From Candidatus Omnitrophota bacterium (GTDB taxonomy: Bacteria; Omnitrophota; Gorgyraeia; Zapsychrales; Zapsychraceae), in NCBI GenBank assembly GCA_029261055.1, contig JAJDCA010000068.1, positions 5,275 to 69,274 of the forward strand: a stretch of DNA of 64,000 nt, in the 5' to 3' direction. Of this stretch, positions 1 through 64,000 are shown in pieces. The position numbers and the translations under genes were made by a program. Positions within the stretch are counted from its first letter, which is position 1; every line of letters starts with the position of its first letter. The notes under the pieces are model-generated. The model was given only the letters and a program-made list of their open reading frames with translations, did no database searches and was not told the origin of the DNA.

Positions 1-913
1 TTTTTTCAACGATAGGGACGCGTTCTAAAACCTGCGCCCGATGGGCACGCGTCATCACAATAATAAGATCAGCCTTTTTAAGCAAAACAGTACTCACCGA
101 CTGCGAAACATGCTCCTCAGCATCAATCCCTCTTTCTCCTAATACAGAAATTGTTTCAGCACTTGCTTTAGACCTCAAAAAAACACTCGTACCAGCCGAT
201 ATGACCTCAACATCATCACGCTCTTTAATTTGATCCCGCAAAAGATATTCTGCCATGACAGAACGACAACTATTACCCGTACATACAAAGAGGACCGTCT
301 TTCTTCGTGTCATAGCTTCCACATCAGACTCCGTAATGACACCTTCCCGCAACACAATCGGTTTTTGATTGGTTAAATCTACCACCGAAGAACTACTCCC
401 GATTTTTGATGTCCCTCCATCAATCGCAACTTCTACCAAACCATCTAAATCCTTTAAAGCCTCATCACAAGTAGTCGGCGGATTTTTTCCTCCTACATTT
501 GCCGAAGGAGCCGCAATGGTACATTGTGATTCTTGCACCAATCGTAAAGCAATCGGATGATCCGGCATACGCACCCCGATGGTCTTTCCCTCTTCTTTAG
601 CAGGGACAACCACCGTTAAAGGCCCCGGCCAGTAGGCATCAATAAATTTGTACAAAAGAGGATCGGCCATTGAGGTGTAATTAGAGATGAGCCCTCGTTG
701 TGAAACTAAAATCGCAAAAGGCTTATCGGCTGCTCTTTTTTTAACAGCACGCAATCGACCCATAGCTTGAGGGTTAGAGAAATCTGCGGCAATACCGTAC
801 ACCGTCTCTGTAGGAAAAATAACTAATCCGCCCTTACGTATGACCTTGGCACAATACGCAATTTCTTTTAAGTCAGGAAATTCAGGATGAGTTTGAATAA
901 TTTTAGTTTTCAC
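1..913 (-). CDS. tsaC: Fusion protein: L-threonylcarbamoyladenylate synthase (TsaC/YrdC domain) + C-terminal low-molecular-weight protein tyrosine/arginine phosphatase domain; 3' end runs off the window
   Basis: Hand translation of the minus strand from GTG at 913-911, which overlaps the purE stop as GTGA. N-terminal ~195 aa: VKTKIIQTHPEF...KGGLVIFPTETVYGIAADFSNPQAMGRLRAVKKR...YWPGPLTVVVPA...CTIAAPSANVGGKNPPT (YrdC/Sua5 core motifs). Then from aa ~205: KTVLFVCTGNSCRSVMAEYLL...ISAGTS...ADLIIVMTRAHR (LMW-PTP CX5R P-loop, similar to B. subtilis YwlE). Absent from the ORF track because there is no stop codon inside the window. Confidence 0.75.
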   Translation of the reverse strand, partial: MKTKIIQTHPEFPDLKEIAYCAKVIRKGGLVIFPTETVYGIAADFSNPQAMGRLRAVKKRAADKPFAILVSQRGLISNYTSMADPLLYKFIDAYWPGPLTVVVPAKEEGKTIGVRMPDHPIALRLVQESQCTIAAPSANVGGKNPPTTCDEALKDLDGLVEVAIDGGTSKIGSSSSVVDLTNQKPIVLREGVITESDVEAMTRRKTVLFVCTGNSCRSVMAEYLLRDQIKERDDVEVISAGTSVFLRSKASAETISVLGERGIDAEEHVSQSVSTVLLKKADLIIVMTRAHRAQVLERVPIVEK

Positions 914-1386
914 AACTTAATATTTAGAATTTTCTGTTTTTGCTCTTCTCGAAATTTTTCTAATTTCTCTGCAATCGCTGCGTCCTCAACACCAAAAATG
1001 CGTAATGCTAACAAAGCCGCATTCTTAGCGCCGGGCTTACCAATAGCAACGGAACCCACCGGCACTCCAGGTGGCATTTGTACAGTAGAAAGAAGGGCAT
1101 CCATCCCATTAAGCGAAGTAGCATCAATCGGCACACCGATCACCGGAAGCGTCGTATGTGCTGCGACTACTCCAGACAAAGCGGCCGAGGCCCCAGCCCC
1201 ACAAATAACAACCTTTACGCCACGTTCGCGTAAACCTTCAGCATATTCTGCCGTTTCCTTTGGTGTGCGATGTGCTGAAAGAACTCTTATTTCATAAGCA
1301 ACATCAAAGTCTTTTAAAACATTAGCTGCTTCTTCCATAACTGGAAGATCAGATTTACTCCCCATCATAATGGCAATCTTTGTCAT
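910..1386 (-). CDS. purE: N5-carboxyaminoimidazole ribonucleotide mutase (PurE)
   Basis: ORF 910..1425 contains MTKIAIMMGSKSDLPVMEEA...VICGAGASAALSGVVAAHTTLPVIGVP, which is classic PurE. The likely start is the internal MTKIAIMMGS Met at 1386. Confidence 0.9.
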   Translation of the reverse strand: MTKIAIMMGSKSDLPVMEEAANVLKDFDVAYEIRVLSAHRTPKETAEYAEGLRERGVKVVICGAGASAALSGVVAAHTTLPVIGVPIDATSLNGMDALLSTVQMPPGVPVGSVAIGKPGAKNAALLALRIFGVEDAAIAEKLEKFREEQKQKILNIKL

Positions 1387-1425
1387 AGTTAAAAATCCTC
1401 GCTTTGCTCGATGATTTTTAGTCAT

Positions 1426-1504
1426 CAGATGTCAGTCTTCAGCCATCAGTATCTTATTTTTTTACTGACGTCTGATAGCTGATGTCTGATGACTAACATT
1501 TAAA
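1426..1504. repeat. Palindromic intergenic element (gtcatcagatgtcag ... ctgacgtctgatagctgatgtctgatgac); same repeat family as 43006-43119
   Basis: Long imperfect inverted repeat between purE and purD. It shares the motifs GATGTCTGATGA, CAGCTATCAGAC (as reverse complement) and TCTTCAG(C/T)C with the fcl/wbaP intergenic element. Confidence 0.6.
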
Positions 1505-2782
1505 TTACGTCTTCGCCAATGCTTTAGCGCCAATATCTCGGCGGAAAAAGCAATGATCAAACTTTATTTTTTCCACATTTTCATAAGCCCGCTCGACGGC
1601 CTTGTCTAACCCATGTGCTAAACTCGTCACACCTAAAACACGTCCACCGGAAGTCACAATTTTATTTTCTTCTTTTTTAGTTCCCGCATGAAAAACAATT
1701 GTATTCACTTCCTTTTCATCAATCTGTTCCAACCCGGTAATTTCCATACCTGTTTCATATTCTCCTGGATATCCCCCAGAACTCATCACGACACAAACAC
1801 ACGCCCTCTGATCCCAAAGCGGTTTTATTTTCTTTATCCGTCCATCACAACTGGCCAACATAATATCCACAATGTCATTTTTCATTCGTGGTAGTATCGC
1901 TTGCACTTCCGGATCACCAAAACGCACATTGTATTCTAAGACCATCGGTCCTTGAGAAGTAATCATCAAGCCTGCGTACAAAACACCTTTAAACGGCATC
2001 CCCTCTTGCTTCATCCCTTTAATAGTCGGATCAATAATAGACTGTTCAATATGTTGACGTAAGACATCGGTAATAATAGGCGCGGGTGAATAGGCTCCCA
2101 TACCTCCCGTATTGGGCCCCAAATCATCGTCAAAGATCCGTTTGTGATCTTGTGAAGAATCTAACATGATGAAATCATTGCCATCACTAACGGCTAAAAT
2201 GGAAACTTCTTCCCCTTGGAGACATTCCTCAATCACCACCTTGTTTCCCGCCTCTTGGAAAACCTTCTGTCCCATAATTTGATCAAGAGCTTGTTGCCCC
2301 TCTTCTAAATTTGCGCAAATAATAACACCTTTTCCAGCGGCAAGCCCGTCAGCCTTAATCACCAAAGGAAAAGTAACCTTCTCTAAAAACCCTTTGGCCT
2401 CCATAATATCGCCAAATGTCTGAAACGGAGCTGTTGGAATATTGTGCTTATGCATGAATTCTTTTGAAAAAACTTTACTGCCTTCCAATTGAGCGGCGGC
2501 CTTACTTGGGCCAAAAACCTTAAGACCATTTTTCACAAAATCATCGACAATACCATCGGCCAAAGGAACTTCGGGACCGATGACGGTGAGATCAACCTTT
2601 TTATCTTTAGCAAATTTGAGTAAATAATCTCTATCAGCCACCTTAATATCAAAACATTGCGCCACCTCGGACATTCCACCATTACCCGGAGCACAATAAA
2701 TTTCCTGAACTAAAGGACTTTGTTTAATTTTCCAAGCAAGGGCATGTTCTCTTCCACCGGAACCAATAATGAGGATGTTCAT
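1505..2782 (-). CDS. purD: Phosphoribosylamine--glycine ligase (GAR synthetase)
   Basis: 425-aa ORF, MNILIIGSGGREHALAWK..., ATP-grasp PurD signature. Overlaps purM by 4 nt. Confidence 0.92.
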   Translation of the reverse strand: MNILIIGSGGREHALAWKIKQSPLVQEIYCAPGNGGMSEVAQCFDIKVADRDYLLKFAKDKKVDLTVIGPEVPLADGIVDDFVKNGLKVFGPSKAAAQLEGSKVFSKEFMHKHNIPTAPFQTFGDIMEAKGFLEKVTFPLVIKADGLAAGKGVIICANLEEGQQALDQIMGQKVFQEAGNKVVIEECLQGEEVSILAVSDGNDFIMLDSSQDHKRIFDDDLGPNTGGMGAYSPAPIITDVLRQHIEQSIIDPTIKGMKQEGMPFKGVLYAGLMITSQGPMVLEYNVRFGDPEVQAILPRMKNDIVDIMLASCDGRIKKIKPLWDQRACVCVVMSSGGYPGEYETGMEITGLEQIDEKEVNTIVFHAGTKKEENKIVTSGGRVLGVTSLAHGLDKAVERAYENVEKIKFDHCFFRRDIGAKALAKT

Positions 2783-3777
2783 AATATGATTTTCCTTTTG
2801 TTGTCTTTTACAACTTTTCCAATCTCATAAAACTTAATATTTTTCTTTTTCAAAAATGTACTAATCCCATTAATATCTTTTTGACTAACAACCACAGCAT
2901 ACCCAATCCCCATGTTAAACGTTCTGTACATTTCTGAATCAGCTATTCTACCTTTTTTTTGAAGAAGTGGAAATATTTTTGGCGGCACCCAGCTCGCCTT
3001 GTCAATGGCAAAACATAACCCCTTTGGAAGAACCTTTGTAAGCTTGTCATAAAAAGCCCCTCCGGTCACATGCGCCATACCCTTTACCGAAAACTTACTT
3101 AAAATAGCCTGAACCTCATCCACATAAATCTTTGTCGGCGCCAACAATTCTTTTGCATGCTTTTTTAATTCCGCTCGCGACAAAACCTTCCTCACTAATG
3201 AAAATCCGTTAGAATGCAATCCGCTTGACGGTAATCCAATCACACGATCTCCCGCCTTAATTTTTCTGCCATCAATAATACCGCTTTTCTCGACAATACC
3301 TACGGCAAACCCGGCCAAATCATATTCATTAGGTTTGTACATGCCCGGCATTTCGGCTGTCTCTCCACCGATCAAACTACATCCAGACTGACGACAACCA
3401 TTCGCGATACCTTTAACTACATCTTTTAAAACTTTAGGATCCAATCGACCACAAGCAATGTAATCTAAGAAAAATAGAGGCTGGGCTCCGACACACAAAA
3501 TATCATTGACGTTCATCGCCACAAGATCAATACCAACGGTGTCATGAACACCCATACTTTGGGCTAACAAAAGTTTAGTCCCTACCCCATCCGTTGACGA
3601 AACAAGAACAGGATTCTTGTACTTCTTATTGTCGAGTGCAAAAAGCCCACCAAAAGCACCTTCACGATGCAGTACAGCGGCAGACTGTGTTTTTTTCACA
3701 TCCGCCCCGATGGCCTTTACAAAAATATTCGCCTTAGCAATGTCGACTCCACTAGTTTTGTAGGTAAATTTTTTCAT
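2779..3777 (-). CDS. purM: Phosphoribosylformylglycinamidine cyclo-ligase (AIR synthetase)
   Basis: 332-aa ORF with the PurM/AIRS N- and C-domain motifs (GGLFALD..., DLAGFAVGIVEK...). Confidence 0.92.
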   Translation of the reverse strand: MKKFTYKTSGVDIAKANIFVKAIGADVKKTQSAAVLHREGAFGGLFALDNKKYKNPVLVSSTDGVGTKLLLAQSMGVHDTVGIDLVAMNVNDILCVGAQPLFFLDYIACGRLDPKVLKDVVKGIANGCRQSGCSLIGGETAEMPGMYKPNEYDLAGFAVGIVEKSGIIDGRKIKAGDRVIGLPSSGLHSNGFSLVRKVLSRAELKKHAKELLAPTKIYVDEVQAILSKFSVKGMAHVTGGAFYDKLTKVLPKGLCFAIDKASWVPPKIFPLLQKKGRIADSEMYRTFNMGIGYAVVVSQKDINGISTFLKKKNIKFYEIGKVVKDNKRKIIL

Positions 3778-4169
3778 ATCTTTTTTCCATATTTCATAAT
3801 ATGCTGATCAATAACTTCTAAAAATTCTTTCGCATCACCCCAACATTCCTGAGCATCCGCATATTCCACAAAATACATGGCATCATAATCAGCTTTAACT
3901 CGATTATCTTGCTCCATATTAAATATTTTCCCATATTTCACATCAATCTTTCCTGTTTTAATAATATGTTGGCCAAAAAGTCTGCGTACAGCCCTATGTG
4001 AACTGGTGCTTATCCCTTCCAAAATTAAAACCGCCTTGGCTGCATGAAGAACGGCATAATATGATCGCGAAATAGCATCCTCATAATAATCATTATCTAA
4101 TAAAAGTTTTGCCGAATTTAAAGTCTTTTTAGCTCGACTTAATTCGCTATTCACTTCCTCCATACTCAT
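3774..4169 (-). CDS. HEPN-domain protein (putative toxin of a HEPN/MNT pair)
   Basis: 131 aa with an Rx4-6H HEPN motif (HRAVRRLFGQH). 4-nt overlaps with both the MNT gene upstream and purM downstream. Confidence 0.7.
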   Translation of the reverse strand: MSMEEVNSELSRAKKTLNSAKLLLDNDYYEDAISRSYYAVLHAAKAVLILEGISTSSHRAVRRLFGQHIIKTGKIDVKYGKIFNMEQDNRVKADYDAMYFVEYADAQECWGDAKEFLEVIDQHIMKYGKKI

Positions 4170-4495
4170 AGCGCAATAGCCTCATTTTCAACATTTTTAA
4201 TGAATTGCGTCTGAATACCCTTAAGGTAATTTAAATATTTTTTGGAAAAAATCTGAATAGAAAAAATAAGATCGTGCTGTATTTCTAAATCATATCCCGC
4301 GCATCTAATTTCCCTGGCAAGCTTTCTGTCATCTGAAGCTGTGACAATAAGAATATCAATATCCGAGTCCTTATGCGCATCTCCCCGAGCTTTTGAACCA
4401 AAAACTAAAACTTCAAGAATTTCTGATGCATGCTTTTTTTTAAGATTTTGCTTAAAAATTCCAAGAATTTTTTTTTCTTCCAGCGTTAACCCCAT
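4166..4495 (-). CDS. Minimal nucleotidyltransferase (MNT) domain protein (putative antitoxin)
   Basis: 109 aa; LVFGSKARGDAHKDSDIDILIV is a GS-x9-DxD nucleotidyltransferase motif. Sits immediately upstream of the HEPN gene, the usual MNT-HEPN order. Confidence 0.75.
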   Translation of the reverse strand: MGLTLEEKKILGIFKQNLKKKHASEILEVLVFGSKARGDAHKDSDIDILIVTASDDRKLAREIRCAGYDLEIQHDLIFSIQIFSKKYLNYLKGIQTQFIKNVENEAIAL

Positions 4496-4510
4496 AGCGA
4501 TTCCTCTCTA

Positions 4511-5332
4511 TTATTTAATCAACCTATTCTTAACGTACTTCACGCCATTCTCAAAAATCTTTGCCCCTTGACCAAATTTTTTATCACGCCCACTTTTTAA
4601 CCTCGTCCAATATGGATGATGCGTAAAAAGAAAATAACGCTCAGGATGAGGCATTAAACCTAAAATGCGGCCTGTTGAATCCGTAATACCGGCAATATCA
4701 TCTGTAGAACCATTTGGATTTTCAGGATAACCTGGTTTGGCACCTTCGGCTGTACAATAACGAAAAGCTACCTGACCATTTTTTACTAACGCCTTTAACA
4801 CGGACGGATCTTTCGTCACAAACTTTCCTTCAGCATGGGCGACCGGATAATACACGACATCTTCTAAGCCTTCCGTCCACACAGATTGTCCACTGACTTT
4901 TAAATGAGCCCAACGCGCTTCAAACTTTGCAGAGTCATTAGATATCAACGTGGCCTTCTGGGAAGAATCGTGATTCTTTTTTTCTTTGGCATTTAGAGCC
5001 CCAGGCAAAATACCTGACTTAACCAAAATCTGAAACCCATTACAAATTCCAATGATCAATTTACCCTCCCCAATAAAACGGCACAAATCTTCCCCTAAAT
5101 GCAAACGTAATTCATTGGCTAAAATACGCCCCGATTCAATATCGTCACCATACGTAAACCCTCCGGGAAGAGCTAAGATGTGGTAATCATGCAAAGAAAC
5201 TGTGCCTTTTAAAAGTTTATTAATATGCACAAGATCTGCTTTTGCGCCAAAACTCTTAAAAGCAAAAGCTGTTTCTTCATCACAATTTGTACCGGCGGTA
5301 CGTAAGACTATTACTTTTACTGAATTCTTCAT
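4511..5332 (-). CDS. purQ: Phosphoribosylformylglycinamidine synthase glutaminase subunit (PurQ)
   Basis: 273 aa; class I glutamine amidotransferase with LALPGGFTYGDD and the catalytic IGICNGFQIL. Confidence 0.88.
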   Translation of the reverse strand: MKNSVKVIVLRTAGTNCDEETAFAFKSFGAKADLVHINKLLKGTVSLHDYHILALPGGFTYGDDIESGRILANELRLHLGEDLCRFIGEGKLIIGICNGFQILVKSGILPGALNAKEKKNHDSSQKATLISNDSAKFEARWAHLKVSGQSVWTEGLEDVVYYPVAHAEGKFVTKDPSVLKALVKNGQVAFRYCTAEGAKPGYPENPNGSTDDIAGITDSTGRILGLMPHPERYFLFTHHPYWTRLKSGRDKKFGQGAKIFENGVKYVKNRLIK

Positions 5333-5465
5333 ATTTTCTTACTTAGAAGTAAAGACGTAGAGAAACAAGATGCAGAGAAAAAAACCTTTTACTACTTTGC
5401 TTCTCTACATCTCTATTTCTTACATCTTTTATCTCTACCTCTTGCTTCTTACACCTCTGTTTCTT

Positions 5466-6131
5466 TTACAGATTTTTCTCAGCCGCGTAAAATGCCTTGA
5501 TCTTTTTTACCACATCCTCGGGCGTATCGACAATACGAAAAAGATCCATATCGGCTGGATCAATGTTTTTTTCTTTCAGCACCGTATTTTTAATCCACTT
5601 AATCAACGGCCCCCAAAATTCTTTACCATAAAGAACAACTGGAAATTTTTCCATACGCCGCGTCTGGATGAGTGTTAAACTTTCAAACAATTCATCCAGC
5701 GTTCCAAACCCTCCAGGGAAAATTACAAAAGCCTTGGCATATTTAACAAACATAACTTTTCGACAGAAAAAATAATGAAAATTAATCGGATGATTAACAA
5801 AATGATTTGTTTTCTGCTCAAAAGGAAGATCAATATTTAATCCGATGGATCGCCCTTTTGCTTTTAACGCCCCTTTATTACCTGCCTCCATTATGCCGGG
5901 ACCACCGCCGGTGATGACAGCATAACCATCTTTGACTAAAAGCTTGGAAGTCTCAACCGCCTCTTTGTACCATTTATGATTTGTCTTCGTTCGGGCTGAT
6001 CCAAAAATACTGACGGCTGGGCCAATTTCTGAAAGTGAATGAAACCCTTCGACAAACTCCGCCATAATCCGAAATACCCGCCAAGGATCTTCTAATTTTA
6101 AATCTTCCACTGCTTCATTGTTTAAGCTCAT
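5466..6131 (-). CDS. LOG family protein (TIGR00730; cytokinin riboside 5'-monophosphate phosphoribohydrolase / nucleotide 5'-monophosphate nucleosidase-like)
   Basis: Contains the TGGGPGIMEAGNKGA and PGGFGTLDELFE LOG signatures. The ORF begins at 6197, but the upstream 22 codons lie in a GC-rich palindrome; the likely start is MSLNNEA at 6131. Confidence 0.75.
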   Translation of the reverse strand: MSLNNEAVEDLKLEDPWRVFRIMAEFVEGFHSLSEIGPAVSIFGSARTKTNHKWYKEAVETSKLLVKDGYAVITGGGPGIMEAGNKGALKAKGRSIGLNIDLPFEQKTNHFVNHPINFHYFFCRKVMFVKYAKAFVIFPGGFGTLDELFESLTLIQTRRMEKFPVVLYGKEFWGPLIKWIKNTVLKEKNIDPADMDLFRIVDTPEDVVKKIKAFYAAEKNL

Positions 6132-6213
6132 GTTGTATCCTTTTTCGTGACGCGTCGCTCGTGGCGCGTGACTCGTTTCTTGCGAGCGACGCGTCACAAG
6201 TCACGAGCGACAA
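6132..6213. repeat. GC-rich compound palindrome / stem-loop between purL and the LOG gene
   Basis: cgtgacgcgtcgctcg...cgagcgacgcgtcac is a perfect 15-bp inverted repeat. A second, overlapping pair is gtcgctcgtg/cacgagcgac. It stands out in an AT-rich background. Confidence 0.7.
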
Positions 6214-9156
6214 TTAAAATTTTAATGGTTCTTGCCATGCAGTTTTCAAATCATTAATATCCGCACAGACACACACCTCTTGTTTTAATCCATAAACGAC
6301 AAATTCCGATGTTTCTTCAACTCGTCCCACCAAACCAAAAGGAACACCTTTCAAAATCCTTTCAAAATTCTTTTGGTCTTGAGGTTCAATCTCAACAATA
6401 AAACGTGAATTAGATTCTGAAAACAAAACCGTGTCATTTCGGTCTATGCCCTTTTTAAATGGCACATTATCTAAACGTGCCGTAACGCCAAAACCTCCAC
6501 TAAAAGCCATCTCAGCAAGCGCTACACCAATACCACCTTCTGAACAATCATGCATAGATCGAATAAAACCTTTTTGCACGGCATTTTTTAAAGCTGTAAA
6601 TGTCTTACGTCCTTGCGGCATATTCAGTTTGGGTACAGAACTTCCTAGAAAACCACATGTATCCCAATAGATAGATCCACCAAGCTCGTCAAATGTTTCA
6701 CCGATACAATACACAAGATTACCATCCTTTTTAAAATCCATCGTCACTGTTTTAGTAACATCATCCACAATCCCAATCGCAGAAATAAGAAGCGTCCCGG
6801 GAATCGCAATAGATTTTTTTCCCTCGGTGTATTCATTGTACAAACTATCTTTTCCAGAAATAAAAGGCACCTGATATCCAATAGCCGTCTTGTAACACCC
6901 TTCGGCTGCCCGCACTAAACTCCCCAAACGGTCGGGTTTGTCCGGATTCCCCCAACAAAAATTATCTAAAATCGCAATACGTTCAAAATCACCGCCCACC
7001 GCCACAATTTGCCGAACCGCCTCATCAATACACGAAGCCGCCATCCAAAATGGATCAATCATACCGTAACGCACATTAATCCCATTGGACACGGCAATGC
7101 CTTTTTTACTGCCGAGCTTAGGCGTGATGACACTCGCATCCGACGGCCCATCTCCATGAACACCAACAAAAGGCTTAATAACGCTTCCCCCCTGCACTTC
7201 ATGATCATACTGACGTACCACCCATTCTTTCGAACACACATTGTAATGCCCAAGGGCCTCAGACAATTTTTTCGTCAAATTAATAGGCGCGTCAATTTTA
7301 GGATTTTTAACTACTGATGTACGCCAATGCGCTTTGCGACTAATTTTTGGAGGACCTCCATGAATAAAATCCATTTCCAAATTACACACAGCCTGGCCAT
7401 CATAAAAAAGTTCCAAATGTTTATTCCCGGTAAATTCACCAATCACTGTAGCCTCAACATTTTCATCAGAAAATATTTTTAAAAACGCATTAATTTTCTT
7501 AGCCGGCACAGACATCACCATTCTTTCTTGCGCTTCGGAAATCCAAACTTCCATGTAGCTTAAACCCTTGTACTTCAAAGGAATCTTTTCCAAATCCACA
7601 CGCACACCCAACTCTTCGCCCATTTCCCCGGCGGCACTCGATAATCCACCAGCGCCACAATCTGTAATCGCCGTGTACAAATTTTTATCGCGTGCTTGAA
7701 TAAGAGCATCCAAAACTTTTTTCTCTTGAATCGGATCACCAATCTGAACAGCCCCTGAAGAAACTGTTTCCGATTCATCTGTCAATTCACCCGAAGAAAA
7801 CGTCGCACCATGAATACCATCTCGTCCTGTCCGTCCACCAACCACAACAACCAAATCTCCCCGACAAACTTTTTTCTTCACCTTGTCTTTGGGCATAATA
7901 CCGACACTCCCGCAATACACTAAAGGATTGCCGACAAATTTTTCATCAAAAATAATAGAACCGTTAATCGTAGGGATACCCATTTTATTTCCATAATCAC
8001 GAACCCCTGACACGACACCTTTCATGACTCTTTTAGGATGCAATGTTCCCGGCGGTAAATCTTTGAACGATGTATCTGGCGGCGCAAAACAAAAAACATC
8101 CGTCGAACACACTGGCTTAGCCCCCAACCCTGTCCCGAGAATATCGCGTATTACACCGCCGATGCCGGTATTAGCCCCACCAAAAGGCTCCAAGGCTGAT
8201 GGATGATTGTGTGTCTCAACCTTAAAACAAACGTTTGAATCTTTGTCAAATTTAATCACACCAGCATTGTCATAAAACACGGAAACGCACCAGGATTTAT
8301 TAATTTCGTTCGTTGCCTTAACAATCGTCGATTTCAAAAGATTGCGCACCATCTTCGTTTTTGTCTTCCCGTTCTCTGAACATTGGTATTCAATATTCCC
8401 TCGAAATGTTTTGTGGTAGCAATGTTCACTCCACGTCTGCGCAATGGTTTCTAATTCACAGTCTGTAGGATTTTGTTTTCTCTTTTGAAAATGTCGCTGA
8501 ATAGCTTTCATTTCGTTAAGGTTCAAAAACAACTGCCCCTTACGACTGATCTGCATCAACTTACGATCGGAAGCATCAATCAAACTGACAATAATAGGAA
8601 TGGATTTTTTATTCACCGCGAGGGCTGGCCTAGCCCCTTCGCCTACAACATCCGCTACAACATGCTGAAGTACTTTGTTCGACAAAATTTTCTCAACGAC
8701 CGTATTCAACTCTCGCTTTGCAATATTGCCGTACAATAGATATTTCTTTGCTGTATGGACAGACTGAACTGTTTCAATCCCCAGGAGACTGTTCGAGGAT
8801 ATAAGTTTCGAACAGTCTCTTAGGTCACGAATCCCTTTAATTGTGGAATGCTCCACAGGATCCATCACACCGGGATTGTAGGCAATCTCAACACAATGAA
8901 GATTCTTTTTAGAATATTTTGGAGAAGACGTCTGATCTGCGGAAGCAGTGTACGTCTGGGTGATTTTATCAACAAGCAACTCTTTACAGATCATCCGAAC
9001 TTGCTTTTCCGTAAGGTCACCTGCAATATTGTAAATATGATGAACTTGGACTTTCGAAACAGACACAATACCCAAGTCGACGATATTTTTTTGAATACCT
9101 TCGCCTAAAGAGTCGAAAACACCTGCTTTATGTTTTATTTCAATGCGCCAGAGCAT
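6214..9156 (-). CDS. purL: Phosphoribosylformylglycinamidine synthase: fusion of two N-terminal PurS-like domains with the synthetase subunit PurL
   Basis: N-terminus MLWRIEIKHKAGVFDSLGEGIQKNIVDLGI... is PurS-like. A second PurS-like stretch follows (VMDPVEHSTIKGIRDL...KYLLYG), then the canonical PurL start (...AQTWSEHCYHKTF) and tandem AIRS-like domains. The ORF extends to a TTG at 9165; the ATG at 9156 is the more likely start. Confidence 0.85.
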   Translation of the reverse strand: MLWRIEIKHKAGVFDSLGEGIQKNIVDLGIVSVSKVQVHHIYNIAGDLTEKQVRMICKELLVDKITQTYTASADQTSSPKYSKKNLHCVEIAYNPGVMDPVEHSTIKGIRDLRDCSKLISSNSLLGIETVQSVHTAKKYLLYGNIAKRELNTVVEKILSNKVLQHVVADVVGEGARPALAVNKKSIPIIVSLIDASDRKLMQISRKGQLFLNLNEMKAIQRHFQKRKQNPTDCELETIAQTWSEHCYHKTFRGNIEYQCSENGKTKTKMVRNLLKSTIVKATNEINKSWCVSVFYDNAGVIKFDKDSNVCFKVETHNHPSALEPFGGANTGIGGVIRDILGTGLGAKPVCSTDVFCFAPPDTSFKDLPPGTLHPKRVMKGVVSGVRDYGNKMGIPTINGSIIFDEKFVGNPLVYCGSVGIMPKDKVKKKVCRGDLVVVVGGRTGRDGIHGATFSSGELTDESETVSSGAVQIGDPIQEKKVLDALIQARDKNLYTAITDCGAGGLSSAAGEMGEELGVRVDLEKIPLKYKGLSYMEVWISEAQERMVMSVPAKKINAFLKIFSDENVEATVIGEFTGNKHLELFYDGQAVCNLEMDFIHGGPPKISRKAHWRTSVVKNPKIDAPINLTKKLSEALGHYNVCSKEWVVRQYDHEVQGGSVIKPFVGVHGDGPSDASVITPKLGSKKGIAVSNGINVRYGMIDPFWMAASCIDEAVRQIVAVGGDFERIAILDNFCWGNPDKPDRLGSLVRAAEGCYKTAIGYQVPFISGKDSLYNEYTEGKKSIAIPGTLLISAIGIVDDVTKTVTMDFKKDGNLVYCIGETFDELGGSIYWDTCGFLGSSVPKLNMPQGRKTFTALKNAVQKGFIRSMHDCSEGGIGVALAEMAFSGGFGVTARLDNVPFKKGIDRNDTVLFSESNSRFIVEIEPQDQKNFERILKGVPFGLVGRVEETSEFVVYGLKQEVCVCADINDLKTAWQEPLKF

Positions 9157-9204
9157 GTTGGCCAAATAGGTGAAGGATATTATTAGGGGTTAATAAGAGT
9201 TAGG

Positions 9205-9229
9205 AATTGTCCAAATTCTTTGGACAATT
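9205..9229. promoter_or_regulatory. Perfect palindrome AATTGTCCAAA-TTC-TTTGGACAATT in the purC-purL intergenic region (possible operator or RNA hairpin)
   Basis: 11-bp arms with a 3-nt spacer, ~25 nt upstream of the purS/L start codon. Confidence 0.4.
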
Positions 9230-9231
9230 TC

Positions 9232-9936
9232 TTACTTACTTACTCTATTCAAAACTTCTTGGTAGGCCTCTTCGATATCGCCCATATCATGTCGAAAACG
9301 GTCTTTATCCAATTTCTTGCCTGTCCCAGCTTCCCAGATGCGACAAGTATCCGGTGAAATTTCATCTGCTAAAATAATCTCACCCTTACATCGTCCAAAT
9401 TCTATTTTAAAATCAACCAAATCCAAATTCAATTTAGCAAAAAACTGCTTCATCAATGCGTTAATTTTAAACGTGTAATTCTTAATAACTTCAAGTTCTT
9501 CCGGGGTGGCTAAATTAAGAACCTGAATGTGATATTCATTCATCAAAGGGTCATTAAATTCATCACATTTGTAACAATATTCCAAAACCGGTGAAGAAAG
9601 CTCAACACCTTGTTCAGCTCCATAATTCCTACAAAAAGATCCCGCGGCTTTATTACGAATAATGACTTCAATCGGAACAATTTCCACCTTCTTAACAAGC
9701 ATCTCACGATCACTTAAATGCTTTTCAAAATGGGAAGGCACGCCCTCACTTTTAAGATACTCAAAAATTTTAGTAGAAATTTTATTGTTGAATACCCCTT
9801 TATTCTCGATCGTCCCTTTTTTGGCAGCATTAAAAGCCGTCGCGTCATCTTTAAAATACTGGATGACAAAATCAGGATCATTTGTGTTGTAAAGAATCTT
9901 TGCTTTTCCTTCGTAAATTTGGCCTTTTTTTTCCAT
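9232..9936 (-). CDS. purC: Phosphoribosylaminoimidazole-succinocarboxamide synthase (SAICAR synthetase)
   Basis: 234-aa ORF; MEKKGQIYEGKAKILY... is the PurC signature. Confidence 0.9.
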   Translation of the reverse strand: MEKKGQIYEGKAKILYNTNDPDFVIQYFKDDATAFNAAKKGTIENKGVFNNKISTKIFEYLKSEGVPSHFEKHLSDREMLVKKVEIVPIEVIIRNKAAGSFCRNYGAEQGVELSSPVLEYCYKCDEFNDPLMNEYHIQVLNLATPEELEVIKNYTFKINALMKQFFAKLNLDLVDFKIEFGRCKGEIILADEISPDTCRIWEAGTGKKLDKDRFRHDMGDIEEAYQEVLNRVSK

Positions 9937-11231
9937 TATTTTAATCCTATTTTTTTGAAAACTTTTTCCACATGACGCGTGTAATAGCGAATGTCAAAAC
10001 AAGCGTCGATTTCATTAGGTTTAAGATATTTTCTCACTTTTCTATCTCTGTAGAGAATATCTTTAAAATCTGACGTTTCTTGCCAAACCTGCATAGCACA
10101 ACGCTGAATAATATCATACGCAGCCTCACGAGCAACACCTTTTTTCATCAATTCTAAAAGGACTCTTTGCGAATAAATCAGCCCCTTAGTCCTGCTGAGA
10201 TTAGTGATCATATTTTTAGGATAAACCAAAAGCCCGTCCATGATGGATGTCATTTTGTGAAACATGTAATCGAGGGCAATCGCACTATCCGGCAAAATAA
10301 TCCTTTCTACTGAAGAGTGACTAATATCTCTTTCATGCCACAAAGTCATATTTTCAAATGCGGCCTGCGCATTAGCTCTTAACAAACGTGACATCCCGGT
10401 AACACGCTCACAAACAACAGGGTTGCGCTTATGCGGCATAGCTGAAGAACCGATTTGTCCTTTAAAAAATGGCTCTTCCACTTCTAAAACTTCTGTCTTT
10501 TGTAAAAGACGAATTTCCGTAGCAATTTTAGTAAGGCTGCCACCAATAAGGGCAAGTGTCGTTACAAACTGACAATGATGATCTCTTTGAATAATTTGCG
10601 TGGCAATATTAATCGGCTTCAACTCTAATTTTTCACACACATATTCCTCTACAGAAGGATCAATATTGGCAAACGTGCCGACAGCACCGGATAATTTACC
10701 GAAACGCATCATTTCTTTGGCCTGCTCCAAGCGTTCAGCATTACGTTTCATTTCATCATACCAAACACCTATTTTTAAACCAAATGTGGTGGGTTCTGCA
10801 TGCACACCATGTGTACGGGCGATACAGGTCGTATCTTTGTACTTTTTTGCTTTTTGTTTCAGAACCTGTAGAAATTTTTTAATATCGGCGAGAAGAAGAT
10901 CACTTGCTTCAACACATTGAACGGAAAGAGATGTATCCAAAAGATCCGAAGATGTTAGCCCCATATGTAGATATCTGGCCTCTGGCCCCAAATATTGACC
11001 AACATTATTAATAAACGCAACGATGTCGTGTTTTGTTTTCTCTTCTATTTTTTTAACTTCATCAATGTCAAATTTGGCATTCTTTTTAATTTTCTCCATC
11101 GCCTTTTTAGGAATAACGCCTAACTTGCACATAGCTTCACAAGCCAAAACCTCAATCTTGAGCATAATTTCCATCCTATGCTTCTCAGACCACACATCGC
11201 CCATTTTCGATAAAGTGTAACGATCAATCAT
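9936..11231 (-). CDS. purB: Adenylosuccinate lyase
   Basis: 431 aa; fumarate-lyase family with the ...GSSAMPHKRNP... signature. First gene of the minus-strand pur operon. Confidence 0.92.
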   Translation of the reverse strand: MIDRYTLSKMGDVWSEKHRMEIMLKIEVLACEAMCKLGVIPKKAMEKIKKNAKFDIDEVKKIEEKTKHDIVAFINNVGQYLGPEARYLHMGLTSSDLLDTSLSVQCVEASDLLLADIKKFLQVLKQKAKKYKDTTCIARTHGVHAEPTTFGLKIGVWYDEMKRNAERLEQAKEMMRFGKLSGAVGTFANIDPSVEEYVCEKLELKPINIATQIIQRDHHCQFVTTLALIGGSLTKIATEIRLLQKTEVLEVEEPFFKGQIGSSAMPHKRNPVVCERVTGMSRLLRANAQAAFENMTLWHERDISHSSVERIILPDSAIALDYMFHKMTSIMDGLLVYPKNMITNLSRTKGLIYSQRVLLELMKKGVAREAAYDIIQRCAMQVWQETSDFKDILYRDRKVRKYLKPNEIDACFDIRYYTRHVEKVFKKIGLK

Positions 11232-11280
11232 ATTATTGACTCCTCGCGTGAAAGATTAAAAAAATAAGTGAAACGCGGAT

Positions 11281-11309
11281 AATATATCAGAAAAGATTTA
11301 TGCGGTCAA
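11281..11309 (-). promoter_or_regulatory. Sigma70-like promoter upstream of purB (TTGACC-N17-TATATT)
   Basis: On the minus strand, ttgaccgcataaatcttttctgatatatt. The -35 is at 11309-11304 and the -10 at 11286-11281. A GAGGAG RBS sits 6 nt before the purB ATG. Confidence 0.5.
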
Positions 11310-11411
11310 TGGAAATTAACGTAATTACAGCAATTTTCTCAGAAAAATGAATATAACCTATTGTTAATACTTAGGATACATTCTTAAAAAATTTATTCTA
11401 CCTAATGAATT

Positions 11412-11476
11412 CAAGCAAAGCTGGGGGGAGTTGGGCGGGGGTGATGTAGATTTTAACTAAATAGAATACCATTTTT
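11412..11476. repeat. Copy R4 (partial) of the giant-gene 3'-terminal repeat
   Basis: caagcaaagctggggggagttgggcgggggtgatg matches the core of 13437-13490. It is followed by atagaataccattttt, the tail motif shared with 11973-11990 and 12722-12738. Confidence 0.8.
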
Positions 11477-11687
11477 CAATAGTAATCTTCTTTCCTAAAA
11501 TAAGTTCAATTTCATGAAGCATCATTTTTAATTGTGGAACGGAATATTCATGATTGGAAGGAATCGCGAGACGATACCCTTGCTTCACCATAAAATGGTG
11601 ACGCGTGCCAGCAAAAGGCCCGTCAAATCCAAGCTTGCGTAAACGGCGAAGGAAATCTTTTCTCTTACACGGAGACCATCGAGTCAC
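11457..11687 (-). CDS. hicA: HicA-family mRNA interferase toxin
   Basis: 76 aa; KRKDFLRRLRKLGFDGPFAGTRHHFMVK...SVPQLKMMLHEIEL fits the HicA pattern. Confidence 0.65.
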   Translation of the reverse strand: MTRWSPCKRKDFLRRLRKLGFDGPFAGTRHHFMVKQGYRLAIPSNHEYSVPQLKMMLHEIELILGKKITIEKWYSI

Positions 11688-11931
11688 GACGCGGCTTTCT
11701 ATTAAGATTAAGTTTATTTAAGACAGGCAACTTGTGCCCTAATTTAAGACCGACAATAATCCAATCTTCTAGGATAGATCGTAATTCAGCTTCACATTGC
11801 GTCAACGATTTAGCAAAAGCAATCACACCTTTACATTTTGGTATGCGCCCCACAAATGAATTATCTTCCAGCTTATCATATTCAGCACGCGCTAATGCAT
11901 GCTGAATGTAATTAGTTAACATAAATTTCAT
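11665..11931 (-). CDS. hicB: HicB-family antitoxin (UPF0150)
   Basis: EDNSFVGRIPKCKGVIAFAKSLTQCEAELRSILEDWI matches the HicB/UPF0150 core. The likely start is MKFMLTNY (11931), inside the 11961 ORF. Confidence 0.6.
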   Translation of the reverse strand: MKFMLTNYIQHALARAEYDKLEDNSFVGRIPKCKGVIAFAKSLTQCEAELRSILEDWIIVGLKLGHKLPVLNKLNLNRKPRRDSMVSV

Positions 11932-11967
11932 ATGCCCCCCTTTTTTTCTAAACCATACCATGTTATC

Positions 11968-12080
11968 TATTTTAAGAATACCATTTTTTTCTCTACTTCG
12001 CTATATTTTCTATTTCTTCGACAAGGTCAATTGAAGCAAAGCCGGGGGGAGCTGGGCGGGGGTGATATTGAGGATGACGG
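11968..12080. repeat. Copy R3 of the giant-gene 3'-terminal repeat (tail + stop codon + core)
   Basis: ttcttcgacaaggtcaattgaagcaaagccggggggagctgggcgggggtgatattgaggatgacgg. On the minus strand it encodes ...SVILNITPAQLPPALLQLTLSKK*. Confidence 0.85.
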
Positions 12081-12095
12081 AATCAATATAATTTT

Positions 12096-12338
12096 TTAAC
12101 GATTTATTTTCTCATACAAAGTTTCCGGGGCAATATCAACACCATTAGGCCATGTAATTGTACCACCGTCGATAACCGCCTGCTTAAAAAAACGTAAATC
12201 ACGCAATGCCTCAAAAACAGGGCCCTTCTCTAAATATGCAGAAAAATCCACCTCTCCCTCTGACCCATCATCAAATACAATACGAAAAACATAATCCTTT
12301 TCATACTGTATTTTTTTTACCTCATTCATATTCCACAT
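12096..12338 (-). CDS. DUF2442 domain protein (partner of DUF4160; TA-like pair)
   Basis: 80 aa; [18 protein letters not shown] is a DUF2442-type C-terminus. Confidence 0.6.
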
Positions 12339-12346
12339 AATTCACC

Positions 12347-12607
12347 TCATGTTAATGGCTCAATTTTCTTAAGTTCTTTACCTGCCCTCGCAAATTCCCA
12401 ATCTTCAATAAGCTCTTTCTGATGGAGGTCTATCCACTCTCTAATTAATTTCCTCGCTGTTTTTGAATCTATACTTCCCCTCGTTACGTTCCCATTAAAA
12501 TCAAAAACTGCTTTATCATCTTGGTACTCAGCATGTAAATGCGGAGGATTGTGTTCATCGTAATACATTCTTATCAAAATTCCAAAAAACCTAGATACGA
12601 TTGGCAT
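12347..12607 (-). CDS. DUF4160 domain protein
   Basis: MPIVSRFFGILIRMYYDEHNPPHLHAEYQ is a DUF4160 hallmark. The start is at the internal Met, preceded by an AAAGGA RBS. Confidence 0.65.
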   Translation of the reverse strand: MPIVSRFFGILIRMYYDEHNPPHLHAEYQDDKAVFDFNGNVTRGSIDSKTARKLIREWIDLHQKELIEDWEFARAGKELKKIEPLT

Positions 12608-12712
12608 TAAAATTCCTTTCTTTAGTAATTTATAGTATTCGCAAATTAAATTCGTTAATTTTGAAATAGCCATCAGTGTCGATTCAAGGTGACCTAAAAA
12701 TCTACGTATTTG

Positions 12713-12871
12713 TTTTGCGAATACTATATTTAAAGAATACCATTTTTTTCCTCATCGCGCTATATTTTCTATTTCTTCAACAAGGTCAATTGAAGCAAAG
12801 CCGGGGGGAGTTGGGCGGGGGTGATGTTGAGGATGACGGAGACAAGGCCAGGGAAGTTGCCGGTTTGGATG
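12713..12871. repeat. Copy R2 of the giant-gene 3'-terminal repeat (tail + stop + ~114-nt core)
   Basis: About 90% identical to 13425-13540. On the minus strand it encodes ...IQTGNFPGLVSVILNITPAQLPPALLQLTLLKK*, in frame directly after the DUF2442 stop codon. Confidence 0.9.
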
Positions 12872-13105
12872 TCAGGTATTTGCGGCTTTGTAAAGACCAT
12901 CAATGGATAAGTCCTCATCCACATCCGGCCAATGAATGCCGTATCCTGACGGGCTTACACAATAATTTTGTTTCTGCGCTAAACTTGCGGTGGTTAGTCT
13001 TTTTGAAACCTGAGAAATATCAATAGCATATTCTTTACCATCAATTTGCAACATCATGATATTTTCTTTAAAAAAAACATTTTTGACATTATGCATCTTA
13101 TTCAT
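12872..13105 (-). CDS. DUF2442 domain protein
   Basis: GYGIHWPDVDEDLSIDGLY is a DUF2442 motif. Start uncertain (MNKMHNV... or MHNV...); the full ORF runs to 13159. Confidence 0.6.
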   Translation of the reverse strand: MNKMHNVKNVFFKENIMMLQIDGKEYAIDISQVSKRLTTASLAQKQNYCVSPSGYGIHWPDVDEDLSIDGLYKAANT

Positions 13106-13355
13106 CTTTTCCTCCCATAAATTCATCCCACTGAGCCACAATGTAATCAAAATGATCAAATATAATTTTCCTAATACTTCTTTTATCTTGTGGACTCATA
13201 TTGTATCCATAGGCTTCACGAATTTCATAAATATCAACATCAAGCCAATACTTACACTCAGACTCTGCTTTTTTACAATGAATGTGTATCGGCTCATTAC
13301 CCTCATTAGAATAAAAATAAAGCCGCCACCCCATTATGACTAAAATTGTCGGCAT
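13098..13355 (-). CDS. DUF4160 domain protein
   Basis: MPTILVIMGWRLYFYSNEGNEPIHIHCKK. Internal Met start with an AGGAGA RBS. Confidence 0.65.
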   Translation of the reverse strand: MPTILVIMGWRLYFYSNEGNEPIHIHCKKAESECKYWLDVDIYEIREAYGYNMSPQDKRSIRKIIFDHFDYIVAQWDEFMGGKDE

Positions 13356-13424
13356 GTGCATTTCTCCTTTCGCTAAAAAGGATGCCATATTTTTACATAT
13401 TGGTCAAGGAGGATTTGCATGTGC

Positions 13425-13540
13425 TTATTTCTTCGACAAGGTCAATTGAAGCAAAGCCGGGGGGAGTTGGGCGGGGGTGATGTTGAGGATGACAGGGACG
13501 AGGCCGGGGAAGTTACCGGTTTGAATGTCACGCATCTGTT
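13425..13540. repeat. R1: the 3' terminus of the giant gene, the master copy of repeats R2-R5
   Basis: Encodes ...MRDIQTGNFPGLVPVILNITPAQLPPALLQLTLSKK*. Near-identical copies lie at 12758-12871, 12011-12080 and 11412-11448; a diverged copy lies at 37321-37385. Confidence 0.9.
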
Positions 13541-16500
13541 GCTGCAGCATGGCTGGGTCCAGGTTTAGCTCTAAACCTTGCCCCTGAATCTGCATGTCCA
13601 TGCCTTGCGGGTCCAAGTTGATTCCACCGAGAGATGCCTTCGTCTTTTGATTCAGCATGGCGTTGTCTACATTTTTTAATTTTTCTTCCAAGCGCGATAA
13701 TGTCGCTTCATAATCTACTATTGATGAATTAGCTTCCATTCTAGCATCTTTACTCTTTATTGACCCATCATCTGGCATTGCTTTAAAATAATCCTTATTT
13801 TCTTGAAGCACCTTTTTAATTCCCTCAATTTCCGCCATAATTCTTTGTTTCTCCTCAAGACTTTTAAGCACTTTTTGTACAGCGGCTATCCTTGCGTCCT
13901 TTTCTACCGAAGATGCTCCTACTTCTTTTAAAGCCTTTGATTCTAATAGTTTATCTAACTTAGAATCATCGGTTAACATCGTTCGAAGAATTTTTATTTG
14001 CTCATCAATATTTTCATCCATTATTGTATCTTTTGGCAATTGCCCTTTAAGAACACCTATGGATGAATCTAAAATCAGCGTTCTCATAGATGAACGCGTG
14101 TCAATACTCACAGTTCCTCCATCGAGAGTCTTTCCTGTTACCATATCTTTTATTGTCTTCAGCACTTTTATGCTAACAATCGTTTCTGCTGTTTCTTGAT
14201 CAATAACTGACGTCTTTTGATTTTGCGTATTGTAATTTTCCTTATCGACAACTTTACTGTCTGACGCTTCCCGCCTTTTGCGCAGATCCTCCGACAATGT
14301 AGCGATGGCTTGATCCAATGTCGCAATTTCCTGATCCAGTTTCACGGACTCTGTAAGGTCGTCCTTCGCAGCAACCCGAGTCTTTCGCTTCTCTATCCGC
14401 TCCTCCATCGCCTGAACCCATTGTTTGGACAGATCAGATATTTCATCATCAACACCCTTCGAAACTTCTAATTGCTTATCTAACTCTATAGGATCCGCCC
14501 CTTGAGCTTTTAATGCCGCAAGCTCTGCTGTCCAATCATGAATATCTTTATTGGCCATGGCTTTCTTGGTTACTACAGCCAACTCACCCACTGTCAATGT
14601 ATACCCATCCCTTTCTTTTATTTTTGACTTAATTTTTGTCTCAAGTTCTTTTATTTTAAGCGTGCCGGCTTGTGTATTTGGCGCATCTTTTTGGTTCGAG
14701 GCCTTCGCCTCAAACGCGGCCTTTTCTTGCGCCAGCAACCCATCGATCTCCTTTTCTCTCTGATTCCATTCATCCTCAATCTCCATCCATTGGGCCGTCT
14801 CTTTTTTAAGGGCCTCGATTTTGACGGGGCGGTCGTTGTCCACCACGTCATCGCCGCCATCTAACGGCTCTGCGATTTGGCGTATATGGGCGTATTTGAC
14901 CTTGCCGTTTTCATCTTTATACATCTCTGCTGCCTCCAGACGATCCGGAGAAAACTCAAGGTCATAAGCTTTTATCTTAGTGTTTTTCTTAAATGAATTG
15001 TCAATTAATGTATGCACACTATTGCTAACTTCCTCGACTCCCCTTCCATCACCTTTTATAAACCCCACCCTTACACCTGCATTTATAATATGATGGCTAT
15101 TGGGTAAAAATTTTGCCACCTGACCATCCGCTGTCTCAAGGATGTCAATTTTCTTCCAATCGTTATCTCCAACCTTATCCTCCCATACAGTTCTATTAAA
15201 AGATGTCGTCACAATAATCATCTTCCCATCTTGGGACAACTCCAAATTCTTTACCTCTCTATTACCGGAATCAAATCCTTTATTATCAATAACGTTTCCA
15301 TCTTTGTCATGAAAATTAACGAATCCACTTTCCATGCCTGTTAAAATAAATTCACCATCTTTTGTAAACCTTGTAAAACTTGCATTGCCGCTTAAAAACT
15401 TACCTTTACCCGTAGTCATATCAAATAGATATTGCTTACCTTTTTCCGTCAATAGCACTACCTTGGTCGAATCTGAATTAATGTCGATGCTTTCGACTTT
15501 TTCTTCTAACCTCTTCCCGTTCACTTTAAATTCCTTTATCTCTTTGCTTTCATCCACAGGCACAATGCCTTGAAAATTGTCCGCAATAATCACTGACTTT
15601 TCACCATCCGGCGCGTCAACAATAAAACTTTTTTCGGGGTTAATTTGAATAGCGTTTGTAAATAATGGACGAGAACCCACATCATCTGGCAAAACATCAA
15701 CCCACTGCATAGAAGATTCACCACCAATCCATAAAATACGGCCATCCCCGGATAATTTCACCACAACATTTTCTACTCCGGCAGGAAAACTTAATAACTC
15801 TTCATCGGCTCCTTTAGCCGTATCGCGCACACGCCAATGTGGCGGCTTCCCCTGCCTATCCTCTCGCGTCAAAACAATCCTTCGCTTGACCGGAGGAGCC
15901 CCCTTCTTGCTACCATCCATCAGCCACGCAACCTGCACAATTTCCTCGTTATCTGGGGCCGTATACGGCTGAATCACCGTCATATCCTTCGCCGCTAAAA
16001 CCTTGACGGCGCGGGGTTGGCCGGTGGACATAAACTTAGCCACAGGCCAGACGGTTAAACCGCTCTTCATATGCGCCATGACGCGCAGAGGACCTTCGGT
16101 TGAAAATTCCAGTTTGGGCACGACATCTTTATCCACATTTTTCAAAGCATCTGGCGCCGGTAGCTCTATGCGCTGTTTTGTATCCATATTCTCCAGCCAA
16201 TATTTACCTTTACCATCCACGACAGCTAAATAAATCCCATCCGAAGACAACGCCAACGCCTTAACACCATCTTCAAACGGATCTGCTTCTCCTTTAAAAT
16301 CTCCTGTTTGCGCATACCACCAGCGCACAATGCCATCTTTTTTACTTACTGTCGCCACCCTGGTGCTGTCTAGCGAGTAGACCGGCCCTACATTCGCACT
16401 TGTATTTTTTTCTAACTCCTTCAAAGGTCTTTCATTATTAACATCCCACAACTTCGAAACCCCACCATCCTTATCCAAAATAACTATCCATTTATTATTC

Positions 16501-19500
16501 GGAGAAATTCTGGGCTGGACTTCGATTTTCAAACCTGTTTCTAACTTGGCTAACTGTAATAACGATATCTTTATCTTATCCACCGTTTGTTCGATTATAA
16601 CATCCCACACACTCACACCACCCTCCATATCAGTGGCTACTATTTTCTTAGATTCATATGCTCCAATATCTGGATATAATATCGGGTTAACAGGAACAAG
16701 CTTACTATCAGACCATTTTTTTGTAATATCATACACTTCAATTGCTTGACTAAAATATGTTATGATCACTTGATTGCTATCAGAAGAAAACCTTGCCTGT
16801 GATGGATTATCTGCCCCTAAATCTATGCTCGATTCAATATCGTTAAAATTCCACAACATCACACCAAAATCATGACCTGCCAACATTTTGGTTTCATCGT
16901 CAGAAATTTCAATCCATCTTACTTTAGAATACAATAATCTATCCAACAGGACTAATTCTCCATTACTTTCCACATCACGTATGTGCACCTTCCAAGTATC
17001 CTTGTCCATGATATTTGGATTGCCAGCACTTGGTTTCCCCGCGATAAATTCCTGCGTCACTACCTTACGTCCTTTCCAAAGATAAGCAATAACCTCCTCC
17101 CCCTCTGGCGGCGTATAATTCACAGGCATCCTCCTGTCTATCGCCCCTTTCTGCAAACCCTCTGCCTTTTGAGCATCCACCTCCGCCTGCACGGCAGCTT
17201 CGCTTTCTTCTTGTTTGCTCAAAGCCCGCTCACCTTCAACCAAAGATTCTTTTTTCTTTGTGAGGAAATCTTTTCGTGCCTCCCAATATTCACGCTCATA
17301 TTTTTGCAGCATGGCAGAATCTTGTTTTCTTAACTCTTCCTCTAATTTTTTCCTTTCTAACTCAAAAACTCTTTTTGTATCTCTTGAACCTTCACGTAAT
17401 TTCTCAAGACGTTCTATTTCACTTAAACTTGCTGAAGTTGCAATTTTTGCCAGTTTTGTTTCAAAATTCTCAACATTCCTCTGCTGTTCTGCAATTAATC
17501 CCTCAAGTTCCAAAATCCTTTTTCGAAGCCAATCCTTATTAGAAATATTACTATCAACCACGTCCTCTTCAGATTCATCTATCCCCAACATTTTATTAGC
17601 TTTTTCCAGCTCCGGATCCACCTCACTCACACCCTTTTTATAATCTGCCCTCGTCCTTCTCTGCACCCCTCTCAACTTTCGTAAGCCTGCTTCCAAATTA
17701 GTAATTTTTTTATCTATTTCCTCCTTCTCTTGATCCAGCTCCTCAACTAAAGCAGGTTTATTCCCCACGACCGCCCGGACCTTTACATTCCCTATCCGCT
17801 CTTTGATCGCCTGCACCAATTGTTTGGACAAGGACAGCATCTTTTTAAAGTTCTTGTCTTTGCCTTCCGGAATTTTTACTGGCTGATCTAAATCATTTGG
17901 ATTAAGACTTTCAATTTTGCCGACGCTAAACACCTGCTGTTTGCTTCCTTCTTTATTCCGCACCATTACCTGAAGCCTATCTGGATAAAACTGAATTTCT
18001 TCCGGATTAAATTTTATGTAACTCCAATTTGCTACTTCCCCTGTTTTAAAATTCCTCATGATAATAAGCGTAGTCGCACTGGGCGTATGGCTGCCAATAC
18101 TCAAAAAATGTTCATTGTCCGGCAAAAAATACCCGAACTTATTAACCATGTGCTTAAACTCTTCCCACGCCTTGGAATCTTGTTTTATCTTTTCACCTGT
18201 TTGCGCATCCCGTAATACCAATTTTCCATTTTCGTCTATGATTAGTAAAGTATCTTCGTCTGGGGATAAATCTGTGAACTTTGCTTCTTCCCATATGCCA
18301 AATCTACTTGGTTCTGCACCATTAATATTCCGTATCCACACCGGATACCCATCATCAGATTTACTTTTTTTAATGCTAATCACATTATTCCCGTCAGAAG
18401 ATAGCCTGGCTAAAGCAATCCCCTCCCTTCGAAAATCAGTTAATTCAATCCCTATTTCTGCTTCCATATTCCATACCCTTTGGGTATTCGATTCATCTAA
18501 CGTTAAAAGTGTTTTGTTATCTGAAGAAAGCTGTTTGTAGCGTATTTTGCCTTCTTGAGAAATTTGTGAAAATTTAGGACTTCCACTTTTTTCCCAGTGC
18601 CATGTTGTGACAATGCTTTTTTCTGTTTGACTACCTATGGGGCCCTTCCTTGATCCAATGACAATTTCTTTTCCATCGGATGAAAATGACAAGGAGGAAA
18701 TAAAACCGGTAACCTCAGTACTGTTTACAAAGGTACGCTTGGTATCATCTTCAACACTCCATACATCAACCTTATGATTTGTTGTTGATCCGGATTTTAA
18801 CGCTATTTTTGTTCCATCAGGGGACAACCGAACAACATTTTTTTCTAAAGTATCAAATTTGGGAAAAAGCTCTTTATTATCTTTCGTATCTCGAACCCTC
18901 CACTCATAAGCCTTAATAATATCTTGTGTATTAAGATCAGCTAGCTCAATTTCTTTCCACGTCAAAGCCCTCTCGCTCTCTGGCCAATAATCCACAATCG
19001 TCTCTCCGGGTGGCGCTTCATAGGCGGGGTTGATGGGAGACAGTTTAGGCGTGCCGTCCGGTTGATCTTGTTCATTTTGTTCAGCTGCTTGAACTTTTAA
19101 CGCCTCAAGTTCTTTTATTTTAGCAAGTGTGTTCGCGTCTCCCTGCGTCTCTTCCTCGGCTGATTCTTTAGGCGCCTCGCGATCAACCTTCTTTTGTATT
19201 TTCACTAATTCTGCGTCAATTCCTTTCGCCCGCGCATTTAATTCAATCTCCATCAACCGCCTTTGTTTTTCCTCTTCTTCAAGGGCCTTGATTTGGGCGG
19301 GGAGGTTATTGTCCGAGGGAGGCGCATCATCGTCAGTCGACTCTGCGATTTGGCGAATGAACACATGTTTTATTTCTCCATTTTCTGTGTATGTCTCGGC
19401 TTGTTCGAGATTGTCAGGAGAAAAAACAATGTCATCTTGAATTATTTCTCTCTTCTCATCCTTATCCTTTTTATATTCCTCCTCGAAAGGATAATCAACA

Positions 19501-22500
19501 AAACCAACATCACTTTTCCCCTCATATGTACCTATTGTAGGCATCGTCCGTTTTGATCCAGAAAGAATATTTTCCCCCACCATAACGGTTTTTCCATCTG
19601 GCAAAATTTTCTGATTCCCATGCAAATAGTTTTCCTCTGGAATCCAATCTTTAATATTTTCATCCCACTTCCATAATTTCCACCTACCATCCATTTTTAC
19701 ATTCACCTTGTGCATAATTTTTCCATCCCAAACAACATCCAAATCCTGTACAGGCTCATTGCCAGCGTTAATGCTTTTAAATTTTTCTTCTGTTTTGACA
19801 TCTTCAAAATCTACTGTTTTGGCATCTTCAAAAAGAACAAATCCGTTGTTCGTTCCTCTCAAAGAAACCTGACCATCTTCTGTAAATTTTGAAAAGACAA
19901 CATTAGCGTGATATTGAAGATGCGATCCTGTATTCATATCAAATTTATAACTATTATCATGATTCGTTAAAACTGCTGCGTATTGCGAATCCGAAGAAAT
20001 CTTCACATTTAGTACTTTGAGTCCCCCCTTAGCGAACGGTTCTTCCCCGAGAGCATCTTTAAATTCCTTCTCGTCTTGCCCATCTAAATGCACAATACCC
20101 TGAAAATTATCTGCAATAATGACAACTTTATTGCCGTCTAAGGCATCCTCGACTTTATGAATACGCCCTAAATTTTTACGAATCTCCTTCCAATCATCTT
20201 GAATCAAACTCGATGAAACAAAAAGCTTTCCATTTTTTTCTGCGTCAAATAATTTCTTACCATCTTTGGAAAATTGAAGAGTTCCTGTTGACATAACTGG
20301 CCTTAATAAATTTTCATCATTTTCATTCTTTCGTGCAATATCCCGCACTTTCCATACTTGCAGCTTATTTAACGTCAAAACAACCCTTCGAGTGACCGGC
20401 TCAGGCCCCGTATCATCTTCCACCCACGCATGCTGTACAATTACCTCCCCCTCCGGCGCGGTGTACGACTCTTTCACCTTCATTTGATCGGCTGGTAAGA
20501 CTTTGACTTTACTGACATCGGACGTATCATTTTTAGACATAATATTACGAATCGTCACATATTTTCCACGTCCATCATGGTTATAAATTTCCATCTGCGC
20601 AAGCTGGCCATGAATCAATTGAATATCGGCTAACTCAAGTATTTCAAGATCAGAATTAAGAGGCGCATCCATTTTATAGGTGCGCAAACCATCTGTAAGA
20701 TACAAACCAGCTGTTGCATTTCCCTCTGGAGCGTCTCTGAAAAACATAATATGCTTGCTATCCGGTAAAAACTTGGCTCTAATTGCATTCTCGAGTGAAT
20801 AATTCTCGTCTAGCGTCCATTCTCCAGAAATCGCATCTTTTTTCCATACAGTTATTTTGCCAAACTTTGCCTTAACAATTAATTTATTTTTATCCAAAGA
20901 TCTTTCCAAATATTCTATGGAATCATTTCCTGGCAAATTAAAAACATCTTTGGTCTCTTCTCCAGTATGGGAATCGCGAAATGAAATACCCCCACCTATT
21001 TTTCCAATTAAAACTACTTCATCATCTAAAGAAAATTTAGCAAAATTTATATTTGAATATTGCGATCTATAGATCCGTTCTCCATTTTCAATATTAATAA
21101 GATACACATTATAGTCAAACATCACGAAAGCAGCGAGTTTCCCATCTTTTGAAATTTCAATACTTTTCATATTCCCTTGCATATCTTTTAAAGGAATATC
21201 TTTACCTCCATTTAAACTTACAACACCTTGAAAATTCTTGGACATAACAAGAATACCCTTCTTAACTTTCTTAAGCTCAATCCCTCTCACAAGATCTAAA
21301 TTTTTATTTATTTTTATCCAATCATCCTCCTCTTTATTTACATATTTATAGCTAACCCCCTCTGACGTTGCCATCATCAGAATTCCCTCTTTAGATAATG
21401 TAAAACCATCATACTGACCAAGCGTTTCTTCTACTTTTGGAGTCCCCTCAATCATAGCTTGACCTTCAAAATTGCGCATTTCTCCCCAAACCCGCCATAC
21501 CACTTTCTTTTCACCATTATTTTCGATATCTTCACGCGTTACCACATACCAGAAGCCAGAATAATTTAATTCCACAAATTCGACAACACTTTCATTTTCC
21601 GAAATCCCCCAAGATTCAATATTTTCTTTTATTTTCTCCACAGGCAAAATTTCATCCTTACTGCCTTGTGTTGTCTGAGCATTCTCTGGCTCCAACTCCG
21701 CTTTCGCTTGTGCCACTTTCTTCTTATTAACCAACGCCTGCTTGCCTTGAACTCGGGAGTCTATTCTCTCTGTAAGCAAAGCTCTTCGAGCCTCTAAGTG
21801 TTTGCGTTCGTGCTTTTGCATACCAGAAGAAACTTGTTTTTTAAGAAAATCCCTTAATTGATTAATTTCACCTTCAAAAATTTCTTTTAATTCTATTTCA
21901 TGTTTAATTGAGTTTTTAAGATTTTGTAGTGTCAGGCCATTTCCAGAAGCATCCTTTATTTCTTCGGCTTTGATCGCTTCCTTTAATTTTTTAATTTTTT
22001 CTTCCTGTTTCGCAATTAAAGCTTCTTTTTCCTTAATAATATTTCTAAGCTGCTCCTGATCATTTGAAACACCACTAATCCTCTGTCCCAACATCACATC
22101 AACTTTCTCTAATTCCACTCTATCCGCCGCAAGCTCCCCATCATAATCGTCTTCCGTCATATCAATAACACCGGAGAGAGGTTGTTTTAATTCCTGTATC
22201 TTCTTCTCAACATGCTCAAGCATATCTTTGAAAAGATCTTTGTATGTTTCATTACGCAACAGGGGTGGAACCTTTTCCAAAGACGAAAGTTTATCTTCTT
22301 TTAGCTTATTGATTTGTTTAAAAAATTGATCTTTTAGATCCTTAACAGCACTTTTCTTCCCTTGCCCCATAGCTATCCGCCCAATTAAATCTCTTATGGA
22401 TAGCATGGCAGCGTCTTTTTTTCCCGAATTCAGCACTTCTCCACCACCTCCTCTGACAACAAAAGGCTGCAATTGAGTTCTATCTTCATTAAAAATAACG

Positions 22501-25500
22501 GCTTGATTTTGGTGGGGAAAGAATTTGGCTTCCCTCTGAGAAAATTTATTCTCCATTAATTTTCCATATATTTCACCTGTACGCGCATTCACAATTCCAA
22601 TATTATTAGATTTCCCAATGCCGAAGAAATGTTCATTATCCAAAAATACCGCCCCCAAGTTAAGCAGCGTTATTGAAAGATTTATCCAGGCAGGTGACGC
22701 AGGCATTATTCTTTCACCCGTCATAACATCCCACACGTGCAGCTTGCCTTCTTTATTCCTGGTCAACAAAGTTTTCCCATTGGGAGACAATTCCAGGTCA
22801 ACAATTTCCCCTGCGGCAGAAACAAGTATGGGAGGGGAATTTATCCCAGTATTAAGATCTCGTAAAATGACATTTTTTCCCTGAACAAACATTAAATATT
22901 TTGAACCTCTAGAGAATTTGGCGAAGGATACAGAATGTTCTTGCTGAATCTCTGATTTTGTGTCCATATTCCTAAAAGCCAACGTCCCAATTCCAATCTT
23001 ACCCTTTAGGCTCATAAACAACCACCGATTATTATCAGAAAGTTTACTGACCACCGAGATGCCGGCATTACCTAACGATAATAGATCTGATTCATCATCG
23101 ATTGCCCAATTCCATACGATCGTTTTCTTATCATTATGATCCTTTGTATTCTTTTCCATAATAATTCGTGAACCATCCTCTGAAAAAGAAAAATCATCAA
23201 ATTCACCTTCTTTACTTGTCGCCAACGGCTTACCCTTATCGATCTTGCGTACCTCCCATAATTCAATTTTCCTTTGTGATGGTTTATCCTTCCAAACCTC
23301 CTTGGCAACCTTAGTACCATCCGGCGAAAGATGGGCTGAATTTGTCACTAAAAGGTCAAAAGAATTTACTTCATCTCCCCCCTTCCTCACATCGCGCACA
23401 ATCCAATGATTTTTCCCATTCGCACGAACTATATTATCCTCCGTCAAAACCAGGCCACTTTGCGGCGAATAGTCGACAATGGTCTCACCCGGTGGGGCCG
23501 TGTACACATCCAACGCTTCCAAAACTATCTTGCCGCTACCGACTTTATTTTTCAAATCATTTGCGGCGGCAAGCTCCGCATTTTTTTTCTCCAGCGCCAA
23601 CTGCTCATCAAAAGATTGCTCCTGCTTCAGATACTTAGCCTTCTGCGCCGCCCATTTCTTTTTTTCCTTTTTAAAGGCTTCAATTTTGTCGGACAAATCA
23701 CTACCTGAAAAAGCTGATCCTCCTCCAACGTCTTTCGCAATCTCGTGGATGAGTACATGTTTTGTTTGGTCCCCTTCCTGCCATGTGGTGGCTTGTTCGA
23801 GATTATCAGGGGAAATATTTAAACCTTTAACTTGCATATTTTCTACATTTTTTAATTTACCTAAATCATTTATACGATGCACAGGTCCGTTCCCGCTTAT
23901 TACACCTAAGGCAGGTTTACCCTTATCTAAAACTCCTGCCGTCATAATTTGACCATCGGGTAAAAATTTTGATTCTTCGACCACCACTGAACTCAAGGGA
24001 TCCCATTTTCTAGCGTCTGGCTTCCATTCATACCTTGCCTTAAATCCTTTTGTTGCCACAATTAATTCCTTCTTATTAAAAGATAACTCTATATCCTGAA
24101 CAGCATCGCTTACCTGAAGCCCTTCTATTTTTAGAGCCCCTGTATGGGGACTTTTAATACTGACTCTTCCATCTTCCGAGCCTGTTAATATAAACTGGCC
24201 ATCCCTTGAAAATTTTGCAAAACTAACGCTATCCCCTTGAAGCATGAAGCCTTCCCCCGTCTCCATATTAAACAAATACAGAGCTTTCGACTTTGTCAAA
24301 ACAAGCGCCTTGCTCGAATCCGAATCGGGAGAAATGTCGATACTTTCGACTTCTCCCTCTAATTCTTCCCCGTTAACTTTAAATTCCTGCGTCTCCTTAC
24401 TCCGTCCATCCAAATACGCAATGCCTTTAAAATTTTCGGCGATCACTACCACTTTATTACTGTCTGAAGAATCTTCAAATTGCTCGATTTTTCCAAATTC
24501 ATATCGCACTCCACCCCTTGGCTCGCCCTCCAAATTTTCTCGAAAAACCCCATCAGGAGTTGCAAACAAGAATCTATTACCATCCTTAGATATCTTAGAT
24601 TTTTCCTCCTTACTTACCGTATCTTCTCGTAATGGATCTACACTCTCTTCTTGCTCAATATCGCGCACTCTCATTACCTTCGAATTAGGATCGTCAGCTT
24701 CCGCCTCAGTCAAAACAACCCTTCTCTTTACCGGCACATCCCCGTTACCATCCATCTCCCACGCCACCTGCATAATCTCTTCCCCATCCGGCGCAGTGTA
24801 CGTCTGAATCACCTTCATATCCTTCGCTGGCAGGACTTTAATGTCACCTTGTACAGTGTTCTTATCCTGCCCTGCTCCTGCCTCTGGATGTGCATCATCA
24901 ATAAGCCATTTATGGGAAACACGATCATAAACATTTTCGGAACTAATCTTTTCTCCCGTTTTTACATCAATAATTTCTCCATCTCGATGATGCTGCATCA
25001 AAACTTTTGTCCCACCAGGTGAAAGTTCAACATACGCTTTCGGCCATTCAAACACACGTAATTCTTTTCCACCTTTTACGTAACGCACATGCCATCGGTA
25101 ATGCTTTACCATTTTCGTATACGCATATTCTTTTTCTACTGTTAATACCCTCAACCCATCCTCTGAATATGAATGAACCTCCTCTGCGTCCTTAGGCTTA
25201 AAGGCGGGGGCACTGCTCATAAAATCAGCCACAGGCCAGACGTTTAACCCGCCTTTAACATGGGCTTTGACGTGGTGCTCTCCATCACGTGAAAATTCTA
25301 ATTCCGGCACCTCATCTTTCTCAAGCTTTTGTAAAGCATCCAATGCCGGCAGCTCTGTCCGCTCATTACCTTTTTTTTCTAAATCCTGCAACCAATATTT
25401 GCCCTCACCATCCACGACGGCTAAATAACGGCCATCATGAGAAAGGGCCACGGCTTTAACACCTTTTTTATGTTGCTTGGTTGCTTTTATTAATGCACCT

Positions 25501-28500
25501 TTTTCCGCATCCCATACACGCACTACCCCCATTTTACTAACTGTGGCTACCCTAGTGCTGTCCCGGGAAAAAACAGGCTCTAATGCGGCTTTAGTATTTT
25601 TTTCCAAATCAAGCACCCGCTTTTCTTTCTCAACATCCCACAACTTCGAAACCCCTCCATCTTTATCTAAAATAACCATCCTCTTATTATCCGGAGATAT
25701 TGTGGGTTGGACCTGAATTTTTAAACCTGTCTCTAACCCGAATCTGTACCCACTTTTAATATCCTTTACCCTCACCATGCCCTCTTCATCAGTCGCTATA
25801 ACCTTGGTTCCATCAGGAGAAATATCCGGATGCAACATTGGATCGTTAGGTAAACTCGATGATGTGGGGGATGTCGTGTCTATAGTATCAAATAGATCAT
25901 ATCTTCCACTATTCGTTGTCCTAAACACATGATTACCATCCGGCAAAAGTTTTGCAAAAGGATAATTACCTAAGTCAATACTTTCATCCTCACCTTTTAA
26001 GTCCCACCACACGAATTTTCCATTATCATCCTTTGTCAGTATTTTTGTTTCATCATCAGAAACACCTACCACTTTCGCATCAAATCTATGACCCCTATTC
26101 CATGTGACTAACTCAATATTTTTCATATCACGTATGCGCACGTTACGAGAAGCACTCGATGCGCCAATCTCCTTCTCCTGCGTCACCACCTTGCGGCCGT
26201 TCCAAAGAAACCCAATAACTTCCTCCCCTGGCAGTGGTTCATAATTTATAATCCCTTCCGTGTCCACCGCTCCTTGCTGCAATGCCTCTGCTTTCTGAGC
26301 CTCCACAGCCTTCGCCTCTTCTGCTTCTGCCGCTATTTCCTTAATCAACGCCTGTTTACCGTTAACCACCGCTATCAGTTTCTTTGTAAGAAGTTCCTCT
26401 TGTTTGTTTGGCCCCTGAACTTGAAGCTCGAGTTCTTTTATTTCTGCTTCTAATTCCTTTTCCCTTGTTCTATCTGGGAGAGCAACACCAGTTTCTAAAG
26501 TAATATCGCTTATATGTTGCTCTTTCACTAATTCCTTCTTAAGCCCTTCTATATTTCCAACCCCTTTTGACGGCTTACGAATTTTTATTAATTCTTTTTT
26601 CACTTCACTCTCAACCTTTTCGTAATCCTTCAGCGTTCTCTCGATATCTACAGGGCGGGATTGTTTTAATTCCTGTATCTTCTTCTCAACATGCTCAAAT
26701 ATATCTTTAAAAAGATCTTTGTGTGTTTTCCTGCTCAACAAAATTTGAACCTTTTCTAGAGGCTCAAGCTTATCTTTTTTCAAATCGGTGATCTTTTCAC
26801 GCAATTCCTTTTTTAGCTTACTAACAGCCTCCTCATCATTTTTCTGAAAATCTATCCACCAAATTAATTCTCCTATGGATAGCATGGAAAAATCTAACTC
26901 ATCCAATCCTTTCGTAAATTCAGGATCATAGGAATCTTCGATTTCCTTCATTGTTTGGTCAAAGAATGCGGCCGACCAATCGCGTTGAATACCCAAATTC
27001 TTAATAAGATCTTTCGTTGCATTCATTCTGTTCTTATTTCCCTCTTTATGTTGTTCCCATGTTTCGCCTTTACTTCGATAATTTAAAATAAAATCAATTT
27101 GATCCATAACCTTCTTCATCATAATCATTCGACTGCGTTGTTCCTCGAATTTCTTTAGTTCTTTCCATGATTTTTCGCTCAATAACTCTGCGATAATTTC
27201 ATTAAGATTTTCAATATTTTGCTCTGTTTGGCTTTCAAATGTATTGGTCCATAAGAGCTGGAGAATACGGTCTAATTCCGGATGACCTGTATCCGGCTCT
27301 TTGCCTTCTTCAATTTTCAAATTCTGAATAATGACACTTTCTTTATCAAGAAAATCAGAAATGGCATCAACGTCAGGATCATCACTAAACAATCCTTTTT
27401 CACCGGCCACATCTAAAATATTATTCTCGACCGGTGAAGTTTGATCAAAGTCACCCTCTATTTTAAAGGCCTTCATAAATTGTTCATGGATAATACGTTC
27501 TGAAATTTTTGTTTTGGCTCTCTTTTTAAAAGACTCACTCTTTTCTGTCCCTGTCTTTGCAATTTTTTGCAATCCATCAGCCCTCAAATAATTAAACCGA
27601 TCCACTAAAAACTTCACGTCTTTCACCAAAACACGCACACTGATTTCACGACGTTTAGGCAGAGTGGTACCGTCCAAAGATTGCCGATAATTTAACTCCT
27701 GCGCCATACCGATAATGCCGTCATATTTGACGCTTCCGTCAGGATAAGTTTCGTACTCTACATCGCTTACTTCTTGCTCCGACTTAGGAATCGGCATTCC
27801 GATAAGACGCGGATTAAGCCGCACCACTTCGCCGGTTGAATCTAGCTGTTTGGTTGAAACTTTACTTAAAAGTTTAAACATCAAGTGCGGCGGTAAAGGA
27901 TCAAATTGAATGGCAGGAAGACGTGCCAATAAATCTGCGGGAAGGCCCTTGATACCAGACGTAGAACCCGGGGTATTGCTTAAAGCAATCAATCCAAAAT
28001 TATCTGCCCCCTTACGCTTTTTATCCTTTTTCGTCGGATCAGGAGTCTCATCATATACAATCACATCATTCAAAGCACTAAGCACTTTATCTCTGGACTG
28101 CGCAATTTCTTCAACGATCAACACATTGCCTTCTCCATGCTCATCTTCCATAGCTAGCGGTAAGGCATTGATAGTTATCTTTGAATTACCACCCACCATC
28201 CCCTCCTGAAACGTAATCTGATCGAGCCGTGTTTGTGCTGTCATCTCAATCGTATGTTCTCCCGGTTTATTGCGCAGACGTACAATGGCCTTTGCTAACG
28301 TACTCTTTCCGCCCCCCGGGCCACCCACAAAATGAACTTTAATCTTCAATGCCTGCAATTGCAGCGTTAAATAAAGTTTCCCTACATTGGCTTTCAAATA
28401 CGTATTGACTTCATTTACATCCTTGGCCACATCAGCAAATTCAATCCAGTCAATAATCTCTTGCGGCAGGCCGGCATAATGAAAAGAAGCTTTAGAATGA

Positions 28501-31500
28501 ATAGGCAGCCTTATTTCATCCCAGAATTCTGTATTTTTTGGTGTAATAATGATTTCTTTGCCGGAAGGAGAAAGCTTAAAAGAATCTTTTGTTAATTCTA
28601 AATCCGGCACATTCAATTCATCCGGGCGCCAGGATGAAAAGTGCGTAATATTGCCGGCATACGTATCATTACTATCAATTTCCGCATGAAAATTAAAATA
28701 ATTTTTGATGGTGGTGAATGGACGGTACAACCAGTCTTTTTCATATTTAATTAAATGTTGAATCATAAAGGCCGTTAGCCGTGGATCCGGTGCACGTGTA
28801 AGCCGCTCCCCCTTAGAGTTGTCCGGACCATTTTCAAAAAGATCCCTGATCTTGGAGTCCCATCGCATTTGCGTGGCCAGATAACGTGGATCTAAAAGCT
28901 CCCAATCCTCAAAAATCGCGGCTTGTTGTTCGGGGCTGTATCCAAAAAAAGTCAAACGCAACTCATTGGAAATACGCACTAAATCCGTAATGTCTTGGGT
29001 AATTTTTTGTTCAAACTCCTCCCATCGATCATCATAGGTGCCTACATGTCTAGCAAATTTCAGGGCATCGGCCAATTGCCATTCAGCTTCTTCTTCGGTA
29101 GACTGCCAATGATATAAAATATTTTCATCCCGTTCCTGCATTGCCGTATTATTGGTGGTCCAATTTCCTGTAATGTTAGGCCACGGCGGATTTTCTGTGG
29201 TAATAATCCTGGACATCGGATGATCGCGCATCGTTTCAAATGTAACCATACCATCCCGCTCAACTTTCCACTCATGCGTCTTGGCGGGAATATGTGATTT
29301 GATGCCATCCCAAACACCCGGCTCATATTTATGTCGTTCATTCTCTATAATCCATCCCCCCACATGCTTCACATAATTTAATAAAGACGGTTTAAACCCG
29401 GTTGTCCCATTTTGCAAGGTCCGTGTCCCACGCGCAAGCCCTTCATCGGTTGCATCTTCATTACCGGTTTCTGAATACGTCGGCATATTAATTAACCGGG
29501 CTGCCGCAGACGGCATTTTGGTTTTGGCTAAACCCGGGCCTCCGGACAAAGTAACGGTCTGCCCTTCCCATGAGTCGGACATGCTATCCTGACTAACGGT
29601 TAAATCATACAACACCTGCCATGAACTTTTTTCCCGTTCAATAATCAAAACCCTTTTTTCCTGCCGGTTAAACGCCAAAATACGATTTGAATCTTGTTCA
29701 TAAAAATACCATTGCGTCAAATCCAAACCTTTCAAATCACCTAAACCTTGAAAATCACCATTCTCCTGACTGAGTAAAACCTTTTCTGAACTCTGTTCTA
29801 GTTTCACCTGTAACTTCTGAGTGTTTTCATACACCCCTTGATTTTCAACCATATGATCTGCGGAATCAAAAGCATGCAGGAATTTTAAATATCCATCCTC
29901 TTTATTTTCTTCCATCACCTCCAATTTTCCATCCTCAATACCATGAATAAAATATTTACCATCGGTGGAATAATCTGTGGGTGACCGTTGATCCGGCCGA
30001 TGTGTCGCCAAAAGAATATTAATTATTTTATCTTCATTAGCCTCTGTATCTTTAATCACTGTTGTCGGCACACCCATGCCACCCGGTCCCATTGGAAAAT
30101 ACAATGGATCCACACCTTCCCGTTGAAACATGAGCTTTTCTTGACCATTCACTTTTTTATTAAAAAAGTGACGATACTCTTCGGTTGTATTCAACTCTGA
30201 ATCTTCAACCACCATGGAAGCATCTTTTAATTGCAAATATTTTTGCCAATCACTGTCTGAAACAAACCCACTCTTTTCAATGGCCGTAAAAATGGCATCA
30301 CCCACTCTGGAAGGAAGCCCTGTGAAAGGAAACGGCTCAATCACCCGCTGCAACTGCCCCTTGGGTTGTTGATGCAACACTTTAGTATCCTCAACCTGCT
30401 TGGCCGTACCCATAGGGATAATAAACACATTAATGCCATGCTCTCTGGCCTTATTAATCAGCCCAAGAATTCTGGATTTTTGATTAGGATCAACATCTTC
30501 ATCCGTTAAAATAAATAAAATTTGCACGCCTTTTTTTTCGCTTCGCTCGGCCGCTGCAATCTGACTTGTAATATATTTCTCTAGATTATCGGCATAATGC
30601 GTGCCACCTCCTGCCTCCAAATTGGTCCACGCCCCATGCAATACCTTTTCTCGTTTAACATTGGGCTCTCGGATAGTCTCGCGTAATAATTGCAGATCTT
30701 TATCATCATCGGAAAAATAACCAACCTCATACCCAAGATCATCATCCACGATTACCTTGCGCATTTCATAATGTTGAAAAATAGAATCGGTCAAGACAAA
30801 GGATATGATACGTGCCATTTCAATCGGCAAATAATTGCTATTTTTTCTATCTTTCTCCCCCATGCTATAACTGCGATCAACCAATAAAGTAATATCCAAG
30901 GGTAATGGATCTTTTTTAATCGGATTATTATATCCCTGCGCACCCAGAAAAACATTAAGCGGCTGGGTCATAATCGCTCCATTGTCCAATAATTGACTTA
31001 ACTTAAAGCCGGTTGTTGCGATCAACAAGGCCTTAAACTGACGGGTTAGGCGCTTAACAAGCGTTCTAATCGTCACAACTGGTTTTCTTTTTAAAATATT
31101 TATAATGCTTAAAATTTTATTTAATGTTTTATTTTTATCGTCATATTCTGAAAATTTCTCTCTAAATTCTTTTTCATTAAAATTTTTACTAATTTGATGA
31201 TTCTCAAGAAATCCTTCTATTTCCATTTTCTCAATTAATTCTTCCCCATCAATATCCAAATCTCGAAAATGCTCCACTTGAAGAGTTCTGCCTTCGGATA
31301 TTTGCTTTTTATACCATGTTTGTAATTCGCGATGCTGCGTCTTATCCAACCCGCTTGTGGCTTCAATCTGTGCTTCTTCACGCAACTTGGCTGCCTTTAA
31401 ATCAAATTCTTTAGGTTTAATCGGTTTAATATCTGATGGCGGCAATGCTTCTTGTTTCTTTCCAGTCTCTCCTAAAGGTTTTACATCAGGCAGATTAATG

Positions 31501-34500
31501 GTATCGGGCATTTTTTGATAATTCTTTGACCTATCTTTTGCACCCTTTTGGGTTTCTCCTGCTTTAGCCGGTTCACTTTTGCTGCCTGAAGACTTATTCA
31601 TATCTTGAGATGCCTGTGAAGAAGATGTTTCCTGCTTGCCTTGCCCATCTTCTCCTCCTTTGTTATTTTTATTATCCTCGCCTTTCTTATTTTCTTTCTT
31701 CCCTGGCTCGCCTTTATCTTTTGATCCACTTAACGATTGTTGAATACCTTGAATAGATTTTTCTAATTGATGAAGGTTACGTAATACATCCCTATTGGCT
31801 CCTTGGGTTTGATCTACGCCTTTGTTAACATTATTTAAGGCCTTATTTAATTTTTCTGTTTCATCTGTAATTTGAGGCACATCCGGGGAAGGGGCATGCG
31901 TTTGCTTGACTAAGTTATCGGCAATGTGCTTAAGTTTGTTGGCCTTATCTTTCAAATTCTGTAACTTCTCTAATTGTTCCTGTGATTTTTTATCTACCCC
32001 GTTAGATAACTTTTTAGCCTCATTAGCTAACTCTGGAGAAGGCAAACCTTGTTGTATTTGAGAAACTTTTTCATTTTGCGCACTTCCCTCCCCCGCGGCC
32101 AAACGCCCTTTATTTAAAAGGTCTTGGGATTTGTCCTGAATGCCTTTTGCCTGCTGTTGAATTTCTTTTGATAATTTCTTTGAAGTATTTTTATCAGACT
32201 CACTCATTTTTCCCGGAGTAACATCCCCAGATTTCTTTTTAATATCGTCTAATTTTTTAGCAATAGTATTCGTGTTACTTGCTATAGCGTTTAATTGTTG
32301 TTCAAAATCCTTAAGCGCATTTTCAATATCATCCGTACTTTTAGGGGTAGCACCGGGTGATACCTGCCCTTGGCCCGAACCTTGAGATGAACCCTGACCT
32401 GACGATGCGGCAGATGTCTTTTGTGATGAGCCGCTACCCCCACCGGGTTGTGATAAATTTTCAAAACTCTTTTTTCCTTGTTCCATATCTTCACGAACGG
32501 CATCTTCAATGACTTTCTGAATTTCTTGCGGTAGGTTTTTACCATACTCATCAAGTTCTTTACGCTCTTCTTCTGTCAACTCTTCATAGACTTTACGAAC
32601 GATCTCTTTGGCTATTTCTTTAATCCCTTGCTTCAACTGTTCCTCTCGTCTATCTTGCTCTTCTTTCTTTTTGCGTTCATGTAGTCGTCGACGTTTCTTC
32701 TCCTTAAAAGCCTCTGCATACAATTCCAAATAAACCGGCCCGACCTTCTCATTGATAATCCTGATAATGTCCCCTTGTTTAAGTGATTCCGGTCTGTACA
32801 TCAGCTTAATCCACCCATCATCATTTACATCCTTCCCCATACTACGAACCAGCGCATCTTCCACCTGAGGATTTTTATTACGTGGATCTTTCATATTGCC
32901 TTGTTGATTTTCTTTGTAATGATATCGCAGATAAAGAAGGGAATCTAAATAACGTAAATGTAAATCGTAGGTGTTGTATTGTGCCTCCTCAATCAAAGGA
33001 TTGCCGATGTCATAACGATCCTGAAGAATCCGGCTCATCCATTTCCTGGAACCATCAAACTTTTGTTCAAAAGCTCTATGTTTAATATTCTCTGCATTCA
33101 CATCATGCCCAATGCCAGAAACCTTCGGAAAAAGAAGGGTATCCCACATCAGCAATGCATCGGGATGTTTTTTGATATCTTCATTCAAATCATCAATCAA
33201 ACCGCGTAAACCAAATTTAACACGGGAAATAGCAAGAAAGACCTGCCCCAGAGTACGGTCGCGTGCAGCCTGAAGCTTACCCTTTAAATCGTCTTTATTC
33301 TCTCCGTCATACGTTCGTGGATAACGATCTGTTTTTACATAATGCATTTGTCCCACCGAGGAATCCAACGACTTATACGTCCAAAAACCATAGGGGGCCG
33401 GTATAAATTCAACTTCCTGTTTGGCGGCTAAACGCTTGGCATATTCTTGCCATTCCTGATCGATTTTCTCTAACTCGCTAGCTAATTGAGGATTATCTTT
33501 TGTTGGATCCCCATAACGTTCATACAACACATCAAGAAAATCTTTAAACAAACGTAGGGGGTTGACGTCTTTTTGATTTTCCGACATACCCATCATAATC
33601 CCGCCCACCAAAAATCCCATCGCACGCTTTCTGGTGTATTCATCATTCAGTGCATCCTTTCGTAACCCTTTTGCTTCATAGACTTTTTCTACTTCCATCT
33701 CCAAATAATCCATCACAAAATAACCAGCCCGACGGTCTGATGTTCCAGGATGAATCATAAACCCGGTTTGTCCACTCAATCCCATTTCCTTACCTCGCTG
33801 ATACAACTCGCTAACCGCGGGTTCACCGAATTTATCAACGTCATGCGGAAGTTTTTCTTCCCCTTCTTTTAAATTCTTCCCCGCGTGCTGCACATATTCC
33901 ATCACGGATATCGCAAAGGTGATTTGCTCCCATTCAGGTGGCATTTTCAAAATTTTGTGCCCTATTTCATGAGGCAAGACAAGCCGCATCATCAGTTCAT
34001 CTTCAATTGGGCTTATGAGCACATTTCCCGTGTCCGGCGCGAATGCCCCTTTGGATTGACCAAAAGCTACGGGCATCTGCACAATAGCCGCCGCAATTTT
34101 CTTACGGCCTTCCAGATCTTTAAAACTTTCTCTCCAAAAATGCTCCGGAAGATAACTGTCAAAATTGTAGGGTTTAATGGTTTCATCTAACATTTTCATA
34201 ATTGCTTTTTCTTCAGCTGGATTATCAGATAATGCACTGGCCATTTCTTTTTGAATAGTATCAATGTGTTGTTGCGTTTTAAAAAGATGCTCCTTCTGCC
34301 CCACTCGCCGAAGCTCTTCCTTTAATACATTCATATCAAGGCCAACACCCTTTCCAGGAATATGCATTCCTACTAGCAAAGGATCGGCTATTTTACGATC
34401 AATCACATCCTCTTTAATCAAACGAAGCAAATTATCATCCGACATTTTCTTTACCGCCTGACTTAAAGGTTCCACAACTCCAATCCTGCGTTCTTGAGCC

Positions 34501-35855
34501 GCTTCAAATGCTTCGAGATTATTCTGATCTAACGCCATTAACATCTCTTGTTTTAAGGCATAATATCCCACGATCGATTCTTCCGGTGTTTTTACCTGCT
34601 CTAACATAGCATCGTCCGTTTTCACAATATCCCGTTCGAAATTCTTCAAGACACTTTCCGCTCTCACAAGACCTCGTTCATTGATCGCCTGATAATTGAC
34701 GGCCACCATGGCCTGATCTTCGAAACTTAATTGAGCAAAGTTAGTGATTTTTTGATACGCTTGATCAATCTGGTTTTCAAATTCAAACCCACCGGCAAAG
34801 TATTTGCGGGGAATAATGGTTTCGGTGGCGGCATCGTATTCTTCGCGGATGTAGTCGTAGACGCCTTTTTGGAAGGCTTCGAGGTATTGTTGGTAGATTT
34901 TTTCTTTGTTGATGTCTTCGGACTTGTCGACGCCGGCGGTCTTGCTTTGATTGACATACGCCTGTCCTAATAGTCCGTCTTTGAGTGTTCGTTTGTACCA
35001 CGTGGCGAGAATCATGGCATGGACGATTTGGCGGAGAGGCGCGAAGTGCTGACCTTCGTTAACTTCGCGTTCGATTTCGGGGAGAAGGATTTCACGGATA
35101 ATGGATGTGGTAATATTTGAATTCGTAGGGGCATGATTTATCATGCCCTTGTCTTGGGTTTGATGAATCAAACCCCTACGATCCGCGCCTTCCCTAAACA
35201 AATAATCCTCTTCCAACATCACCTTCAACCGCGACTCCACCACCCACGCGGTGCTTCCTTCTTCGTAAACAATCGCCTTCTCCGGTACGATCCAAACCTT
35301 GTTAAAGGTATTCACCGGGATATCGGTGACACCGTACTCTTCGTACGCCTTTTGATAAATTCGTTCCCAGAATTCTTCCCCCAGATCATCTTCCGGATAC
35401 ATGAGGGTGGATGTCAGTTGTTTGAGCAGATAATCCTGCGCCAGTAAATCCATACCCATTTGTGTTTGCGCTAAATCATCGGCAATAATACGGTCTTTTT
35501 CGTAAGGAGATAAATTGACCCAAAGGTGATCATCGGGAATAGTGAGGGCGGCCAGGAAATATTTGAGCAATTTGCCATATTCTTCTGTCTGGGCTTTCTT
35601 CGCAAGCACATCTTCGCCCTGATCTATCAGAAAATCCATCTGTAACGGATTCTGCAGATCCAGCTCAACCCCCATCAAAAGAGGCGGTGCATAGGCAGAC
35701 GGGCTTAAAGGCACCATCGCCCCAGGCACAGGCATGGCCGGTAATATTTGTGCAAGTCCGCTTAGAGGCATCGTCATAGTAAATATAATGACCATACCTA
35801 CAACTACACAGCGAAACGGCACACCGAATCGTTTTTTATGAATTATTCTTAACAT
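13425..35855 (-). CDS. Giant multidomain protein (~7,480 aa). Order: N-terminal signal/TM segment, HExxH motif, coiled-coil/low-complexity region, vWA domain, P-loop AAA ATPase, then three large mosaic modules of WD40/PD40-like beta-propeller repeats with coiled-coil linkers, then a hydrophobic C-terminal peptide
   Basis: Single uninterrupted 22.4-kb ORF. The ORF begins at a TTG (35873); the first ATG (35855) is preceded by an AGGA RBS. Motifs were read from the translation: HEIGH (aa 635-639), DRSYSMG...ILFILTDED (vWA MIDAS), GGPGGGKST + VLIVEE (Walker A/B), and many (I/F/L)SPDG/FSRDG/FSKDG repeats. Confidence 0.85.
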   Translation of the reverse strand: MLRIIHKKRFGVPFRCVVVGMVIIFTMTMPLSGLAQILPAMPVPGAMVPLSPSAYAPPLLMGVELDLQNPLQMDFLIDQGEDVLAKKAQTEEYGKLLKYFLAALTIPDDHLWVNLSPYEKDRIIADDLAQTQMGMDLLAQDYLLKQLTSTLMYPEDDLGEEFWERIYQKAYEEYGVTDIPVNTFNKVWIVPEKAIVYEEGSTAWVVESRLKVMLEEDYLFREGADRRGLIHQTQDKGMINHAPTNSNITTSIIREILLPEIEREVNEGQHFAPLRQIVHAMILATWYKRTLKDGLLGQAYVNQSKTAGVDKSEDINKEKIYQQYLEAFQKGVYDYIREEYDAATETIIPRKYFAGGFEFENQIDQAYQKITNFAQLSFEDQAMVAVNYQAINERGLVRAESVLKNFERDIVKTDDAMLEQVKTPEESIVGYYALKQEMLMALDQNNLEAFEAAQERRIGVVEPLSQAVKKMSDDNLLRLIKEDVIDRKIADPLLVGMHIPGKGVGLDMNVLKEELRRVGQKEHLFKTQQHIDTIQKEMASALSDNPAEEKAIMKMLDETIKPYNFDSYLPEHFWRESFKDLEGRKKIAAAIVQMPVAFGQSKGAFAPDTGNVLISPIEDELMMRLVLPHEIGHKILKMPPEWEQITFAISVMEYVQHAGKNLKEGEEKLPHDVDKFGEPAVSELYQRGKEMGLSGQTGFMIHPGTSDRRAGYFVMDYLEMEVEKVYEAKGLRKDALNDEYTRKRAMGFLVGGIMMGMSENQKDVNPLRLFKDFLDVLYERYGDPTKDNPQLASELEKIDQEWQEYAKRLAAKQEVEFIPAPYGFWTYKSLDSSVGQMHYVKTDRYPRTYDGENKDDLKGKLQAARDRTLGQVFLAISRVKFGLRGLIDDLNEDIKKHPDALLMWDTLLFPKVSGIGHDVNAENIKHRAFEQKFDGSRKWMSRILQDRYDIGNPLIEEAQYNTYDLHLRYLDSLLYLRYHYKENQQGNMKDPRNKNPQVEDALVRSMGKDVNDDGWIKLMYRPESLKQGDIIRIINEKVGPVYLELYAEAFKEKKRRRLHERKKKEEQDRREEQLKQGIKEIAKEIVRKVYEELTEEERKELDEYGKNLPQEIQKVIEDAVREDMEQGKKSFENLSQPGGGSGSSQKTSAASSGQGSSQGSGQGQVSPGATPKSTDDIENALKDFEQQLNAIASNTNTIAKKLDDIKKKSGDVTPGKMSESDKNTSKKLSKEIQQQAKGIQDKSQDLLNKGRLAAGEGSAQNEKVSQIQQGLPSPELANEAKKLSNGVDKKSQEQLEKLQNLKDKANKLKHIADNLVKQTHAPSPDVPQITDETEKLNKALNNVNKGVDQTQGANRDVLRNLHQLEKSIQGIQQSLSGSKDKGEPGKKENKKGEDNKNNKGGEDGQGKQETSSSQASQDMNKSSGSKSEPAKAGETQKGAKDRSKNYQKMPDTINLPDVKPLGETGKKQEALPPSDIKPIKPKEFDLKAAKLREEAQIEATSGLDKTQHRELQTWYKKQISEGRTLQVEHFRDLDIDGEELIEKMEIEGFLENHQISKNFNEKEFREKFSEYDDKNKTLNKILSIINILKRKPVVTIRTLVKRLTRQFKALLIATTGFKLSQLLDNGAIMTQPLNVFLGAQGYNNPIKKDPLPLDITLLVDRSYSMGEKDRKNSNYLPIEMARIISFVLTDSIFQHYEMRKVIVDDDLGYEVGYFSDDDKDLQLLRETIREPNVKREKVLHGAWTNLEAGGGTHYADNLEKYITSQIAAAERSEKKGVQILFILTDEDVDPNQKSRILGLINKAREHGINVFIIPMGTAKQVEDTKVLHQQPKGQLQRVIEPFPFTGLPSRVGDAIFTAIEKSGFVSDSDWQKYLQLKDASMVVEDSELNTTEEYRHFFNKKVNGQEKLMFQREGVDPLYFPMGPGGMGVPTTVIKDTEANEDKIINILLATHRPDQRSPTDYSTDGKYFIHGIEDGKLEVMEENKEDGYLKFLHAFDSADHMVENQGVYENTQKLQVKLEQSSEKVLLSQENGDFQGLGDLKGLDLTQWYFYEQDSNRILAFNRQEKRVLIIEREKSSWQVLYDLTVSQDSMSDSWEGQTVTLSGGPGLAKTKMPSAAARLINMPTYSETGNEDATDEGLARGTRTLQNGTTGFKPSLLNYVKHVGGWIIENERHKYEPGVWDGIKSHIPAKTHEWKVERDGMVTFETMRDHPMSRIITTENPPWPNITGNWTTNNTAMQERDENILYHWQSTEEEAEWQLADALKFARHVGTYDDRWEEFEQKITQDITDLVRISNELRLTFFGYSPEQQAAIFEDWELLDPRYLATQMRWDSKIRDLFENGPDNSKGERLTRAPDPRLTAFMIQHLIKYEKDWLYRPFTTIKNYFNFHAEIDSNDTYAGNITHFSSWRPDELNVPDLELTKDSFKLSPSGKEIIITPKNTEFWDEIRLPIHSKASFHYAGLPQEIIDWIEFADVAKDVNEVNTYLKANVGKLYLTLQLQALKIKVHFVGGPGGGKSTLAKAIVRLRNKPGEHTIEMTAQTRLDQITFQEGMVGGNSKITINALPLAMEDEHGEGNVLIVEEIAQSRDKVLSALNDVIVYDETPDPTKKDKKRKGADNFGLIALSNTPGSTSGIKGLPADLLARLPAIQFDPLPPHLMFKLLSKVSTKQLDSTGEVVRLNPRLIGMPIPKSEQEVSDVEYETYPDGSVKYDGIIGMAQELNYRQSLDGTTLPKRREISVRVLVKDVKFLVDRFNYLRADGLQKIAKTGTEKSESFKKRAKTKISERIIHEQFMKAFKIEGDFDQTSPVENNILDVAGEKGLFSDDPDVDAISDFLDKESVIIQNLKIEEGKEPDTGHPELDRILQLLWTNTFESQTEQNIENLNEIIAELLSEKSWKELKKFEEQRSRMIMMKKVMDQIDFILNYRSKGETWEQHKEGNKNRMNATKDLIKNLGIQRDWSAAFFDQTMKEIEDSYDPEFTKGLDELDFSMLSIGELIWWIDFQKNDEEAVSKLKKELREKITDLKKDKLEPLEKVQILLSRKTHKDLFKDIFEHVEKKIQELKQSRPVDIERTLKDYEKVESEVKKELIKIRKPSKGVGNIEGLKKELVKEQHISDITLETGVALPDRTREKELEAEIKELELQVQGPNKQEELLTKKLIAVVNGKQALIKEIAAEAEEAKAVEAQKAEALQQGAVDTEGIINYEPLPGEEVIGFLWNGRKVVTQEKEIGASSASRNVRIRDMKNIELVTWNRGHRFDAKVVGVSDDETKILTKDDNGKFVWWDLKGEDESIDLGNYPFAKLLPDGNHVFRTTNSGRYDLFDTIDTTSPTSSSLPNDPMLHPDISPDGTKVIATDEEGMVRVKDIKSGYRFGLETGLKIQVQPTISPDNKRMVILDKDGGVSKLWDVEKEKRVLDLEKNTKAALEPVFSRDSTRVATVSKMGVVRVWDAEKGALIKATKQHKKGVKAVALSHDGRYLAVVDGEGKYWLQDLEKKGNERTELPALDALQKLEKDEVPELEFSRDGEHHVKAHVKGGLNVWPVADFMSSAPAFKPKDAEEVHSYSEDGLRVLTVEKEYAYTKMVKHYRWHVRYVKGGKELRVFEWPKAYVELSPGGTKVLMQHHRDGEIIDVKTGEKISSENVYDRVSHKWLIDDAHPEAGAGQDKNTVQGDIKVLPAKDMKVIQTYTAPDGEEIMQVAWEMDGNGDVPVKRRVVLTEAEADDPNSKVMRVRDIEQEESVDPLREDTVSKEEKSKISKDGNRFLFATPDGVFRENLEGEPRGGVRYEFGKIEQFEDSSDSNKVVVIAENFKGIAYLDGRSKETQEFKVNGEELEGEVESIDISPDSDSSKALVLTKSKALYLFNMETGEGFMLQGDSVSFAKFSRDGQFILTGSEDGRVSIKSPHTGALKIEGLQVSDAVQDIELSFNKKELIVATKGFKARYEWKPDARKWDPLSSVVVEESKFLPDGQIMTAGVLDKGKPALGVISGNGPVHRINDLGKLKNVENMQVKGLNISPDNLEQATTWQEGDQTKHVLIHEIAKDVGGGSAFSGSDLSDKIEAFKKEKKKWAAQKAKYLKQEQSFDEQLALEKKNAELAAANDLKNKVGSGKIVLEALDVYTAPPGETIVDYSPQSGLVLTEDNIVRANGKNHWIVRDVRKGGDEVNSFDLLVTNSAHLSPDGTKVAKEVWKDKPSQRKIELWEVRKIDKGKPLATSKEGEFDDFSFSEDGSRIIMEKNTKDHNDKKTIVWNWAIDDESDLLSLGNAGISVVSKLSDNNRWLFMSLKGKIGIGTLAFRNMDTKSEIQQEHSVSFAKFSRGSKYLMFVQGKNVILRDLNTGINSPPILVSAAGEIVDLELSPNGKTLLTRNKEGKLHVWDVMTGERIMPASPAWINLSITLLNLGAVFLDNEHFFGIGKSNNIGIVNARTGEIYGKLMENKFSQREAKFFPHQNQAVIFNEDRTQLQPFVVRGGGGEVLNSGKKDAAMLSIRDLIGRIAMGQGKKSAVKDLKDQFFKQINKLKEDKLSSLEKVPPLLRNETYKDLFKDMLEHVEKKIQELKQPLSGVIDMTEDDYDGELAADRVELEKVDVMLGQRISGVSNDQEQLRNIIKEKEALIAKQEEKIKKLKEAIKAEEIKDASGNGLTLQNLKNSIKHEIELKEIFEGEINQLRDFLKKQVSSGMQKHERKHLEARRALLTERIDSRVQGKQALVNKKKVAQAKAELEPENAQTTQGSKDEILPVEKIKENIESWGISENESVVEFVELNYSGFWYVVTREDIENNGEKKVVWRVWGEMRNFEGQAMIEGTPKVEETLGQYDGFTLSKEGILMMATSEGVSYKYVNKEEDDWIKINKNLDLVRGIELKKVKKGILVMSKNFQGVVSLNGGKDIPLKDMQGNMKSIEISKDGKLAAFVMFDYNVYLINIENGERIYRSQYSNINFAKFSLDDEVVLIGKIGGGISFRDSHTGEETKDVFNLPGNDSIEYLERSLDKNKLIVKAKFGKITVWKKDAISGEWTLDENYSLENAIRAKFLPDSKHIMFFRDAPEGNATAGLYLTDGLRTYKMDAPLNSDLEILELADIQLIHGQLAQMEIYNHDGRGKYVTIRNIMSKNDTSDVSKVKVLPADQMKVKESYTAPEGEVIVQHAWVEDDTGPEPVTRRVVLTLNKLQVWKVRDIARKNENDENLLRPVMSTGTLQFSKDGKKLFDAEKNGKLFVSSSLIQDDWKEIRKNLGRIHKVEDALDGNKVVIIADNFQGIVHLDGQDEKEFKDALGEEPFAKGGLKVLNVKISSDSQYAAVLTNHDNSYKFDMNTGSHLQYHANVVFSKFTEDGQVSLRGTNNGFVLFEDAKTVDFEDVKTEEKFKSINAGNEPVQDLDVVWDGKIMHKVNVKMDGRWKLWKWDENIKDWIPEENYLHGNQKILPDGKTVMVGENILSGSKRTMPTIGTYEGKSDVGFVDYPFEEEYKKDKDEKREIIQDDIVFSPDNLEQAETYTENGEIKHVFIRQIAESTDDDAPPSDNNLPAQIKALEEEEKQRRLMEIELNARAKGIDAELVKIQKKVDREAPKESAEEETQGDANTLAKIKELEALKVQAAEQNEQDQPDGTPKLSPINPAYEAPPGETIVDYWPESERALTWKEIELADLNTQDIIKAYEWRVRDTKDNKELFPKFDTLEKNVVRLSPDGTKIALKSGSTTNHKVDVWSVEDDTKRTFVNSTEVTGFISSLSFSSDGKEIVIGSRKGPIGSQTEKSIVTTWHWEKSGSPKFSQISQEGKIRYKQLSSDNKTLLTLDESNTQRVWNMEAEIGIELTDFRREGIALARLSSDGNNVISIKKSKSDDGYPVWIRNINGAEPSRFGIWEEAKFTDLSPDEDTLLIIDENGKLVLRDAQTGEKIKQDSKAWEEFKHMVNKFGYFLPDNEHFLSIGSHTPSATTLIIMRNFKTGEVANWSYIKFNPEEIQFYPDRLQVMVRNKEGSKQQVFSVGKIESLNPNDLDQPVKIPEGKDKNFKKMLSLSKQLVQAIKERIGNVKVRAVVGNKPALVEELDQEKEEIDKKITNLEAGLRKLRGVQRRTRADYKKGVSEVDPELEKANKMLGIDESEEDVVDSNISNKDWLRKRILELEGLIAEQQRNVENFETKLAKIATSASLSEIERLEKLREGSRDTKRVFELERKKLEEELRKQDSAMLQKYEREYWEARKDFLTKKKESLVEGERALSKQEESEAAVQAEVDAQKAEGLQKGAIDRRMPVNYTPPEGEEVIAYLWKGRKVVTQEFIAGKPSAGNPNIMDKDTWKVHIRDVESNGELVLLDRLLYSKVRWIEISDDETKMLAGHDFGVMLWNFNDIESSIDLGADNPSQARFSSDSNQVIITYFSQAIEVYDITKKWSDSKLVPVNPILYPDIGAYESKKIVATDMEGGVSVWDVIIEQTVDKIKISLLQLAKLETGLKIEVQPRISPNNKWIVILDKDGGVSKLWDVNNERPLKELEKNTSANVGPVYSLDSTRVATVSKKDGIVRWWYAQTGDFKGEADPFEDGVKALALSSDGIYLAVVDGKGKYWLENMDTKQRIELPAPDALKNVDKDVVPKLEFSTEGPLRVMAHMKSGLTVWPVAKFMSTGQPRAVKVLAAKDMTVIQPYTAPDNEEIVQVAWLMDGSKKGAPPVKRRIVLTREDRQGKPPHWRVRDTAKGADEELLSFPAGVENVVVKLSGDGRILWIGGESSMQWVDVLPDDVGSRPLFTNAIQINPEKSFIVDAPDGEKSVIIADNFQGIVPVDESKEIKEFKVNGKRLEEKVESIDINSDSTKVVLLTEKGKQYLFDMTTGKGKFLSGNASFTRFTKDGEFILTGMESGFVNFHDKDGNVIDNKGFDSGNREVKNLELSQDGKMIIVTTSFNRTVWEDKVGDNDWKKIDILETADGQVAKFLPNSHHIINAGVRVGFIKGDGRGVEEVSNSVHTLIDNSFKKNTKIKAYDLEFSPDRLEAAEMYKDENGKVKYAHIRQIAEPLDGGDDVVDNDRPVKIEALKKETAQWMEIEDEWNQREKEIDGLLAQEKAAFEAKASNQKDAPNTQAGTLKIKELETKIKSKIKERDGYTLTVGELAVVTKKAMANKDIHDWTAELAALKAQGADPIELDKQLEVSKGVDDEISDLSKQWVQAMEERIEKRKTRVAAKDDLTESVKLDQEIATLDQAIATLSEDLRKRREASDSKVVDKENYNTQNQKTSVIDQETAETIVSIKVLKTIKDMVTGKTLDGGTVSIDTRSSMRTLILDSSIGVLKGQLPKDTIMDENIDEQIKILRTMLTDDSKLDKLLESKALKEVGASSVEKDARIAAVQKVLKSLEEKQRIMAEIEGIKKVLQENKDYFKAMPDDGSIKSKDARMEANSSIVDYEATLSRLEEKLKNVDNAMLNQKTKASLGGINLDPQGMDMQIQGQGLELNLDPAMLQQQMRDIQTGNFPGLVPVILNITPAQLPPALLQLTLSKK
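14844..26846. repeat. Three large degenerate tandem modules inside the giant ORF (about 22344-26846, 17784-22346, 14844-17786)
   Basis: Recurrent protein blocks include KDLFKD(I/M)(F/L)EHVEKKIQELKQ, Y(T/E)(A/P)P.GE..., FQGIV.LDG... and (I/F)SPDNLEQA.... Near-identical DNA stretches occur at 26661-26720 vs 22182-22244 and at 25632-25736 vs 16440-16544. Confidence 0.8.
27954..28406 (-). other. AAA+ ATPase domain within the giant protein (Walker A GGPGGGKST at 28299-28325)
   Basis: VHFVGGPGGGKSTLAKAIV ... GNVLIVEEIAQ (Walker B-like). Confidence 0.7.
30384..30896 (-). other. von Willebrand factor A (vWA) domain within the giant protein (MIDAS DxSxS at 30867-30881)
   Basis: LLVDRSYSMGEKD ... ILFILTDEDVDPNQKSRILGLINKAREHGINVFIIPMGT. 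Confidence 0.7.
33957..33971 (-). other. HExxH (HEIGH) zinc-metallopeptidase-like motif in the N-terminal region of the giant protein
   Basis: RC of gtgccctatttcatg gives HEIGH in the context RLVLPHEIGHKIL. Confidence 0.4.
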
Positions 35856-35988
35856 ATTGGTCCTATTTAGCAAATAAAGAAGGATATGTTAAGTGTGCCA
35901 TATTTTTCAGCGCAATGCCAAAAAATGTTTTGGGTAGGATTTTAGAAAGGGAAAAAAAGTGATAGCCACTTTTTTTGTCACTATTTCT

Positions 35989-37209
35989 TTATAAAGCAAG
36001 CCATGGAACGGCATAAATATTTGTCGCAATCGGAAACACTTTTGTTCCTGAATACACAATGATACCTTTTTGTGCTTCCGGGTGGAGTTTTAAGAATTTG
36101 CGCATAGATTTAGTATCCTTAAAAGTAACTTGAGATGATGATTTCACTTCTATTCCCATAATCTTTGTTCCGGAACGGATTACAAAATCAACTTCACTCT
36201 CCCCTTGCCTTGGTTTCCAATAGTAAATTTCAGGCTCAACAGACATCGTGGACACCCATGAGTTGATCTGTTGAAAGATATAATTTTCAAAATACCGCCC
36301 CTTTAAATTTTTATTCTTTAATTCTTTCTCTGATACAATTCCGGCCAAAAAACACGCAGCTCCCGAGTCAAACCAAAAATATTTAGCTTGTTTATAGGCA
36401 CGTTCATTTTTGGTTGTATAACCTCTTAACTCATGCAATAAAGCCGTATCCTGTAATAAACTCATATACCGGCTGACATTTGTACGTGTTTCTGAACATA
36501 ATTTAGATAATTCATTCTGAACGCTTTCCCATCCCGTGGCCTGAGCCAAAGCTTCCATCAGACGGCGAAAATTCTGAGGATGTCTTATTTTCACTAAATC
36601 TTGAATATCCCGGTGGATATAAGTATCAATGTAGCTGCTCCCTCTCTCCCAAGCGACTTTGTCGCTTGAAGCCAACACAACTCCAGGCAAACCTCCCCGC
36701 CAAACAATTGTTGTTAAATTATTAGATGCTTTTACGGATTTTGGTTTAATTTCTTTACCTGCCCAAGCCTGCTCTAGAATTCCTTCGTGTGACAACCCAT
36801 GCAATTCCCTATGACTCAAGCCCGTTAAGTGCAGATATTTGGCTCTGCCCGCTAAAGTTTCCCTTGGGCGTTGGCGTAGTGAAATATTTCCAGATCCAGA
36901 TAAGATAAAACGTCGTCTCCGCTTACTTTTATCAACGAAATACTTAACCGTTAATAATAATTCCGAACATCTTTGGACCTCATCAATAATCGTCGGTTTG
37001 TCTTCCCAAAGAAGTCCTTTAGGGTCTTCTTGAGCCTGTTCCAATACTTCTGGATCATCTAAAGTTAAATATCGCCAGTTTTTTAAAAACCGAGCGTTTT
37101 CCAAAAGAGTACTTTTGCCCACCTGTCGTGGTCCTGTCAAAATGACCACGGGGTGAACCTCAAAAGACGCCTCTATTCTTTGTTCCATCCACCGTTTTAT
37201 ATATTTCAT
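35989..37209 (-). CDS. AAA-family ATPase with a C-terminal DUF4143 domain
   Basis: VVILTGPRQVGKSTLLEN (Walker A) is typical of the AAA/DUF4143 ATP-binding protein family. Likely start MKYIKRW. Confidence 0.7.
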   Translation of the reverse strand: MKYIKRWMEQRIEASFEVHPVVILTGPRQVGKSTLLENARFLKNWRYLTLDDPEVLEQAQEDPKGLLWEDKPTIIDEVQRCSELLLTVKYFVDKSKRRRRFILSGSGNISLRQRPRETLAGRAKYLHLTGLSHRELHGLSHEGILEQAWAGKEIKPKSVKASNNLTTIVWRGGLPGVVLASSDKVAWERGSSYIDTYIHRDIQDLVKIRHPQNFRRLMEALAQATGWESVQNELSKLCSETRTNVSRYMSLLQDTALLHELRGYTTKNERAYKQAKYFWFDSGAACFLAGIVSEKELKNKNLKGRYFENYIFQQINSWVSTMSVEPEIYYWKPRQGESEVDFVIRSGTKIMGIEVKSSSQVTFKDTKSMRKFLKLHPEAQKGIIVYSGTKVFPIATNIYAVPWLAL

Positions 37210-37320
37210 GGCTATTCTCCTTCTGCCAATAAGCATACCACTCAATTATGCACAGATCAACATATATTTGTGCACAAATATACATAATATTTTGCACATA
37301 TTTACATGGTTCAAGAAAAA

Positions 37321-37385
37321 TAGTGACAGGGGTAATTGGGCGAGGTAATGTGGAGGATGACTGGGACAAGGCCGGGGAAACTACA
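37321..37385. repeat. R5: diverged (~75-80% identical) copy of the giant-gene 3' repeat core, immediately 3' of vapC
   Basis: caggggtaattgggcgaggtaatgtggaggatgactgggacaaggccggggaaactacattacagg aligned against 13455-13520. Confidence 0.7.
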
Positions 37386-37796
37386 TTACAGGATTTTTAT
37401 CCCTATTTTCCGACATACGGCATTTAATTTTTTATCGAAAGATGCCATATCTAAATTTTTCCTTAAGGCGAGCTCTATATAAGAAGCATCATAAACTGTT
37501 ATTTTATGCTCTCGACTGATAGCTAAAATATCTTTTGTAATGTTATCGTAACTATTATTTTCCACAAAAAGCGACAAATCTTTTAAACTACTAATAAAAG
37601 AAACAGAATCTGCTTCCTTTATGCGTCCATTTTTCTCTGCAATAAATAACGCATTCGACAATTCATATGGCCATAATGAAGGGACATAGGCATTTTGCTT
37701 AAGAAGCTTGTTCAATAACTCTTGAGATTTTTTAGTGTTTTCGTCTTTAAACACCCAACTTAAAATGACGGAATTATCTACGACAAAATCTTTCAA
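37386..37796 (-). CDS. vapC: PIN-domain toxin (VapC-like)
   Basis: 136 aa: an N-terminal D (VVDNSVIL), a D in VYDASYIELAL, and PIN-like overall size and architecture. Confidence 0.65.
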   Translation of the reverse strand: MKDFVVDNSVILSWVFKDENTKKSQELLNKLLKQNAYVPSLWPYELSNALFIAEKNGRIKEADSVSFISSLKDLSLFVENNSYDNITKDILAISREHKITVYDASYIELALRKNLDMASFDKKLNAVCRKIGIKIL

Positions 37797-38032
37797 TACC
37801 GCCTCCCTTTTTTAATAAGTTTCTGAATTTCCTTTTGAGGCAGCTTATATTTTTGGCGTATTTCTAGAATCCGTGCTATCGCCTCTTCGGCTTTCTTTTG
37901 ATTATTTTCTGGGGGCAATATTCTTGCAACTGGTTTTCCATTTTTTGTAATTAAATACGTTTCTCCGCTAAATGCCTTTTGAACGATTTCTGCAAAATGT
38001 GTTTTTGCTTCGAAAGAGCCTATCTCAACCAT
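37793..38032 (-). CDS. Phd/YefM-type antitoxin
   Basis: MVEIGSFEAKTHFAEIVQKAFSGETYLITKNGKPVARILP matches the Phd/YefM N-terminal pattern. 4-nt overlap with vapC. Confidence 0.6.
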   Translation of the reverse strand: MVEIGSFEAKTHFAEIVQKAFSGETYLITKNGKPVARILPPENNQKKAEEAIARILEIRQKYKLPQKEIQKLIKKGRRY

Positions 38033-38129
38033 AATACCCTCCTTTAAACTAGTCTGTTTAACTAGTTTAAGTTTAACACAAAAAAAACTATCTGGCAAGG
38101 TTCTAAGAAATCCTTACGTATTATCTATT

Positions 38130-38507
38130 TTATTTTTCCCCAACAGGAATTCCTAAAGGTTCAGGGGTTGGTTCCGTTTGGACAGATTTTTCTTCCAAAG
38201 TTTCCGAAACTTCCTGCACAGGGGCTTCCTGGGATGTTGGAACATCGGCTGGAAGGCTGACTTTATTCGACATCAAAGATTCTTCTTTTTTGGATGAAAT
38301 AAAGGCTAGGCTTAGGCAGGTGATAAGAAAAAGGCTAGCAAAAACGGTTGTGGCTTTTACCATAAAATCATTGGTTTTGGCGCCAAGCATGGATTCGGCT
38401 GATGAAAATCCTTCAGTGAGACCGCCCCCGCGGCCGGATTGCATAAGAATGATGACGGCAAGTAATATGCAGACACCAGCATGTAAGATTGTAAAAATAA
38501 TAGTCAT
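38130..38507 (-). CDS. secG: Preprotein translocase subunit SecG
   Basis: MTIIFTILHAGVCILLAVIILMQSGRGGGL... is the SecG signature; 125 aa. Confidence 0.8.
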   Translation of the reverse strand: MTIIFTILHAGVCILLAVIILMQSGRGGGLTEGFSSAESMLGAKTNDFMVKATTVFASLFLITCLSLAFISSKKEESLMSNKVSLPADVPTSQEAPVQEVSETLEEKSVQTEPTPEPLGIPVGEK

Positions 38508-38582
38508 AATTTTTCTCCGATATTATACCAAATCTATTAAATAACCCCCTTTTAATGGTCATTATTTAATGGAATGGTATTA

Positions 38583-39368
38583 TTATTTATTTACCGTACA
38601 GCAATTTTTAATAATAGCCGCAAATGCTTCGCTTTTTAGGCTGGCACCTCCGACAAGGGCGCCGTCAATATCCGGCTGGGACATCAACTCAGCTGTATTT
38701 TCAGGTTTGACGCTTCCACCATATTGAATACGCACCGTTTGTGCCATGTCTTCGCTGTGTAGCTTCATTATTTGATCACGAATAAATTTATGTACTTCCT
38801 GGGCTTGCTCCGGTGAAGCCGTTTTTCCGGTACCAATAGCCCAGACAGGTTCATAAGCAATAATCATTTTCTGAACTTCTTCACTTGAAAACCCAGCTAA
38901 AGATTCTGTGCATTGAGTTTGAATAACGTCAAAAGCTTTACCAGCTTCTCTCTCTTCCAGAAGCTCTCCGACACAAACAATAGGCGTTAAATTATGGTTT
39001 AACGCAGCTCTGATGCGCTTATTAACAGTCGCATTGGTTTCACCAAAAAATTGACGCCTTTCGGAATGGCCAATAATAACATACTCAACTCCAAGATCTT
39101 TTAATAATGGTCCGGATACTTCTCCGGTAAAGGCGCCGGCATCTTCCCAATAAATATTTTGAGCGCCAAGCTTAACATTGCTTTCCATGACAACATCCTG
39201 GACGACTGACAGAGCAGTAAACACAGGACAAATCACAACATCCACATCCATGACATCAGAAACTTCGCGCTTTAGTTCCGTTGCAAGATTAGCTGCCTCG
39301 GCAGATGTTTTATTTAATTTCCAATTTCCTGCAATAATAAGTTTTCTCATCTTTTTTATTCCTTTCAC
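38583..39368 (-). CDS. tpiA: Triose-phosphate isomerase
   Basis: AGNWKLNKT ... IIGHSERR ... [14 protein letters not shown]. The start is either 39368 (ATGA overlap with pgk) or the MRKLII Met at 39350. Confidence 0.92.
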
Positions 39369-40558
39369 GATACTTTTTCTTTGTCCGTCAAAGCCGCTAT
39401 TCCCGGTAATTCTTTTCCTTCTAACAGTTCAAGTGAAGCACCGCCACCTGTAGAAATATGTGTCATGGCATCGGCTACACCAAATTTACTTGCGGCAGCT
39501 GCAGAATCTCCGCCACCCACGATAGTGGTCACGCCTTTTAGCCCGGCTAAATGCTGCGCGATGGCTTTGGTACCTTCGGCGTAAGCATCTTTTTCAAAAA
39601 CCCCCAAAGGCCCATTCCAAACGACGGTCTTAGCTTCCGAAAGAATTTTCTTAAACCGCGTTATGGTTTCGGGACCAATATCAAGGCTTTCCCATCCATC
39701 CTCAATATCTTGAACAATTTTGCTATCTTCTGGTTTGTCAAATTCTTGAATCACTAGAAAGTCACTAGTAAGTTCAATGTTCACATTAGCTGCTTTGGCT
39801 TTTTCCAAAAGCGCTTTTGCGATTCCAACCTTATCTTCCTCTAATAAAGATTTTCCAATATTCTTTCCCTGGGCTTTAAGAAATGTGTAGGCCATACCGC
39901 CACCGATAATAATCGTGTCTGCTTTGGAAAGTAAATTTTCAATAAGAAGAATTTTATCAGAAACCTTTGCTCCACCTAAAATCACAACAAACGGTTTTTC
40001 AGGATTGTGAATGGCTCGCCCCAAAAAGGTAATTTCTTTTTCTAAAAGAAATCCGGCCGCAGAAGGTAAATATTTCGTCACACCTTCAGTTGAAGCATGG
40101 GCCCGATGGGCTGTGCCAAAGGCATCATTGACATAAACATCGGCTAATGAAGCTAATTGTTTGGCAAATTCAGGCTCATTTTTGGTCTCTTCTTTGTGAA
40201 AACGCAAATTTTCTAACAAAATAACCCGAGCATCACTTCCTTCTATGGCCGATTGAACCGCCTCACCGATGCACTCATCTAACTGCAAAACGGCTTCGCC
40301 AAGTAATTCTCCAAGCCGCTTTGCGGCGGGAGCAAGACTCATCGCCGCAACAATTTCTCCTTTAGGACGCCCTAAATGACTCATTAAAATAACTTTAGCA
40401 GGACTTTGCTCAAGAATGTACTTAATCGTCGGCAGGGCTGCCTGAATACGCATGTCATCCGTAATATTTTGCTGATCATCCAAAGGGACATTAAAATCAA
40501 CGCGGACAATAACCTTTTTCCCCTTTAAATCAAGATCTTTCACATTTATTTTTTCCAT
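39365..40558 (-). CDS. pgk: Phosphoglycerate kinase
   Basis: 397 aa; [10 protein letters not shown] ... SHLGRPKG ... [12 protein letters not shown]. Confidence 0.93.
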
Positions 40559-40663
40559 ATTATTACTCCTTTAAAAATAATTTGCTTATTATATCCAACA
40601 TTCTTATTTTGTCAACATGATGCCTTTTAAGAGATTACGCAACAATTAATTTTCGCGTAACTC

Positions 40664-42022
40664 CTAATCAGATTCTTTTAAATATATTTTTTGACACGCA
40701 ACAATAAGCCCCATGATTAACCACATAAGTGTGGTCAATTGAATAGCATAAAAATTAGTATCAAAAGCTCCGTGAATTAAAAACGCTAAAAGACCGGTCA
40801 AAGATCCAACAATAACAGAACGTCCAAATTTACTCTTAATTCGATCCAAAAATTTAAACGACATTCCATACAAAGAAATAATTACCCATAAAAAACCACC
40901 TAAACCAACAAGACCTATTTCCGCAATCATTTGCAAATAACAATTATGAACATAGTAGCTGCTCCAGTCTTTTCCATATTGGGGTGCTGTCAAAGAATAT
41001 GTATTAAGCCCTGTCCCCCACACAGGAGAAACACGGATGACCGTCATCGCTTCTTGCCAGAATTTATTCCTTCCGCTGCCCCCCAAACCCTTTAAAATAT
41101 TTCTTACTTTATCCCCCCAAACAATAGGGGTATTTCCTTCTAACTTCGACTGTTCTACATTATCCTGAACAAAAAAAACATCCCTCGACTTCATCATCAT
41201 AGGGGCAAACACCATAAGAAAAATGATGCAAATAGCCAAAGGCAAATACCATTTCTTTTTTTGATAACAAGCCACAAATAATAACGCCGTAAAAAAACCC
41301 AACCATGCCCCACGAGAATAGGTTAACCCCAAACAAATCATAGACAAAAGAAACAATAAAAAACAGCTCATACGTGCTTTCATCGATTTGGCGCCCTCTT
41401 TGACAATATTGAACAAAAGCAATGTCGTAACAATGAGATAAGCGGCAAAATCATTGGAATGCTTAAAAGAAGAGCTAACTCTTCCTGCCATAAGCAAAAA
41501 ACCACGGGTAAACCCACGTCCGTTAAAATACTGGACCAACCCATTGACCGTCACAAGCAGAACAGAAGCAAAAAAAGTAATAAGAAAAGCCTTTAACCTT
41601 TTAGGTGTATCCATACATTCCAAGAACACAAAATAAACCCCCCAGCCTTGAATAAGCTTACAAATAAAAGCCTTCACACTGACTGCTGGGTACTGACTAA
41701 AAAAGAGCACGATAAAATTAATAAAAATATAAATACCCAACGATTTATTTAAAAAATTAGGCTTTGGTTGAAAAATTTTTAAAAATAACTTTCCTCTTTG
41801 ACTTAAGGGAACACCCCCTTGCCCTGAAGCTACGTCTTTTAAATCAAAATTAAAAACAAATAATCTTTTTATAAAAAGGACAAACACAGCTACGCCTATC
41901 CAACTCTCAATAAGAGCGGTTGAAATAGGTAAAAAATAAATCAAAGCACACATGGAAAATACCATGATTTGATCAAAACGTTTTAATATTTTATCTCTAT
42001 TCATAACGATTTTAAAGGGCAT
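40664..42022 (-). CDS. O-antigen ligase/polymerase family (Wzy_C) polytopic membrane protein
   Basis: Multiple TM segments; YSRGAWLGFF and HNCYLQMIAEIGLVGLGGFL resemble the Wzy_C motif. Confidence 0.6.
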   Translation of the reverse strand: MPFKIVMNRDKILKRFDQIMVFSMCALIYFLPISTALIESWIGVAVFVLFIKRLFVFNFDLKDVASGQGGVPLSQRGKLFLKIFQPKPNFLNKSLGIYIFINFIVLFFSQYPAVSVKAFICKLIQGWGVYFVFLECMDTPKRLKAFLITFFASVLLVTVNGLVQYFNGRGFTRGFLLMAGRVSSSFKHSNDFAAYLIVTTLLLFNIVKEGAKSMKARMSCFLLFLLSMICLGLTYSRGAWLGFFTALLFVACYQKKKWYLPLAICIIFLMVFAPMMMKSRDVFFVQDNVEQSKLEGNTPIVWGDKVRNILKGLGGSGRNKFWQEAMTVIRVSPVWGTGLNTYSLTAPQYGKDWSSYYVHNCYLQMIAEIGLVGLGGFLWVIISLYGMSFKFLDRIKSKFGRSVIVGSLTGLLAFLIHGAFDTNFYAIQLTTLMWLIMGLIVACQKIYLKESD

Positions 42023-42036
42023 GATAAATCATGCCC

Positions 42037-43119
<1,083 letters not shown>

Positions 43120-44544
43120 TTAATAAGCTCCACTTCCTTTAAAAACAACAGGTATGGTTTGCCAAAGAATGTTGACATCCAACCAAAAGGACCAATTGTT
43201 AATATACCAAGTATCCCATTTAACTAATCTTTTAAACGAAATATCACTACGCCCCCGAATTTGCCATAACCCTGTAATGCCCGGCCGAACCTCGAGCCGC
43301 TTCAATTGTTTAAAATCTTCCCTCTCCACCTGATGCAAAGGTAACGGGCGGGGCCCAACCAGGCTCATGTTTCCAGCCATAACATTCATTATTTGAGGTA
43401 ATTCATCTAGACTGTATTTTCTTAAAAACTTTCCTATTTTTGTAACCCGCGGATCCTTTTTCATTTTAAATATCGGACCATCTACTTCATTTTTATCCTG
43501 CATTTTCTTCAAAGCCTCATCAGCATCTCTCACCATACTTCTAAACTTCAACATATTAAACTTCTTTCCCCCTCGACCATATCGATGAGAAAGATAAAAA
43601 ATAGGACCAGAACTATCTAACTTAATAGAAATCATAAGAAGTAAAAATACCGGAAAAAGTACAACCATTAAAATTGAAGCCGCAATAAAATCAAATATCC
43701 TTTTCCCAATTTGCACCCGAAAAGGAGCCGCATCACAATATTCCAAAATAGGAATAAATCCAATATTATATTTACAAAATTCGCCAGGCATTAATTCAAA
43801 ACCTTGAGGAACCACACGAACAGCAATACCCAATTTCTTGGCCTGCCCAAGTAACTTTAGAAATACACGACTGTCGTGATGGGTTGTAATAAAAACTTTA
43901 TCTATAAATTCCCTACGTACGATACTGGAAAAATCATTAATTTTCCCTAATACACTCAAGCTATTATTTTCCAAAGGCGTATCTTTAAAATCATCCAAAT
44001 AACCAACAACCTTAATACCTAATCCCGGCTTTTTCTTAATTTCGTCAGCCAAGGCTGTGCCAACACGTCCAGCTCCAATAATCAAAGCATTAAAATTGTT
44101 ATACCCTTGCCTGACTAAATAATCGACAAAAAATCTCTTAAAAATTCTCCATATGGAAAAGAATGCGGCTAAAAAAATAGTGACCATCAACAAAATAGAT
44201 CTTGGAAAATCTTCTATCTTAAGAAGATATATGGCAACAATTACAATTAAAGCAGATAAAAGAGTAGACTTAACGACCTGCCATATTTCGATGGTTTCAA
44301 AAATTTCACGTTTGGTTTGATAAAGACCATAGGAATTATTTAAAAAAACTGTTACTAAGGCCCAAAAAAAGAATACTGGTCGGTAAGGATTGACTGTGGT
44401 TAAAAAAAAGTTATGCCATGTCACTTGAAAAGGTAATGTTGACTCTCTGACCCAACAAACAAAAAATAAGGCAAGGCCAAAAAAAACAACATCAATAAAC
44501 ATGTAAAAACATTTGATACAAAGATAACGCGTAAATTTAATCAT
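43120..44544 (-). CDS. Polyprenyl-phosphate glycosyl-1-phosphate transferase (WbaP/bacterial sugar transferase family), polysaccharide initiating enzyme
   Basis: C-terminal domain RIFDFIAASILMVVLFPVFLL...DELPQIMNVMAGNMSLVGPRP; N-terminal TM region. Confidence 0.8.
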   Translation of the reverse strand: MIKFTRYLCIKCFYMFIDVVFFGLALFFVCWVRESTLPFQVTWHNFFLTTVNPYRPVFFFWALVTVFLNNSYGLYQTKREIFETIEIWQVVKSTLLSALIVIVAIYLLKIEDFPRSILLMVTIFLAAFFSIWRIFKRFFVDYLVRQGYNNFNALIIGAGRVGTALADEIKKKPGLGIKVVGYLDDFKDTPLENNSLSVLGKINDFSSIVRREFIDKVFITTHHDSRVFLKLLGQAKKLGIAVRVVPQGFELMPGEFCKYNIGFIPILEYCDAAPFRVQIGKRIFDFIAASILMVVLFPVFLLLMISIKLDSSGPIFYLSHRYGRGGKKFNMLKFRSMVRDADEALKKMQDKNEVDGPIFKMKKDPRVTKIGKFLRKYSLDELPQIMNVMAGNMSLVGPRPLPLHQVEREDFKQLKRLEVRPGITGLWQIRGRSDISFKRLVKWDTWYINNWSFWLDVNILWQTIPVVFKGSGAY

Positions 44545-44629
44545 AAAAATAAACTACCTCGGAGCAAGCCTCGGGGAATTAAACCCGCTTTGGAGATTGG
44601 CAGAATAATTTTTTTGGCCAATCTCTTAA

Positions 44630-45439
44630 TTAACTATCGCCTGACGACTGCCGTCTTAATAATAAATCCTTAACCACCCAATACACAAACTGTGTATTAC
44701 CAATAAGATATCTTTTCCACAGGCGCCTGGGTTCACTGCAAAGACGAAAAAACCATTCCAATCCGCTTCGCTGTACCCAGCGTGGCGCTTGCTTTTTTAC
44801 TCCTGCCAAAAAATCAAATGCGGCGCCTACTCCAATCATCACAGGAACATCCAATTTCTCCCGGTGCTGAGACATCCAATAATCCTGCTTGGGAGAACCT
44901 AACCCAACCCATAAAACATCCGGTGCCGCCTGATTAATTTTTTCAAGAACACCTTCATCTTCCCATTCTTTTATTCCACGAAACGGCGGCGCATAACTAC
45001 CAACAATTTGAGAATGAGGATATTGCTCTTTAAGCTTCTTGGACAATAAATTATTTGTCTCTTGTGTCCCCCCATAAAAAAAATGTTTATGCCCTTTATC
45101 TTGACCAAAATCACACATGGCTTGCATAAGATCTGGCCCGTATGTACGGTTAATTGTCTTCTTCCCTTTGAATTTCCCGACCCAGACCAATGGCATACCA
45201 TCCGGCGTCGTCATTCCGGATCCATTAATAATTTCACGGTATTGAGCATCTTTTTGGCAATCAACAAGAGTGGCTACGGGAGCAATACATACATACGTTT
45301 TCCGCCCCTCCTTAATCCAGCCCTCTATCGATAGACACGCCTGCTGAAGATTAGTAACAGCAACCTTGACACCCAGCAAGTCAAAACTCTCAACCACAGA
45401 ACCTATCTCCTCATACCTGATATGCTGCGCCCATTGCAA
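44630..45439 (-). CDS. WecB/TagA/CpsF family glycosyltransferase
   Basis: 269 aa with TagA-family features (GSGMTTPDGMPLVW..., YGGTQETNNLL). Confidence 0.7.
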   Translation of the reverse strand: MQWAQHIRYEEIGSVVESFDLLGVKVAVTNLQQACLSIEGWIKEGRKTYVCIAPVATLVDCQKDAQYREIINGSGMTTPDGMPLVWVGKFKGKKTINRTYGPDLMQAMCDFGQDKGHKHFFYGGTQETNNLLSKKLKEQYPHSQIVGSYAPPFRGIKEWEDEGVLEKINQAAPDVLWVGLGSPKQDYWMSQHREKLDVPVMIGVGAAFDFLAGVKKQAPRWVQRSGLEWFFRLCSEPRRLWKRYLIGNTQFVYWVVKDLLLRRQSSGDS

Positions 45440-45526
45440 TAAAAATTAAGAAGTTATTCTACTATAAAAAATAAAATTATCCATAAGAATTCCTTTCCGT
45501 AAGCATAAATAAAGTAACCCATCTCC

Positions 45527-46624
45527 TTAACAATTCTTACCAATCTTTCGCCAGGTAAATGTTGAGCTAACGGCATAATTCCATACAAAACCTATAATGG
45601 CCCCTAAAACACCTGCCATCCACCATGGAATATTTGTATTATAAAGAGAGGTTGCAATATAAATATTCGCAACTGCGCCTACACTGCACGCAATATAAAA
45701 CGAGCCTATTCCTCGAAGAAAATGCCATCCTTTTAACTGCAAATCATTAGAAGTAAAAATATTATTCAACAAAAAATTAGCCGTTATAGCCATAATAGCC
45801 GTTAATAATTGCGCTGTTTGAAAATTAAAACCAATATTTTTCAAAAGAAATCCCAACACTCCAATATGAACAACGGCTCCCCCTAATGCAATGAAAACAA
45901 ACATCACAAAATTGACAGGAATAAAACGCCCGATTAATTTATCCGCAATTAAAATAAAATATTCCCACATAACCAGCATATCTAGTTTACTTTCTCCACT
46001 ATGTCGTTTGCGAAAGCTAAAAGGCAGCTCCTTAAAACTAACCTTCCCAGGAGCAGACGCAAAAATATCTGCCAATATCTTAAACCCTCTCCCGTTAAAC
46101 CTATAAACGACTTTCTCAAAAAGACTCCTCTTTAACATAAAAAACCCACTCATTGGATCACTAACTTCTGCCTTTAAGAAAAATTTTGCTAAAAATGTAG
46201 CTAATCGGCTAGCCTTAAAGCGCGCCTTATTTAAACCATCTGCTCCGCCTCCTTCAATATATCTACTGCCAATAACAATACTGACACTTTCTGACTTTAA
46301 AACCTTGAGCATTTTTGGTAATAACGATTCATCATGTTGCAAATCGGCATCCATCACGGCTAAATAAGGAGCTGAACTTGCCAGTATTCCTTCAATACAT
46401 GCAGACGATAACCCACGTCGACCGATCCTTTGCAAACAACGCACACGGCTGTCATGCAAAGCTATTTCCCTAACCAACTTATTTGTTCCATCACGAGAAT
46501 CATCATCAACAAAAATAGCCTCCCAAGAAACGCCGTCCAATACTTGCCCTATTTTCTTAAGAAGAAGACGAATATTATCCCGCTCATTATATGTTGGAAT
46601 AATAACCGATAGTTCTGCCCCCAT
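45527..46624 (-). CDS. GT2 polyprenyl-phosphate sugar synthase (Dpm1-like) fused to a GtrA-like C-terminal membrane domain
   Basis: LSVIIPTYNERDNI...VDDDSRDGT...AVMDADLQHD, plus C-terminal TM helices. Confidence 0.7.
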   Translation of the reverse strand: MGAELSVIIPTYNERDNIRLLLKKIGQVLDGVSWEAIFVDDDSRDGTNKLVREIALHDSRVRCLQRIGRRGLSSACIEGILASSAPYLAVMDADLQHDESLLPKMLKVLKSESVSIVIGSRYIEGGGADGLNKARFKASRLATFLAKFFLKAEVSDPMSGFFMLKRSLFEKVVYRFNGRGFKILADIFASAPGKVSFKELPFSFRKRHSGESKLDMLVMWEYFILIADKLIGRFIPVNFVMFVFIALGGAVVHIGVLGFLLKNIGFNFQTAQLLTAIMAITANFLLNNIFTSNDLQLKGWHFLRGIGSFYIACSVGAVANIYIATSLYNTNIPWWMAGVLGAIIGFVWNYAVSSTFTWRKIGKNC

Positions 46625-46903
46625 ACCCTTTATATCCTTTCCCTAAAAAAAATTATTTGCATTTTTTAATAACACTGATCCGATGATTTTTCATAATTTA
46701 GCATAATATCTTAAAATAAAAAGTATTTTAATCCATAAGAACGCCTCCATCCTAATAAGGCTTATCTCCAAGTAAATCAAAGTTCTCCATCACGACACCA
46801 CCTAATCTTACTATGTAAAATGATTTACATCACATTGTTCTATTGTTAAAATAATTTTTTATTCTACTACAAAAAAATAAATTATCCATAAATAGGAGCC
46901 CGC

Positions 46904-49183
46904 ATGTTTGCCATCTTCCCTTTATTATGTTTCATTTTTTCCTGGCTTTCCTTTCAAAAAAAACAAGGGACAATTCTCGGATGGCGAGGTTCCTTTCTTT
47001 CAGCTGCACTGATTTGGGGGCTCTTAGTCGTTGTCAGCACAGAAGTTTTAAGCCTGCTTCACGCTATCTCCTTCGCTCCTATCCTTATTTTCTGGATAAT
47101 CGCAGCCAGCATTGCTGCCGCCTGCTTTTTTTTAGATTCAAAAAGTAAACCACTTATAATCACATGGCCTAATCCAAAACTGTCTCTTTTTGAAATTTTG
47201 CTTTTATCCTGCCTAGGTTTGATCATCCTAATAATCGGGCTTATTGCCTTTACGGCCCCGCCAAACACATGGGATTCCATGACTTACCATATGAGCCGCG
47301 TCATGCATTGGATACAAAATCATAGCATTATAAATTATCCCACGCATATCCTGCGTCAGCTTTGGCTAGGACCCTATGCCGAATTTTCTATTCTACATTT
47401 ACACATTTTAAGCGGCAGCGATCGGTTGGCCAACCTGGTCCAATGGTTCAGCATGGTAGGAAGTGTTTGCGGAGTATCCTTCCTCGCTAAACAACTCAAT
47501 GCTAACCGACATGGCCAAATTCTCTCATCTATTGTTGCAGCCACCATCCCCATGGGCATTCTGCAAGCTTCTAGCACGCAAAACGATTACGTGGTAACTT
47601 TTTGGTTGATTTGTTTTACCTGCTTCTTTTTTCTATTCAAGAAACAAACAAAATGGATCTATACCCTCCCCATGGCATTGAGCCTGGGATTGGCACTATT
47701 AACCAAGGGCACAGCTTACATCTACGCTTTCCCATTTATGGTCTGGTGGTTTTTGGCAAACCTAAAGACATGCCGCCGTCAGATATGGAAACCTTTGCTA
47801 ACTGTCTTCCTATGTATTTTCATCCTTAATGGTGGGCAGTATTATCGTAATTTTAATCTCGGGGGGCACATCATTTCGCCTACGAATCTTAGTAAGAATG
47901 TATCTAACAAAACTTTTGGTATCCGTCCTCTGGCCATCAATGTCATCCGTAACGCGGCTATGCATTGTACGACCTCATTTCCTCGACTTAACAAAACAAT
48001 AGAAAAAACGGTCCTTCGTCTGCACGACACCTTAGGCATAGCACCAGACGACCCCAGACTAACCTATGGCGGCAAATTTCTCATCCCCAGGCTCCGAACC
48101 CACGAAGATCATGCAGGCAATCCTGTTCACATAATGTTTATTCTCATTTGTATAATTCTTTTTTGCCTGCGTTATCGCCGAGAATCTTCCAACTTAAAGA
48201 AATATTTCTTTTCTATTTTAGGCTGTTTTCTTTTATTTTGCCTTTATATTAAATGGCAACCCTGGCACAGCCGTTTACATCTACCCATGTTTATTCTCTA
48301 CGCGCCATTCATCGGAATAGTTGTATCTCAAACTTCAAAATTTCAATTAGCAAATATAATAACTATTTTCTTCCTTTTCTCAGCAAAACCTTATTTGCTC
48401 CATAACGCTTCCCGCCCATTATTTTCTGTCCATAACACCATATTTAGTATTTCCAGAACAAATCAATATTTTACAAACCGGCCTGACCTGCAACAATCTT
48501 ATCTTAATACAAGTCAATACATCCAATCCATTGAATGCTCCGATATTGGAATTATGATCGGCACAGATTCCTGGGAATACCCTTTGTGGCCTCTAATCAA
48601 AAAAAATAATACAAAAAACTACCGGTTGGAACATATTGAAGTAAATAACCTCTCGCTAAAGAAAACTGAAAACTACCCTTTAAGTAATTTTCTTCCCTGT
48701 GCTATTGTCAAAGCTGACGGCGACAATACAAAAATACAATTCGATGAGAACACATTCATAAAGACACGAAAATTCCACAATATGAATATTTTCCTAAAGG
48801 ACACATCCGGCCGCCTCGTCAAAGAAAATCTAATCTACCACTTCAACAGAAGTTTTAAACTGACTCAAATGGCAAATGAACTCATGAAAAAGAATAAAAA
48901 CAATGGTTCTTTAGATAAAAAAAATACATTAAGATTAATTCATATCCGACGGGAAGAATTAAACGAAGCTAAAACTGTGGATACTGAAGAGTTAAACAAT
49001 ATTTACCCAAACTTTGGCAACCTCTTTAAAGAACATTTTGTAAAAGGCTTAGAATTACGTCTAGCCGGGCTCGGAACATCTAACCCATCTAAATACAAAC
49101 ACGGGGAAATGCTCATTGCCAAATTCAATCTATGGATGAATCAAAATAAAGTCGGTATTGCACAAGGATTTAAAACATATTAG
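46904..49183 (+). CDS. Large polytopic membrane protein, putative GT-C-fold glycosyltransferase (the only plus-strand gene)
   Basis: 759 aa with ~12 predicted TM helices in the first 500 aa and a soluble C-terminal domain. Transcribed divergently from the Dpm1-like gene; assignment is by context only. Confidence 0.35.
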   Translation: MFAIFPLLCFIFSWLSFQKKQGTILGWRGSFLSAALIWGLLVVVSTEVLSLLHAISFAPILIFWIIAASIAAACFFLDSKSKPLIITWPNPKLSLFEILLLSCLGLIILIIGLIAFTAPPNTWDSMTYHMSRVMHWIQNHSIINYPTHILRQLWLGPYAEFSILHLHILSGSDRLANLVQWFSMVGSVCGVSFLAKQLNANRHGQILSSIVAATIPMGILQASSTQNDYVVTFWLICFTCFFFLFKKQTKWIYTLPMALSLGLALLTKGTAYIYAFPFMVWWFLANLKTCRRQIWKPLLTVFLCIFILNGGQYYRNFNLGGHIISPTNLSKNVSNKTFGIRPLAINVIRNAAMHCTTSFPRLNKTIEKTVLRLHDTLGIAPDDPRLTYGGKFLIPRLRTHEDHAGNPVHIMFILICIILFCLRYRRESSNLKKYFFSILGCFLLFCLYIKWQPWHSRLHLPMFILYAPFIGIVVSQTSKFQLANIITIFFLFSAKPYLLHNASRPLFSVHNTIFSISRTNQYFTNRPDLQQSYLNTSQYIQSIECSDIGIMIGTDSWEYPLWPLIKKNNTKNYRLEHIEVNNLSLKKTENYPLSNFLPCAIVKADGDNTKIQFDENTFIKTRKFHNMNIFLKDTSGRLVKENLIYHFNRSFKLTQMANELMKKNKNNGSLDKKNTLRLIHIRREELNEAKTVDTEELNNIYPNFGNLFKEHFVKGLELRLAGLGTSNPSKYKHGEMLIAKFNLWMNQNKVGIAQGFKTY

Positions 49184-49187
49184 ACAT

Positions 49188-50591
49188 TTAAGCTGTTTTT
49201 CCTGCAGGGTTCATGAGTATCCAATGATAGAATCGGCGCATTAAAAACTGAAAATGCCTAAAAGATTTAATCGCCATTATATTAATAAAGAATACCTTAG
49301 GATTAAAATAAAAAGACAGAAAAGCCTTTCGTTTCAACGACAACAATTCTTTCCGTGAAATCCCCTGCGGAGTGTACGGGGCTGTCATAAACAAAAAATT
49401 ATTCCAGTCTACTTTTTCAATTTCTCCCGAAGCCACTAACTCATTATAACTCTCCGTCCCTGGAAGCGGCAGATAGGTAAAGAAATTGGCTCGAATCACT
49501 CCTAATTCTTTGGAAAGTCGGATCGTTGCGTTCATTTCTTCTCGAGTTTCTCCGGGATATCCCAAAATAAAAAAAGCGGCAACCGAGAACCCATGTTTTT
49601 TTATAAGAGCTACATTCTGACGCATTTTTTCTACTGTTGTCGCTTTTTTCATTTTCTTTAAAATACGGTCAGAGCCAGACTCAATGGCGACCGTCACAAG
49701 ATACTGACCAGCCTCCTTCATCAACTCTAATATCTCATCATCCAAACGGTCCATACGAATACCATTAGGCGTAGCCAAACTAATATCTAACTTAAGATCA
49801 ATAATCCCTCGCAAGACCGATTTACAATAATCCATATCAAATGTAAAATTATCATCAACAATATGAAACTCGCGCACCCCTCGTTCATAAAGCATAGTAA
49901 TATGTTTTTGAATATATTCTACACTGTGATGCCGTAGCTGCTTTCCCGACATTCTCGGAGCTGAACAAAATTTACATGAATAAGGACAACCCCGCGTTGT
50001 CATAATCGGAGCAATAGGAAATTTCTCATAAAAAGCACCATGCTGCGATTCAGGATACGTTTCCGGTGGCATCAAATCCCATGCAGGAAACCCCAAGGCA
50101 TCCAAATCCTGAACAAAGGCTGGAGGGTTTTGCACAATCTTCCCCTCTTGGTTTTTCCATATGAGCCCTTCAATGCCATCAAAAACTTTTTCTTTGCTCT
50201 CCAATGCCGATAAAAACTTTGGAAACCCAATCTCGCTTTCACTATTAAAAGCATAATCTACATAAGGATGAAACTGTTCAAAAGATTCGGAAGGAATGGA
50301 AGAAATGTGCGCGCCACCAACGACTGTTATTTTCTCAGGAAAAGCTTCTTTAATAATCTTTAACATCCTGAAAACTTTAGGCGTGTCAAAAGTATAACAT
50401 TGCACCCCAATCAAATCAGGATCGTGCTTAGCAACAACATCCTTCATCTCTTCATTAGACGTATTTTCTTTAATACAATCATAGATAACAACATCATGAT
50501 CTTTTCTAATCTGTGTCGCCAGATATCCCAAACCTAGGGAGGGCTGGATATGATCTGCTAAATTATTTGGTTTTACGAGAAGTACTTTCAT
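49188..50591 (-). CDS. B12-binding radical SAM protein
   Basis: N-terminal B12-binding domain (MKVLLVKPNN..., ITVVGGAHISS) and CPYSCKFC (a CxxxCxxC motif). Confidence 0.75.
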   Translation of the reverse strand: MKVLLVKPNNLADHIQPSLGLGYLATQIRKDHDVVIYDCIKENTSNEEMKDVVAKHDPDLIGVQCYTFDTPKVFRMLKIIKEAFPEKITVVGGAHISSIPSESFEQFHPYVDYAFNSESEIGFPKFLSALESKEKVFDGIEGLIWKNQEGKIVQNPPAFVQDLDALGFPAWDLMPPETYPESQHGAFYEKFPIAPIMTTRGCPYSCKFCSAPRMSGKQLRHHSVEYIQKHITMLYERGVREFHIVDDNFTFDMDYCKSVLRGIIDLKLDISLATPNGIRMDRLDDEILELMKEAGQYLVTVAIESGSDRILKKMKKATTVEKMRQNVALIKKHGFSVAAFFILGYPGETREEMNATIRLSKELGVIRANFFTYLPLPGTESYNELVASGEIEKVDWNNFLFMTAPYTPQGISRKELLSLKRKAFLSFYFNPKVFFINIMAIKSFRHFQFLMRRFYHWILMNPAGKTA

Positions 50592-50593
50592 AT

Positions 50594-51226
50594 TTAATTC
50601 ATCTCCTTTTGTGCTGCAACCCAAATATTCAAAAATACTTCAAAATAGCCTATCCGCATATTTTTACGCGTAAATCCTGCCTTTTCATAAAGACGAGTAA
50701 TTTTACAAGGGGTATAGGCATCTTTATGTTCGGCAAACTCAACAGGACTGACCAAACGAAACTTAGCCATAACCCTAAGGAGCGCATCTGTCCATGCGGC
50801 AGGCGTTGTCATAATAAAGGTTCCCGAAGGTTTTAAAATTCGACGAATTTCTTCCAGTTGTTTAATTAACATTTCTGGTTCAATGTGCTCAAAAACAGCC
50901 AACATTGTAACCACATCAAAATAATTATCTTCGAATGGCATTTCCACATCTTTTTCCAAATTATATCTTTTAAAAAAAATATTTTCTTTTTCCCAGCGTT
51001 GATGAGAATCATTTTCTACAACCTGATCTAATCCATATTTTTTATCAAATGGTGTATTTAACAAAAAAAGAGGATATGTCCCGCAACCGATATCCAGAAT
51101 TTTTCCTTTTCTTAATTCAGGTTTGATTAAACTATTTGCCTTTTTACACCTGAGTTGCGATAAAAGCTTGTCTAAAAACCCCGTGTCTCTTAAAATTTCT
51201 ATTTTTTCTTCTTTAGTTGTCATCAT
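50594..51226 (-). CDS. Class I SAM-dependent methyltransferase
   Basis: ILDIGCGTYP motif I ... VVTMLAVFEHI. Confidence 0.7.
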   Translation of the reverse strand: MMTTKEEKIEILRDTGFLDKLLSQLRCKKANSLIKPELRKGKILDIGCGTYPLFLLNTPFDKKYGLDQVVENDSHQRWEKENIFFKRYNLEKDVEMPFEDNYFDVVTMLAVFEHIEPEMLIKQLEEIRRILKPSGTFIMTTPAAWTDALLRVMAKFRLVSPVEFAEHKDAYTPCKITRLYEKAGFTRKNMRIGYFEVFLNIWVAAQKEMN

Positions 51227-51942
51227 TTTTTAACAGAGTCATCAACGACCCAAAATTTTAATATCGTTAAAATAGCCTTAACACCATCCACCCAATTAAT
51301 TTTCTTTCCTTCAGCGTACGTCCTTCCAGAATAACTAATCCCTACTTCAAAAATTCGACACTCTCTCTTAGCAATCTTTGCCGTTATTTCTGGTTCGAAA
51401 CCAAACCTTTTCGACCGAATAGGAATAGATTTGATAAGGTCGGCCCGAAAGGCTTTATAACATGTTTCCATATCTGTAAAATTTAAATTCGTGAGCATAT
51501 TACTCAACAGAGTAAGAAATTTATTTCCTAAAGAATGCCAATAAAAAAGGACACGTTTTTTCTGTGAACCAATAAAACGCGATCCATAAACACAATCTGC
51601 TTCATTCTTAATAATAGGCTCTAAAATCAATTCATATTCAGCTGGATCATACTCCAAATCTCCGTCCTGAATAATACACAAATCCCCTGTCATATGACTA
51701 ATAGCTTTTTGAAGCGCCGCCCCTTTGCCTGAATTGGTTGATTGATAATAAGGAAAAATTATATCCGGAAACTCTCCTCTTAACTTCTCAATAACTTTTT
51801 TTGTTCCATCCGTTGAACCGTCATCCACCATAACAAGTTCCATAGCTGAAATTCCTGGAATTTTTTGCTTAATCACACGGCCCACAATCTTGTTCAACCA
51901 TTTTTCTTCGTTGTATACAGGCATCAAAACACTAAGTTTCAT
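51223..51942 (-). CDS. Family 2 glycosyltransferase
   Basis: LSVLMPVYNEE...VDDGSTDGT...IQDGDLEY. Confidence 0.8.
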   Translation of the reverse strand: MKLSVLMPVYNEEKWLNKIVGRVIKQKIPGISAMELVMVDDGSTDGTKKVIEKLRGEFPDIIFPYYQSTNSGKGAALQKAISHMTGDLCIIQDGDLEYDPAEYELILEPIIKNEADCVYGSRFIGSQKKRVLFYWHSLGNKFLTLLSNMLTNLNFTDMETCYKAFRADLIKSIPIRSKRFGFEPEITAKIAKRECRIFEVGISYSGRTYAEGKKINWVDGVKAILTILKFWVVDDSVKK

Positions 51943-51954
51943 TTTTCATTGACC

Positions 51955-53655
51955 TTAATAAGCAATAATAAACGGTAATGATTCTCTATTAACATTGACG
52001 GGAAATTGAGCAAATGTAACGTCTCCAAATGGAAGGTCAATGGAATCTTGTCTCTTTTGCTGAATATATTCTTTACTTTGAACAAAAAGATTTAAATCTT
52101 TTTTACGCAATATTTTCTCTTTTGATATACCAAAATCTGTTTTGTGTGCCCGATAAATCGATAAAGTATTCAACATTAACGAAAAAACGAGAGCCCCCAT
52201 TAATATTTTTGAAGGCTTATCAAGAATTCCTGCAATTAAAACAAACATCAAAGCAACAGGAATGTAAAGAAATCTTGTTTGATGTGATCCTGCCCACCAA
52301 GTAAGCCAATAGATCATAATAAAAAATGCTAAAATCGTAAACTGTTTTTTTGTAAATGAAATTATGGAATAATAAATAAACAAACCTAAAAAAAGGAGAT
52401 ATGGCAACCCTAACGGATAATCATATTTATTATTTACTCCTTTTTCTGGTATAGCAATAATCCATAAATGTTTTAGGAAATCTGAAAAAGAGCGACCATA
52501 TCCATAAAGATCTTTTTTATCTATGTAAGAATCTGCCGAATCAACAATTGATTGCCACTTCCTTGTCCCGTTATCAATATTTTTACTTACCTTGATTAAA
52601 CCAGTGCCAAATGGAAAAACCGGCGCCCCTGTATAATACAACGATTTAAATACAAAAGGGCCGCCAATGAGAGCGCTTAATAAAATAAACCTTAAGCATA
52701 ATTTAAAAAAATTTGGTTTTAGAAAAGAAACTTGCGCATTTTGTCTATCACTAATATTAAAACCCCATTGAATATCTCTGAACCCTATTTTCTTGAATAT
52801 CCAAAACAAAATAAACAAAGCTAGCATAAGTAACACCATTTGAAATGGAATAAATGATTTTGACCAAAATAGAAATGCAAATTCCGTAAGGCTCAAAAAA
52901 ATAGATCCTCTTAAAAAACTATCCAAAGCAGCAAGAAACAAATAACACATAACAATATCTAACATTGCCGTTCCCATTTGAATCCCAAAACCATGCGACC
53001 CCATAATGGCAAAAACAACAAGACTGGTACTCATTAATTTATTATGACTGAATCTTCCTGCCAGCCTTGCGGCTACAAGAATCTCCCCAACTAAGAAAAT
53101 AAACTGGGGTGATTTATTAGGAAGTTGCGTCACAAACCAATAGGGCGCAAGAGAAAAATTTAGTGGCAAAGGAAACAAATCTGCTGAAGACCATGGGATA
53201 TGCGCAAATGAATTTAAAATCAAATGCTGACGAGGAATCGTGTAATGATAATTTAATACATCATATTCTTGCATCAAATGGGGGGGATGGAGTGACGCAA
53301 AAAAAGCACACGTTAATATCAAAAAAACAAAACTACAGCCAAGAATGAAATAGATTCTTGTTGTTAAAGTAGAATCTAAAAACTCAGACTTCAACTCTTT
53401 GATCGTTAAAAAAAAATTCTCTTTATTTAAAAAAATAAGCACGACCGAAAAAAGAAAAAACAAAACAGAAGCTAACGGTGAGGTCATGCCGTTTTTTGTG
53501 TCAAAAAAAAATAATTCGATCCAATAAATACCATACCCAATTACTAACATGAATGTTGGTAAATGGGTCCATTCTAAACTTAACGTTTTAAAAATACGAT
53601 TGCTCTGCATACAATATAGCCTATGACGACAATAAGATAATACGCATCCCCCCAT
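51955..53655 (-). CDS. Polytopic integral membrane protein of unknown function (possible polymerase or GT-C-like)
   Basis: 566 aa and highly hydrophobic, with no diagnostic motif. Start uncertain. Confidence 0.4.
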   Translation of the reverse strand: MGGCVLSYCRHRLYCMQSNRIFKTLSLEWTHLPTFMLVIGYGIYWIELFFFDTKNGMTSPLASVLFFLFSVVLIFLNKENFFLTIKELKSEFLDSTLTTRIYFILGCSFVFLILTCAFFASLHPPHLMQEYDVLNYHYTIPRQHLILNSFAHIPWSSADLFPLPLNFSLAPYWFVTQLPNKSPQFIFLVGEILVAARLAGRFSHNKLMSTSLVVFAIMGSHGFGIQMGTAMLDIVMCYLFLAALDSFLRGSIFLSLTEFAFLFWSKSFIPFQMVLLMLALFILFWIFKKIGFRDIQWGFNISDRQNAQVSFLKPNFFKLCLRFILLSALIGGPFVFKSLYYTGAPVFPFGTGLIKVSKNIDNGTRKWQSIVDSADSYIDKKDLYGYGRSFSDFLKHLWIIAIPEKGVNNKYDYPLGLPYLLFLGLFIYYSIISFTKKQFTILAFFIMIYWLTWWAGSHQTRFLYIPVALMFVLIAGILDKPSKILMGALVFSLMLNTLSIYRAHKTDFGISKEKILRKKDLNLFVQSKEYIQQKRQDSIDLPFGDVTFAQFPVNVNRESLPFIIAY

Positions 53656-53731
53656 GGGACCCTGCTTAATTTAAACTTCCTTGTATCCCGTGACTTTTGT
53701 TCCATTTTTCTACTTTAATAGTGGGATTACC

Positions 53732-54853
53732 TCATTGCAATTCAAATTGTGCAATTTGCTCAAAAGAATGTATCATCCTGTGGCCATATGCAGATGGGGT
53801 AAATATTTTGAGAAACCGTTCCCGGTTTTCCCCCCCCATTTTCTTCCGTAATGTTTCATCATGAGACAATGTCAAAATTTTATCAGCCAATTGCGTTTCA
53901 TCACCTTTTGGAAATAAAATTCCGCCTTTGCCATCTTCGATAATTTCCGGAATTGTCCCCTCAATGGAAGCTACAATCGGAAGGCTTTCCGCCATCGCAT
54001 GCAAAAGGACCAGCCCAAAAACATCCCGATGCGTCGGAAAAATAAAAATATCGGCATTCCTCATAAGTTCCGTTCTTTTTTCATCACTTTCCACATACCC
54101 CAAAAATTTTACATACGGCTTCAAATTATTACTCTCAACGAATTCTTCGATTTCCGCTTTGAGTTCATTTGATTCAAACGGCCCTCCAAATATAAATCGA
54201 ATATTAGCATTTTTCTGAATAACTTTTGGAATCGCGTGTATCGCGGTTAAGACACCCTTTGTCCGACTAAGAAATGAAAAATAAAGTACTTCAACACAAC
54301 CATTTTTTTTCTCTTCCCTCTTTCCTTTATCATAAAAATCTGTCACACATCCTGGAACAGCCACTAATGTCGAAGAATCCATAAACCCTTCATATTTACC
54401 CTTCGTCCCCTCCCCCAAAACAATACTTGCTGTGGCCATCTCACAAAACTTCCTCACTAACCATTTATAAAAATTACTACTACTATCATACAACTCTCTC
54501 ACATACTGCCCCATATCATGAATAACAATACGACACCCTAATACCTTTCCAATTCCACAAAAAATAAAATCCTTCAAAAAAGGCATTTTATCAAAGCTCA
54601 TATTATAAAGAACATATTGTGGGCGCTTAGAAAGGATTAAATAAATATACTGAAAAAGATAACGAACCATTTTAAATATCTTTCTAAACGTTACTTTTTT
54701 ATGTGTGTCGTACGACCAAAAGTGCATATTTAAAAAGGTTATCTGAAAATGATCGACAAATTTTGACTCCATAAGCATTTTATACATCATGCTATGGCCA
54801 AAATAAGGAGGGGGCAGGGTTCCGCAAATAAGAATACGTGTTTTATTCTTCAT
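53732..54853 (-). CDS. GT4-family (RfaB-like) glycosyltransferase
   Basis: C-terminal ...IFIFPTHRDVFGLVLLHAMAESLPIVASIEGTIPEII... is the GT4 motif. Confidence 0.8.
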   Translation of the reverse strand: MKNKTRILICGTLPPPYFGHSMMYKMLMESKFVDHFQITFLNMHFWSYDTHKKVTFRKIFKMVRYLFQYIYLILSKRPQYVLYNMSFDKMPFLKDFIFCGIGKVLGCRIVIHDMGQYVRELYDSSSNFYKWLVRKFCEMATASIVLGEGTKGKYEGFMDSSTLVAVPGCVTDFYDKGKREEKKNGCVEVLYFSFLSRTKGVLTAIHAIPKVIQKNANIRFIFGGPFESNELKAEIEEFVESNNLKPYVKFLGYVESDEKRTELMRNADIFIFPTHRDVFGLVLLHAMAESLPIVASIEGTIPEIIEDGKGGILFPKGDETQLADKILTLSHDETLRKKMGGENRERFLKIFTPSAYGHRMIHSFEQIAQFELQ

Positions 54854-55152
54854 GAAAAAGATCTCACATGATCATAAACTGCCCGGCCTTAAACTTTTAA
54901 CTAATAGGCAGAATTTCACCGCCTATGAGCCATACGCAGACTGACAGTTTCCACTGTAAAAAATGTAAAACAATTTATAAAGATTTAAGAACTGCGGATT
55001 TAAATGTATCTATCGAACTAAATACTAGAGGATAGATTTTAAGTCTGTGATCTTTTCCAACACTCAATTCGCTGCAGTCGGAATTCCGACTGAGCGTAAG
55101 AGAACCTCGGAAAAGGTCATGAAAGTTTTTAGTATTGCTCTCTTAACTTCTC

Positions 55153-57225
55153 TTAAAACTTTCCATAATACATATGTTCCAAAGAAATAGCATTATCTTT
55201 TTTGCGCTTTAAAAGAGTAAGCCCTGTCAAAAGCCTGTTCGTTGTTCTTACCCAAACCGCATAGTAGGGACTGTCTGTCGGAGCTTTGGTTTCATTAATA
55301 ATATCGCCTAGCCAAAAATTACTTGCGCAATACGGACTGATCGTTCTGCGAGTAGTATAGTTTTTTCCGTCTGCAGTTACGACATCAATTTCAAAATAGC
55401 AGGATCTATCGTAATTCTTACCTGAAGAGAGATATATTATGCTAAACATCGTATCAAATCCATCAGGACCATCTAAGAATACCCCCCTTGAGAAAAGCTT
55501 TACGCTCTGGTGAGGGGTGCTTTTGAATTCTGTTGATCTAGGCAAGGTTTCTTCAAAACAAAAAGGTATGTTTGGTAATCCGCCTGCTCCAGCAGAGGTT
55601 GTCGTAAGATAAGGATTAAGTCTATGACTGAATCCTCCGTCTAGAGCTAAAGAGTAAGGAACATTCTGGCGGCCTTGCGGAATTGCACAAAATATCCCAC
55701 CTGATGAAATCTGAACATTATTATCTTTCAGATAGTTATTTAAATTCAAAATAGGATCCGTTTGATAATCGTATATCTTATCATTTTCATAAATTTTAAT
55801 TCCCTTATTATCAAAATATTGAAATGTAAATTCTTTGATCGGAAATTCGCTCTCGCCATGATAACCGAGAATAGAGTCTATTTTTTCATACTCTGGAAAT
55901 ATAGGATAGTGAAGTTGCCATGGATATATTCCGTATAGATCTAACTTTTCAAGTTCATCTTCTTTGTAAACATGTCCTTCCGCTGAATCCGGCCGATATG
56001 GATTGCCGCTTTTTTCTCCCCTGTAAGACGTTCCCGTTTGATGATAAGTATTCAGCCATGTGTTTTCAGGAATCGATTTTGTTGTATGATATAAATTTGG
56101 TCGATGCATACTTAAGTCTGATTTAATAAATAACCGTACGGCAGATACATTTTTTGATAATACATCGCTAAATAGTTCATTGATGTCCTGCATAACCATG
56201 TGCCCACGCTCAACTTTCTTCATGTCCCGTTCGTTTCTATGCTGCTCTCCATTTTGAAAGTATTCAAGTATTGCTTTTGGTTGTAACGGTTCCCGTTGAT
56301 TGTGGTTGAACATTGCAGCAACCAATCGATGACCTGGCTCATTATCCGGAAGAAATCCTCTAATAAAACAACAATCGGTACCAAATGTACCAAACCCTGA
56401 CTGATGATTACAAGCAATAGATTTGTCTCCCAGATAGTCAATGTAATATTGAAGAAAAGGACGAACTTTGCTTGTAATGCCTTCCGCTTCAAATTCGATT
56501 TCAATATATCCGCAAAAATCACCAAGATTCATTGTGCGAGAATCAATCACATATGTGCCCCCAGCAGGAATAAGAAATTGACCAGAATCAATTTGTCTTC
56601 CTTCAAAAGTTTTTAAACAAAATCGGAAATCAATAGGAAAAGGGTTCTCATATAAGCGGTCAAAATAATTATGTACTTGAATCACGGTTGCGGTGTTACC
56701 AGAAAAGAAATCTGAATAAGAATAATAAGGCGTGGCCTCCGATATAGAAATGCGCGTAACAATCTGATCGCCTTTGTTGTTGTCGTATAATATTTCATTC
56801 AAAGTATATGCAGCAACGTGATTAAAAGAAGCAACCAGCCACCCATCACAATCAGGAACTCCTGATTCGTAAGAAATAGGTTTAACCGTTTGCTTATTAA
56901 ATTTCTTACCAATGCAGCGTAAATCGTAAGAATAATAGCCTAAACATGAAGCTGGTTTAATATCAGGCACCTTTATATCTTTGGTAGTACAATCTACCAA
57001 TACAGCATATTTTTTTACACCAAATCGTTTAAAAATATTTACTAACGTTTCGGTGCTGCGCATCTGTGAGCGTTGATACATCCCGTCTGTAACGGAGGAA
57101 AATTGGGTTAAGATTGCTTTACCGGATTTTCTAATAACCTTATGCCGGGAAAGAAATCCTACCTTTGCGGATTTTTTTAAATTATTTTTACTTTTATCTA
57201 AAAAACTCTGTACATTTGATCCCAT
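55153..57225 (-). CDS. Hypothetical 690-aa protein, no recognisable domain (rich in aromatic residues, Gly and Cys)
   Basis: Long ORF in an operon-like arrangement. No signal peptide or known motif seen. Confidence 0.5.
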   Translation of the reverse strand: MGSNVQSFLDKSKNNLKKSAKVGFLSRHKVIRKSGKAILTQFSSVTDGMYQRSQMRSTETLVNIFKRFGVKKYAVLVDCTTKDIKVPDIKPASCLGYYSYDLRCIGKKFNKQTVKPISYESGVPDCDGWLVASFNHVAAYTLNEILYDNNKGDQIVTRISISEATPYYSYSDFFSGNTATVIQVHNYFDRLYENPFPIDFRFCLKTFEGRQIDSGQFLIPAGGTYVIDSRTMNLGDFCGYIEIEFEAEGITSKVRPFLQYYIDYLGDKSIACNHQSGFGTFGTDCCFIRGFLPDNEPGHRLVAAMFNHNQREPLQPKAILEYFQNGEQHRNERDMKKVERGHMVMQDINELFSDVLSKNVSAVRLFIKSDLSMHRPNLYHTTKSIPENTWLNTYHQTGTSYRGEKSGNPYRPDSAEGHVYKEDELEKLDLYGIYPWQLHYPIFPEYEKIDSILGYHGESEFPIKEFTFQYFDNKGIKIYENDKIYDYQTDPILNLNNYLKDNNVQISSGGIFCAIPQGRQNVPYSLALDGGFSHRLNPYLTTTSAGAGGLPNIPFCFEETLPRSTEFKSTPHQSVKLFSRGVFLDGPDGFDTMFSIIYLSSGKNYDRSCYFEIDVVTADGKNYTTRRTISPYCASNFWLGDIINETKAPTDSPYYAVWVRTTNRLLTGLTLLKRKKDNAISLEHMYYGKF

Positions 57226-57275
57226 TTTTAGCCTCCATTTTTCAGATTTGTATTTCTGTTATAGCACCGGTAAAC

Positions 57276-58502
57276 CTATTTAAGGGGCTCAAACCCATGA
57301 TTTTCGCAAGTTGATATAGCGATCCCGTCAATTTCAATTAACCATTCCGGCCTGCATACCGAACCATGAACAATCGTATAAGGAATGTTAATAGATTGTT
57401 GATTTAGAAAAGACCTAACAAGTAAAGAATCCGAAGGATCTCGAAGATAAACATTCATAAAAAACATGTTATCAAGCGACGCCCCGGCAGATTTCAACAG
57501 AGCCTCAATATTTTCAAGGGTTCTTTCTGCTTGGCCGATAACATCTTCCGGATATAAAACGTCTCCCTTTTTATCAATGCTTGCCGTCCCTGAGATATAA
57601 TAATGATTTCTGTCTCCGAATAAAACCTTAGTAGCTCTCTCAAAAGTTACACCGTAGTCACTGGTTGAATTTAAATATTCAAAAGCATTGATATACTCTA
57701 TTTGTTCTTTTTGAATGCCAAAAATTGACAGGGCGTCCATTGAAATGTGGGAATCTTTGAGTAAGGGCCTCCCCTCAATGCCAGTGCTTGCAATATAGTG
57801 TGTATCTTCCGTCATACCTTCTTCGGTGAAAATTTCTTTGCGTTTGCGTACCATTTGATCATAATTTTGATCTATGTCTCGGACATATATCCATGTACGG
57901 ATTGTGTTGCTTTCAAGAGTGGCGTTATTTTTTCTTAATAGGTCCCTCAATGATTTAAATATTTTATTCGTTTGATTAGTCACAGTTTCATTGTCATTAC
58001 TACTTTCAAACGCCTGATTGACTGTCCATAAAAATCCGTATCTATTTTGACGAACCAAAACAGCATTTGAATGAGGACCTCCATTAGAAAAAGAAACTTT
58101 CTTTTTTTGTAGGGGATTACCATCAGGCGTACTCATATGATAGGCATGCAAAATTACTTTTGTGCTTAGAAGGGGGGGTTGCTGCACGACTGAAACAGCC
58201 GTGTTTTTATTATCTGTATAAAGAAAACTTTTTGATAAAACATTAGACTGATTTGTAATATCGCTTACAAAAATTCTTCTGAATATGGCTGTGTCTAAAG
58301 ATAAATTTAAACTCTCAAGTGCATGCAAATAAAACCCTTCAATTTCCTTTAATTGCTGTTTAAACGAAAAAAGATTCTTATTTGGTGAGATAACTAGAGA
58401 GGTTTCTTGACATCCTTCCTCCGTCTGAAAAACACAGGCCTTAACACATCCTTCCGAAAATTGAAATGTTTTCATTCCATTCTGTACAACAGCATCAATC
58501 AT
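57276..58502 (-). CDS. Protein with tandem RidA/YjgF-like domains (possibly FkbO/Hyg5 chorismatase-like)
   Basis: The C-terminal GQAERTLENIEALLKSAGASLDNMFFMNVYL is a RidA/YjgF signature. A second, weaker copy lies mid-protein (TIRTWIYVRDI...). Confidence 0.45.
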   Translation of the reverse strand: MIDAVVQNGMKTFQFSEGCVKACVFQTEEGCQETSLVISPNKNLFSFKQQLKEIEGFYLHALESLNLSLDTAIFRRIFVSDITNQSNVLSKSFLYTDNKNTAVSVVQQPPLLSTKVILHAYHMSTPDGNPLQKKKVSFSNGGPHSNAVLVRQNRYGFLWTVNQAFESSNDNETVTNQTNKIFKSLRDLLRKNNATLESNTIRTWIYVRDIDQNYDQMVRKRKEIFTEEGMTEDTHYIASTGIEGRPLLKDSHISMDALSIFGIQKEQIEYINAFEYLNSTSDYGVTFERATKVLFGDRNHYYISGTASIDKKGDVLYPEDVIGQAERTLENIEALLKSAGASLDNMFFMNVYLRDPSDSLLVRSFLNQQSINIPYTIVHGSVCRPEWLIEIDGIAISTCENHGFEPLK

Positions 58503-58524
58503 TGAAGATCCCTTTCAATTTATA

Positions 58525-59430
58525 TCACCCGTAACCGACAGGTGTTTCACCTTTTTTATTAATGCCCAACAACCAATGATGATACTCCTTTAATATATTT
58601 TCTACTTTTGTTTTTGATTCCCAAATGAAAAACTTCTTCAATCGTTGAGAAACTACTTCCGAAAAAATAACTGGAGTATGATTCGAAAAATGAATAGTAG
58701 CATTCGATTGTGTTATTTGAATAATTTTTTTTGCTAACTCATCAAGACGAATTGTATTTGTTGAGCAAACGTTAAAAACCCCATCAACACCTCCAAGCTC
58801 TATGCATCTCTTAAATAATTGAATTATATCATTAACGCAAACAAACTGAAGCATTAATTTCTTTGGTGCAAATATATCCAAAGCCTCTCCACTCATAGCC
58901 TGTTTGAACAAAACAGGAATTACAGCTTTCTCCGCCTGACCTGGACCGGAAATATTTACCGAACGAAAAATACACAAATTTTTACCACGAAATTGCGTGC
59001 GACAAATTTTTTCAGCCTCAAGTTTACTTTTCGCGTACTCATCTGAAGGATCTAAAACTGCTTCTTCATCAATGGGCATCCCTGTAGTTTTATAAACTTT
59101 TGAGGTTGATAGAAAAATAAAATTTTTAATTCTTGAAGAATTGATAAGATTTTCTGTCCCTAAAACATTAACTCTTTGATATTGATCCGCCTGTGGTGAA
59201 CCTGCGTGCGTAAAATTATACGCCCCCAAGTGAAAAACATAGTCAAATTCGACATCCAACAAAAAAGGCACTCCTAAATCCTGACAAAAAAAACCCTTCA
59301 CATTTTGAGTTATGGAACCATCCAATGGTTTGATATCCAATGCATATACATGCGCATCAGTTTTAACTAACTCTCTAACCAAAGCCCTACCAATAAATCC
59401 TCCTGCTCCTGTAATAAGTATGTTGCACAT
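58525..59430 (-). CDS. NAD-dependent epimerase/dehydratase (SDR family)
   Basis: ILITGAGGFIGRALVREL Rossmann motif. Confidence 0.75.
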   Translation of the reverse strand: MCNILITGAGGFIGRALVRELVKTDAHVYALDIKPLDGSITQNVKGFFCQDLGVPFLLDVEFDYVFHLGAYNFTHAGSPQADQYQRVNVLGTENLINSSRIKNFIFLSTSKVYKTTGMPIDEEAVLDPSDEYAKSKLEAEKICRTQFRGKNLCIFRSVNISGPGQAEKAVIPVLFKQAMSGEALDIFAPKKLMLQFVCVNDIIQLFKRCIELGGVDGVFNVCSTNTIRLDELAKKIIQITQSNATIHFSNHTPVIFSEVVSQRLKKFFIWESKTKVENILKEYHHWLLGINKKGETPVGYG

Positions 59431-60170
59431 TATGTTTTCTTTTTTTGTTTATCTTCCATTTTCTTTATCAATACTGTAGCATTATAAAGTGATTCGAAAG
59501 AGCCTGCGTCAGTCCAATGAGATTTAAGCATGGAGTAGGATAGCTGCTGCAGCTTAACATAATGAGCAAGAATATCTGTTACTTCATATTCCCCGCGAGG
59601 ACTTTTTTTTAATTTTCTTAAAAAAGCAAACACCTCAGGTAAAAACATCCATAGCCCCGTATTCACATAATGAGAAGAAGGATTCTTTGGTTTCTCTACA
59701 ATATTAATAATTTTCTTATCTTTAAATTTGACCACACCATAATTCTGGGGATCCTTAACTTTCGCAACAAGAATTTTAGCTTTAAATAAATTTTTTTCCT
59801 TTCGAAACTCCTTCACAAATTTCCCTACATCTTCACTCACCACATTATCCCCTAAAATAACCATAAATTCCTCGTCCTGCACAAAATTTTCAGCCAAAAG
59901 AAGAGCCGCCCCTGTTCCCGTATTCCCTTCCTGAATCTCATAACTAAACCGAGCGCCCCATTCCTTTCCAGAACCGAGCAAACGAAAAAAATCTCCGACA
60001 AATTCCCCTCCGGTCACAATCAAAATATCTTTGATCCCCGCCTTAATAAGCGTTTCCAACGGATAATAAATCATCGGCTTCTTATAAACCGGCAAAAGAT
60101 GTTTATTGGTAACTTTCGTTAATGGACGTAATCGTTGTGCTGTTCCTCCGGCAAGCAAAACCCCTCTCAT
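59430..60170 (-). CDS. rmlA: Sugar-phosphate nucleotidyltransferase, RmlA-like (glucose-1-phosphate thymidylyltransferase family)
   Basis: VLLAGGTAQRLRPLTKVTNKHLLPVYKKPMIYYPL parallels ILAGGSGTRLYPIT..KQLLPIYDKPMIYYPL of RmlA. The start is the MRGVLLAGG Met, giving a 4-nt overlap with rmlB. Confidence 0.65.
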   Translation of the reverse strand: MRGVLLAGGTAQRLRPLTKVTNKHLLPVYKKPMIYYPLETLIKAGIKDILIVTGGEFVGDFFRLLGSGKEWGARFSYEIQEGNTGTGAALLLAENFVQDEEFMVILGDNVVSEDVGKFVKEFRKEKNLFKAKILVAKVKDPQNYGVVKFKDKKIINIVEKPKNPSSHYVNTGLWMFLPEVFAFLRKLKKSPRGEYEVTDILAHYVKLQQLSYSMLKSHWTDAGSFESLYNATVLIKKMEDKQKKKT

Positions 60171-61177
60171 TTTTTTGCCCCCCAAAATCCTGTTAAATAT
60201 CTCTTTTCCATTTTTTCCTTTAATGGTCGCCACCAATCTTCATGAGCCTGATACCATTCAACCGTTTCCTTTAACCCTTCTGGCAAATCATATTTCGATT
60301 GCCATCCAATAGATTTCAATTTTGAACAGTCCAAACTATAACGAAAATCATGCCCGGGCCTATCCTGAACAAAAGATATAAATGATTCGTCCTTATTCAT
60401 TAATTTCAAAATTCTCCGCGTTAGATCAATATTTGTATACTCCTGATCTGCCGCGATATTATATACTTCTCCATTAACCCCACGATCAATCAAATGATAA
60501 ATCGCACTACAATGATCTTCCACATGAAGCCAATCACGAATTTGTTTTCCCTCACCAAAAATGGGCACCTTATGACCGTCGATCAAATTGGTAATAAACA
60601 ACGGGATAACTTTTTCAGGATAAGCTTGAGGTCCATATGTGTTGGCCGCACGTGTTATAATCGCAGGCAGATGATACGTTGAAAAAAAACTGTATGCCAA
60701 ACGATCCCCACCTAATTTTGCGGCTGAATAAGGATTACGAGGCTTTAACTCCGAAGACTCCGTGAAGCTCCCCTCCATAATTTGTCCATAAACTTCATCC
60801 GTAGATACCTGAATAAATCTCTTTAACTTTTTCTGTTTTCGAGATTCTTCCAATAAAACATATGCACCAATCACATCTGTCTGTAAAAACCCATAAGAAC
60901 TCTCAATAGATCTATCCACCGCAGCCTCGGCAGCAAAATTAATTACGACATCAACACCACCCATAACTTTCTTAACAAGAGCTTGATCGCAAATGTCCCC
61001 CTTTATAAATTCAAAATTATCCCGCCCTTCAAATTCTTTCAAATTTTTAAGGTTAGAAGAATACGTCAACTTATCCAAAACTCGTATTTCTGCACCGTCC
61101 TCCCTCTCATAAAGATATCGCACAAAATGACTTCCTATAAAACCTGCCCCACCTGTGATTAAATATGTCTTTTTCAT
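60167..61177 (-). CDS. rmlB: dTDP-glucose 4,6-dehydratase
   Basis: ITGGAGFIGSHFVRYL..., extended SDR, 336 aa, adjacent to rmlA. Confidence 0.8.
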   Translation of the reverse strand: MKKTYLITGGAGFIGSHFVRYLYEREDGAEIRVLDKLTYSSNLKNLKEFEGRDNFEFIKGDICDQALVKKVMGGVDVVINFAAEAAVDRSIESSYGFLQTDVIGAYVLLEESRKQKKLKRFIQVSTDEVYGQIMEGSFTESSELKPRNPYSAAKLGGDRLAYSFFSTYHLPAIITRAANTYGPQAYPEKVIPLFITNLIDGHKVPIFGEGKQIRDWLHVEDHCSAIYHLIDRGVNGEVYNIAADQEYTNIDLTRRILKLMNKDESFISFVQDRPGHDFRYSLDCSKLKSIGWQSKYDLPEGLKETVEWYQAHEDWWRPLKEKMEKRYLTGFWGAKK

Positions 61178-62964
61178 TGCAATCCTCTTTCAGCATTTTT
61201 TGGTTTTAAACCACGGCAATAAGCCAACGTCATCCCATAGATTGTCCAGATTGGAATAGCTGTGTATGGCAGTTCAAAAATAAGTAAAAAATTTGCCGCA
61301 ACAAACCAATTAATAATAATGCCACAAAGAAGAATTCCCGTTACTGATTTTGCTTGAATAGATTGACGTACCATCCTTACTAATACCCATAAAATTATCA
61401 AAATAAACCCCAGCCCAACAACCCCCATCCGATAAATAATATGCAAATAAGAATTATGCGCCCCAACCCATCCATCGCGCCCCCACTCGCTTTCCCCCCA
61501 GTTAAGAATTTCTAAACTAATAGAACGAAGTGGTTTGCCAAAATCAAACCCAAAAATTGGCCTTTCTCGAAAAAATTCAACAAGCATATCTCTCCAAATC
61601 AAAAGTCGAAAAACAGAATTATTATTACCGACCCAGCCTTTTCCTTTTTTCCTCACCTGCATCTTTTCTATTTCTTCGTCAACAAAAACCGATTCAACCA
61701 ATTCAATAGAAATGTCTTCTATACCTTGAATGTCTAATTTAACAAGTGCCTCATGTATTTCATCCTTCGCCTGTTCAGCAGAAGCTTCCGAAACTTTATC
61801 TTCAACAAGAAATTTTCGTATTTTATTTCTCACATCCTCAACAGAAACTTCGGACACCTCCTTCTCAACAAAAACTTCCTCTACCTTATCGCTCATCTCC
61901 TCAACAAAAATTTCCGGAACTTCCTTCCCAATGAAAACCTCCTCTACTTTATCGCTCACCTGCTCAACAGGAAATCTCAGTTTCTCTTTCTCTCTTTTAA
62001 CAGATACTTGTTTTTTTTCTTCAATTTTCTTGCTAAGAACATCTTGCAGTTCTTTCTTAATCTGATCAACAACTTTTTTCTTTATCTCTTTATTTGCCCC
62101 TATATTAGGATTATACAATTCAACTTTTTTATACTCTTTCATTTTATAAAATTTTGCATCCGCCTGCACTTTTTTATCATAAAAACGAAACACCTCAGAC
62201 ATATTTTTAACATCGACAATAGATTTCAAAGAATTATGATCTGCAAAATAAAATATTCCAAGAACAACAAAAAAAACTCCCGCTAGTGCTAACAAACGTC
62301 TGATTTTTTTTGTAAAACCTAAAACCACAGGAAGAATTGTAACTAAATATACTCCTGATATAAAATTACTAACGATCATCATTCTAGCTGTCTGGAAAAA
62401 TGTCGTATAAGGAGCACAAATGACAATCAAAGAAAATATAATCCATCTTATTATTCCGGGAGGATAAGATTTAGCTAAAACACATCCTAAGGTCAACAAT
62501 GTTAATAAAAAATAAGCATTAAAAGCCCGCGTAACTAATAAAAAAATAATTGCCACCACCAAAAAAATGCATTCCTTTTTATCAAAAATCTCTCTTCGAT
62601 AAAAAGAAAACCCCAAAATAGCAAAAGCAGGATAATATAATAACGCTGCATTACGAAAAGCTAATGGTCCCCATTCTAAATATCCCCAAAAAGTCTTCCC
62701 AATGACAAAAATAAAATACCCAACCAATAAATATTGCGAAAAACGAAAAACCCATTGACTAGCGTTATTATATTTTATGAAAAACAATACCAAACACAAA
62801 AAAAGTAATAATTCACCAATAAAAATAGGAAAGTCTAAAAAAGGAAGCTGAATGTGTAGTTCTGCGAAAGGGCTAACCCATATAACATACCCTAAAGAAA
62901 TCAGGCCTATAAACATTAACCCAATATAATCTATAAATCGATTTTTATTTTTCAAGGTGTTCAT
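61174..62964 (-). CDS. O-antigen ligase/polymerase family (Wzy_C) membrane protein with an inserted acidic tandem-repeat region
   Basis: AHNSYLHIIYRMGVVGLGFIL (Wzy_C-like). Mid-protein repeats of DKVEEVF(I/V)(G/E)KEV(P/S)E(I/V)(F/S)VE(E/D). Confidence 0.55.
   Translation of the reverse strand: MNTLKNKNRFIDYIGLMFIGLISLGYVIWVSPFAELHIQLPFLDFPIFIGELLLFLCLVLFFIKYNNASQWVFRFSQYLLVGYFIFVIGKTFWGYLEWGPLAFRNAALLYYPAFAILGFSFYRREIFDKKECIFLVVAIIFLLVTRAFNAYFLLTLLTLGCVLAKSYPPGIIRWIIFSLIVICAPYTTFFQTARMMIVSNFISGVYLVTILPVVLGFTKKIRRLLALAGVFFVVLGIFYFADHNSLKSIVDVKNMSEVFRFYDKKVQADAKFYKMKEYKKVELYNPNIGANKEIKKKVVDQIKKELQDVLSKKIEEKKQVSVKREKEKLRFPVEQVSDKVEEVFIGKEVPEIFVEEMSDKVEEVFVEKEVSEVSVEDVRNKIRKFLVEDKVSEASAEQAKDEIHEALVKLDIQGIEDISIELVESVFVDEEIEKMQVRKKGKGWVGNNNSVFRLLIWRDMLVEFFRERPIFGFDFGKPLRSISLEILNWGESEWGRDGWVGAHNSYLHIIYRMGVVGLGFILIILWVLVRMVRQSIQAKSVTGILLCGIIINWFVAANFLLIFELPYTAIPIWTIYGMTLAYCRGLKPKNAERGLQ
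61690..62000. repeat. ~60-bp coding tandem repeat (about 2.5-4 units) inside the Wzy-like gene
   Basis: 61836-61895 and 61896-61955 are near-identical (ctcaacaaaaa(c/t)ttcc...ctttatcgctca(t/c)). Confidence 0.6.
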
Positions 62965-63153
62965 TTAGTAATATTTATACTCTAATTAGGTTATAAATTG
63001 GACATTTTTGAGATACAAGAGCCATAGTTTGTAACCTAAATCAAGGGAATGAACCCCAAGGTAAGCCCTGGACCCTATCAGCCATTGGGGTATTAAACCC
63101 GTTTGGAATTTCGTTAAAACATCGAAATTCCTAAATAAAGTATAATTGAAAAA

Positions 63154-63954
63154 TCAATCTATTCGGCCAACCAAACAGGACATCTGCTTTTTTATTTGAA
63201 TAGAATTAGGTATCATCTCTTTTATTTTGACCTCAATTTCCTTAATTTTATCATCGGAGAAACCTTTGGTACTTTGTCTCCAAAGCAATGTTGATTTATA
63301 ATATTCACTAAAACTTTCAATATCAGGAAAATTCATAACACTATCAATCTCTTCATATTCCACTAATTCTTTAGTAAATATTTTTTCAAATAAAGGTTTA
63401 AACTCATTAGCAATACGTTCAATACGTTTAATATGTTCTTCATCTGGATTTTTTCCTGTTAAAGAATAATTAAACTCATTAAGATCTTTGGTATTCTCAG
63501 GGCCAGGACCGATGACAATAAGAGCCCCTCCTGGAGCTAGTTGATTCTTGAGAACTTGCATCAACTTTAGACTATCTTCCGTATAATATAAAGAATAAAT
63601 AGAGAAAATCCATTTATAGGACATCCCTGTATCTGGAAGTGGATCATCAAAATCATGAATCATAAACTGAACATTCTTTTTTGGAAGCTCTTTATATTTT
63701 CCTTGGGCTTCCTTAATAAGGTCAGAGTTCTTATCCATTCCTAAAATGCTGCCGGAAGGTTTCACAAGCTCCCAGAAAAAACCTGTAAAATTCCCATTCC
63801 CGCATCCTAAATCCCATAATCTATCTCCCTCCTGGATTCTAAATCGCTCTTTTATCCACTCATGAAGATTAAAGTTGCTATACTTCGCATGCGCAGAAAT
63901 TCTTGAATTTAATGCCTGTTTTGGCTCTTCATAAGAGTACGCTTTGTTAACCAT
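63154..63954 (-). CDS. Class I SAM-dependent methyltransferase
   Basis: WDLGCGNGNFTGFF motif I ... LAPGGALIVIG. Confidence 0.7.
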   Translation of the reverse strand: MVNKAYSYEEPKQALNSRISAHAKYSNFNLHEWIKERFRIQEGDRLWDLGCGNGNFTGFFWELVKPSGSILGMDKNSDLIKEAQGKYKELPKKNVQFMIHDFDDPLPDTGMSYKWIFSIYSLYYTEDSLKLMQVLKNQLAPGGALIVIGPGPENTKDLNEFNYSLTGKNPDEEHIKRIERIANEFKPLFEKIFTKELVEYEEIDSVMNFPDIESFSEYYKSTLLWRQSTKGFSDDKIKEIEVKIKEMIPNSIQIKKQMSCLVGRID

Positions 63955-64000
63955 AATTTTTCTCCTTAAGTTTACTATTGCGAAAATCGTCATATCCAAC

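Follow-up and report, generated by a model that had tools for sequence, protein, structure and literature searches.

Toxin-antitoxin loci that are co-transcribed with housekeeping or regulatory genes include relA-mazEF of E. coli and mazEF-sigB of S. aureus. The modules closest to the pair that we describe here are the Class II HEPN/MNT modules, which combine a PF05168 HEPN protein with a PF01909 nucleotidyltransferase (Makarova 2009; Yao et al. 2020, PMC7641770), and in which the HEPN protein is devoid of the RX4HXY motif, while keeping a conserved tyrosine; as of 2020, neither toxicity nor neutralisation had been demonstrated for this class (PMC7641770).

The window, i.e. the whole stretch of 64,000 nucleotides that was analysed, is part of contig JAJDCA010000068.1 of a Candidatus Omnitrophota bacterium, and it contains an MNT-HEPN pair that is located between purQ and purM. 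An earlier note had placed the pair at this junction, and both minus-strand ORFs are indeed found there, at exactly the coordinates listed below; the assignment of the two proteins to HEPN and MNT is upheld by domain searches (Pfam PF05168 for the former, PF01909/PF18765 for the latter), and the 4-nt overlaps that the note had described at the MNT/HEPN, HEPN/purM and purM/purD junctions are all three present in the sequence. The order of the Omnitrophota operon is purB-purC-purSL-LOG-purQ-[MNT-HEPN]-purM-purD-purE, with the following features (L001 denotes the Logan assembly SRR15505515):

910..1425, minus strand: purE (PF00731, 2e-62, domain from residue 16)
1505..2782, minus strand: purD, GAR synthetase (GARS_N, GARS_A and GARS_C domains)
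2779..2782, minus strand: ATGA overlap of the purM stop and the purD start (sequence)
2779..3777, minus strand: purM, AIR synthase, the downstream neighbour (TIGR00878, 1.1e-128)
3774..3777, minus strand: ATGA overlap of the HEPN stop and the purM start (sequence)
3774..4169, minus strand: HEPN of PF05168 type (Class II, UPF0332), putative toxin, 131 aa (Pfam, alignment, PDB, AlphaFold2)
4166..4169, minus strand: ATGA overlap of the MNT stop and the HEPN start (sequence)
4166..4495, minus strand: MNT, minimal nucleotidyltransferase, putative antitoxin, 109 aa (Pfam, PADLOC, motif, PDB match)
4496..4510, minus strand: 15-nt spacer between the purQ stop and the MNT ATG, with the Shine-Dalgarno-like GAGAGGA (sequence)
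4511..5332, minus strand: purQ, FGAM synthase glutaminase subunit, the upstream neighbour (PF13507, GATase_5, 4.8e-79; TIGR01737, 2.5e-60)
5466..6197, minus strand: LOG/TIGR00730-family gene (PF03641, 1.3e-36; TIGR00730, 8.1e-44)
6214..9165, minus strand: purS-purL fusion, FGAM synthase II (L001 call: PurS, FGAR-AT_linker, AIRS, AIRS_C)
9232..9936, minus strand: purC (PF01259 on L001)
9936..11231, minus strand: purB (translation; 75-86% tblastn matches, conserved position in relatives)
11281..11309, minus strand: candidate operon promoter, sigma-70-like TTGACC-17-TG-TATATT (a 10/12 consensus match only, with extended -10)

The leading genes of the operon are purB and purC, and the candidate promoter, located 50 nt upstream of purB, is the best sigma-70-like site near the operon. 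Synteny places the LOG-family gene within the pur operon across Omnitrophota; judging by ATG context, its true start is likely the ATG at 6131, and that of purE is probably an internal ATG near 1386. The Rfam search over positions 1-13500 (E<=1) returned no riboswitch or known RNA, and only spurious miRNA-like matches that arise from hairpins.

From purQ to purD, the junctions measure +15, -4, -4 and -4 nt on one strand; since the 4-nt overlap is the commonest junction type in operons, three consecutive ones are unremarkable in themselves. As judged from the sequence, the MNT and HEPN ORFs are real genes and not chance ORFs. A chimeric contig is unlikely, because L001 is 100% identical across 8640 nt and covers every junction, though the two assemblies may have been built from the same reads.

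The MNT protein matches NTP_transf_2 (PF01909, 2.6e-12) and Polbeta (PF18765, 3.6e-9), with no DNA-binding domain in the Pfam search, and its GSx10DxD motif is intact (G33 S34 ... D45 I46 D47) and invariant among homologues (alignment A2). It is placed by PADLOC in the defence-candidate families PDC-S09 (5.4e-18) and PDC-M05; it scores 31.4 bits against the NCBIfam MntA equivalog NF047752, below the cutoff of 60, and weakly resembles aminoglycoside nucleotidyltransferases.

The HEPN protein matches PF05168 (1.4e-21, 77 bits, cutoff 22) and no other Pfam family, and has no match in NCBIfam. In the place of the canonical Rx4-6H motif we find R90-VKA-D94-Y95-D96, with no histidine 4-6 residues past R90; the literal spacing does occur as R35-x6-H42, but inside helix 2. 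All family-invariant residues are kept, including Arg, His (H42 and H58 are invariant) and Tyr, with Y95 being conserved in at least 90% of the sequences (alignment A1). In PF05168, the His is often replaced by Asp, and its role may be taken by a different conserved His (PMC3710099 Table 1). Of the earlier label "HEPN RNase", the family stands, while the RNase part is not safe, because this is a Class II PF05168 protein without the canonical motif.

In the PDB, HEPN matches chain A of 9xbd (1.9e-13) and 2hsb (1.1e-6), and MNT matches chain E of 9xbd (2.3e-9), i.e. the two proteins correspond to separate chains of a single solved complex; our literature search found no relevant paper for 9xbd. 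The nearest PDB homologue is this wild-type structure, and 9xbc carries a Tyr-to-Phe change at the residue that is aligned with Y95. The AlphaFold2 model of HEPN (pLDDT 93.7) consists of five helices, in the all-alpha HEPN fold; its best Foldseek match is 2hsb (AF0298, TM 0.86), and its top matches are HEPN proteins, apart from a few weak ones at high E-values.

Taken together, the sequence features and the structural model identify MNT-HEPN as a Class II HEPN/MNT module: the HEPN protein is of the PF05168 type, a PF01909 protein with GSx10DxD adjoins it upstream, and RX4HXY is missing, while the conserved tyrosine is present. Conversely, the HepT features of the Class I Type VII HepT/MntA modules are absent, since HEPN has no DUF86/PF01934 or PF08780 match and no RX4HXY. 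The pair is similar to other Class II modules in its architecture (a 109-aa MNT with GSx10DxD upstream of a five-helix HEPN of ~130 aa, with a 4-nt overlap), in the tyrosine that is kept without RX4HXY, and in its patchy cross-phylum distribution in defence and mobile contexts; the nearest solved complex is 9xbd and the nearest solved HEPN structure is AF0298 (2hsb). It differs from them in its host, Omnitrophota, in having only 15 nt upstream and no regulatory region, and in the fusion of the toxin stop to the start of an essential biosynthetic gene, purM. With the Type VII HepT/MntA modules (Shewanella SO_3166/3165, Aphanizomenon, Legionella) it shares the two genes in the order MNT then HEPN, the GSx10DxD nucleotidyltransferase antitoxin, and a tyrosine near the conserved arginine that is a plausible AMP acceptor; unlike theirs, its HEPN belongs to PF05168 and not to DUF86/PF08780, is without Rx4H, and has a structural similarity to HepT of merely TM ~0.6. 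As in relA-mazEF and mazEF-sigB, a chromosomal, co-directional pair is located in or beside a non-mobile operon and would share its transcripts; those loci, however, have their own promoter and are situated at an operon edge, whereas MNT-HEPN is internal, appears to have no promoter and shares nucleotides with the essential gene that follows. In short, the module itself is of an ordinary kind and belongs to a very abundant family, but its context is unusually tight.

The comparison of ~130 related pur loci with their flanks (totals: 80 genomic, 80 metagenomic) has revealed no other case of the pair at the purQ-purM junction, a presence in relatives that the earlier note had proposed to look for. 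In L004, the nearest relative, purQ and purM are separated by 48 nt without a cassette, while in L002 and L092 the two genes overlap on a shared TGA. Because the pair is absent from these loci and its flanking genes abut or overlap in the nearest relatives, we regard MNT-HEPN as a lineage-specific insertion, a clean cassette of 733 nt. The exact MNT and HEPN proteins are found in one NCBI contig and one Logan contig only, with the next HEPN homologue at 60% identity. The earlier statement that the module does not lie in an accessory island holds for its surroundings and fails for the pair itself, which is accessory and absent from the junctions of relatives.

Foreign composition was considered as evidence and dropped: the GC content of the cassette (0.33-0.35) is a dip that remains inside the normal gene range of the window, and its GC3 (0.264) and codon fit fall within the host-gene range, so that composition gives no independent support for a foreign origin. 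Host-like codon usage together with two intact ORFs implies an old, maintained insertion. Flanking direct or inverted repeats (target-site duplication, attC-like) were represented by chance-level matches of 19-30 nt only, and the window contains no tRNA or tmRNA integration site. A phage origin was rejected, with no tblastn match in 50,697 phage records.

The close homologues of the pair are mostly located in CRISPR, restriction-modification or toxin-antitoxin islands: some adjoin Cas6/Cas1/Cas2/Cas4, others lie in restriction-modification loci or toxin-antitoxin islands, and homologues were found on 31 plasmids. The 4-nt MNT/HEPN overlap is kept in six homologous pairs (L082, L084, L087, L171, L175 and L177). 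In Omnitrophota, MntA-type toxin-antitoxin genes have been reported as lateral-transfer cargo (10.64898/2026.05.20.726742). Similar modules are elsewhere appended to unrelated housekeeping genes (argH, lon), as would be expected if such modules insert opportunistically into a compact genome with co-directional genes.

The purQ-purM junction is also occupied in two other genomes: the metagenomic relative L091 carries HicB-HicA there, with a 12-nt Shine-Dalgarno spacer and a toxin stop that overlaps purM as ATGA, and L008 carries a Fic gene. These occupants and MNT-HEPN are alike in host operon, junction and tight packing, and differ in belonging to unrelated toxin-antitoxin families on separate host branches; in the neighbour-joining tree on purQ+purM+purD, with bootstraps, the three occupied genomes lie on separate branches. 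An ancestral slot shared by the window and L091 as sisters was considered and rejected, since the two never form an exclusive pair in that tree or its bootstraps. On these 3 of ~14 loci, we consider the junction to be a recurrent landing site that was independently colonised. Our literature search found nothing relevant on toxin-antitoxin modules in purine operons.

The genes from purQ to purD have the layout of an operon unit, with a shared strand, short or overlapping junctions and no terminator between them. In the sequence scan, promoter-like sites did not exceed chance, and neither a terminator nor a stable hairpin was detected that belongs to the cassette: its borders are free of hairpins (z about 0; -0.09 for the 15-nt spacer), in contrast to the longer spacers of the operon, every one of which contains a strong hairpin. 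The anti-SD duplex in the 15-nt spacer amounts to -6.4 kcal/mol, and that of purM is weak, at -3.3 kcal/mol versus -5.6 to -8.2 for MNT, HEPN, purD and purB. With no promoter, terminator or hairpin of the cassette's own, this geometry makes read-through transcription and coupling of purM likely.

Toxin-antitoxin modules normally autoregulate, and the module could accordingly possess an autoregulated promoter in the 3' end of purQ, independent of purine demand and partly driving purM, purD and purE; some 30 nt before the MNT start codon, the minus strand contains a sigma-70-like site, TTGAGA-17-AAGAAT (4554-4526). We consider this unlikely: the site matches at 9/12 positions, and such sites occur at chance level (34 found against 30.9 in shuffles, in a phylum whose promoters are uncharacterised); it falls within the coding sequence of purQ, which can be aligned with that of relatives without the insert; a promoter would not fit into the 15-nt spacer; a DNA-binding domain is absent from MNT; and the upstream regions of 300-900 nt that accompany homologous cassettes elsewhere are missing here.

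The explanation that we favour, and hold to be probable, is that of a horizontally acquired Class II HEPN/MNT module, present as a promoter-less 733-nt cassette at a recurrent site, expressed by read-through and translated by coupling. One Omnitrophota lineage would have acquired a mobile module of toxin-antitoxin or defence type, which was inserted without a promoter exactly between purQ and purM; transcription would proceed from the pur operon, and translation would be passed along a chain of purQ, the 15-nt Shine-Dalgarno spacer, MNT, ATGA, HEPN, ATGA, purM, ATGA and purD. By homology, MNT may be an active nucleotidyltransferase, with its motif intact, that binds HEPN and probably neutralises it by forming a complex with it, by nucleotidylating the conserved Tyr95, or by both. 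Three reasons probably account for the persistence of the module, namely its addictive or defensive nature, a site that tolerates insertion, and the polarity of its loss: because purM overlaps the HEPN stop and has a weak ribosome-binding site, imprecise removal would have polar effects on purM, purD and purE.

A different function is conceivable, in which the pair is a two-subunit nucleotidyltransferase rather than a toxin-antitoxin system, with HEPN as the subunit that binds the substrate, on the model of kanamycin nucleotidyltransferase, and with a small molecule or protein as the target, possibly in nucleotide metabolism. The missing Rx4-6H, the weak likeness of MNT to aminoglycoside nucleotidyltransferases, and the fact that MNT-fused or MNT-paired HEPN domains can be inactive substrate-binding domains (PMC3710099) agree with such an enzyme, but the close homologues lie in islands and on plasmids and not with metabolic genes, the pair is missing from the pur operons of all relatives, other, bona fide toxin families are found at this junction, PADLOC places MNT among defence candidates, and a passage of PMC3710099 cites a shotgun-cloning screen in which motif-less HEPN proteins were toxic; we judge it improbable. 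We give an equally low likelihood to the further-reaching proposal that the purQ-purM slot of this Omnitrophota clade, repeatedly capturing promoter-less MNT-HEPN, HicB-HicA and Fic modules that are expressed by read-through and joined to purM by a stop/start overlap, is not neutral, with PurM, PurD and PurE requiring translation of the toxin gene, as an operon-level addiction or a purine/ATP-sensing brake. A domesticated growth brake, in which purine or ATP starvation would free HEPN from an ATP-requiring antitoxin under pur-operon control and slow growth, is very doubtful: the promoter-less placement upstream of the weakly initiating purM, the use of ATP by Class I MNT-type antitoxins (PMC7641770) and the ATP-using Fic in L008 speak for it, but no relative conserves the pair, HicBA, the third occupant of the site, has no nucleotide link, and similar modules occur beside argH and lon elsewhere and, as a Phd/PIN pair, after secG in the window.

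Under the favoured explanation of a horizontally acquired cassette, the locus would be a clean natural example of how a mobile module of toxin-antitoxin type can reside in an essential biosynthetic operon with no promoter of its own, at a single junction that three different toxin families appear to have colonised independently in related genomes. If the coupling of purM is true, selfish modules could in this way become hard to delete, since their loss would be polar on essential genes, and module dosage would be tied to the metabolic state. The pair, intact and clearly maintained, is also usable for probing a poorly studied class.

Elsewhere in the window, a repeat of 60-119 nt, which does not fold and has no copy near MNT/HEPN, bounds the toxin-antitoxin cassettes upstream of purB; the window as a whole is rich in toxin-antitoxin genes, with three more pairs located directly upstream of purB and the Phd/PIN pair following secG.

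The MNT-HEPN cassette (a minimal nucleotidyltransferase, the putative antitoxin, followed by a HEPN protein, the putative toxin) is located between purQ and purM, at exactly the coordinates and in the arrangement that the earlier note had described, in a pur operon composed of the following genes:

9936-11231, minus strand, purB
9232-9936, minus strand, purC
6214-9165, minus strand, purS-purL fusion
5466-6197, minus strand, LOG/TIGR00730 gene
4511-5332, minus strand, purQ (very strong Pfam/NCBIfam match)
4166-4495, minus strand, MNT (PF01909, 2.6e-12, and PF18765)
3774-4169, minus strand, HEPN (PF05168, 1.4e-21)
2779-3777, minus strand, purM (very strong Pfam/NCBIfam match)
1505-2782, minus strand, purD (very strong Pfam/NCBIfam match)
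910-1425, minus strand, purE (very strong Pfam/NCBIfam match)

All of these assignments, those of MNT and HEPN included, have been upheld by Pfam and NCBIfam searches, and the 4-nt stop/start overlaps claimed for the MNT/HEPN, HEPN/purM and purM/purD junctions are all present in the sequence, each as ATGA; the purQ stop codon is followed by a 15-nt spacer (TAGAGAGGAATCGCT) and the MNT ATG. All junctions are covered by a Logan assembly contig (L001, SRR15505515) that is 100% identical to the window over 8640 nt. The interpretation of the earlier note, with the pair probably expressed together with the purine genes rather than placed in an accessory island, is essentially supported, but the pair itself is an accessory, lineage-specific insertion. 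No purF, purN or purH is encoded within the 64-kb window. A LOG/TIGR00730 gene is located between purL and purQ in most of the Omnitrophota pur operons examined (L002-L031, L091-L134), its product being a possible nucleotide 5'-monophosphate nucleosidase; in the window, the start is annotated as a GTG, probably wrongly; a better fit is the ATG at 6131, which has AAGGA as its Shine-Dalgarno sequence.

The closest PurM relatives are found in Omnitrophota MAGs (64-72% identity), and the comparison of ten window proteins with 160 loci by tblastn has revealed a conserved Omnitrophota order, purB-purC-purSL-LOG-purQ-purM-purD-purE. The earlier note had raised the question of whether relatives carry the pair between purQ and purM; in the loci mapped, no contig other than the window's own has a match to MNT or HEPN at that junction. 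In near relatives, purQ and purM either overlap at their stop and start codons (L002, with GTGA, and L092) or are separated by 15-50 nt (L003, L004, L006, L094-L096), and in the DNA alignment, the homology extends to the last purQ codons and returns at the purM ATG; between these points, the window has an insert of 733 nt. The exact MNT and HEPN proteins occur on only two contigs, one from NCBI and one from Logan, the next-closest homologues having 60% (HEPN) and 55% (MNT) identity. In more distant Omnitrophota, purF, often with a purF-like paralogue, sits between purQ and purM, and in locus L024 a 74-aa remnant is left at this position; thus, the junction had been remodelled before the insertion. 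The cassette is not marked as recent by its composition, since its GC3 (0.264-0.265) is close to the minimum of the window range (0.262-0.408) and its codon fit is good, which, together with its intact motifs, suggests an old, maintained insertion.

The pair belongs to Class II of the HEPN/MNT modules as defined by Yao et al. (PF05168/PF01909); this class lacks the RX4HXY motif, features a conserved Tyr and, as of 2020, had not been characterized biochemically (PMC7641770). The GSx10DxD motif of MNT is intact (G33 S34 ... D45 I46 D47) and invariant across homologues, and the protein scores below the cutoff of NCBIfam MntA (31 vs 60 bits). HEPN keeps all subfamily-invariant residues (R12, D31, S34, R35, Y37, Y38, H42, K45, H58, R90, D94), Y95 and D96 being conserved in at least 90% of sequences, and has R90-VKA-D94-Y95-D96 where Rx4-6H would be; because the module is Class II, the RNase label that HEPN had been given is unproven. 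In the scheme of Anantharaman et al., this HEPN falls into the HEPN-T family, in which Asp often takes the place of the His, whose role may be filled by another conserved His (PMC3710099). In its AlphaFold2 model (pLDDT 93.7, five helices), R35 and H42 are located in helix 2, H58 opens helix 3 and R90-Y95 close helix 4; the top Foldseek ranks are AF0298 (PDB ID:2hsb, TM 0.86), ST0689 and TT1696, whereas the structures of HepT from Class I (type VII HepT/MntA) reach a TM of only about 0.6. In sequence searches, HEPN and MNT each match a different chain of the solved complex 9xbd (1.9e-13 and 2.3e-9), whose companion 9xbc carries a Tyr-to-Phe change at the residue aligned to Y95; no publication for either entry has been found in our literature search. 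Among PADLOC defence-candidate families, MNT corresponds to PDC-S09 and PDC-M05A, and HEPN to PDC-M05B.

From promoters, hairpins and Shine-Dalgarno pairing, we infer that the cassette would be expressed as part of the operon. Promoter-like and terminator-like counts over 500-12500 equal the shuffle expectation; the best two minus-strand promoter matches (11309-11281 and 11479-11450) are immediately upstream of purB, and the sole match before MNT (9/12, 4554-4526) lies inside purQ, in conserved coding sequence. Long, stable hairpins without a U-tract are present in each of the operon's longer spacers:

9166-9231, minus strand, purC|purSL spacer (hairpin z = -2.9)
6132-6213, minus strand, purSL|LOG spacer (hairpin -38.6 kcal/mol, z = -3.9)
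5333-5465, minus strand, LOG|purQ spacer (hairpin -40.7 kcal/mol, z = -5.1)
1426-1504, minus strand, purD|purE spacer (hairpin -37.2 kcal/mol, z = -9.0)

The hairpins may be MITE-like inserts, or elements for processing or stability; those near relatives whose spacers are short at these positions have no space for them. The cassette borders have no hairpin (z about 0), and purQ-MNT-HEPN-purM-purD is the tightest stretch of the operon. The Shine-Dalgarno sequence of purM pairs weakly with the anti-SD (-3.3 kcal/mol, against -6.4 for MNT, -5.6 for HEPN and -5.8 for purD), which is consistent with termination-reinitiation from HEPN.

Other toxin genes occur in Omnitrophota pur clusters. In L091 (VAPK010896197.1), which has the highest PurM identity (72%) among metagenomic loci, purQ|purM (2456-2833) holds a HicB-like antitoxin (PF15919, 4.8e-8) and a HicA toxin (PF07927, 9.8e-16), placed, like the window cassette, after a short purQ spacer (12 nt, GGAGGG) and with an ATGA overlap of the HicA stop and the purM ATG. 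The HicA ORF, in HicB's frame right after the HicB TGA, is without the first ~7 HicA profile positions, and may reflect a broken fusion or read-through arrangement. In L008, the same junction holds a 347-aa Fic/DOC gene (1248-2291; PF02661, 1.2e-16), and an HTH-MNT and PF05168 HEPN pair is located between purM and purD in L099 (4998-6033). The NJ tree of purQ+purM+purD places the window beside L004, which has no insert, and L091 and L008 on other branches; the window and L091 form an exclusive pair in 0/200 bootstraps. The purQ|purM junction is a recurrent landing site for toxins, three independent captures among ~14 genomes, a small sample, being the simplest reading. A scan of 52 Omnitrophota pur loci, covering 51 co-directional ORFs other than pur genes, found no further toxin-antitoxin families save two weak Rv0078B-like antitoxins; a weak antitoxin of this kind lies between purM and purD in L102 (5078-5293). 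In L005, the same short repeat (TTACTCGGTTACTC..., translating to ...YSVTWLL...) fills the purQ-purM and purM-purD spacers (7657-8000 and 8991-9269), suggesting that it is small, mobile and inserted at the junctions of operons.

Homologues of the pair adjoin Cas6/Cas1/Cas2/Cas4 (L082), lie within toxin-antitoxin islands (L087, L171) or in or near restriction-modification loci (L173, L175), and occur on 31 plasmids but in none of 50,697 phage records searched; in intact pairs, the MNT length of 109 aa and the 4-nt overlap are both retained. The window pair has just 15 nt upstream, compared with 300-900 nt of non-coding region in L082, L084 and L087 and 0-82 nt from the preceding gene in L171, L175 and L177; the L177 pair comes after the housekeeping gene lon. 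A 2026 preprint (10.64898/2026.05.20.726742) lists MntA among the toxin-antitoxin genes that chromosomes share with mobile elements sampled alongside them; Omnitrophota are one of the dominant lineages in its data set. L084 (2322-5569), from an unrelated metagenomic genome, is another case of Class II modules woven into biosynthetic gene strings: two pairs flank argH, ahead of lysA, on the same strand. The window, with nearly all genes co-directional on the minus strand, is itself rich in toxin-antitoxin genes, and the housekeeping genes pgk-tpiA-secG are followed, at a distance of 31 nt and on their own strand, by a second pair:

37793-38098, minus strand, Phd/YefM antitoxin (4-nt overlap with PIN)
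37386-37796, minus strand, PIN toxin

Since the window is co-directional and toxin-antitoxin-rich, with other modules beside housekeeping genes, such nesting looks like a general result of a compact one-strand genome and not purine-specific; the module is of a known kind, in an unusually tight context.

Three further cassettes (two of DUF4160/DUF2442, and HicB (UPF0150) with a HicA-like gene) are located between purB and a giant gene, separated by four copies of a 60-119-nt direct repeat (11391-11450, 12012-12071, 12771-12830 and 13427-13486; window 11391-13501), for which neither a fold nor a further copy in the window was found. The last of them forms the 3' end of the giant gene and encodes ...NITPAQLPPALLQLTLSKK; the arrangement resembles that expected if cassettes had been inserted one after another at this end, or if the end had been duplicated. 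The giant ORF (13425-35873, minus strand; 7482 aa) has an AAA_5 (MoxR/dynein-like) ATPase domain near residues 2515-2645, as well as numerous WD40/beta-propeller repeats; Omnitrophota are known for giant proteins (bioRxiv 10.64898/2026.06.07.730766).

Follow-up and report, generated by a model that had tools for sequence, protein, structure and literature searches.

Toxin-antitoxin cassettes between copies of a giant gene's 3' end in an Omnitrophota genome

In the 64-kb stretch of an Omnitrophota metagenome-assembled genome analysed here (hereafter the window), the 3' end of a giant gene is repeated three times downstream of that gene, and each repeat lies directly behind a toxin-antitoxin (TA) pair. 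The array reads R1-[DUF4160/DUF2442]-R2-[DUF4160/DUF2442]-R3-[HicBA]-R4, and a separate [Phd/VapC]-R0 unit lies on the other side of the giant gene. The cassettes were acquired independently of one another, the copies differ in the manner of coding sequence, and the layout recurs with other TA families in five further metagenome contigs. The explanation advanced here, to which we give an even chance, is repeated recombinational capture of foreign segments, each made up of a gene end and a TA pair, at a conserved block, so that the array would be a stack of displaced gene ends.

Organization of the array

All genes, gene-end copies and tails described here lie on the minus strand. The giant ORF (13425-35873) encodes 7,482 amino acids, with a weak vWA match (under the Pfam cut-off), AAA_5 and many WD40/beta-propeller repeats. 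It ends in a conserved C-terminal domain block (13428-13667; GGINL...FPGLVPVILNITP plus a tail) with the consensus GGI[DN]L...PVIxNITP, for which neither Pfam nor NCBIfam holds a model; the repeat encodes the end of this domain. The domain lies at the extreme C-terminus in 83 representative proteins. A previously unannotated C-terminal domain, always terminal in its Omnitrophota protein family, can be defined. A word-index search with the C-terminal 300 amino acids of the giant protein returned no homologues. Genes of the family range from 2 to 22 kb, and conservation at the DNA level is restricted to their last 150-260 nt. Similarly, tandem paralogues in three other contigs (L140, L107 and L131) resemble each other in DNA only at the terminal block, which makes the block a natural homology arm.

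Downstream, the array is anchored by purB (9936-11231), and synteny of the pur operon is kept across 80 Omnitrophota loci. The region upstream of purB is not syntenic in the 80 purB loci, apart from distant members of the giant gene's family in six of them (L049, L063, L068, L069, L071 and L073), all without cassettes. The collections hold no close relative of the source genome, the next PurB being 87% identical; neither an empty site nor a donor, a circle or an array of different length was seen.

The functional 3' terminus of the giant gene, R1 (13425-13530, TAA stop included), served as the reference copy. Four matches to a 31-nt core, CACCCCCGCCCAACTCCCCCCGGCTTTGCTT, each with one mismatch at most, lie in the window (13449-13479, 12793-12823, 12034-12064 and 11413-11443), while none is expected in shuffled sequence. 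R2 (12769-12874, TAG stop) is 93% identical to R1 over 105 nt without gaps (12770-12874). R3 (12010-12081, TAG stop) is 97% identical over 68 nt by BLAST (12011-12078) and 93% identical when 72 nt are compared in register. The shortest copy, R4 (11398-11447), has an ungapped match at 11408-11447 (95% over 40 nt); in the frame of the giant gene it gives an alternative ending, ITPAQLPPALLEFIR followed by a stop, and it may be the oldest resident terminus. All four copies include the stop codon, and the short tails that they encode read QLTLSKK, QLTLLKK or EFIR. Recurrence of the terminus at R2, R3 and R4, each directly behind a TA pair, had been proposed in the original prediction and is borne out by the 31-nt core and by the ungapped matches.

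R0 (about 37327-37380) is a fifth, more diverged copy with 85% identity over 52 nt; it encodes FPGLVPVILHIT, with a frameshift after it. It lies directly 3' of VapC and upstream of both the giant gene and an AAA_14/DUF4143 ATPase gene (35989-37245) situated between the two, and no family gene lies upstream of it. The copies are thus not limited to the downstream side of the giant gene, and the proposed tie to the terminus of that gene alone is not supported. In total, the terminus is present in five copies, where none would be expected; all five have a core of about 25 nt in common, while the 5' limits vary from copy to copy. A generic REP or MITE would show many dispersed non-coding copies with terminal inverted repeats or a hairpin; the 64 kb contain only five copies, each located either after a TA pair or at the gene terminus, and R1-R4 show no fold.

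R2 and R3 also share sequence past their stop codons (tails at 12727-12768 and 11968-12009, respectively), which had been put at about 45 nt and extends over about 55 nt (11968-12086 versus 12727-12845, 90-92%). A 14-mer, AAAAATGGTATTCT, had been described as bracketing hicBA; both of these copies (11463-11476 and 11975-11988, the latter in the R3 tail) are exact, and a third exact copy lies in the R2 tail (12734-12747). A promoter check of the 14-mer gave a single weak match. Its exact occurrence on both sides of hicBA is not accounted for by the explanation that we prefer.

Independent origin of cassettes and coding origin of copies

Cassette 1 comprises a toxin-like DUF4160 gene (DhiT-like, 13098-13352) and a DUF2442 partner (DUF2442a, 12872-13105), the latter with its TGA stop at the first bases of R2 and a C-terminus 4-8 amino acids shorter than in homologues. 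Cassette 2 contains a second DhiT-like DUF4160 gene (12347-12607) and a DhiA-like DUF2442 gene (12096-12338). Both pairs resemble DhiT/DhiA at scores under the NCBIfam cut-offs. A 32-nt inverted repeat upstream of cassette 2 (12631-12728, no strand assigned) could be an operator. Cassette 3 encodes the antitoxin HicB (UPF0150, 11665-11931) and a HicA-like toxin (11457-11687), whose last codons contain the 14-mer at 11463-11476. These contents are as originally assigned, the HicA_toxin match being weak (E=0.019, under the Pfam threshold). Cassette 0 encodes a Phd/YefM antitoxin (37793-38032) and a PIN/VapC toxin (37386-37796). As small adjacent or overlapping gene pairs that match known families, the cargo appears to be of type II TA. 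The cassettes contain TA genes only, the array elements measure 0.5-0.8 kb, and AT-rich spacers of about 70-160 nt separate each cassette from the preceding repeat.

The proteins of cassettes 1 and 2, the DUF4160 proteins among them, are about 20% identical, and the two cassettes share no DNA similarity, whereas the repeats that flank them are 90-97% identical. Tandem duplication of a cassette is thereby ruled out. The nearest relative of DUF2442a is 65% identical, and the contexts of the nearest DUF2442 homologues (L158-L161) contain no gene-end copies; one of them (L159) has short intergenic direct repeats.

Differences between copies are for the most part synonymous. Pooled over the window and four other contigs (L117, L128, L133 and L146), they fall at codon positions 1, 2 and 3 in the numbers 10, 13 and 53. 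The third-position share of 53/76 (70%) is well above one-third (p=1e-10) and above one-half (p=4e-4), and the comparison of one orphan copy with another in L133 gives six of seven differences at third positions. From this excess it follows that every copy is descended from a working gene end; the copies diverged while serving as coding ends and not after local duplication. R2 and R3 group together against R1 through a shared TCC codon, the TAG stop and the 55-nt tail, as would be expected if R1 had arrived last from a more distant donor.

Gene-end arrays in other contigs

A metagenome scan was based on a profile built from a four-sequence alignment. The combination of gene end and TA pair was found in five further contigs, with other TA families. 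In L128, the gene is followed by [Unstab_antitox/ParE]-R' (42 nt)-[BrnT/BrnA]-R'' (169 nt). A single cassette and a single orphan follow the gene in L117 (BrnT/BrnA), L146 (MazE-like plus partner) and L113 (DUF4258/DUF2283). L133 contains [MazE-like plus partner]-orphan-[HicB/HicA]-orphan and lacks a family gene upstream. The repeats in L117 and L128, like R1-R4, include the gene end and stop codon. The layout is present in independent assemblies from several projects. Given this recurrence, small selfish cassettes seem to use the gene end repeatedly for docking. A comM gene (L108) has a similar layout. In two related contigs (L121 and L159), other small cassettes lie between 30-70-nt direct repeats of non-coding target DNA.

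Repeat lengths across the loci range from 32 to 169 nt. R' of L128 (the last 42 nt of the gene) and the orphan of L113 (-93 to -63) do not overlap, so no core is common across loci. Further, for homologous BrnTA cassettes the junction with the orphan lies at -48 in L117 but at -175 in L128, and ParE of L128 reads into R'. Together with the truncated DUF2442a, which takes its stop from R2, these positions make the junctions look illegitimate and not site-specific. The original proposal of serial insertion at the gene's 3' end is thus upheld as far as stacked, independent acquisitions that each leave a copy of the terminus are concerned, and is not supported in its assumption of a fixed single att site.

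The core pattern was absent from public genome and metagenome contig sets, no match pointed to a plasmid or phage origin, and no description of the arrangement was found in the literature searched, in keeping with the statement in the original prediction that it was not a recognized system.

Proposed route of cassette capture

The route that we propose begins with DNA from diverged relatives in which a terminal block is followed by a TA pair, and which would recombine repeatedly within the block. Each event would supply the gene with a new intact terminus and place the incoming cassette behind it, while the previous terminus, truncated at its 5' end, would stay downstream of that cassette. Three such events at the giant gene would yield the array from R1 to R4; [Phd/VapC]-R0 would stem from a separate event, probably at a neighbouring paralogue that has since been lost. 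Joining most likely relied on host recombination, either through a circle inserted by a single crossover or through one homologous crossover combined with one illegitimate joint, and less likely on a dedicated integrase. Cassettes between direct repeats would be open to loop-out by host recombination, and addictive TA pairs alone would resist it, a filter that would account for the near-total predominance of TA pairs among the cassettes.

Homology and illegitimate joining by themselves do not account for the position of the orphan limits, all of which (about 11) lie no more than 200 nt from the end of the gene. Survivorship may be appealed to here, if long repeats are lost quickly. For R0 and the L133 array, where the family gene upstream is missing, the proposed mechanism needs an extra deletion step.

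If this mechanism is correct, integron-type cassette arrays can arise without an integron, and TA pairs would pile up at certain chromosomal sites because cargo that is not addictive would be lost from between direct repeats. Giant genes of Omnitrophota would then have a recombination hot spot at their end, which bears on how such genes are exchanged and maintained. More tentatively, and as a conjecture that we hold to be somewhat doubtful, Omnitrophota may own a form of cassette capture without an integrase. The conserved terminal coding block in a family of genes for very large proteins that may be exposed at the cell surface (and perhaps in other genes such as comM) would be a reusable docking site, the incoming block copy would make the gene whole again and push its old end downstream, and filtering by addiction would give rise to integron-like TA arrays through host recombination alone.

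Alternative explanations

Islands integrate at the 3' ends of tRNA or protein genes, and CIMEs are att-flanked elements without an integrase. The array could likewise reflect serial site-specific integration of integrase-less cassettes whose attP imitates the 3' end of the gene and whose recombinase is encoded elsewhere. We consider this unlikely, while noting that direct repeats which include the stop codon and regenerate the gene, and the core of about 25 nt in all five window copies, are what it would predict. The 55-nt tail of R2 and R3, and the 14-mer on the other side of the R4 core, are also reminiscent of arm sites, and the 64 kb examined belong to a 202-kb contig, so that a recombinase could act in trans from elsewhere. 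However, a Pfam scan of window ORFs of at least 120 amino acids outside the span of the giant gene revealed no integrase or other recombinase, reverse transcriptase or transposase domain, in agreement with the earlier remark that no integrase lies in the window. No tRNA or tmRNA target is present in the 64 kb, and no Rfam family was matched. By eye, the core lacks the inverted recombinase-binding arms of tyrosine-recombinase core sites. Every copy has a different 5' limit, the non-overlapping copies of L128 and L113 exclude a common core across loci, the junction of the same BrnTA cassette is placed differently in L117 and L128, and cassette genes are truncated or fused at junctions. Homology-driven recombination is favoured over a site-specific integrase, but not proven.

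It is improbable that the copies are decayed tandem paralogues, that is, downstream genes reduced to their 3' ends, with TA pairs settled in the gaps. Tandem paralogues are common in the family (L091, L107, L110, L112, L131, L140 and L150), divergence between them is expected to be biased towards synonymous changes, and their decay would account for R0 and L133. Nevertheless, all orphans measure at most 200 nt and are confined to the terminal block, fragments from the N-terminal or internal parts of the genes were not seen, and at seven loci exactly one or two TA pairs separate successive orphans. Deletions that end at random positions in genes of 2-22 kb would not produce such a pattern.

Local duplication of the gene end at each insertion, by a long target duplication or replication slippage and followed by neutral drift, is more improbable still. 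The cassettes of L121 and L159, flanked as they are by repeats of their non-coding target, give it a precedent. It is contradicted by the 70% of differences at third codon positions, which include those of the orphan-orphan pair, by the position of R1 as outgroup to R2 and R3, and by the wide spread of repeat lengths.

The integron-like reading in the original prediction is close to refuted. Small co-oriented cassettes with a repeat between them do recall an integron-type array or a CALIN (an attC cluster without an integrase), and TA cassettes are typical of chromosomal integrons. Yet the repeats are coding sequence, and R1-R4 fold no better into an attC-like structure than shuffled sequences on either strand (z +0.2 to +1.5). 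No GTTRRRY/RYYYAAC (R''/R') boxes were seen in them by eye, the scanned window ORFs contain no IntI-like domain, and the cassettes hold two genes and follow the preceding repeat after a spacer.

It is scarcely credible that mixed strains led to an assembly artefact or that the array is a diversity-generating retroelement (VR/TR pair): the source is a metagenome-assembled genome and a copy of the gene's 3' end just downstream is a hallmark of such retroelements, but the copies differ by 3-15% and in their limits, independent assemblies agree, a repeat after every cassette cannot result from a strain bubble, and the retroelement is rejected on the lack of a reverse transcriptase domain in the scanned ORFs and on mismatches that are mostly third-position C/T transitions and not adenine-specific.

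Comparison with known systems

The array resembles integrons, the orphan arrays of Rhs/CdiA loci and att-flanked islands, and is a member of none of them. With sedentary, TA-rich chromosomal integrons it shares a linear series of small co-oriented cassettes, each followed by a repeat, and an over-representation of TA pairs, which plausibly stabilises the array against repeat-mediated deletion. Unlike in integrons, the repeat is the coding end of a host gene in place of a structured attC; the window yielded neither a hairpin nor R boxes nor IntI, and the cassettes carry two genes and have variable junctions.

The likeness to orphan-module arrays of polymorphic toxin loci, also raised originally, fits the architecture. 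In Rhs/CdiA arrays, 5'-truncated copies of the conserved 3' region of a large surface-protein gene lie downstream of that gene, each an earlier displaced ending, and the variable 5' limits and coding-type divergence of such orphan modules are found here as well. In contrast to those arrays, the displaced ends have no variable toxin domain, the 13-38 residues that they encode being almost the same from copy to copy. Autonomous type II TA pairs take the place of CT-toxin/immunity pairs as cargo, and a VENN or PxxxxDPxGL-type demarcation motif is absent.

Islands at gene 3' ends and CIMEs similarly have repeats that include the gene end, an incoming copy that regenerates the gene, and tandem accretion. 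The elements here differ in their size of 0.5-0.8 kb, in having no integrase and no fixed crossover point or core that could be seen, and in the truncation of some cassette genes at the junction.

Two further systems lack a recombinase of their own. The pdif modules of Acinetobacter plasmids are integrase-less, often encode TA pairs, are bounded by a short repeated site and are moved by host enzymes; the site in question is a 28-bp XerC/D site whose copies alternate in orientation along the plasmid. The cassettes described here are alike in being integrase-less TA modules bounded by a short repeat, whereas their repeats are direct, 40-170 nt long, coding and chromosomal, with no inverted arms seen in the core by eye. 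The H47 genomic island of E. coli is small, flanked by direct repeats, and excises without a recombinase of its own and without RecA (PMC5426353). As in H47, the mobility of a small repeat-flanked unit must rest on host functions; H47, however, occupies one site as a lone unit and has att-like repeats of its own, whereas the Omnitrophota cassettes form a stack behind a copied gene terminus.

The giant-gene end and its copies

The giant gene is a minus-strand open reading frame of 7,482 aa (13425-35873) whose product ends in IQTGNFPGLVPVILNITPAQLPPALLQLTLSKK, directly before the stop codon. Its 3' terminus (R1) recurs behind successive toxin-antitoxin (TA) pairs, as the original prediction held. 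Allowing one mismatch, the 64-kb window contains four instances of a 31-nt core taken from the gene's final 100 nt (0 expected by chance), and minus-strand matches to the gene end reach 93% over 105 nt in R2 (12769-12874), 97% over 68 nt in R3 (12010-12081) and 95% over 40 nt in R4 (11398-11447). These three lie downstream of the giant gene, where all copies had been placed; a more diverged fifth copy, R0 (about 37327-37380, minus strand; 85% over 52 nt), had been overlooked and is upstream.

The locus reads secG, phd, vapC, R0, an AAA_14/DUF4143 ATPase gene, the giant gene with R1, a DUF4160 and DUF2442 pair, R2, a second such pair, R3, hicB, hicA, R4 and purB; nearly all genes of the window are on the minus strand. 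Pfam and NCBIfam confirmed the cassette contents (DUF4160/DUF2442 twice, HicB/HicA). The DUF4160/DUF2442 pairs are DhiT/DhiA-like by NCBIfam, with scores below the cut-offs, and the R3-R4 interval holds HicB and a HicA-like ORF whose HicA match in Pfam is weak. R0 comes directly after the vapC stop codon, and this PIN/VapC gene has a Phd antitoxin gene in front of it (37327-38032); the 5' side of this unit is occupied by secG, with no gene of the giant family. In most related loci (e.g. L004) purQ and purM are neighbours; in the window they are separated by an inserted MNT/HEPN pair (3774-4495), another TA unit, which has no gene-end copy.

R2 and R3 also have about 55 nt past their stop codons in common, and the exact 14-mer AAAAATGGTATTCT is found in both tails (12734-12747 and 11975-11988) and again at 11463-11476, inside the hicA 3' end just ahead of R4. 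The two copies described as bracketing hicBA are indeed exact, but the 14-mer is present in the R2 tail as well. It includes an ATG that opens short ORFs (MVF...), it is preceded by GAGG in the R2 tail, and its hicA copy overlaps a promoter-like TTGAAA-18-TAAAAT. Between the R2 tail and the second DUF4160 start lies a 32-nt inverted repeat (12631-12728; 84% complementary, 34-nt spacer), which could be a TA operator. Both AAAAATGGTATTCT and the shared tail are unexplained by the model proposed below.

A conserved C-terminal domain

The repeated block encodes the end of a C-terminal domain consisting of GGI[DN]L, about 40 residues, G[LF]xP[VI]I[IL]N[IV]TP and a short tail (13428-13667; domain alignment A3). 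By exhaustive HMMER search, 83 representative proteins (66-3,551 aa) contain the domain, which in every one of them lies at the very C-terminal end; neither Pfam nor NCBIfam has a model for it. In distantly related Omnitrophota, genes upstream of purB encode domain-bearing proteins whose lengths run from 900 to at least 1,750 aa; two of these proteins also have the N-terminal domain of the giant protein. It is possible that the domain acts as a signal for sorting or secretion. Between tandem family members, the terminal block is often the sole detectable DNA similarity (L140, L107, L131). Large family genes also contain long internal direct repeats (L107, 4737-7672: 1,022 nt, 100% identity), and the giant gene has an internal repeat of 83% over 121 nt at 4.5-kb spacing (22182-26887).

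Recurrence in other contigs

Metagenome contigs were first scanned with the domain profile; six-frame translations were then searched with an HMM, every gene end was put through self-BLAST, and genes between copies were named by Pfam. Orphans, i.e. gene-end copies apart from their gene, were found at about five of the roughly 80 gene ends examined. In L128, the gene is followed by Unstab_antitox/ParE, orphan R' (42 nt, 93%), BrnT/BrnA and orphan R'' (169 nt, 91%). A single orphan follows BrnT/BrnA in L117 (48 nt, 92%, extending to its own stop), a MazE-like gene and partner in L146 (167 nt, 89%), and DUF4258/DUF2283 in L113 (32 nt). L133 reads MazE-like gene and partner, orphan, HicB/HicA, orphan (106 nt, 93%). 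Since the domain subfamily of these five contigs differs from that of the window, the arrangement exists in at least two lineages.

A similar architecture is seen at a different gene in L108 (13698-16168, minus strand), where a comM/yifB Mg-chelatase-like gene has two further copies of its final ~65 nt, with the stop codon, downstream (14477-14541, 97%; 13698-13734, 92%; both minus strand). These copies bound non-TA cargo, namely an IS200-like Y1 transposase gene and ORF6N genes.

Other repeats were also observed. In L121 (2259-3534), an MNT/HEPN pair just 3' of a family gene lies between 53-nt direct repeats (94%) of intergenic DNA. In L159 (3796-4862), a DUF2442 cassette downstream of a large Peptidase_S8 gene has a direct repeat of 32-35 nt on each side; its DUF2442 is 58% identical to that of the window in alignment and 63% by BLASTP. 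Repeats of 40-80 nt after successive pur genes of related Omnitrophota (L032, 6790-10293; L052, 16734-18352; L001, 17779-19761) have the appearance of a dispersed intergenic element with no relation to the gene-end copies.

Origin of the copies

Local duplication as the source of the copies was rejected on cassette divergence set against repeat identity, and on third-position bias. The two DUF4160/DUF2442 cassettes have ~20% protein identity and no DNA similarity, whereas the surrounding repeats are 90-97% identical. Read in the giant gene's frame, five codon changes between R1 and R2 are synonymous, TAA to TAG among them, and two are non-synonymous. Summed over every pairwise comparison, from the window plus four other contigs, differences at codon positions 1/2/3 number 10/13/53, a third-position share of 70% (p=1e-10 against one third, p=4e-4 against one half), and between the L133 orphans six of seven differences are at third positions. 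R0 and the L113 orphan contain frameshifts and R3 has no start codon. Orphans are thus not maintained as reading frames, so the bias goes back to a time when every copy still served as the functional end of a gene. Three features set R2 and R3 apart from R1, namely a shared TCC codon, their TAG stop and the tail; this grouping would fit R1 being the last to arrive, from a more distant donor.

Junctions and proposed mechanism

The 5' limits of orphans detected by profile search fall at domain-profile positions 13, 26, 29, 29, 40 and 48, with estimates of roughly 46, 52 and 57 for R0, R3 and R4. No stretch of the gene end is common to R' of L128, which covers the last 42 nt, and the L113 orphan, which covers -93 to -63; the joint between orphan and homologous BrnTA cassette lies at -48 in L117 and at -175 in L128. 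Clean cassette boundaries are contradicted by genes clipped or fused at the joints: DUF2442 of the first cassette is 4-8 aa shorter than its homologues, its stop codon being supplied by R2, and ParE of L128 runs on into R'.

There is about an even chance that foreign segments, each a terminal block with a TA pair, were captured repeatedly via recombination within the block. An incoming segment would recombine inside the terminal block and regenerate the gene, leaving the old gene end downstream of the captured TA pair at each capture, either by insertion of a circle through a single crossover or by one homologous crossover plus one illegitimate joint. Direct repeats around the cargo would permit deletion, and addiction would filter the survivors. 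TA cassettes stabilize chromosomal integrons, and by this analogy the near-exclusive TA cargo is what one would expect of such filtering. R0 and the L133 array, which have no family gene upstream, may be remains after loss of a tandem paralogue.

The main rival, an integrase acting in trans, is retained because the view is limited to 64 kb of the genome, but it is rather unlikely: variable limits, clipped cassette genes and the lack of a structured site, or of a recombinase in the ORFs scanned, favour host recombination. Serial insertion into one fixed att site, as originally suggested, is contradicted by 5' limits that differ from copy to copy, non-overlapping orphans and shifted BrnTA junctions. 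An integron-like array fares no better, as the copies, whichever strand is taken, fold as single strands no better than shuffled sequences, and a scan of window ORFs of at least 120 aa outside the giant gene's span detected no integrase domain, in agreement with the integrase absence noted originally. A diversity-generating retroelement (no reverse transcriptase in the ORFs scanned; mismatches elsewhere than at adenines), a tRNA-type target (no tRNA in the 64-kb window), a known RNA and plasmid or phage DNA (no match to either) were rejected.

Relation to known systems

The source species occurs once in the protein collection, as one MAG contig (202,522 bp). PurB and DUF2442 of the first cassette each match their own copy there at 100% identity, with next best matches of 87% and 65%, respectively; the 31-nt core is absent from the genome and metagenome contig collections searched. 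The suggestion that the arrangement is an undescribed system agrees with the literature: it goes unmentioned in the publications found on giant genes of Omnitrophota, and wider searches yielded nothing similar. The architecture combines the TA stack of integrons, the displaced ends of Rhs/CdiA orphan arrays and the repeats by which islands at gene 3' ends restore the gene, although the array departs from each of these systems in its defining features. The nearest mechanistic precedent found is the H47 island, which is recombinase-less and repeat-flanked (PMC5426353).

Follow-up and report, generated by a model that had tools for sequence, protein, structure and literature searches.

A single minus-strand gene at positions 13425 to 35855 of the 64,000-nt stretch of DNA analysed here (the window) encodes a giant protein of 7,476 aa which shares a signal peptide, a head module and a tail motif with a large protein family found, where the source was named, only in Omnitrophota. 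That this is a real gene and a member of the family can be regarded as nearly certain, and on its sequence features the protein is probably exported. We give even chances to the fuller reading, in which it is an exported, host-directed modular machine of this Omnitrophota-specific family, carrying a vWA-AAA_5 unit on a propeller scaffold.

The open reading frame and its assembly support

The preliminary description had reported one uninterrupted minus-strand open reading frame. This was borne out by the ORF listing of the window, in which the frame at 13425..35873 was unbroken, with 7,482 codons from a TTG and a lone terminal stop. The first ATG in this frame is M7 at 35855, with an AGGA Shine-Dalgarno-like element 7 nt upstream, and is the likely start codon. 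Residue numbers given below are those of the TTG-based frame (7,482 aa), in which the ATG is M7, and in this numbering the landmarks noted earlier lie where they had been placed (HEIGH at 635, a G/S/Q stretch from 1143, DRSYS at 1666 and GGPGGGKST at 2517).

13425..35855, minus strand: complete CDS, ATG start, 7,476 aa plus stop; frame open up to the TTG at 35873

In the public protein collection the 7,476-aa product was matched exactly by record P0357 (source NCBI, 202,522-nt contig), a singleton when clustered at 90% identity. Run SRR15505515, assembled independently by Logan, gave a sequence of 6,826 nt which takes in the genes upstream and the initial 214 codons of this gene, and which was 100% identical to window positions 35214-42039. 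Repeats in the DNA of the ORF were at most 210 nt long and at most 82% identical, and the only tandem arrays within it were two micro-repeats of about two copies each; because the repeats are short and diverged and tandem arrays are otherwise absent, misassembly by repeat collapse is unlikely. The protein was also collinear with two relatives, P0001 over aa 7-3137 and P0002 over aa 431-2898.

The alternative to a real gene would be an artefact, either an assembly chimera, a collapsed repeat or a decaying pseudogene which is by chance still open. The sequence does come from a metagenome-assembled contig, and the same-strain Logan short-read assembly ends at codon 214. This explanation is contradicted by the exact product held at NCBI, the perfect identity of the independent assembly over 6.8 kb, the collinearity with P0001 and P0002, the divergence of the internal repeats, and the position of the family head and tail exactly at the two protein ends. 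By our own estimate (about 40% GC, stops forming about 6% of random codons) the chance of an open frame of 7,482 codons is approximately e^-480, and such a frame could not persist without selection. We consider an artefact extremely improbable.

Signal peptide, head module and tail motif

The layout common to the family is a Sec signal peptide with an A|Q cleavage site, a head module of about 320 aa, a variable cargo region and a tail motif of about 55 aa. The corresponding features of the giant protein are as follows.

35751..35855, minus strand: predicted Sec-type signal peptide (M7-A41) with basic n-region KKRFGVPFR, hydrophobic core and predicted cleavage GLA|Q
34788..35750, minus strand: conserved family head module (aa 42-362) with WVNLSPYEKDRII, NTFNKVWIVPE and PRKYF(S/A)GG
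13428..13643, minus strand: family C-terminal motif (aa 7411-7482), GGINLDP...NFPGLVPVILNITPAQLPPALLQL

An extracytoplasmic appearance and a hydrophobic N-terminus had been noted earlier, and the family comparison agrees with them. The segment at aa 14-40 is the sole hydrophobic segment of the protein, the charges on either side of it predict an N-in/C-out orientation, and the A and Q of the cleavage site were invariant in a 23-sequence family alignment (A35/Q36 there; 45-56% identity). The sole cysteine in 7,482 aa, C22, lies inside the signal peptide, leaving a mature protein with none. The signal peptide and head module together make up the first 360 aa or so. No match to the head module of about 320 aa was found in Pfam or PDB, and its AF2 model was of mixed alpha/beta structure with long helices, one long hairpin and no obvious beta-helix. 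At the other end, the family tail consensus GGI[DN]LNP..QIKRDGNGVPLP..GFxPVIINITPVxNLPLLLG was located 13-73 aa from the end in 40/120 relatives, and in the giant protein it lies at aa 7416-7478, matching the pattern GGI[DN]LNP...[IV][IV]N[IV]TP...LL within about 75 aa of the end. Relatives lacking the tail motif may be truncated gene calls. Short members of the family (420-608 aa) were considered as cargo-less minimal proteins and rejected, as these too look like truncated gene calls.

A homologue search returned 1,395 matches, and those with a named source were from Omnitrophota. Among the 120 matches listed, those other than P0001-P0003 had only the first 350 aa or so in common with it (42-59% identity by BLASTP), and their Pfam cargo was unrelated, examples being PGK, PGI, kinases and response regulators. 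A search with a profile of the head module recovered 8,374 clusters (50% identity level), and in all 150 profile matches listed the module occupied residues 1 to about 365. In GTDB species genomes at least 553 head-module loci were found; every one of the 80 loci listed was from an Omnitrophota MAG, some of these being labelled as Planctomycetales placeholders, with up to 5 loci per genome among them. These loci, together with a housekeeping Pgk in the window which is 70-77% identical to Candidatus Omnitrophica Pgk, confirm the Omnitrophota origin that had been guessed at.

Cysteine is nearly absent from the family. It accounted for 0.045-0.057% of residues in the mature regions, with 132 of 236 proteins having none, compared with 1.49% in the other 29 ORFs of the window and 0.55% in the housekeeping Pgk. 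The depletion relative to neighbouring ORFs is therefore 20- to 30-fold. Housekeeping Pgk already has only 1-5 cysteines, so that a comparison of cargo PGK with Pgk is uninformative on cysteine purging.

Giant Omnitrophota genes are themselves already known, and include the "tandem-repeat scaffold" class (with WD-repeat giants) and the "multi-enzyme" class of Nielsen & Lui 2026, the Archaeovorin and Dockerin-type proteins which West-Roberts et al. described in 2023, and the giant ORFs reported by Seymour et al. in the same year. They are poorly understood; in published surveys they appear as sequence-unique proteins, with puzzling "metabolic" domains on exported chains. We found no mention of the head module, the tail motif or the cysteine avoidance in these three studies, and the framing of these proteins as one family appears to be new. 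The head module (more than 8,000 clusters at 50% identity), the tail motif and near-zero cysteine unify at least a part of the giant diversity, and a vague question, that of the giants' purpose and of their route out of the cell, becomes a set of testable ones: which machinery recognises head and tail, whether the A|Q site is cut, and where the cargo ends up. Should this prove to be an unrecognised but ordinary family of surface proteins, defining its new domain would still help in the annotation of thousands of hypothetical proteins.

Domains of the cargo region

The N-terminal part of the cargo carries a candidate peptidase domain, a charged region, a vWA domain and two AAA modules.

32724..34586, minus strand: largely helical domain carrying a conserved HExxH (HEIGH, aa 635-639 = 33957-33971), a candidate metallopeptidase of zincin-like type
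31074..32723, minus strand: charged K/E/Q-rich putative coiled coil with a G/S/Q low-complexity stretch from aa 1143
30369..30911, minus strand: von Willebrand A domain with intact MIDAS (D1666-x-S-x-S, GGGTHY aa 1755-1760, LTDED aa 1789-1793)
29094..29621, minus strand: AAA-1, probably a degenerate AAA_5-like module, in which GGPGLAKT (aa 2111-2118) resembles a Walker A
27894..28361, minus strand: AAA-2, AAA_5 (MoxR/midasin-type) ATPase module, Walker A GGPGGGKST aa 2517-2525, Walker B VLIVEE aa 2584-2589

The P-loop AAA ATPase of the preliminary description was clearly recovered as AAA-2, which scored 36.5 bits against a cut-off of 22 with Pfam AAA_5 (PF07728) over aa 2515-2645 or thereabouts. 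Searching PDB with single sequences of the AAA and vWA regions was uninformative, the matches coming from small profiles; with these, the AAA region matched midasin (6or5, E=5e-16), CbbQ (2.5e-5) and NorQ (1.6e-4), in keeping with the resemblance to MoxR/vWA and midasin-like pairings remarked on earlier. AAA-1 received no Pfam call, and its alignments with AAA modules of midasin and with the P-loop region of CbbQ were weak; its Walker A is GKS in P0001 and a degenerate GKD in P0002. With respect to the vWA domain, the claim of a MIDAS held, since the DxSxS (DRSYS 1666-1670), Thr and Asp positions were kept in four relatives, while the domain assignment itself was less secure, with a Pfam VWA (PF00092) score of 22.5 bits just below the cut-off of 23.8 (E=1.5e-4) and a best profile match in PDB, to the CaV alpha2delta-1 VWA, at E=1.2e-3, collagen VI and integrin I-domains being weaker.

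The GKST and the Walker B Glu of AAA-2 were kept in P0001 and P0002, and the catalytic and MIDAS motifs as a whole in P0001-P0003 at 31-38% identity. Because the Walker A GKST, Walker B Glu and MIDAS survive at such identity, we infer selection on catalysis. The core appears to be rare, since a metagenome scan with the AAA-region profile gave the P0002 contig alone. On this contig, Ga0206958_1007, a gap of 7 nt separates the core-bearing P0002 from the next gene, which encodes a distinct family protein of WD40 propellers. The possibility that the latter is the severed tail of one gene was rejected; because it encodes a signal peptide and a head module of its own, the pair represents two adjacent family genes. 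This adjacency would favour a functional link between core and propellers. Tandem arrays as a rule of the family were also considered and rejected, a family tail motif lying at most 2 kb upstream of a family gene in only 2 of 61 loci.

The HExxH claim stood in part. The H, E and H, together with a W-E ten residues downstream, were invariant in the giant protein, P0001, P0002 and P0003, but no peptidase match to the region was obtained by Pfam (four members) or by PDB profile search. Its AF2 model had a pTM of 0.48 with the motif in a low-confidence stretch, and the ACE2/M32/M61 zincins which headed the Foldseek list for this weak model were not significant (best E-value 0.6). The helical domain is a possible metallopeptidase. 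In the charged region which follows, K+E+Q+D+R amount to 44% of residues versus 36% in the whole protein.

The remainder of the chain consists of propellers and coiled-coil segments.

26280..26894, minus strand: coiled-coil spacer CC1 (aa 2994-3198); self-BLAST shows homology with CC2 and CC3
22404..26279, minus strand: propeller super-module 1 (aa 3199-4490), types A, B, C, from Pfam WD40/beta-propeller matches, duplication map and blade motifs
21639..22403, minus strand: coiled-coil spacer CC2 (aa 4491-4745), sharing 51% identity with CC1 across 92 aa
17877..21638, minus strand: propeller super-module 2 (aa 4746-5999), types B', B, C, from Pfam, duplication map and blade motifs
17121..17876, minus strand: coiled-coil spacer CC3 (aa 6000-6251), from self-BLAST
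14871..17120, minus strand: propeller super-module 3 (aa 6252-7001), types A, B, with A 45-55% identical to the first A, from Pfam, duplication map and blade motifs
13644..14870, minus strand: charged putative coiled-coil tail (aa 7002-7410), weakly similar to CC3

Pfam and the self-BLAST duplication map agree on the arrangement first described, that of WD40-like repeats in three modules parted by coiled coils, and the SPDG/SRDG-type blades which had been noted were located from about aa 3280 to 6840. About 38 blade-type motifs were counted. Pfam scores against their cut-offs were 43.6/27 for WD40 (PF00400), 44.9/29.6 for the NUP159/214 propeller and 33.7-33.8/22.9 for ANAPC4_WD40. In all, some 4,000 aa comprise about 8-9 WD40 propellers in three duplicated super-modules with homologous coiled-coil spacers of approximately 200-250 aa.

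Proposed mode of action, alternatives and genomic setting

In the reading that we propose, the protein would be exported via Sec with removal of its signal peptide, and cysteine would be kept out because the chain must travel or stay unfolded or extracytoplasmic, like substrates of type I and type V secretion; cysteine avoidance could also have another cause. All members would rely on the head module and tail motif as generic parts for handling, anchoring or delivery, a role as delivery or anchor part being argued for the head module from architecture. The string of propellers and coiled coils would form a long multivalent scaffold that binds to a partner cell or to proteins of that cell. The unit of vWA and AAA_5 would operate as in midasin, RavA-ViaA, CbbQO and NorQD, with the MIDAS hooking an acidic residue of the target and ATP hydrolysis in the AAA ring pulling on or remodelling the hooked target; by analogy with midasin and the MoxR-vWA pairs, such an ATP-driven pull is the likely mechanism. 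As there are just two AAA modules, the first of them degenerate, ring formation would need oligomerisation.

Because the conserved ATPase needs ATP, and because sister proteins carry kinases, PGK and response regulators, an ATP-containing destination beyond the cytoplasm of the producer is suggested. The most coherent destination would be the host or prey cell of episymbiotic or predatory nanobacteria. Omnitrophota are ultra-small, host-dependent or predatory, and have many giant exported proteins (PMC10066038; bioRxiv 10.1101/2023.11.21.568195; bioRxiv 10.64898/2026.06.07.730766), and RNA of a cultured member has been observed within prey cells (PMC13153191). A host-directed, ATP-driven remodelling scaffold is a tentative proposal, to which we give somewhat less than even chances. 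The cargo here would be a rare midasin/MoxR-type ATP-driven remodeller with a MIDAS, fused to a propeller scaffold of about 4,000 aa in a secreted-looking protein. More speculative, and in our opinion doubtful, is the extension to the whole family as an unrecognised phylum-wide platform for cargo delivery, in which cysteine-free chains exported by Sec would bring enzymes and machines of cytoplasmic type (PGK, PGI, kinases and response regulators in sister proteins, the AAA_5-vWA-propeller set here) into or onto host or prey cells to take over metabolism and protein complexes, with head and tail as the recognition elements of a new export route.

Two other explanations accept the gene as real. 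In one, the segment at aa 14-40 would be an uncleaved anchor and the protein a membrane-tethered machine in the producer's own cytoplasm, for example a vWA-MoxR conflict or defence system with WD40 sensors and a peptidase effector. The vWA-MoxR NTP-dependent conflict systems of Kaur, Burroughs, Iyer and Aravind reportedly combine a peptidase, vWA, MoxR and repeat arrays, and the giant protein resembles these in its peptidase-like module, vWA, MoxR-type ATPase, long WD40 arrays and toxin-antitoxin-rich surroundings. The conserved ATPase motifs and their requirement for ATP would also be readily accommodated, as would the toxin-antitoxin pairs and AAA_14/DUF4143 ATPase nearby and the break in synteny. 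In contrast to the conflict systems, which are multi-gene and cytoplasmic, the giant protein is one signal-peptide-bearing chain of a secreted-looking family, and PADLOC defence-system models gave no match for aa 430-3000. By the prediction of Nielsen and Lui, almost half of the long proteins of Omnitrophota have a membrane anchor and keep their bulk in the cytoplasm (10.64898/2026.06.07.730766), which would fit the anchored arrangement, whereas the charges flanking the segment predict N-in/C-out, the A|Q site is invariant across the family, the extent of cysteine depletion is unexpected for cytoplasmic proteins, and head and tail are common to thousands of proteins with unrelated cargo. We judge this explanation unlikely.

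The other, in line with the adhesion guessed at in the preliminary description, is a passive surface adhesin or coat fibre, in which the propeller/coiled-coil string attaches, while ATPase, vWA and HExxH would have a structural role or be vestigial. A signal peptide, the lack of cysteine and a long repetitive build of propellers and coiled coils would all suit such a role; vWA domains are frequent in adhesins, and giant Omnitrophota ORFs have generally been proposed to be adhesins or coat proteins (PMC10066038). A passive role would not readily account for the retention of Walker A GKST, Walker B Glu and all MIDAS positions at 31-38% identity, and the kinases, PGK, PGI and response regulators of sister proteins would make no sense as passive coat parts. 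It is also improbable in our estimation.

The giant protein was also compared with the closest known systems. It has in common with published Omnitrophota giants the phylum, extreme length, a signal peptide at the N-terminus, repeats of domains such as WD40, Pfam domains of cytoplasmic type on exported chains and a proposed role towards host or prey. It differs from them in its length of 7.5 kAA, which is under the 10-30 kAA thresholds of those studies, and in having no internal transmembrane helices and, by Pfam, no SecA-DEAD, C39, dockerin or TSP3 domains; Archaeovorin-type proteins (at least 30,000 aa) have many transmembrane regions and a divergent SecA DEAD helicase, where the giant protein has one hydrophobic segment and no SecA. 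With midasin/Rea1, RavA-ViaA, CbbQ-CbbO and NorQ-NorD it shares AAA_5-type modules and a vWA with complete MIDAS. Midasin (Rea1/Mdn1) has six tandem AAA modules in one ring, a long linker, a D/E-rich region and, at its C-terminus, a MIDAS domain, whereas the giant protein has two AAA modules, with the vWA N-terminal to them and no midasin linker or D/E-rich region identified, and the set lies within an exported-looking, cysteine-free propeller giant; it is not a midasin member. As in TpsA/CdiA, MARTX and polymorphic toxins, the ends are conserved and the middle variable, size is huge, cysteines are few or absent and paralogues are many per genome. The giant protein has no similarity to any of these in sequence or fold, Pfam TPS, RTX and CPD domains were not reported and no partner transporter was identified; its cargo and that of its relatives consists of enzymes and machines of housekeeping type in place of toxins. 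With respect to a TpsA-type TPS domain (Haemagg_act), the first 2,494 aa were without a Pfam match save for VWA and one sub-threshold glycosyl-hydrolase.

The gene lies at a synteny break, with toxin-antitoxin pairs and an AAA_14/DUF4143 ATPase around it, and proteins of the window include Pgk, PurB and DUF4160. No secretion-system gene adjoins it in the window, the only one present being secG about 2.3 kb upstream of the gene start, and the window ORFs examined, most of which were identified by N-terminal sequence reading alone, included no recognisable Omp85-type gene. Downstream of the gene lie copies of its 3' end.

12769-12897, 12013-12078 and 11391-11457, minus strand: three partial copies, in direct orientation, of the last 50-130 nt of the gene

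An integron/attC interpretation of these repeats was rejected, as they directly duplicate the coding 3' end and form no stable hairpin (folding z-scores of the repeat DNA -0.08 to +1.24); no Rfam match to the repeats was found and no integrase was identified among the window ORFs. Each copy follows a small toxin-antitoxin-type cassette, and the copies differ from the coding 3' end mostly at synonymous sites.

A real gene of an Omnitrophota genome

The ORF listing gave a single unbroken frame on the minus strand (window 13425..35873), with 7,482 codons counted from a TTG, the start to which residue numbers refer here, and its translation contained one stop, the terminal one. The earliest ATG is codon 7, at position 35855, which is where the preliminary description had placed the start, and an AGGA element lies 7 nt 5' of it. 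The 7,476-aa product from this ATG is an exact match to an NCBI entry in the public protein collection (P0357), encoded on a 202,522-nt contig and the sole member of its 90% cluster; the earlier reading of a single uninterrupted minus-strand ORF is thus upheld. By our own estimate about 6% of random codons would be stops at 40% GC, so that a 7,482-codon open frame is not due to chance.

An assembly artefact, either chimera or collapse, is very unlikely. Direct DNA repeats within the ORF were at most ~210 nt long and at most 82% identical, and DNA repeat analysis of the ORF found no real tandem arrays, which makes repeat collapse unlikely. Against a chimera, the core and the propeller string were also found side by side as separate genes on the contig of a relative (P0002). 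GC content and GC skew of the gene resemble those of neighbouring genes, and the Logan assembly of run SRR15505515 yields a 6,826-nt contig that matches window 35214-42039 at 100% identity, spanning the genes upstream and codons 1-214 of the giant. We conclude that the giant is a real gene. Its origin in Omnitrophota, a lineage named earlier among those with genes of this size, was confirmed by the phosphoglycerate kinase (Pgk) of the window, which is 70-77% identical to Pgk proteins named Candidatus Omnitrophica.

Core domains and propeller string

Three relatives share the non-repeat core of the giant. P0001, a partial sequence recorded as a hypothetical protein of a hydrothermal vent metagenome, aligns collinearly with aa 7-3137 (34-38% identity), P0002 matches aa 431-2898 downstream of a ~2,000-aa insertion, and P0003 matches aa 507-1919. 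In the alignment of these proteins with the giant, the HEIGH (HExxH) motif reported at aa 635 was found to be conserved, with an invariant W-E ten residues past the second His. The HExxH region, a candidate peptidase domain, gave no match in Pfam or PDB sequence searches. Its AlphaFold model was weak (pTM 0.48), with the motif within a low-confidence stretch, and Foldseek with this model returned a top list of nearly all helical zincins (ACE2/ACE, M32 carboxypeptidases, M61), none of them significant.

With respect to the vWA domain with MIDAS proposed earlier, the Pfam VWA match (aa ~1660-1831) scored 22.5 bits, slightly below the 23.8 cut-off, while the MIDAS positions, namely DxSxS at 1666, the Thr of GGGTHY and the Asp of LTDED, were conserved in the relatives. 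A four-sequence profile of the region matched the VWA domain of CaV alpha2delta-1 (1.2e-3) and, more weakly, collagen VI and integrin I-domains. The giant thus has a vWA-like domain in which the MIDAS is complete and conserved. The P-loop AAA ATPase was detected as Pfam AAA_5 at aa ~2515-2645 (36.5 bits against a cut-off of 22), and an NCBIfam search of the giant gave nothing beyond the Pfam calls. Walker A GKST (2523-2525) and the Walker B glutamate of VLIVEE are conserved in the relatives' alignment; the AAA_5 module has kept its catalytic motifs. A second P-loop, GGPGLAKT at aa 2111, begins a module upstream of the AAA_5 module; it reads GKS in P0001 and is degenerate in P0002. Searched as a three-sequence profile, aa 2060-2790 matched midasin (6or5; E=5e-16), with both AAA modules aligning to midasin AAA modules, and also matched CbbQ (2.5e-5) and NorQ (1.6e-4).

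Many WD40 or beta-propeller families were identified by Pfam across aa ~3200 to ~7000 (WD40, 43.6 against a cut-off of 27; NUP159 propeller, 44.9 against 29.6; ANAPC4_WD40, 33.7 against 22.9).

Repeated elements of the giant found by self-comparison
aa 2994-3198, 4487-4745, 6051-6251: three homologous coiled-coil spacers
aa 3158-3555, 6200-6618: propeller type A, copies 45-55% identical
aa 3678-4046, 5123-5510, 6623-7001: propeller type B, with a weaker copy (B') at 4812-5111
aa 4124-4490, 5618-5999: propeller type C

These elements form three super-modules in the order A-B-C, B'-B-C and A-B, with a charged tail afterwards, and correspond to the three mosaic modules described earlier. The string comprises eight to nine WD40 propellers with coiled-coil spacing.

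Head-and-tail family, proposed export and working

A search with giant aa 7-3206 returned 1,395 proteins, most of them 1,800-5,400 aa long; those with a named source were Omnitrophota. P0001-P0003 aside, the 120 matches listed had only the first ~350 residues in common with the giant (42-59% identity, BLASTP). Beyond this shared part, the variable middle, or cargo, of the matches listed held entirely different Pfam domains, among them phosphoglycerate kinase, glucose-6-phosphate isomerase, phosphoglucomutase, UDP-sugar pyrophosphorylase, PEP-utilising enzymes, response regulators, Ser/Thr kinases, HATPase_c, M48 peptidase, UbiB, methyltransferases and HEAT repeats, with WD40 or AAA_5 in a few cases.

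In a 23-sequence alignment (A2), the conserved head module begins where the signal peptide ends and extends to PRKYF(S/A)GG (giant aa 42-362). The Ala and Gln that immediately follow the hydrophobic core (GLA|Q for the giant) do not vary, as expected of a signal-peptidase I site. The A2 profile was searched against 1.84 billion representative proteins and matched 8,374 clusters, 6,699 of them at E<=1e-30; the match began at or very near residue 1 in 150/150 proteins listed. With each GTDB species represented by one genome, a scan gave at least 553 head-module loci, and the 80 listed, up to five per genome, were all from Omnitrophota MAGs, some carrying the placeholder label 'uncultured Planctomycetales'. 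In the giant, the final ~70 residues (GGINLDP...NFPGLVPVILNITPAQLPPALLQL) are a local version of the family tail motif (GGI[DN]LNPxLLDLQIKRDGNGVPLPLxxQP...GFxPVIINITPVxNLPLLLG), which was present in 40/120 relatives listed, 13-73 residues before the C-terminus; relatives lacking it may be truncated gene calls. Judged by these sequence features, the giant belongs to a family defined by head and tail.

On the P0002 contig (L081; JGI 3300021016, Ga0206958_1007) two family genes lie at 7203-23249 and 23256-31249. P0002 (5,348 aa), with the HExxH-vWA-AAA core, ends in the tail motif, and the next gene, which starts 7 nt later, encodes 3,930 aa or more: WD40 propellers fill this protein behind a signal peptide and head module of its own. 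That core and propellers are adjacent here and fused in the giant supports a functional link between them.

Two further features of family proteins were observed. The tetrapeptide SSP[IV] occurred 160 times against ~6 expected, in 38/120 family proteins (P0001-P0120; e.g. P0017, P0039), with many copies seemingly between recognisable enzyme domains in the sequences read (e.g. P0017, P0058). Linkers or sites of glycosylation or processing would be compatible with this placement; the only similar site in the giant is T-S-P-V at aa 2812. The cargo PGK domains of P0009, P0043, P0080, P0101 and P0104 are full length and 29-39% identical to the housekeeping Pgk of the window (39365-40558), and a sixth (P0100) is 24% identical; by sequence these are diverged paralogues on signal-peptide-bearing polypeptides.

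Giant exported Omnitrophota proteins are established, including WD-repeat 'tandem-repeat scaffolds', and the metabolic domains of 'multi-enzyme' giants are predicted to be extracytoplasmic (10.64898/2026.06.07.730766). Identity with Archaeovorin was rejected because the giant has none of its transmembrane arrays or SecA-DEAD, C39 or dockerin domains. Midasin was rejected on AAA module number (two versus six) and opposite domain order, and TpsA/MARTX because no TPS, RTX or CPD domains were reported in the giant and its head module matched no solved fold. No description of the head module, tail motif and cysteine rule, which may be described elsewhere, or of the HExxH-vWA-AAA_5x2-propeller cargo was found in the literature searched. 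The preliminary observation was real and largely well read; what makes it most valuable is the very large protein family that it brings to light, unannotated, Cys-free and defined by head and tail.

The giant contains one Cys in 7,482 residues, C22, within its signal peptide, and a single hydrophobic segment; the N-terminus is signal-peptide-like and the predicted mature protein is Cys-free. In 236 family proteins Cys beyond residue 45 amounted to 0.045-0.057% (132/236 had none), compared with 1.49% in the other 29 ORFs of the window and 0.55% in 119 housekeeping Omnitrophota Pgk proteins. Many remaining family cysteines showed CxxC-type spacing, at a distance of three residues. Cys is typically this scarce in proteins that pass through the envelope in an unfolded state or live extracellularly, such as type I and type V secretion substrates, flagellins and S-layer proteins, and together with the signal peptide this scarcity is the main argument for export.

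We propose that Sec would export the giant, with cleavage at A41|Q42, and that head and tail would be generic handling, anchoring or delivery elements. The propeller/coiled-coil string would form a long multivalent binding scaffold, and the vWA-AAA_5 unit may act as in midasin, RavA-ViaA, CbbQO and NorQD, the MIDAS capturing an acidic residue of the target and an ATP-driven pull following. ATP is unavailable outside cells, and export is therefore in tension with ATPase motifs conserved in relatives of 31-38% identity; the many ATP- or cofactor-dependent, cytoplasm-type domains of the sister proteins add to this tension. The giant thus raises the concrete question of where the ATP-dependent cargo of exported proteins works. 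A passive adhesin, as guessed in the preliminary description, is unlikely, and we regard it as similarly improbable that the giant is tethered to the membrane and works in the cytoplasm of its producer, perhaps as a conflict system of the vWA-MoxR type. Tentatively, the giant may be delivered to, or act within, a partner cell, which would reconcile export with such cargo. Omnitrophota nanobacteria have been proposed to be host-dependent or predatory (PMC10066038; 10.1101/2023.11.21.568195; 10.64898/2026.06.07.730766), and partner-cell delivery agrees with such a lifestyle and with the report that RNA of the cultured member reaches prey cells (PMC13153191).

Genomic neighbourhood and the repeated 3' end

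The genes upstream of the giant and on its strand include pgk-tpiA-secG, a PhdYeFM/PIN pair and an AAA_14/DUF4143 ATPase gene; on the downstream side, two DUF4160/DUF2442 pairs and a HicB/HicA-like pair precede a purine operon.

Features flanking the giant (window coordinates)
38130-40558, minus strand: pgk-tpiA-secG
37329-37382: weaker 3'-end copy, after the PIN/Phd pair
35989-37245, minus strand: AAA_14 + DUF4143 ATPase gene
13427-13540, minus strand: the gene's own end
12769-12897: 3'-end copy
12013-12078: 3'-end copy (repeat 11968-12086)
11391-11457: 3'-end copy

In two related Omnitrophota genomes (L085, L086) pgk-tpiA-secG is kept and is followed by an oligopeptide ABC transporter, which places the toxin-antitoxin/giant/toxin-antitoxin block where synteny breaks, beside the purine operon. 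Three direct copies of the final 50-130 nt of the giant gene (tail-motif codons and stop) lie downstream, and their similarity to the gene's own end falls with distance. Every copy is preceded by one toxin-antitoxin-type cassette (DUF4160/DUF2442 twice, HicB/HicA-like, PIN/Phd), and the nearest copy departs from the gene's own end mostly by changes that are synonymous when read in frame with the gene. Integron attC sites were ruled out, as the repeats showed no hairpin folding and no Rfam family match; no integrase was identified among the window ORFs. A plausible explanation is that small cassettes entered the family gene one after another, by site-specific insertion at its conserved 3' end.

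At another locus (L082; GCA_040960315.1, JBFOMO010000056.1; 1475-5359, 5438-5976) a 1,294-aa HEAT-repeat protein ends in the tail motif and is followed by a MazE-like antitoxin gene, a small adjacent ORF without Pfam match and then PGK-carrying P0009. Partial tail-motif repeats were absent at this locus; a small toxin-antitoxin-like pair recurs beside family genes in at least this one other locus.

The AAA_14/DUF4143 gene lies ~130 nt upstream of the giant start, with the degenerate tail-motif copy on its other side. Farther upstream, past pgk as seen from the giant, genes for cell-envelope polysaccharides form a long same-strand cluster (window 40664-64000). This includes a Wzy_C O-antigen ligase-like gene and, from N-terminal sequences, epimerases, a sugar transferase, a WecG/TagA-like gene, GT2-like glycosyltransferases and large membrane proteins.

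Follow-up and report, generated by a model that had tools for sequence, protein, structure and literature searches.

Probable old tandem duplication of a coiled-coil and WD40-propeller module in a giant gene of Candidatus Omnitrophota

Introduction

Diverged repeats are the rule in the long proteins of the Omnitrophota (Nielsen & Lui 2026 preprint, 10.64898/2026.06.07.730766). The tandem-repeat scaffolds catalogued there are very long proteins, exported or anchored, in which one repeat dominates, with up to 20-21 copies of the WD repeat PF00400. The copies have diverged in nucleotides, so that the repetition shows chiefly in the architecture of the protein, and sequence singletons are usual. 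The words 'AAA', 'VWA', 'propeller' and 'coiled' are absent from the text of that preprint. The Archaeovorins and dockerin-type giants of the same phylum are largely unannotated, with a proposed role in cell-surface attachment or attack, and AAA_5 is recurrent among them (West-Roberts et al. 2023 preprint, 10.1101/2023.11.21.568195); WD40 has no occurrence in that text. A threshold of 5,000 aa has been applied to 'huge' proteins (PMC11573180).

The window analysed here is a stretch of 64,000 nucleotides from a Candidatus Omnitrophota bacterium (GCA_029261055.1, JAJDCA010000068.1:5275-69274). It contains one gene whose product lies above the last threshold:

13425..35873, minus strand, giant open reading frame, uninterrupted, 7,482 aa, gene of ~22.4 kb

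The protein resembles the tandem-repeat scaffolds in its phylum, its great length, the dominance of a propeller type, the nucleotide divergence of its copies and its N-terminal hydrophobic segment. It falls under the 10,000-aa threshold of that catalogue (10.64898/2026.06.07.730766), however, and its unit is a composite supermodule of ~1,100-1,500 aa present three times, rather than single Pfam repeats in a run. It also differs in carrying vWA, AAA_5 and family-specific N- and C-terminal domains. With the Archaeovorins and dockerin-type giants it shares phylum, giant size and the presence of AAA_5 (10.1101/2023.11.21.568195). Unlike them it is much shorter, and a Pfam scan of the protein gave no match to HEAT, TPR, glycosyltransferase, dockerin or thrombospondin-3 families.

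Pereira and Lupas reportedly found in 2022 that new propellers evolve through successive intragenic duplications, single blades being amplified into one propeller. The 8-9 propeller units of the giant protein are comparable in that they share an opening motif and a weak but significant similarity. Here, by contrast, whole propellers have been duplicated together with coiled-coil spacers, as units of ~1.5 kaa. Surface repeats that are maintained by recombination, such as those of adhesins and of contingency or antigenic-variation loci, are long, ~95-100% identical in DNA, and have documented copy-number polymorphism. The giant protein is predicted to be similar in being a large surface-type protein with repeated binding modules, and the in-frame direct repeats of its gene could in principle allow a module to be gained or lost. 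Its blocks are only 49-77% identical, however, and no exact repeat is longer than 38 nt.

Results

Domain organization of the giant protein

A hydrophobic segment at aa 15-46 is the only one found by a Kyte-Doolittle scan of the whole protein. A family-specific N-domain (aa ~20-440) is followed by a low-complexity or coiled region, a weak vWA match (aa 1660-1832) and an AAA_5 domain (aa 2515-2645). C-terminal to AAA_5 lie three paralogous supermodules, spanning aa ~2994-7201, and then a conserved C-terminal motif. The 12 kb singled out in the preliminary description of this DNA is the repeat-built C-terminal portion of this giant Omnitrophota protein.

Matches to WD40 and beta-propeller families of Pfam are confined to aa 2990-7482. 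They comprise PF00400 WD40 (1.3e-14, 54 bits, cutoff 27), Beta-prop_EML_2 (112 bits, cutoff 90), ANAPC4_WD40 (52.7 bits, cutoff 22.9) and the NUP159/214 propeller (55.8 bits, cutoff 29.6). AF2 modelled aa 3158-4000 as all-beta, with strands in four-stranded, blade-like groups, although at low confidence (mean pLDDT 52). The best Foldseek matches of this model in the PDB are the tandem WD40 proteins Utp21, Pwp2, Apaf-1 and 2ymu (E ~1e-16, with a low global TM of 0.2-0.3). The propellers all open with the motif Y-T-A-P-x-G-E-x-I/V; the other Pfam domains are unrepeated.

The supermodules are collinear

The repeat region was divided into the following blocks, given from the N- to the C-terminus.

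26619..26894, minus strand, linker La1, aa 2994-3085; KDLFKD... island at 26661-26720, with the 38-nt exact repeat at 26661-26698
26259..26618, minus strand, coiled coil cc1, aa 3086-3205; C-terminal half homologous to the end of E3
25209..26258, minus strand, WD40 propeller A1, aa 3206-3555; LETGLK... island at 25632-25736
24834..25208, minus strand, B1, aa 3556-3680; short remnant like the N-terminus of a D-type propeller
23769..24833, minus strand, propeller C1, aa 3681-4035
23514..23768, minus strand, short coiled coil ccD1, aa 4036-4120
22404..23513, minus strand, propeller D1, aa 4121-4490
22140..22415, minus strand, linker La2, aa 4487-4578; La1 paralogue, 75% nt identity over 228 nt, dS ~0.5
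21639..22139, minus strand, coiled coil E2, aa 4579-4745
20508..21638, minus strand, propeller C'2, aa 4746-5122; diverged C-type unit in the place of A of modules 1 and 3
19374..20507, minus strand, propeller C2, aa 5123-5500
19029..19373, minus strand, short coiled coil ccD2, aa 5501-5615
17919..19028, minus strand, propeller D2, aa 5616-5985
17670..17918, minus strand, linker Lb3, aa 5986-6068; second linker type, Lbt paralogue, no demonstrable kinship to La
17124..17669, minus strand, coiled coil E3, aa 6069-6250
16008..17123, minus strand, WD40 propeller A3, aa 6251-6622; second LETGLK... copy at 16440-16544
14874..16007, minus strand, propeller C3, aa 6623-7000
14523..14873, minus strand, coiled coil cc3, aa 7001-7117; homologue of ccD1 and ccD2, here without a subsequent D propeller
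14271..14522, minus strand, linker Lbt, aa 7118-7201; Lb3 paralogue, opens the C-terminal tail
13428..14270, minus strand, C-terminal tail, aa 7202-7482; ends in the family-wide GGI(D/N)L ... (F/L)xPVIxxIxP

The internal similarity is genuine and far above chance. In a chunked self-BLASTP comparison aa 3380-3555 are 62% identical to aa 6444-6618 (E = 2e-69), and other block pairs have E = 3e-37, 3e-35, 5e-32, 2.5e-20 and 1e-17. Comparison of blocks by phmmer gave 7e-87 for A1-A3, 2e-50 for C1-C3, 1e-41 for C1-C2, 9e-31 for D1-D2 and 1e-22 for La1-La2. The four peptides originally quoted as examples were located as described, i.e. the WD40 pair at aa 3380-3414 (25632-25736) and aa 6444-6478 (16440-16544), and the linker pair at aa 3052-3071 (26661-26720) and aa 4545-4564 (22182-22241). 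The module borders (aa 2994-4487, 4487-5985 and 5986-7117) are near those first proposed. The blocks had been thought to recur in shuffled order; instead they are collinear in all three modules, which have the common order linker, coiled coil, propeller A or C', propeller C, short coiled coil and propeller D. Module 3 has no D, module 1 has a truncated coiled coil and a D-like remnant of 125 aa (B1), and the first propeller of module 2 is C-like rather than A-like. Supermodule length is ~1,100-1,500 residues, and every supermodule comprises two or three WD40-type propellers besides its helical linker and coiled coils.

DNA identity and the islands

In codon alignments the block-wide DNA identity between copies is 49-70%. 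The stretches detectable by BLASTN (65-360 nt) are mostly 68-77% identical, the best extended one having 77% identity over 206 nt, and three short segments (19-43 nt) have 81-100% identity. The 'near-identical DNA islands' of the preliminary description have the identities quoted for them, 57/60 nt (95%) and 66/75 nt (88%) in the linker and 90/105 nt (86%) in WD40. The wording was generous, however, for blocks of 49-77% identity in a 22.4-kb gene with just two exact direct repeats of 20 nt or longer:

26661-26698 and 22182-22219, exact direct repeat of 38 nt in the linker island, in-frame, 4,479 nt apart
25632-25655 and 16440-16463, exact direct repeat of 24 nt in the WD40 island

Tandem Repeats Finder revealed no large tandem array in the giant gene. 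RecA-type recombination has a minimal-homology requirement, and the low block identity and two exact repeats leave scant substrate for it.

Synonymous divergence and tests for conversion

The islands were originally read as suggesting ongoing intragenic recombination or gene conversion. On a reading of ongoing gene conversion or unequal crossing-over between the modules, they would be recent tracts and the number of modules would vary between strains. The linker speaks in favour of this. In addition to the 38-nt in-frame repeat, the linker island has a dS of 0.12 over 20 codons. The whole linker block is significantly less diverged at synonymous sites than A, C and D. By the NG86 method dS between copies is 0.52 for the linker, 1.06 for A, 1.19-1.32 for C and 1.47 for E, and is saturated for D; these values are approximate near saturation and are made noisier by pairwise alignments of 30-50% identity. 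The fraction of conserved residues encoded by the same codon falls from 0.83 in the linker (38/46) to 0.62 in A, 0.58-0.60 in C and 0.43 in D, the last being the expectation from codon usage. Block classes differ in this measure (Fisher tests, P = 0.009 to 0.001), with L, A and C significantly above a codon-usage null and D and C' showing no excess over it. The nearest neighbours of the modules are also incongruent, pairing modules 1 and 2 in the linker, 1 and 3 in A and C, and 2 and 3 in the coiled coil E.

Against current exchange, the synonymous sites of the WD40 island have diverged (pS 0.45, dS 0.69), with a dN of 0.06 and dN/dS of 0.09, so that purifying selection on the blade motif is indicated. 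Even the least diverged block has a dS of ~0.5. The linker island does not differ from the background of its own block (P = 0.36), although 18 informative codons give little power. Identical codons are not clustered within blocks, the longest runs in all ten block pairs not exceeding those of shuffled sequences (P = 0.09-0.99). The relationship of the three C copies is close to a star and lacks clear breakpoints (maximum chi-square P 0.04-0.30, with breakpoints just at the extreme end). The synonymous-site, run-length and breakpoint tests in the giant gene thus gave no sign of recombination still active between copies, and with exact-repeat substrate so scarce we regard ongoing conversion as unlikely. 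We infer that the islands are conserved peptide motifs under purifying selection, i.e. one WD40 blade and the end of a linker helix.

An island might also be preserved by selection at the level of DNA or RNA, such as on an internal regulatory or structural element. In the linker island 17 of 18 synonymous codons are identical, compared with 9.4 expected from codon usage, which would fit this. The surrounding linker block is equally high, however, with 21/28 codons identical outside the island, and the WD40 island has ordinary synonymous divergence. We consider such an explanation extremely improbable.

Relatives of the modules and of the protein family

Searching 1.84 billion representative proteins with a profile of the A-C region found no relatives of the modules beyond generic WD40 proteins. 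The top match scored 282 bits, over 11 stretches that matched the same ~150 profile positions, and single A and C blocks reached no more than 65 and 25 bits, respectively, against outside proteins. No module relatives were found in the GTDB genomes or JGI metagenomes scanned. No conspecific sequence was found, the neighbouring proteins having no exact match on record.

The PurB protein is 73-87% identical to the best 80 loci, most of them titled Candidatus Omnitrophota and many others 'uncultured Planctomycetales'. Judging solely by the sizes of the ORFs next to purB, its pur-gene surroundings seem to be conserved. In other Omnitrophota the genes in the syntenic position upstream of purB have the C-terminal motif in common with the giant protein, and the two complete ones (L063 and L073) also share the N-terminal domain, at 44-49% identity. 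The WD40 modules are absent from all of these syntenic genes; three carry methyltransferase domains instead. The N-domain (~400 aa, after the hydrophobic leader) has 1,417 relatives at E<=1e-10 with 43-62% identity, and those with a source name are mostly labelled Omnitrophota or Omnitrophica. Residues 7383-7475 align with the C-termini of L063, L073 and complete family members of 600-731 aa, and the C-terminal motif of ~80 aa is also visible in L059, L060, L068, L069 and L071. From these alignments the giant protein appears to belong to an unnamed Omnitrophota family that has a conserved N-domain, a variable middle and a C-terminal GGIDL...PVIxxIxP.

The middle of family members is evidently freely exchangeable, syntenic members elsewhere having quite different domains, and divergence is unequal among blocks. 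Both observations would be consistent with the modules having come from distinct but related WD40 genes, repeatedly fused or acquired horizontally. Yet an ordered series of elements that are not propellers (linker, long coiled coil, short coiled coil) repeats in each module, and the paralogous blocks match each other with E of 1e-30 to 1e-87 compared with generic WD40 scores among the 1.84 billion outside proteins. A shared synonymous signal is, moreover, still present for L, A and C. Separate acquisition is therefore very unlikely.

Origin and function of the supermodules

It is likely that the flagged region consists of old, diverged tandem copies of a module of coiled coil and WD40 propellers, without current conversion, and giant proteins of the Omnitrophota usually grow by such diverged tandem modules. 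In an older step a single propeller type would have been multiplied, leaving the shared Y-T-A-P-x-G-E-x-I/V opening. The supermodules would then have arisen by lineage-specific intragenic tandem duplication, after which blocks may have been lost or truncated while the protein sequence diverged fast. The copies, now 54-75% identical in DNA, probably postdate the split from the nearest sequenced species, because L, A and C are unsaturated at synonymous sites while purB orthologues are saturated (pS 0.75-0.87 and dN ~0.09 against the six closest genomes).

The mosaic of intragenic duplicates first described is thus genuine, although its current conversion is unsupported. The differences in dS between blocks and the incongruent neighbours indicate a history of more than one event, and this heterogeneity shows that a simple scheme of 'one triplication then decay' is incomplete. 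Most probably one or more further partial duplications or conversions followed, for which a linker tract of ~230 nt is the clearest candidate. With a dS of ~0.5, the linker was probably subject to a later short conversion or re-duplication that is past rather than ongoing. Within it the island (57/60 nt, 17/18 codons identical) may stem from relatively recent conversion.

The modules may form a multivalent array of protein-binding propellers, with coiled-coil rods as spacers. By analogy with what has been proposed for other giant proteins of Omnitrophota, the protein plausibly serves contact with a host or prey cell; this function is deduced from the domain types, the single N-terminal hydrophobic segment and the literature on the phylum. 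We note that an exported location sits awkwardly with the fused AAA_5 ATPase.

The dN/dS of the module copies is about 0.3-1, compared with <0.03 for purB. A more speculative reading, which we think improbable, is that the supermodules are a young, fast-diversifying recognition array particular to this lineage, with dN/dS near 1 reflecting changing host or prey targets, and that it can gain or lose a module of 1,493 codons at the 38-nt La repeat. If that were true co-occurring strains should differ in module number. Taken with a cassette array that would regenerate the 3' end of the gene, it would make the locus a hot spot of recombination at which a giant surface protein is remodelled.

A cassette array downstream of the giant gene

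Toxin-antitoxin cassettes form an array downstream of the giant gene, and after every cassette comes a copy of the 3' end of that gene. An integron cassette array was considered for this repeat and its cassettes but found no support in a folding test for an attC-type hairpin or in a search of the window's ORFs for an integrase. The downstream repeat folds no better than shuffled sequences on either strand (z -0.3 to +0.6). None of the 19 ORFs of the window that were scanned matched a recombinase or integrase family of Pfam, and no such enzyme was recognised by eye in the other translations read. We find this toxin-antitoxin array more curious than the modules of the giant gene.

Internal duplication of the giant gene

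The giant gene is an uninterrupted open reading frame of 22,449 nt on the minus strand (13425..35873), encoding 7,482 aa. The range described as internally duplicated, 14844-26846, corresponds to aa ~3010-7010. BLASTP of the intact protein against itself reported the identity hit alone, and therefore overlapping chunks were compared by BLASTP and BLASTN. In chunked BLASTP 22 off-diagonal alignments pass 1e-4, the best at 2e-69. Blocks defined from the chunked alignments were compared by phmmer, and shuffle z-scores were also computed. The strongest pair is A1-A3 (7e-87), followed by the C units (C1-C3, 2e-50; C1-C2, 1e-41; C2-C3, 1e-34), D1-D2 (9e-31) and La1-La2 (1e-22). Comparison of C'2 with the C units gave 1e-15 to 1e-20, E2-E3 gave 1e-13, Lb3-Lbt 8e-10, and the three short coiled coils 1e-4 to 1e-8. 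Homology between the La and Lb linkers is not claimed (z <= 2.9). The self-alignment thus contains significant internal similarity and the duplication is real; the peptides quoted in the preliminary description are encoded exactly where it placed them.

Order of blocks in the three paralogous supermodules (La, Lb and Lbt, linkers; cc, E and ccD, coiled coils; A, B, C, C' and D, propeller units; the digit denotes the module)
Module 1: La1 / cc1 A1 B1 C1 ccD1 D1
Module 2: La2 / E2 C'2 C2 ccD2 D2
Module 3: Lb3 / E3 A3 C3 cc3, then Lbt, then the tail

From this map the order of the blocks is therefore collinear, and not shuffled as had been proposed; the modules differ instead by the presence or absence of blocks. 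Module 3 lacks D, and cc1 of module 1 corresponds to E in truncated form. In module 2 a C-like unit takes the place of the A of modules 1 and 3, and B1 is a 125-aa D-like remnant in module 1. Every propeller unit opens with Y-T-A-P-x-G-E-x-I/V, and similarity among the units is weak but significant (z 5-15). This shared opening and mutual relatedness indicate that a single propeller type had already been multiplied before the supermodules were duplicated. The AF2 model built for aa 3158-4000, which is of low confidence (pLDDT 52), is rich in beta strands with a blade-like arrangement, and the PDB entries that match it best are tandem WD40 proteins.

We note a 24-nt in-frame tandem duplication in propeller C2 (19786-19833; 2.0 copies, 91% match), which is the only recent-looking tandem duplication in the module region.

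Nucleotide identity between the modules

BLASTN aligns stretches of 19-359 nt within the gene. Most are of 65-360 nt at 68-77% identity, while three shorter ones (19-43 nt) reach 81-100%. Codon-alignment identity is 49-70% per block. The repeats are too diverged to have been collapsed in assembly, and the three-module structure can therefore be trusted.

The preliminary description had drawn attention to near-identical islands within otherwise diverged modules, and had taken these to suggest ongoing intragenic recombination or gene conversion. The linker island (26661-26720 and 22182-22241) is identical at 57 of 60 nt (66 of 75 nt), and the WD40 island (25632-25736 and 16440-16544) at 90 of 105 nt. 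The only two exact direct repeats of 20 nt or longer in the whole gene, of 38 and 24 nt, both lie within the islands. Whether the islands point to conversion depends on how alike their synonymous sites are. Those of the WD40 island have diverged (pS 0.45, dS 0.69, dN 0.06, dN/dS 0.09); this island is a blade motif under purifying selection. The dS of the linker island is 0.12, within a linker block where 83% of the codons at conserved residues are already identical, and a stretch of 14 identical codons, as seen in the island, is within expectation for that block (P = 0.36). In none of 10 block pairs did the longest run of identical codons exceed that of shuffles (P 0.09-0.99). The informative-site patterns of C1, C2 and C3 are nearly star-like (195/180/140), and max-chi-square breakpoints in the three C copies are marginal and located at the very end (P 0.04-0.30). 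The islands, the run lengths and the C breakpoints therefore give no sign of conversion that is recent or still under way. The preliminary observation largely holds, while its reading in terms of continuing recombination is not supported. A variable repeat protein maintained by recombination was also considered and rejected, the giant gene failing the tests of run lengths, exact repeats and max-chi-square.

Ages of the blocks

The fraction of identical codons at conserved residues exceeds that expected from codon usage in L (0.83 observed, 0.45 expected), A (0.62 and 0.38) and the C pairs (0.58-0.60 and 0.39-0.44). No excess is seen in D or in C'2-C1 (each 0.43 observed and 0.42 expected). The classes of block differ (L versus A, P = 0.009; A versus D, P = 0.001), and NG86 dS is 0.52 for L, 1.06 for A, 1.2-1.3 for C and 1.5 for E, with D saturated. 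As a yardstick, the synonymous sites of purB are saturated in comparisons with the six closest genomes (pS 0.75-0.87, dN ~0.09). Since L, A and C are not saturated, their duplications or homogenisations appear to be younger than the split from the nearest sequenced species. The dN/dS of the modules is 0.3-1, more than 10 times the purB value, which means that they are under relaxed or diversifying selection.

The nearest neighbours of the blocks are incongruent: L groups module 1 with module 2, A and C group module 1 with module 3, and E groups module 2 with module 3. Together with the unequal block ages this indicates that the array is the product of several events, at least two. The gene would have grown by lineage-specific duplication of a composite unit of coiled coil and multiple propellers, followed by rapid divergence, and a later conversion or re-duplication of ~230 nt at the linker would be the simplest addition. 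The growth of a giant gene is documented here block by block, with dating by synonymous sites.

Of the long proteins of 229 Omnitrophota genomes 65% contain a repeated Pfam domain, and 'tandem-repeat scaffolds' with 20-21 WD repeats have been reported, whose copies gained synonymous and tolerated non-synonymous changes so that nucleotide tandems 'dissolved' (Nielsen & Lui, 10.64898/2026.06.07.730766). Our block-level analysis agrees with that preprint on old, DNA-dissolved repeats, and the duplicated region is typical of the way in which giant proteins of this phylum are built, if nicely resolvable.

A family with conserved ends and an exchangeable middle

PurB of the source genome is 73-87% identical to that of the 80 best loci kept, most of which are titled Candidatus Omnitrophota, and the genome is that of an Omnitrophota bacterium. 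By reading of the translations the neighbours are housekeeping genes (purE/D/M/Q/L/C/B, secG, tpiA and pgk); exact look-ups of three neighbouring proteins in the protein collection found no record. The ends of the giant protein belong to a family.

34539-35813, minus strand: N-terminal domain
13428-13733, minus strand: C-terminal part

At E<=1e-10 the N-terminal ~400 aa have matches in at least 1,417 proteins, those with a named source being mostly from Omnitrophota, and these relatives carry varied fused domains (for example NUDIX, ankyrin, methyltransferase, CheY and epimerase). The C-terminal ~80 aa contain a motif, GGI(D/N)L...(F/L)xPVIxxIxP, common to complete family members of 600-731 aa. 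In seven related genomes the same position upstream of purB is occupied by a gene whose product ends in this motif.

Syntenic genes (locus and position within it)
L063: 695-4648
L073: 3693-6521
L060: 3-5705
L069: 2-5248
L071: 2-5137
L059: 2-3127
L068: 1-3570

Two of these are complete (in L073 and L063; 943 and 1,318 aa) and also have the N-terminal domain; the longest truncated gene encodes at least 1,901 aa. Methyltransferase domains are present in three of the seven and WD40 modules in none. The family thus has fixed ends and an exchangeable middle, and the WD40 array would be this lineage's own invention.

An AF2 model of the N-terminal domain (aa 21-450; 34524-35813, minus strand; alignment of 40 sequences) is mixed alpha/beta (pLDDT 65, pTM 0.58). 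It has no significant PDB match (best Foldseek E 0.87), the domain has no Pfam or NCBIfam hit, and a literature search on the conserved N- and C-terminal domains returned nothing relevant.

The middle of the protein, by contrast with its ends, is an orphan. For the region around AAA_5 (aa 2100-3090; 26604-29576, minus strand) no homologue was found at E<=1e-5 among 5.8 billion clustered proteins. An exhaustive search with an A-C profile against 1.84 billion representatives returned generic WD40 proteins only, matching the same ~150 profile positions many times, with at most 65 bits per block. No module relatives were found in a GTDB genome scan or in two JGI metagenome scans.

Domain content and possible function

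In the first 3,000 residues Pfam identifies AAA_5 at aa 2515-2645 (2e-12) and a sub-threshold vWA match at aa 1660-1832, while the last 4,493 residues match WD40/beta-propeller families only; NCBIfam gave nothing meaningful for the same first 3,000 residues or for the tail. The combination of vWA and AAA_5 in one giant chain is reminiscent of MoxR-vWA pairs and of midasin. Upstream of the AAA_5 domain identified by Pfam there is a second P-loop-like motif (GGPGLAKT, aa ~2112). A long S/G/Q/K/E-rich low-complexity stretch (~31400-32450, minus strand; aa ~1140-1490), probably a disordered or coiled spacer, separates the N-terminal part from the vWA match.

The protein therefore comprises an N-terminal hydrophobic leader (aa 15-46, its single hydrophobic segment), the N- and C-terminal family parts, the vWA match, AAA_5, and eight or nine WD40-type propellers separated by coiled coils. 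From this domain content the protein may be exported or anchored and serve as an elongated platform for multivalent binding. Duplication would have increased its reach and the number of its binding units, whose surfaces would have been diversified by fast divergence. Such a platform would fit the host-dependent way of life and the surface roles that have been proposed for giant proteins of Omnitrophota (10.1101/2023.11.21.568195; 10.64898/2026.06.07.730766). A purely extracellular location is hard to reconcile with the ATPase fused into this protein and with the cytoplasm-type enzymes that other members of the family carry. A giant of the Archaeovorin (West-Roberts et al. 2023, 10.1101/2023.11.21.568195) or dockerin type was rejected, as HEAT, TPR, glycosyltransferase, dockerin and TSP3 domains were not detected.

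Repeats of the gene end and toxin-antitoxin cassettes

The context provides the more useful lead: a large, unnamed Omnitrophota family, a conserved position upstream of purB, and toxin-antitoxin cassettes that each have a copy of the gene's 3' end at their border. Three further copies of the final 60-120 nt of the giant gene lie downstream of it, all in its orientation (11391-13501 with the gene end included).

13383-13501: 3'-end repeat, at the end of the giant gene
12727-12845: 3'-end repeat, same orientation
11968-12086: 3'-end repeat, same orientation
11391-11450: 3'-end repeat, same orientation
37320-37373, minus strand: degenerate fifth copy
37386-37796: vapC
35989-37245: DUF4143 ATPase gene

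The repeated gene end encodes ...FPGLVPVILNITPAQLPPALLQLTLSKK*, and the 33-nt core AAGCAAAGCCGGGGGGAGTTGGGCGGGGGTGAT occurs four times at one mismatch or fewer (0 expected). Three small two-gene cassettes occupy the intervals between the copies: a DUF4160/DUF2442 pair, another pair of this kind that is very different from the first, and a UPF0150 (HicB-like) gene with a HicA-like gene. The fifth copy directly follows a VapBC (PIN + Phd/YefM) pair upstream of the giant gene, beyond the ATPase gene, so that the ATPase gene and the giant gene are bracketed by repeat copies.

The repeats are 80-100% identical, and by eye the two DUF4160 genes look very dissimilar. This points to separate insertions, each regenerating the 3' end of the gene, rather than simple duplication, and the arrangement looks like serial cassette insertion. 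An integron was considered and rejected, as an attC-like hairpin is lacking in the repeat and no integrase was found in the window. Neither the 80 related loci nor IMG/VR contain the repeat core, and it does not occur downstream of the syntenic genes in other species.

Elsewhere in the window, 40664-64000 contains a cell-envelope polysaccharide cluster (Pfam), with O-antigen ligase-like proteins, GT2 and GT4 glycosyltransferases, GDP-mannose dehydratase, epimerases, a sugar transferase, a B12-binding radical SAM enzyme and a methyltransferase; two large open reading frames (51955-53655 and 55153-57225) are without a Pfam match. Two small overlapping open reading frames in the row of pur genes (3774-4495, minus strand) appear by eye to be a putative toxin-antitoxin pair of HEPN and MNT-type nucleotidyltransferase.
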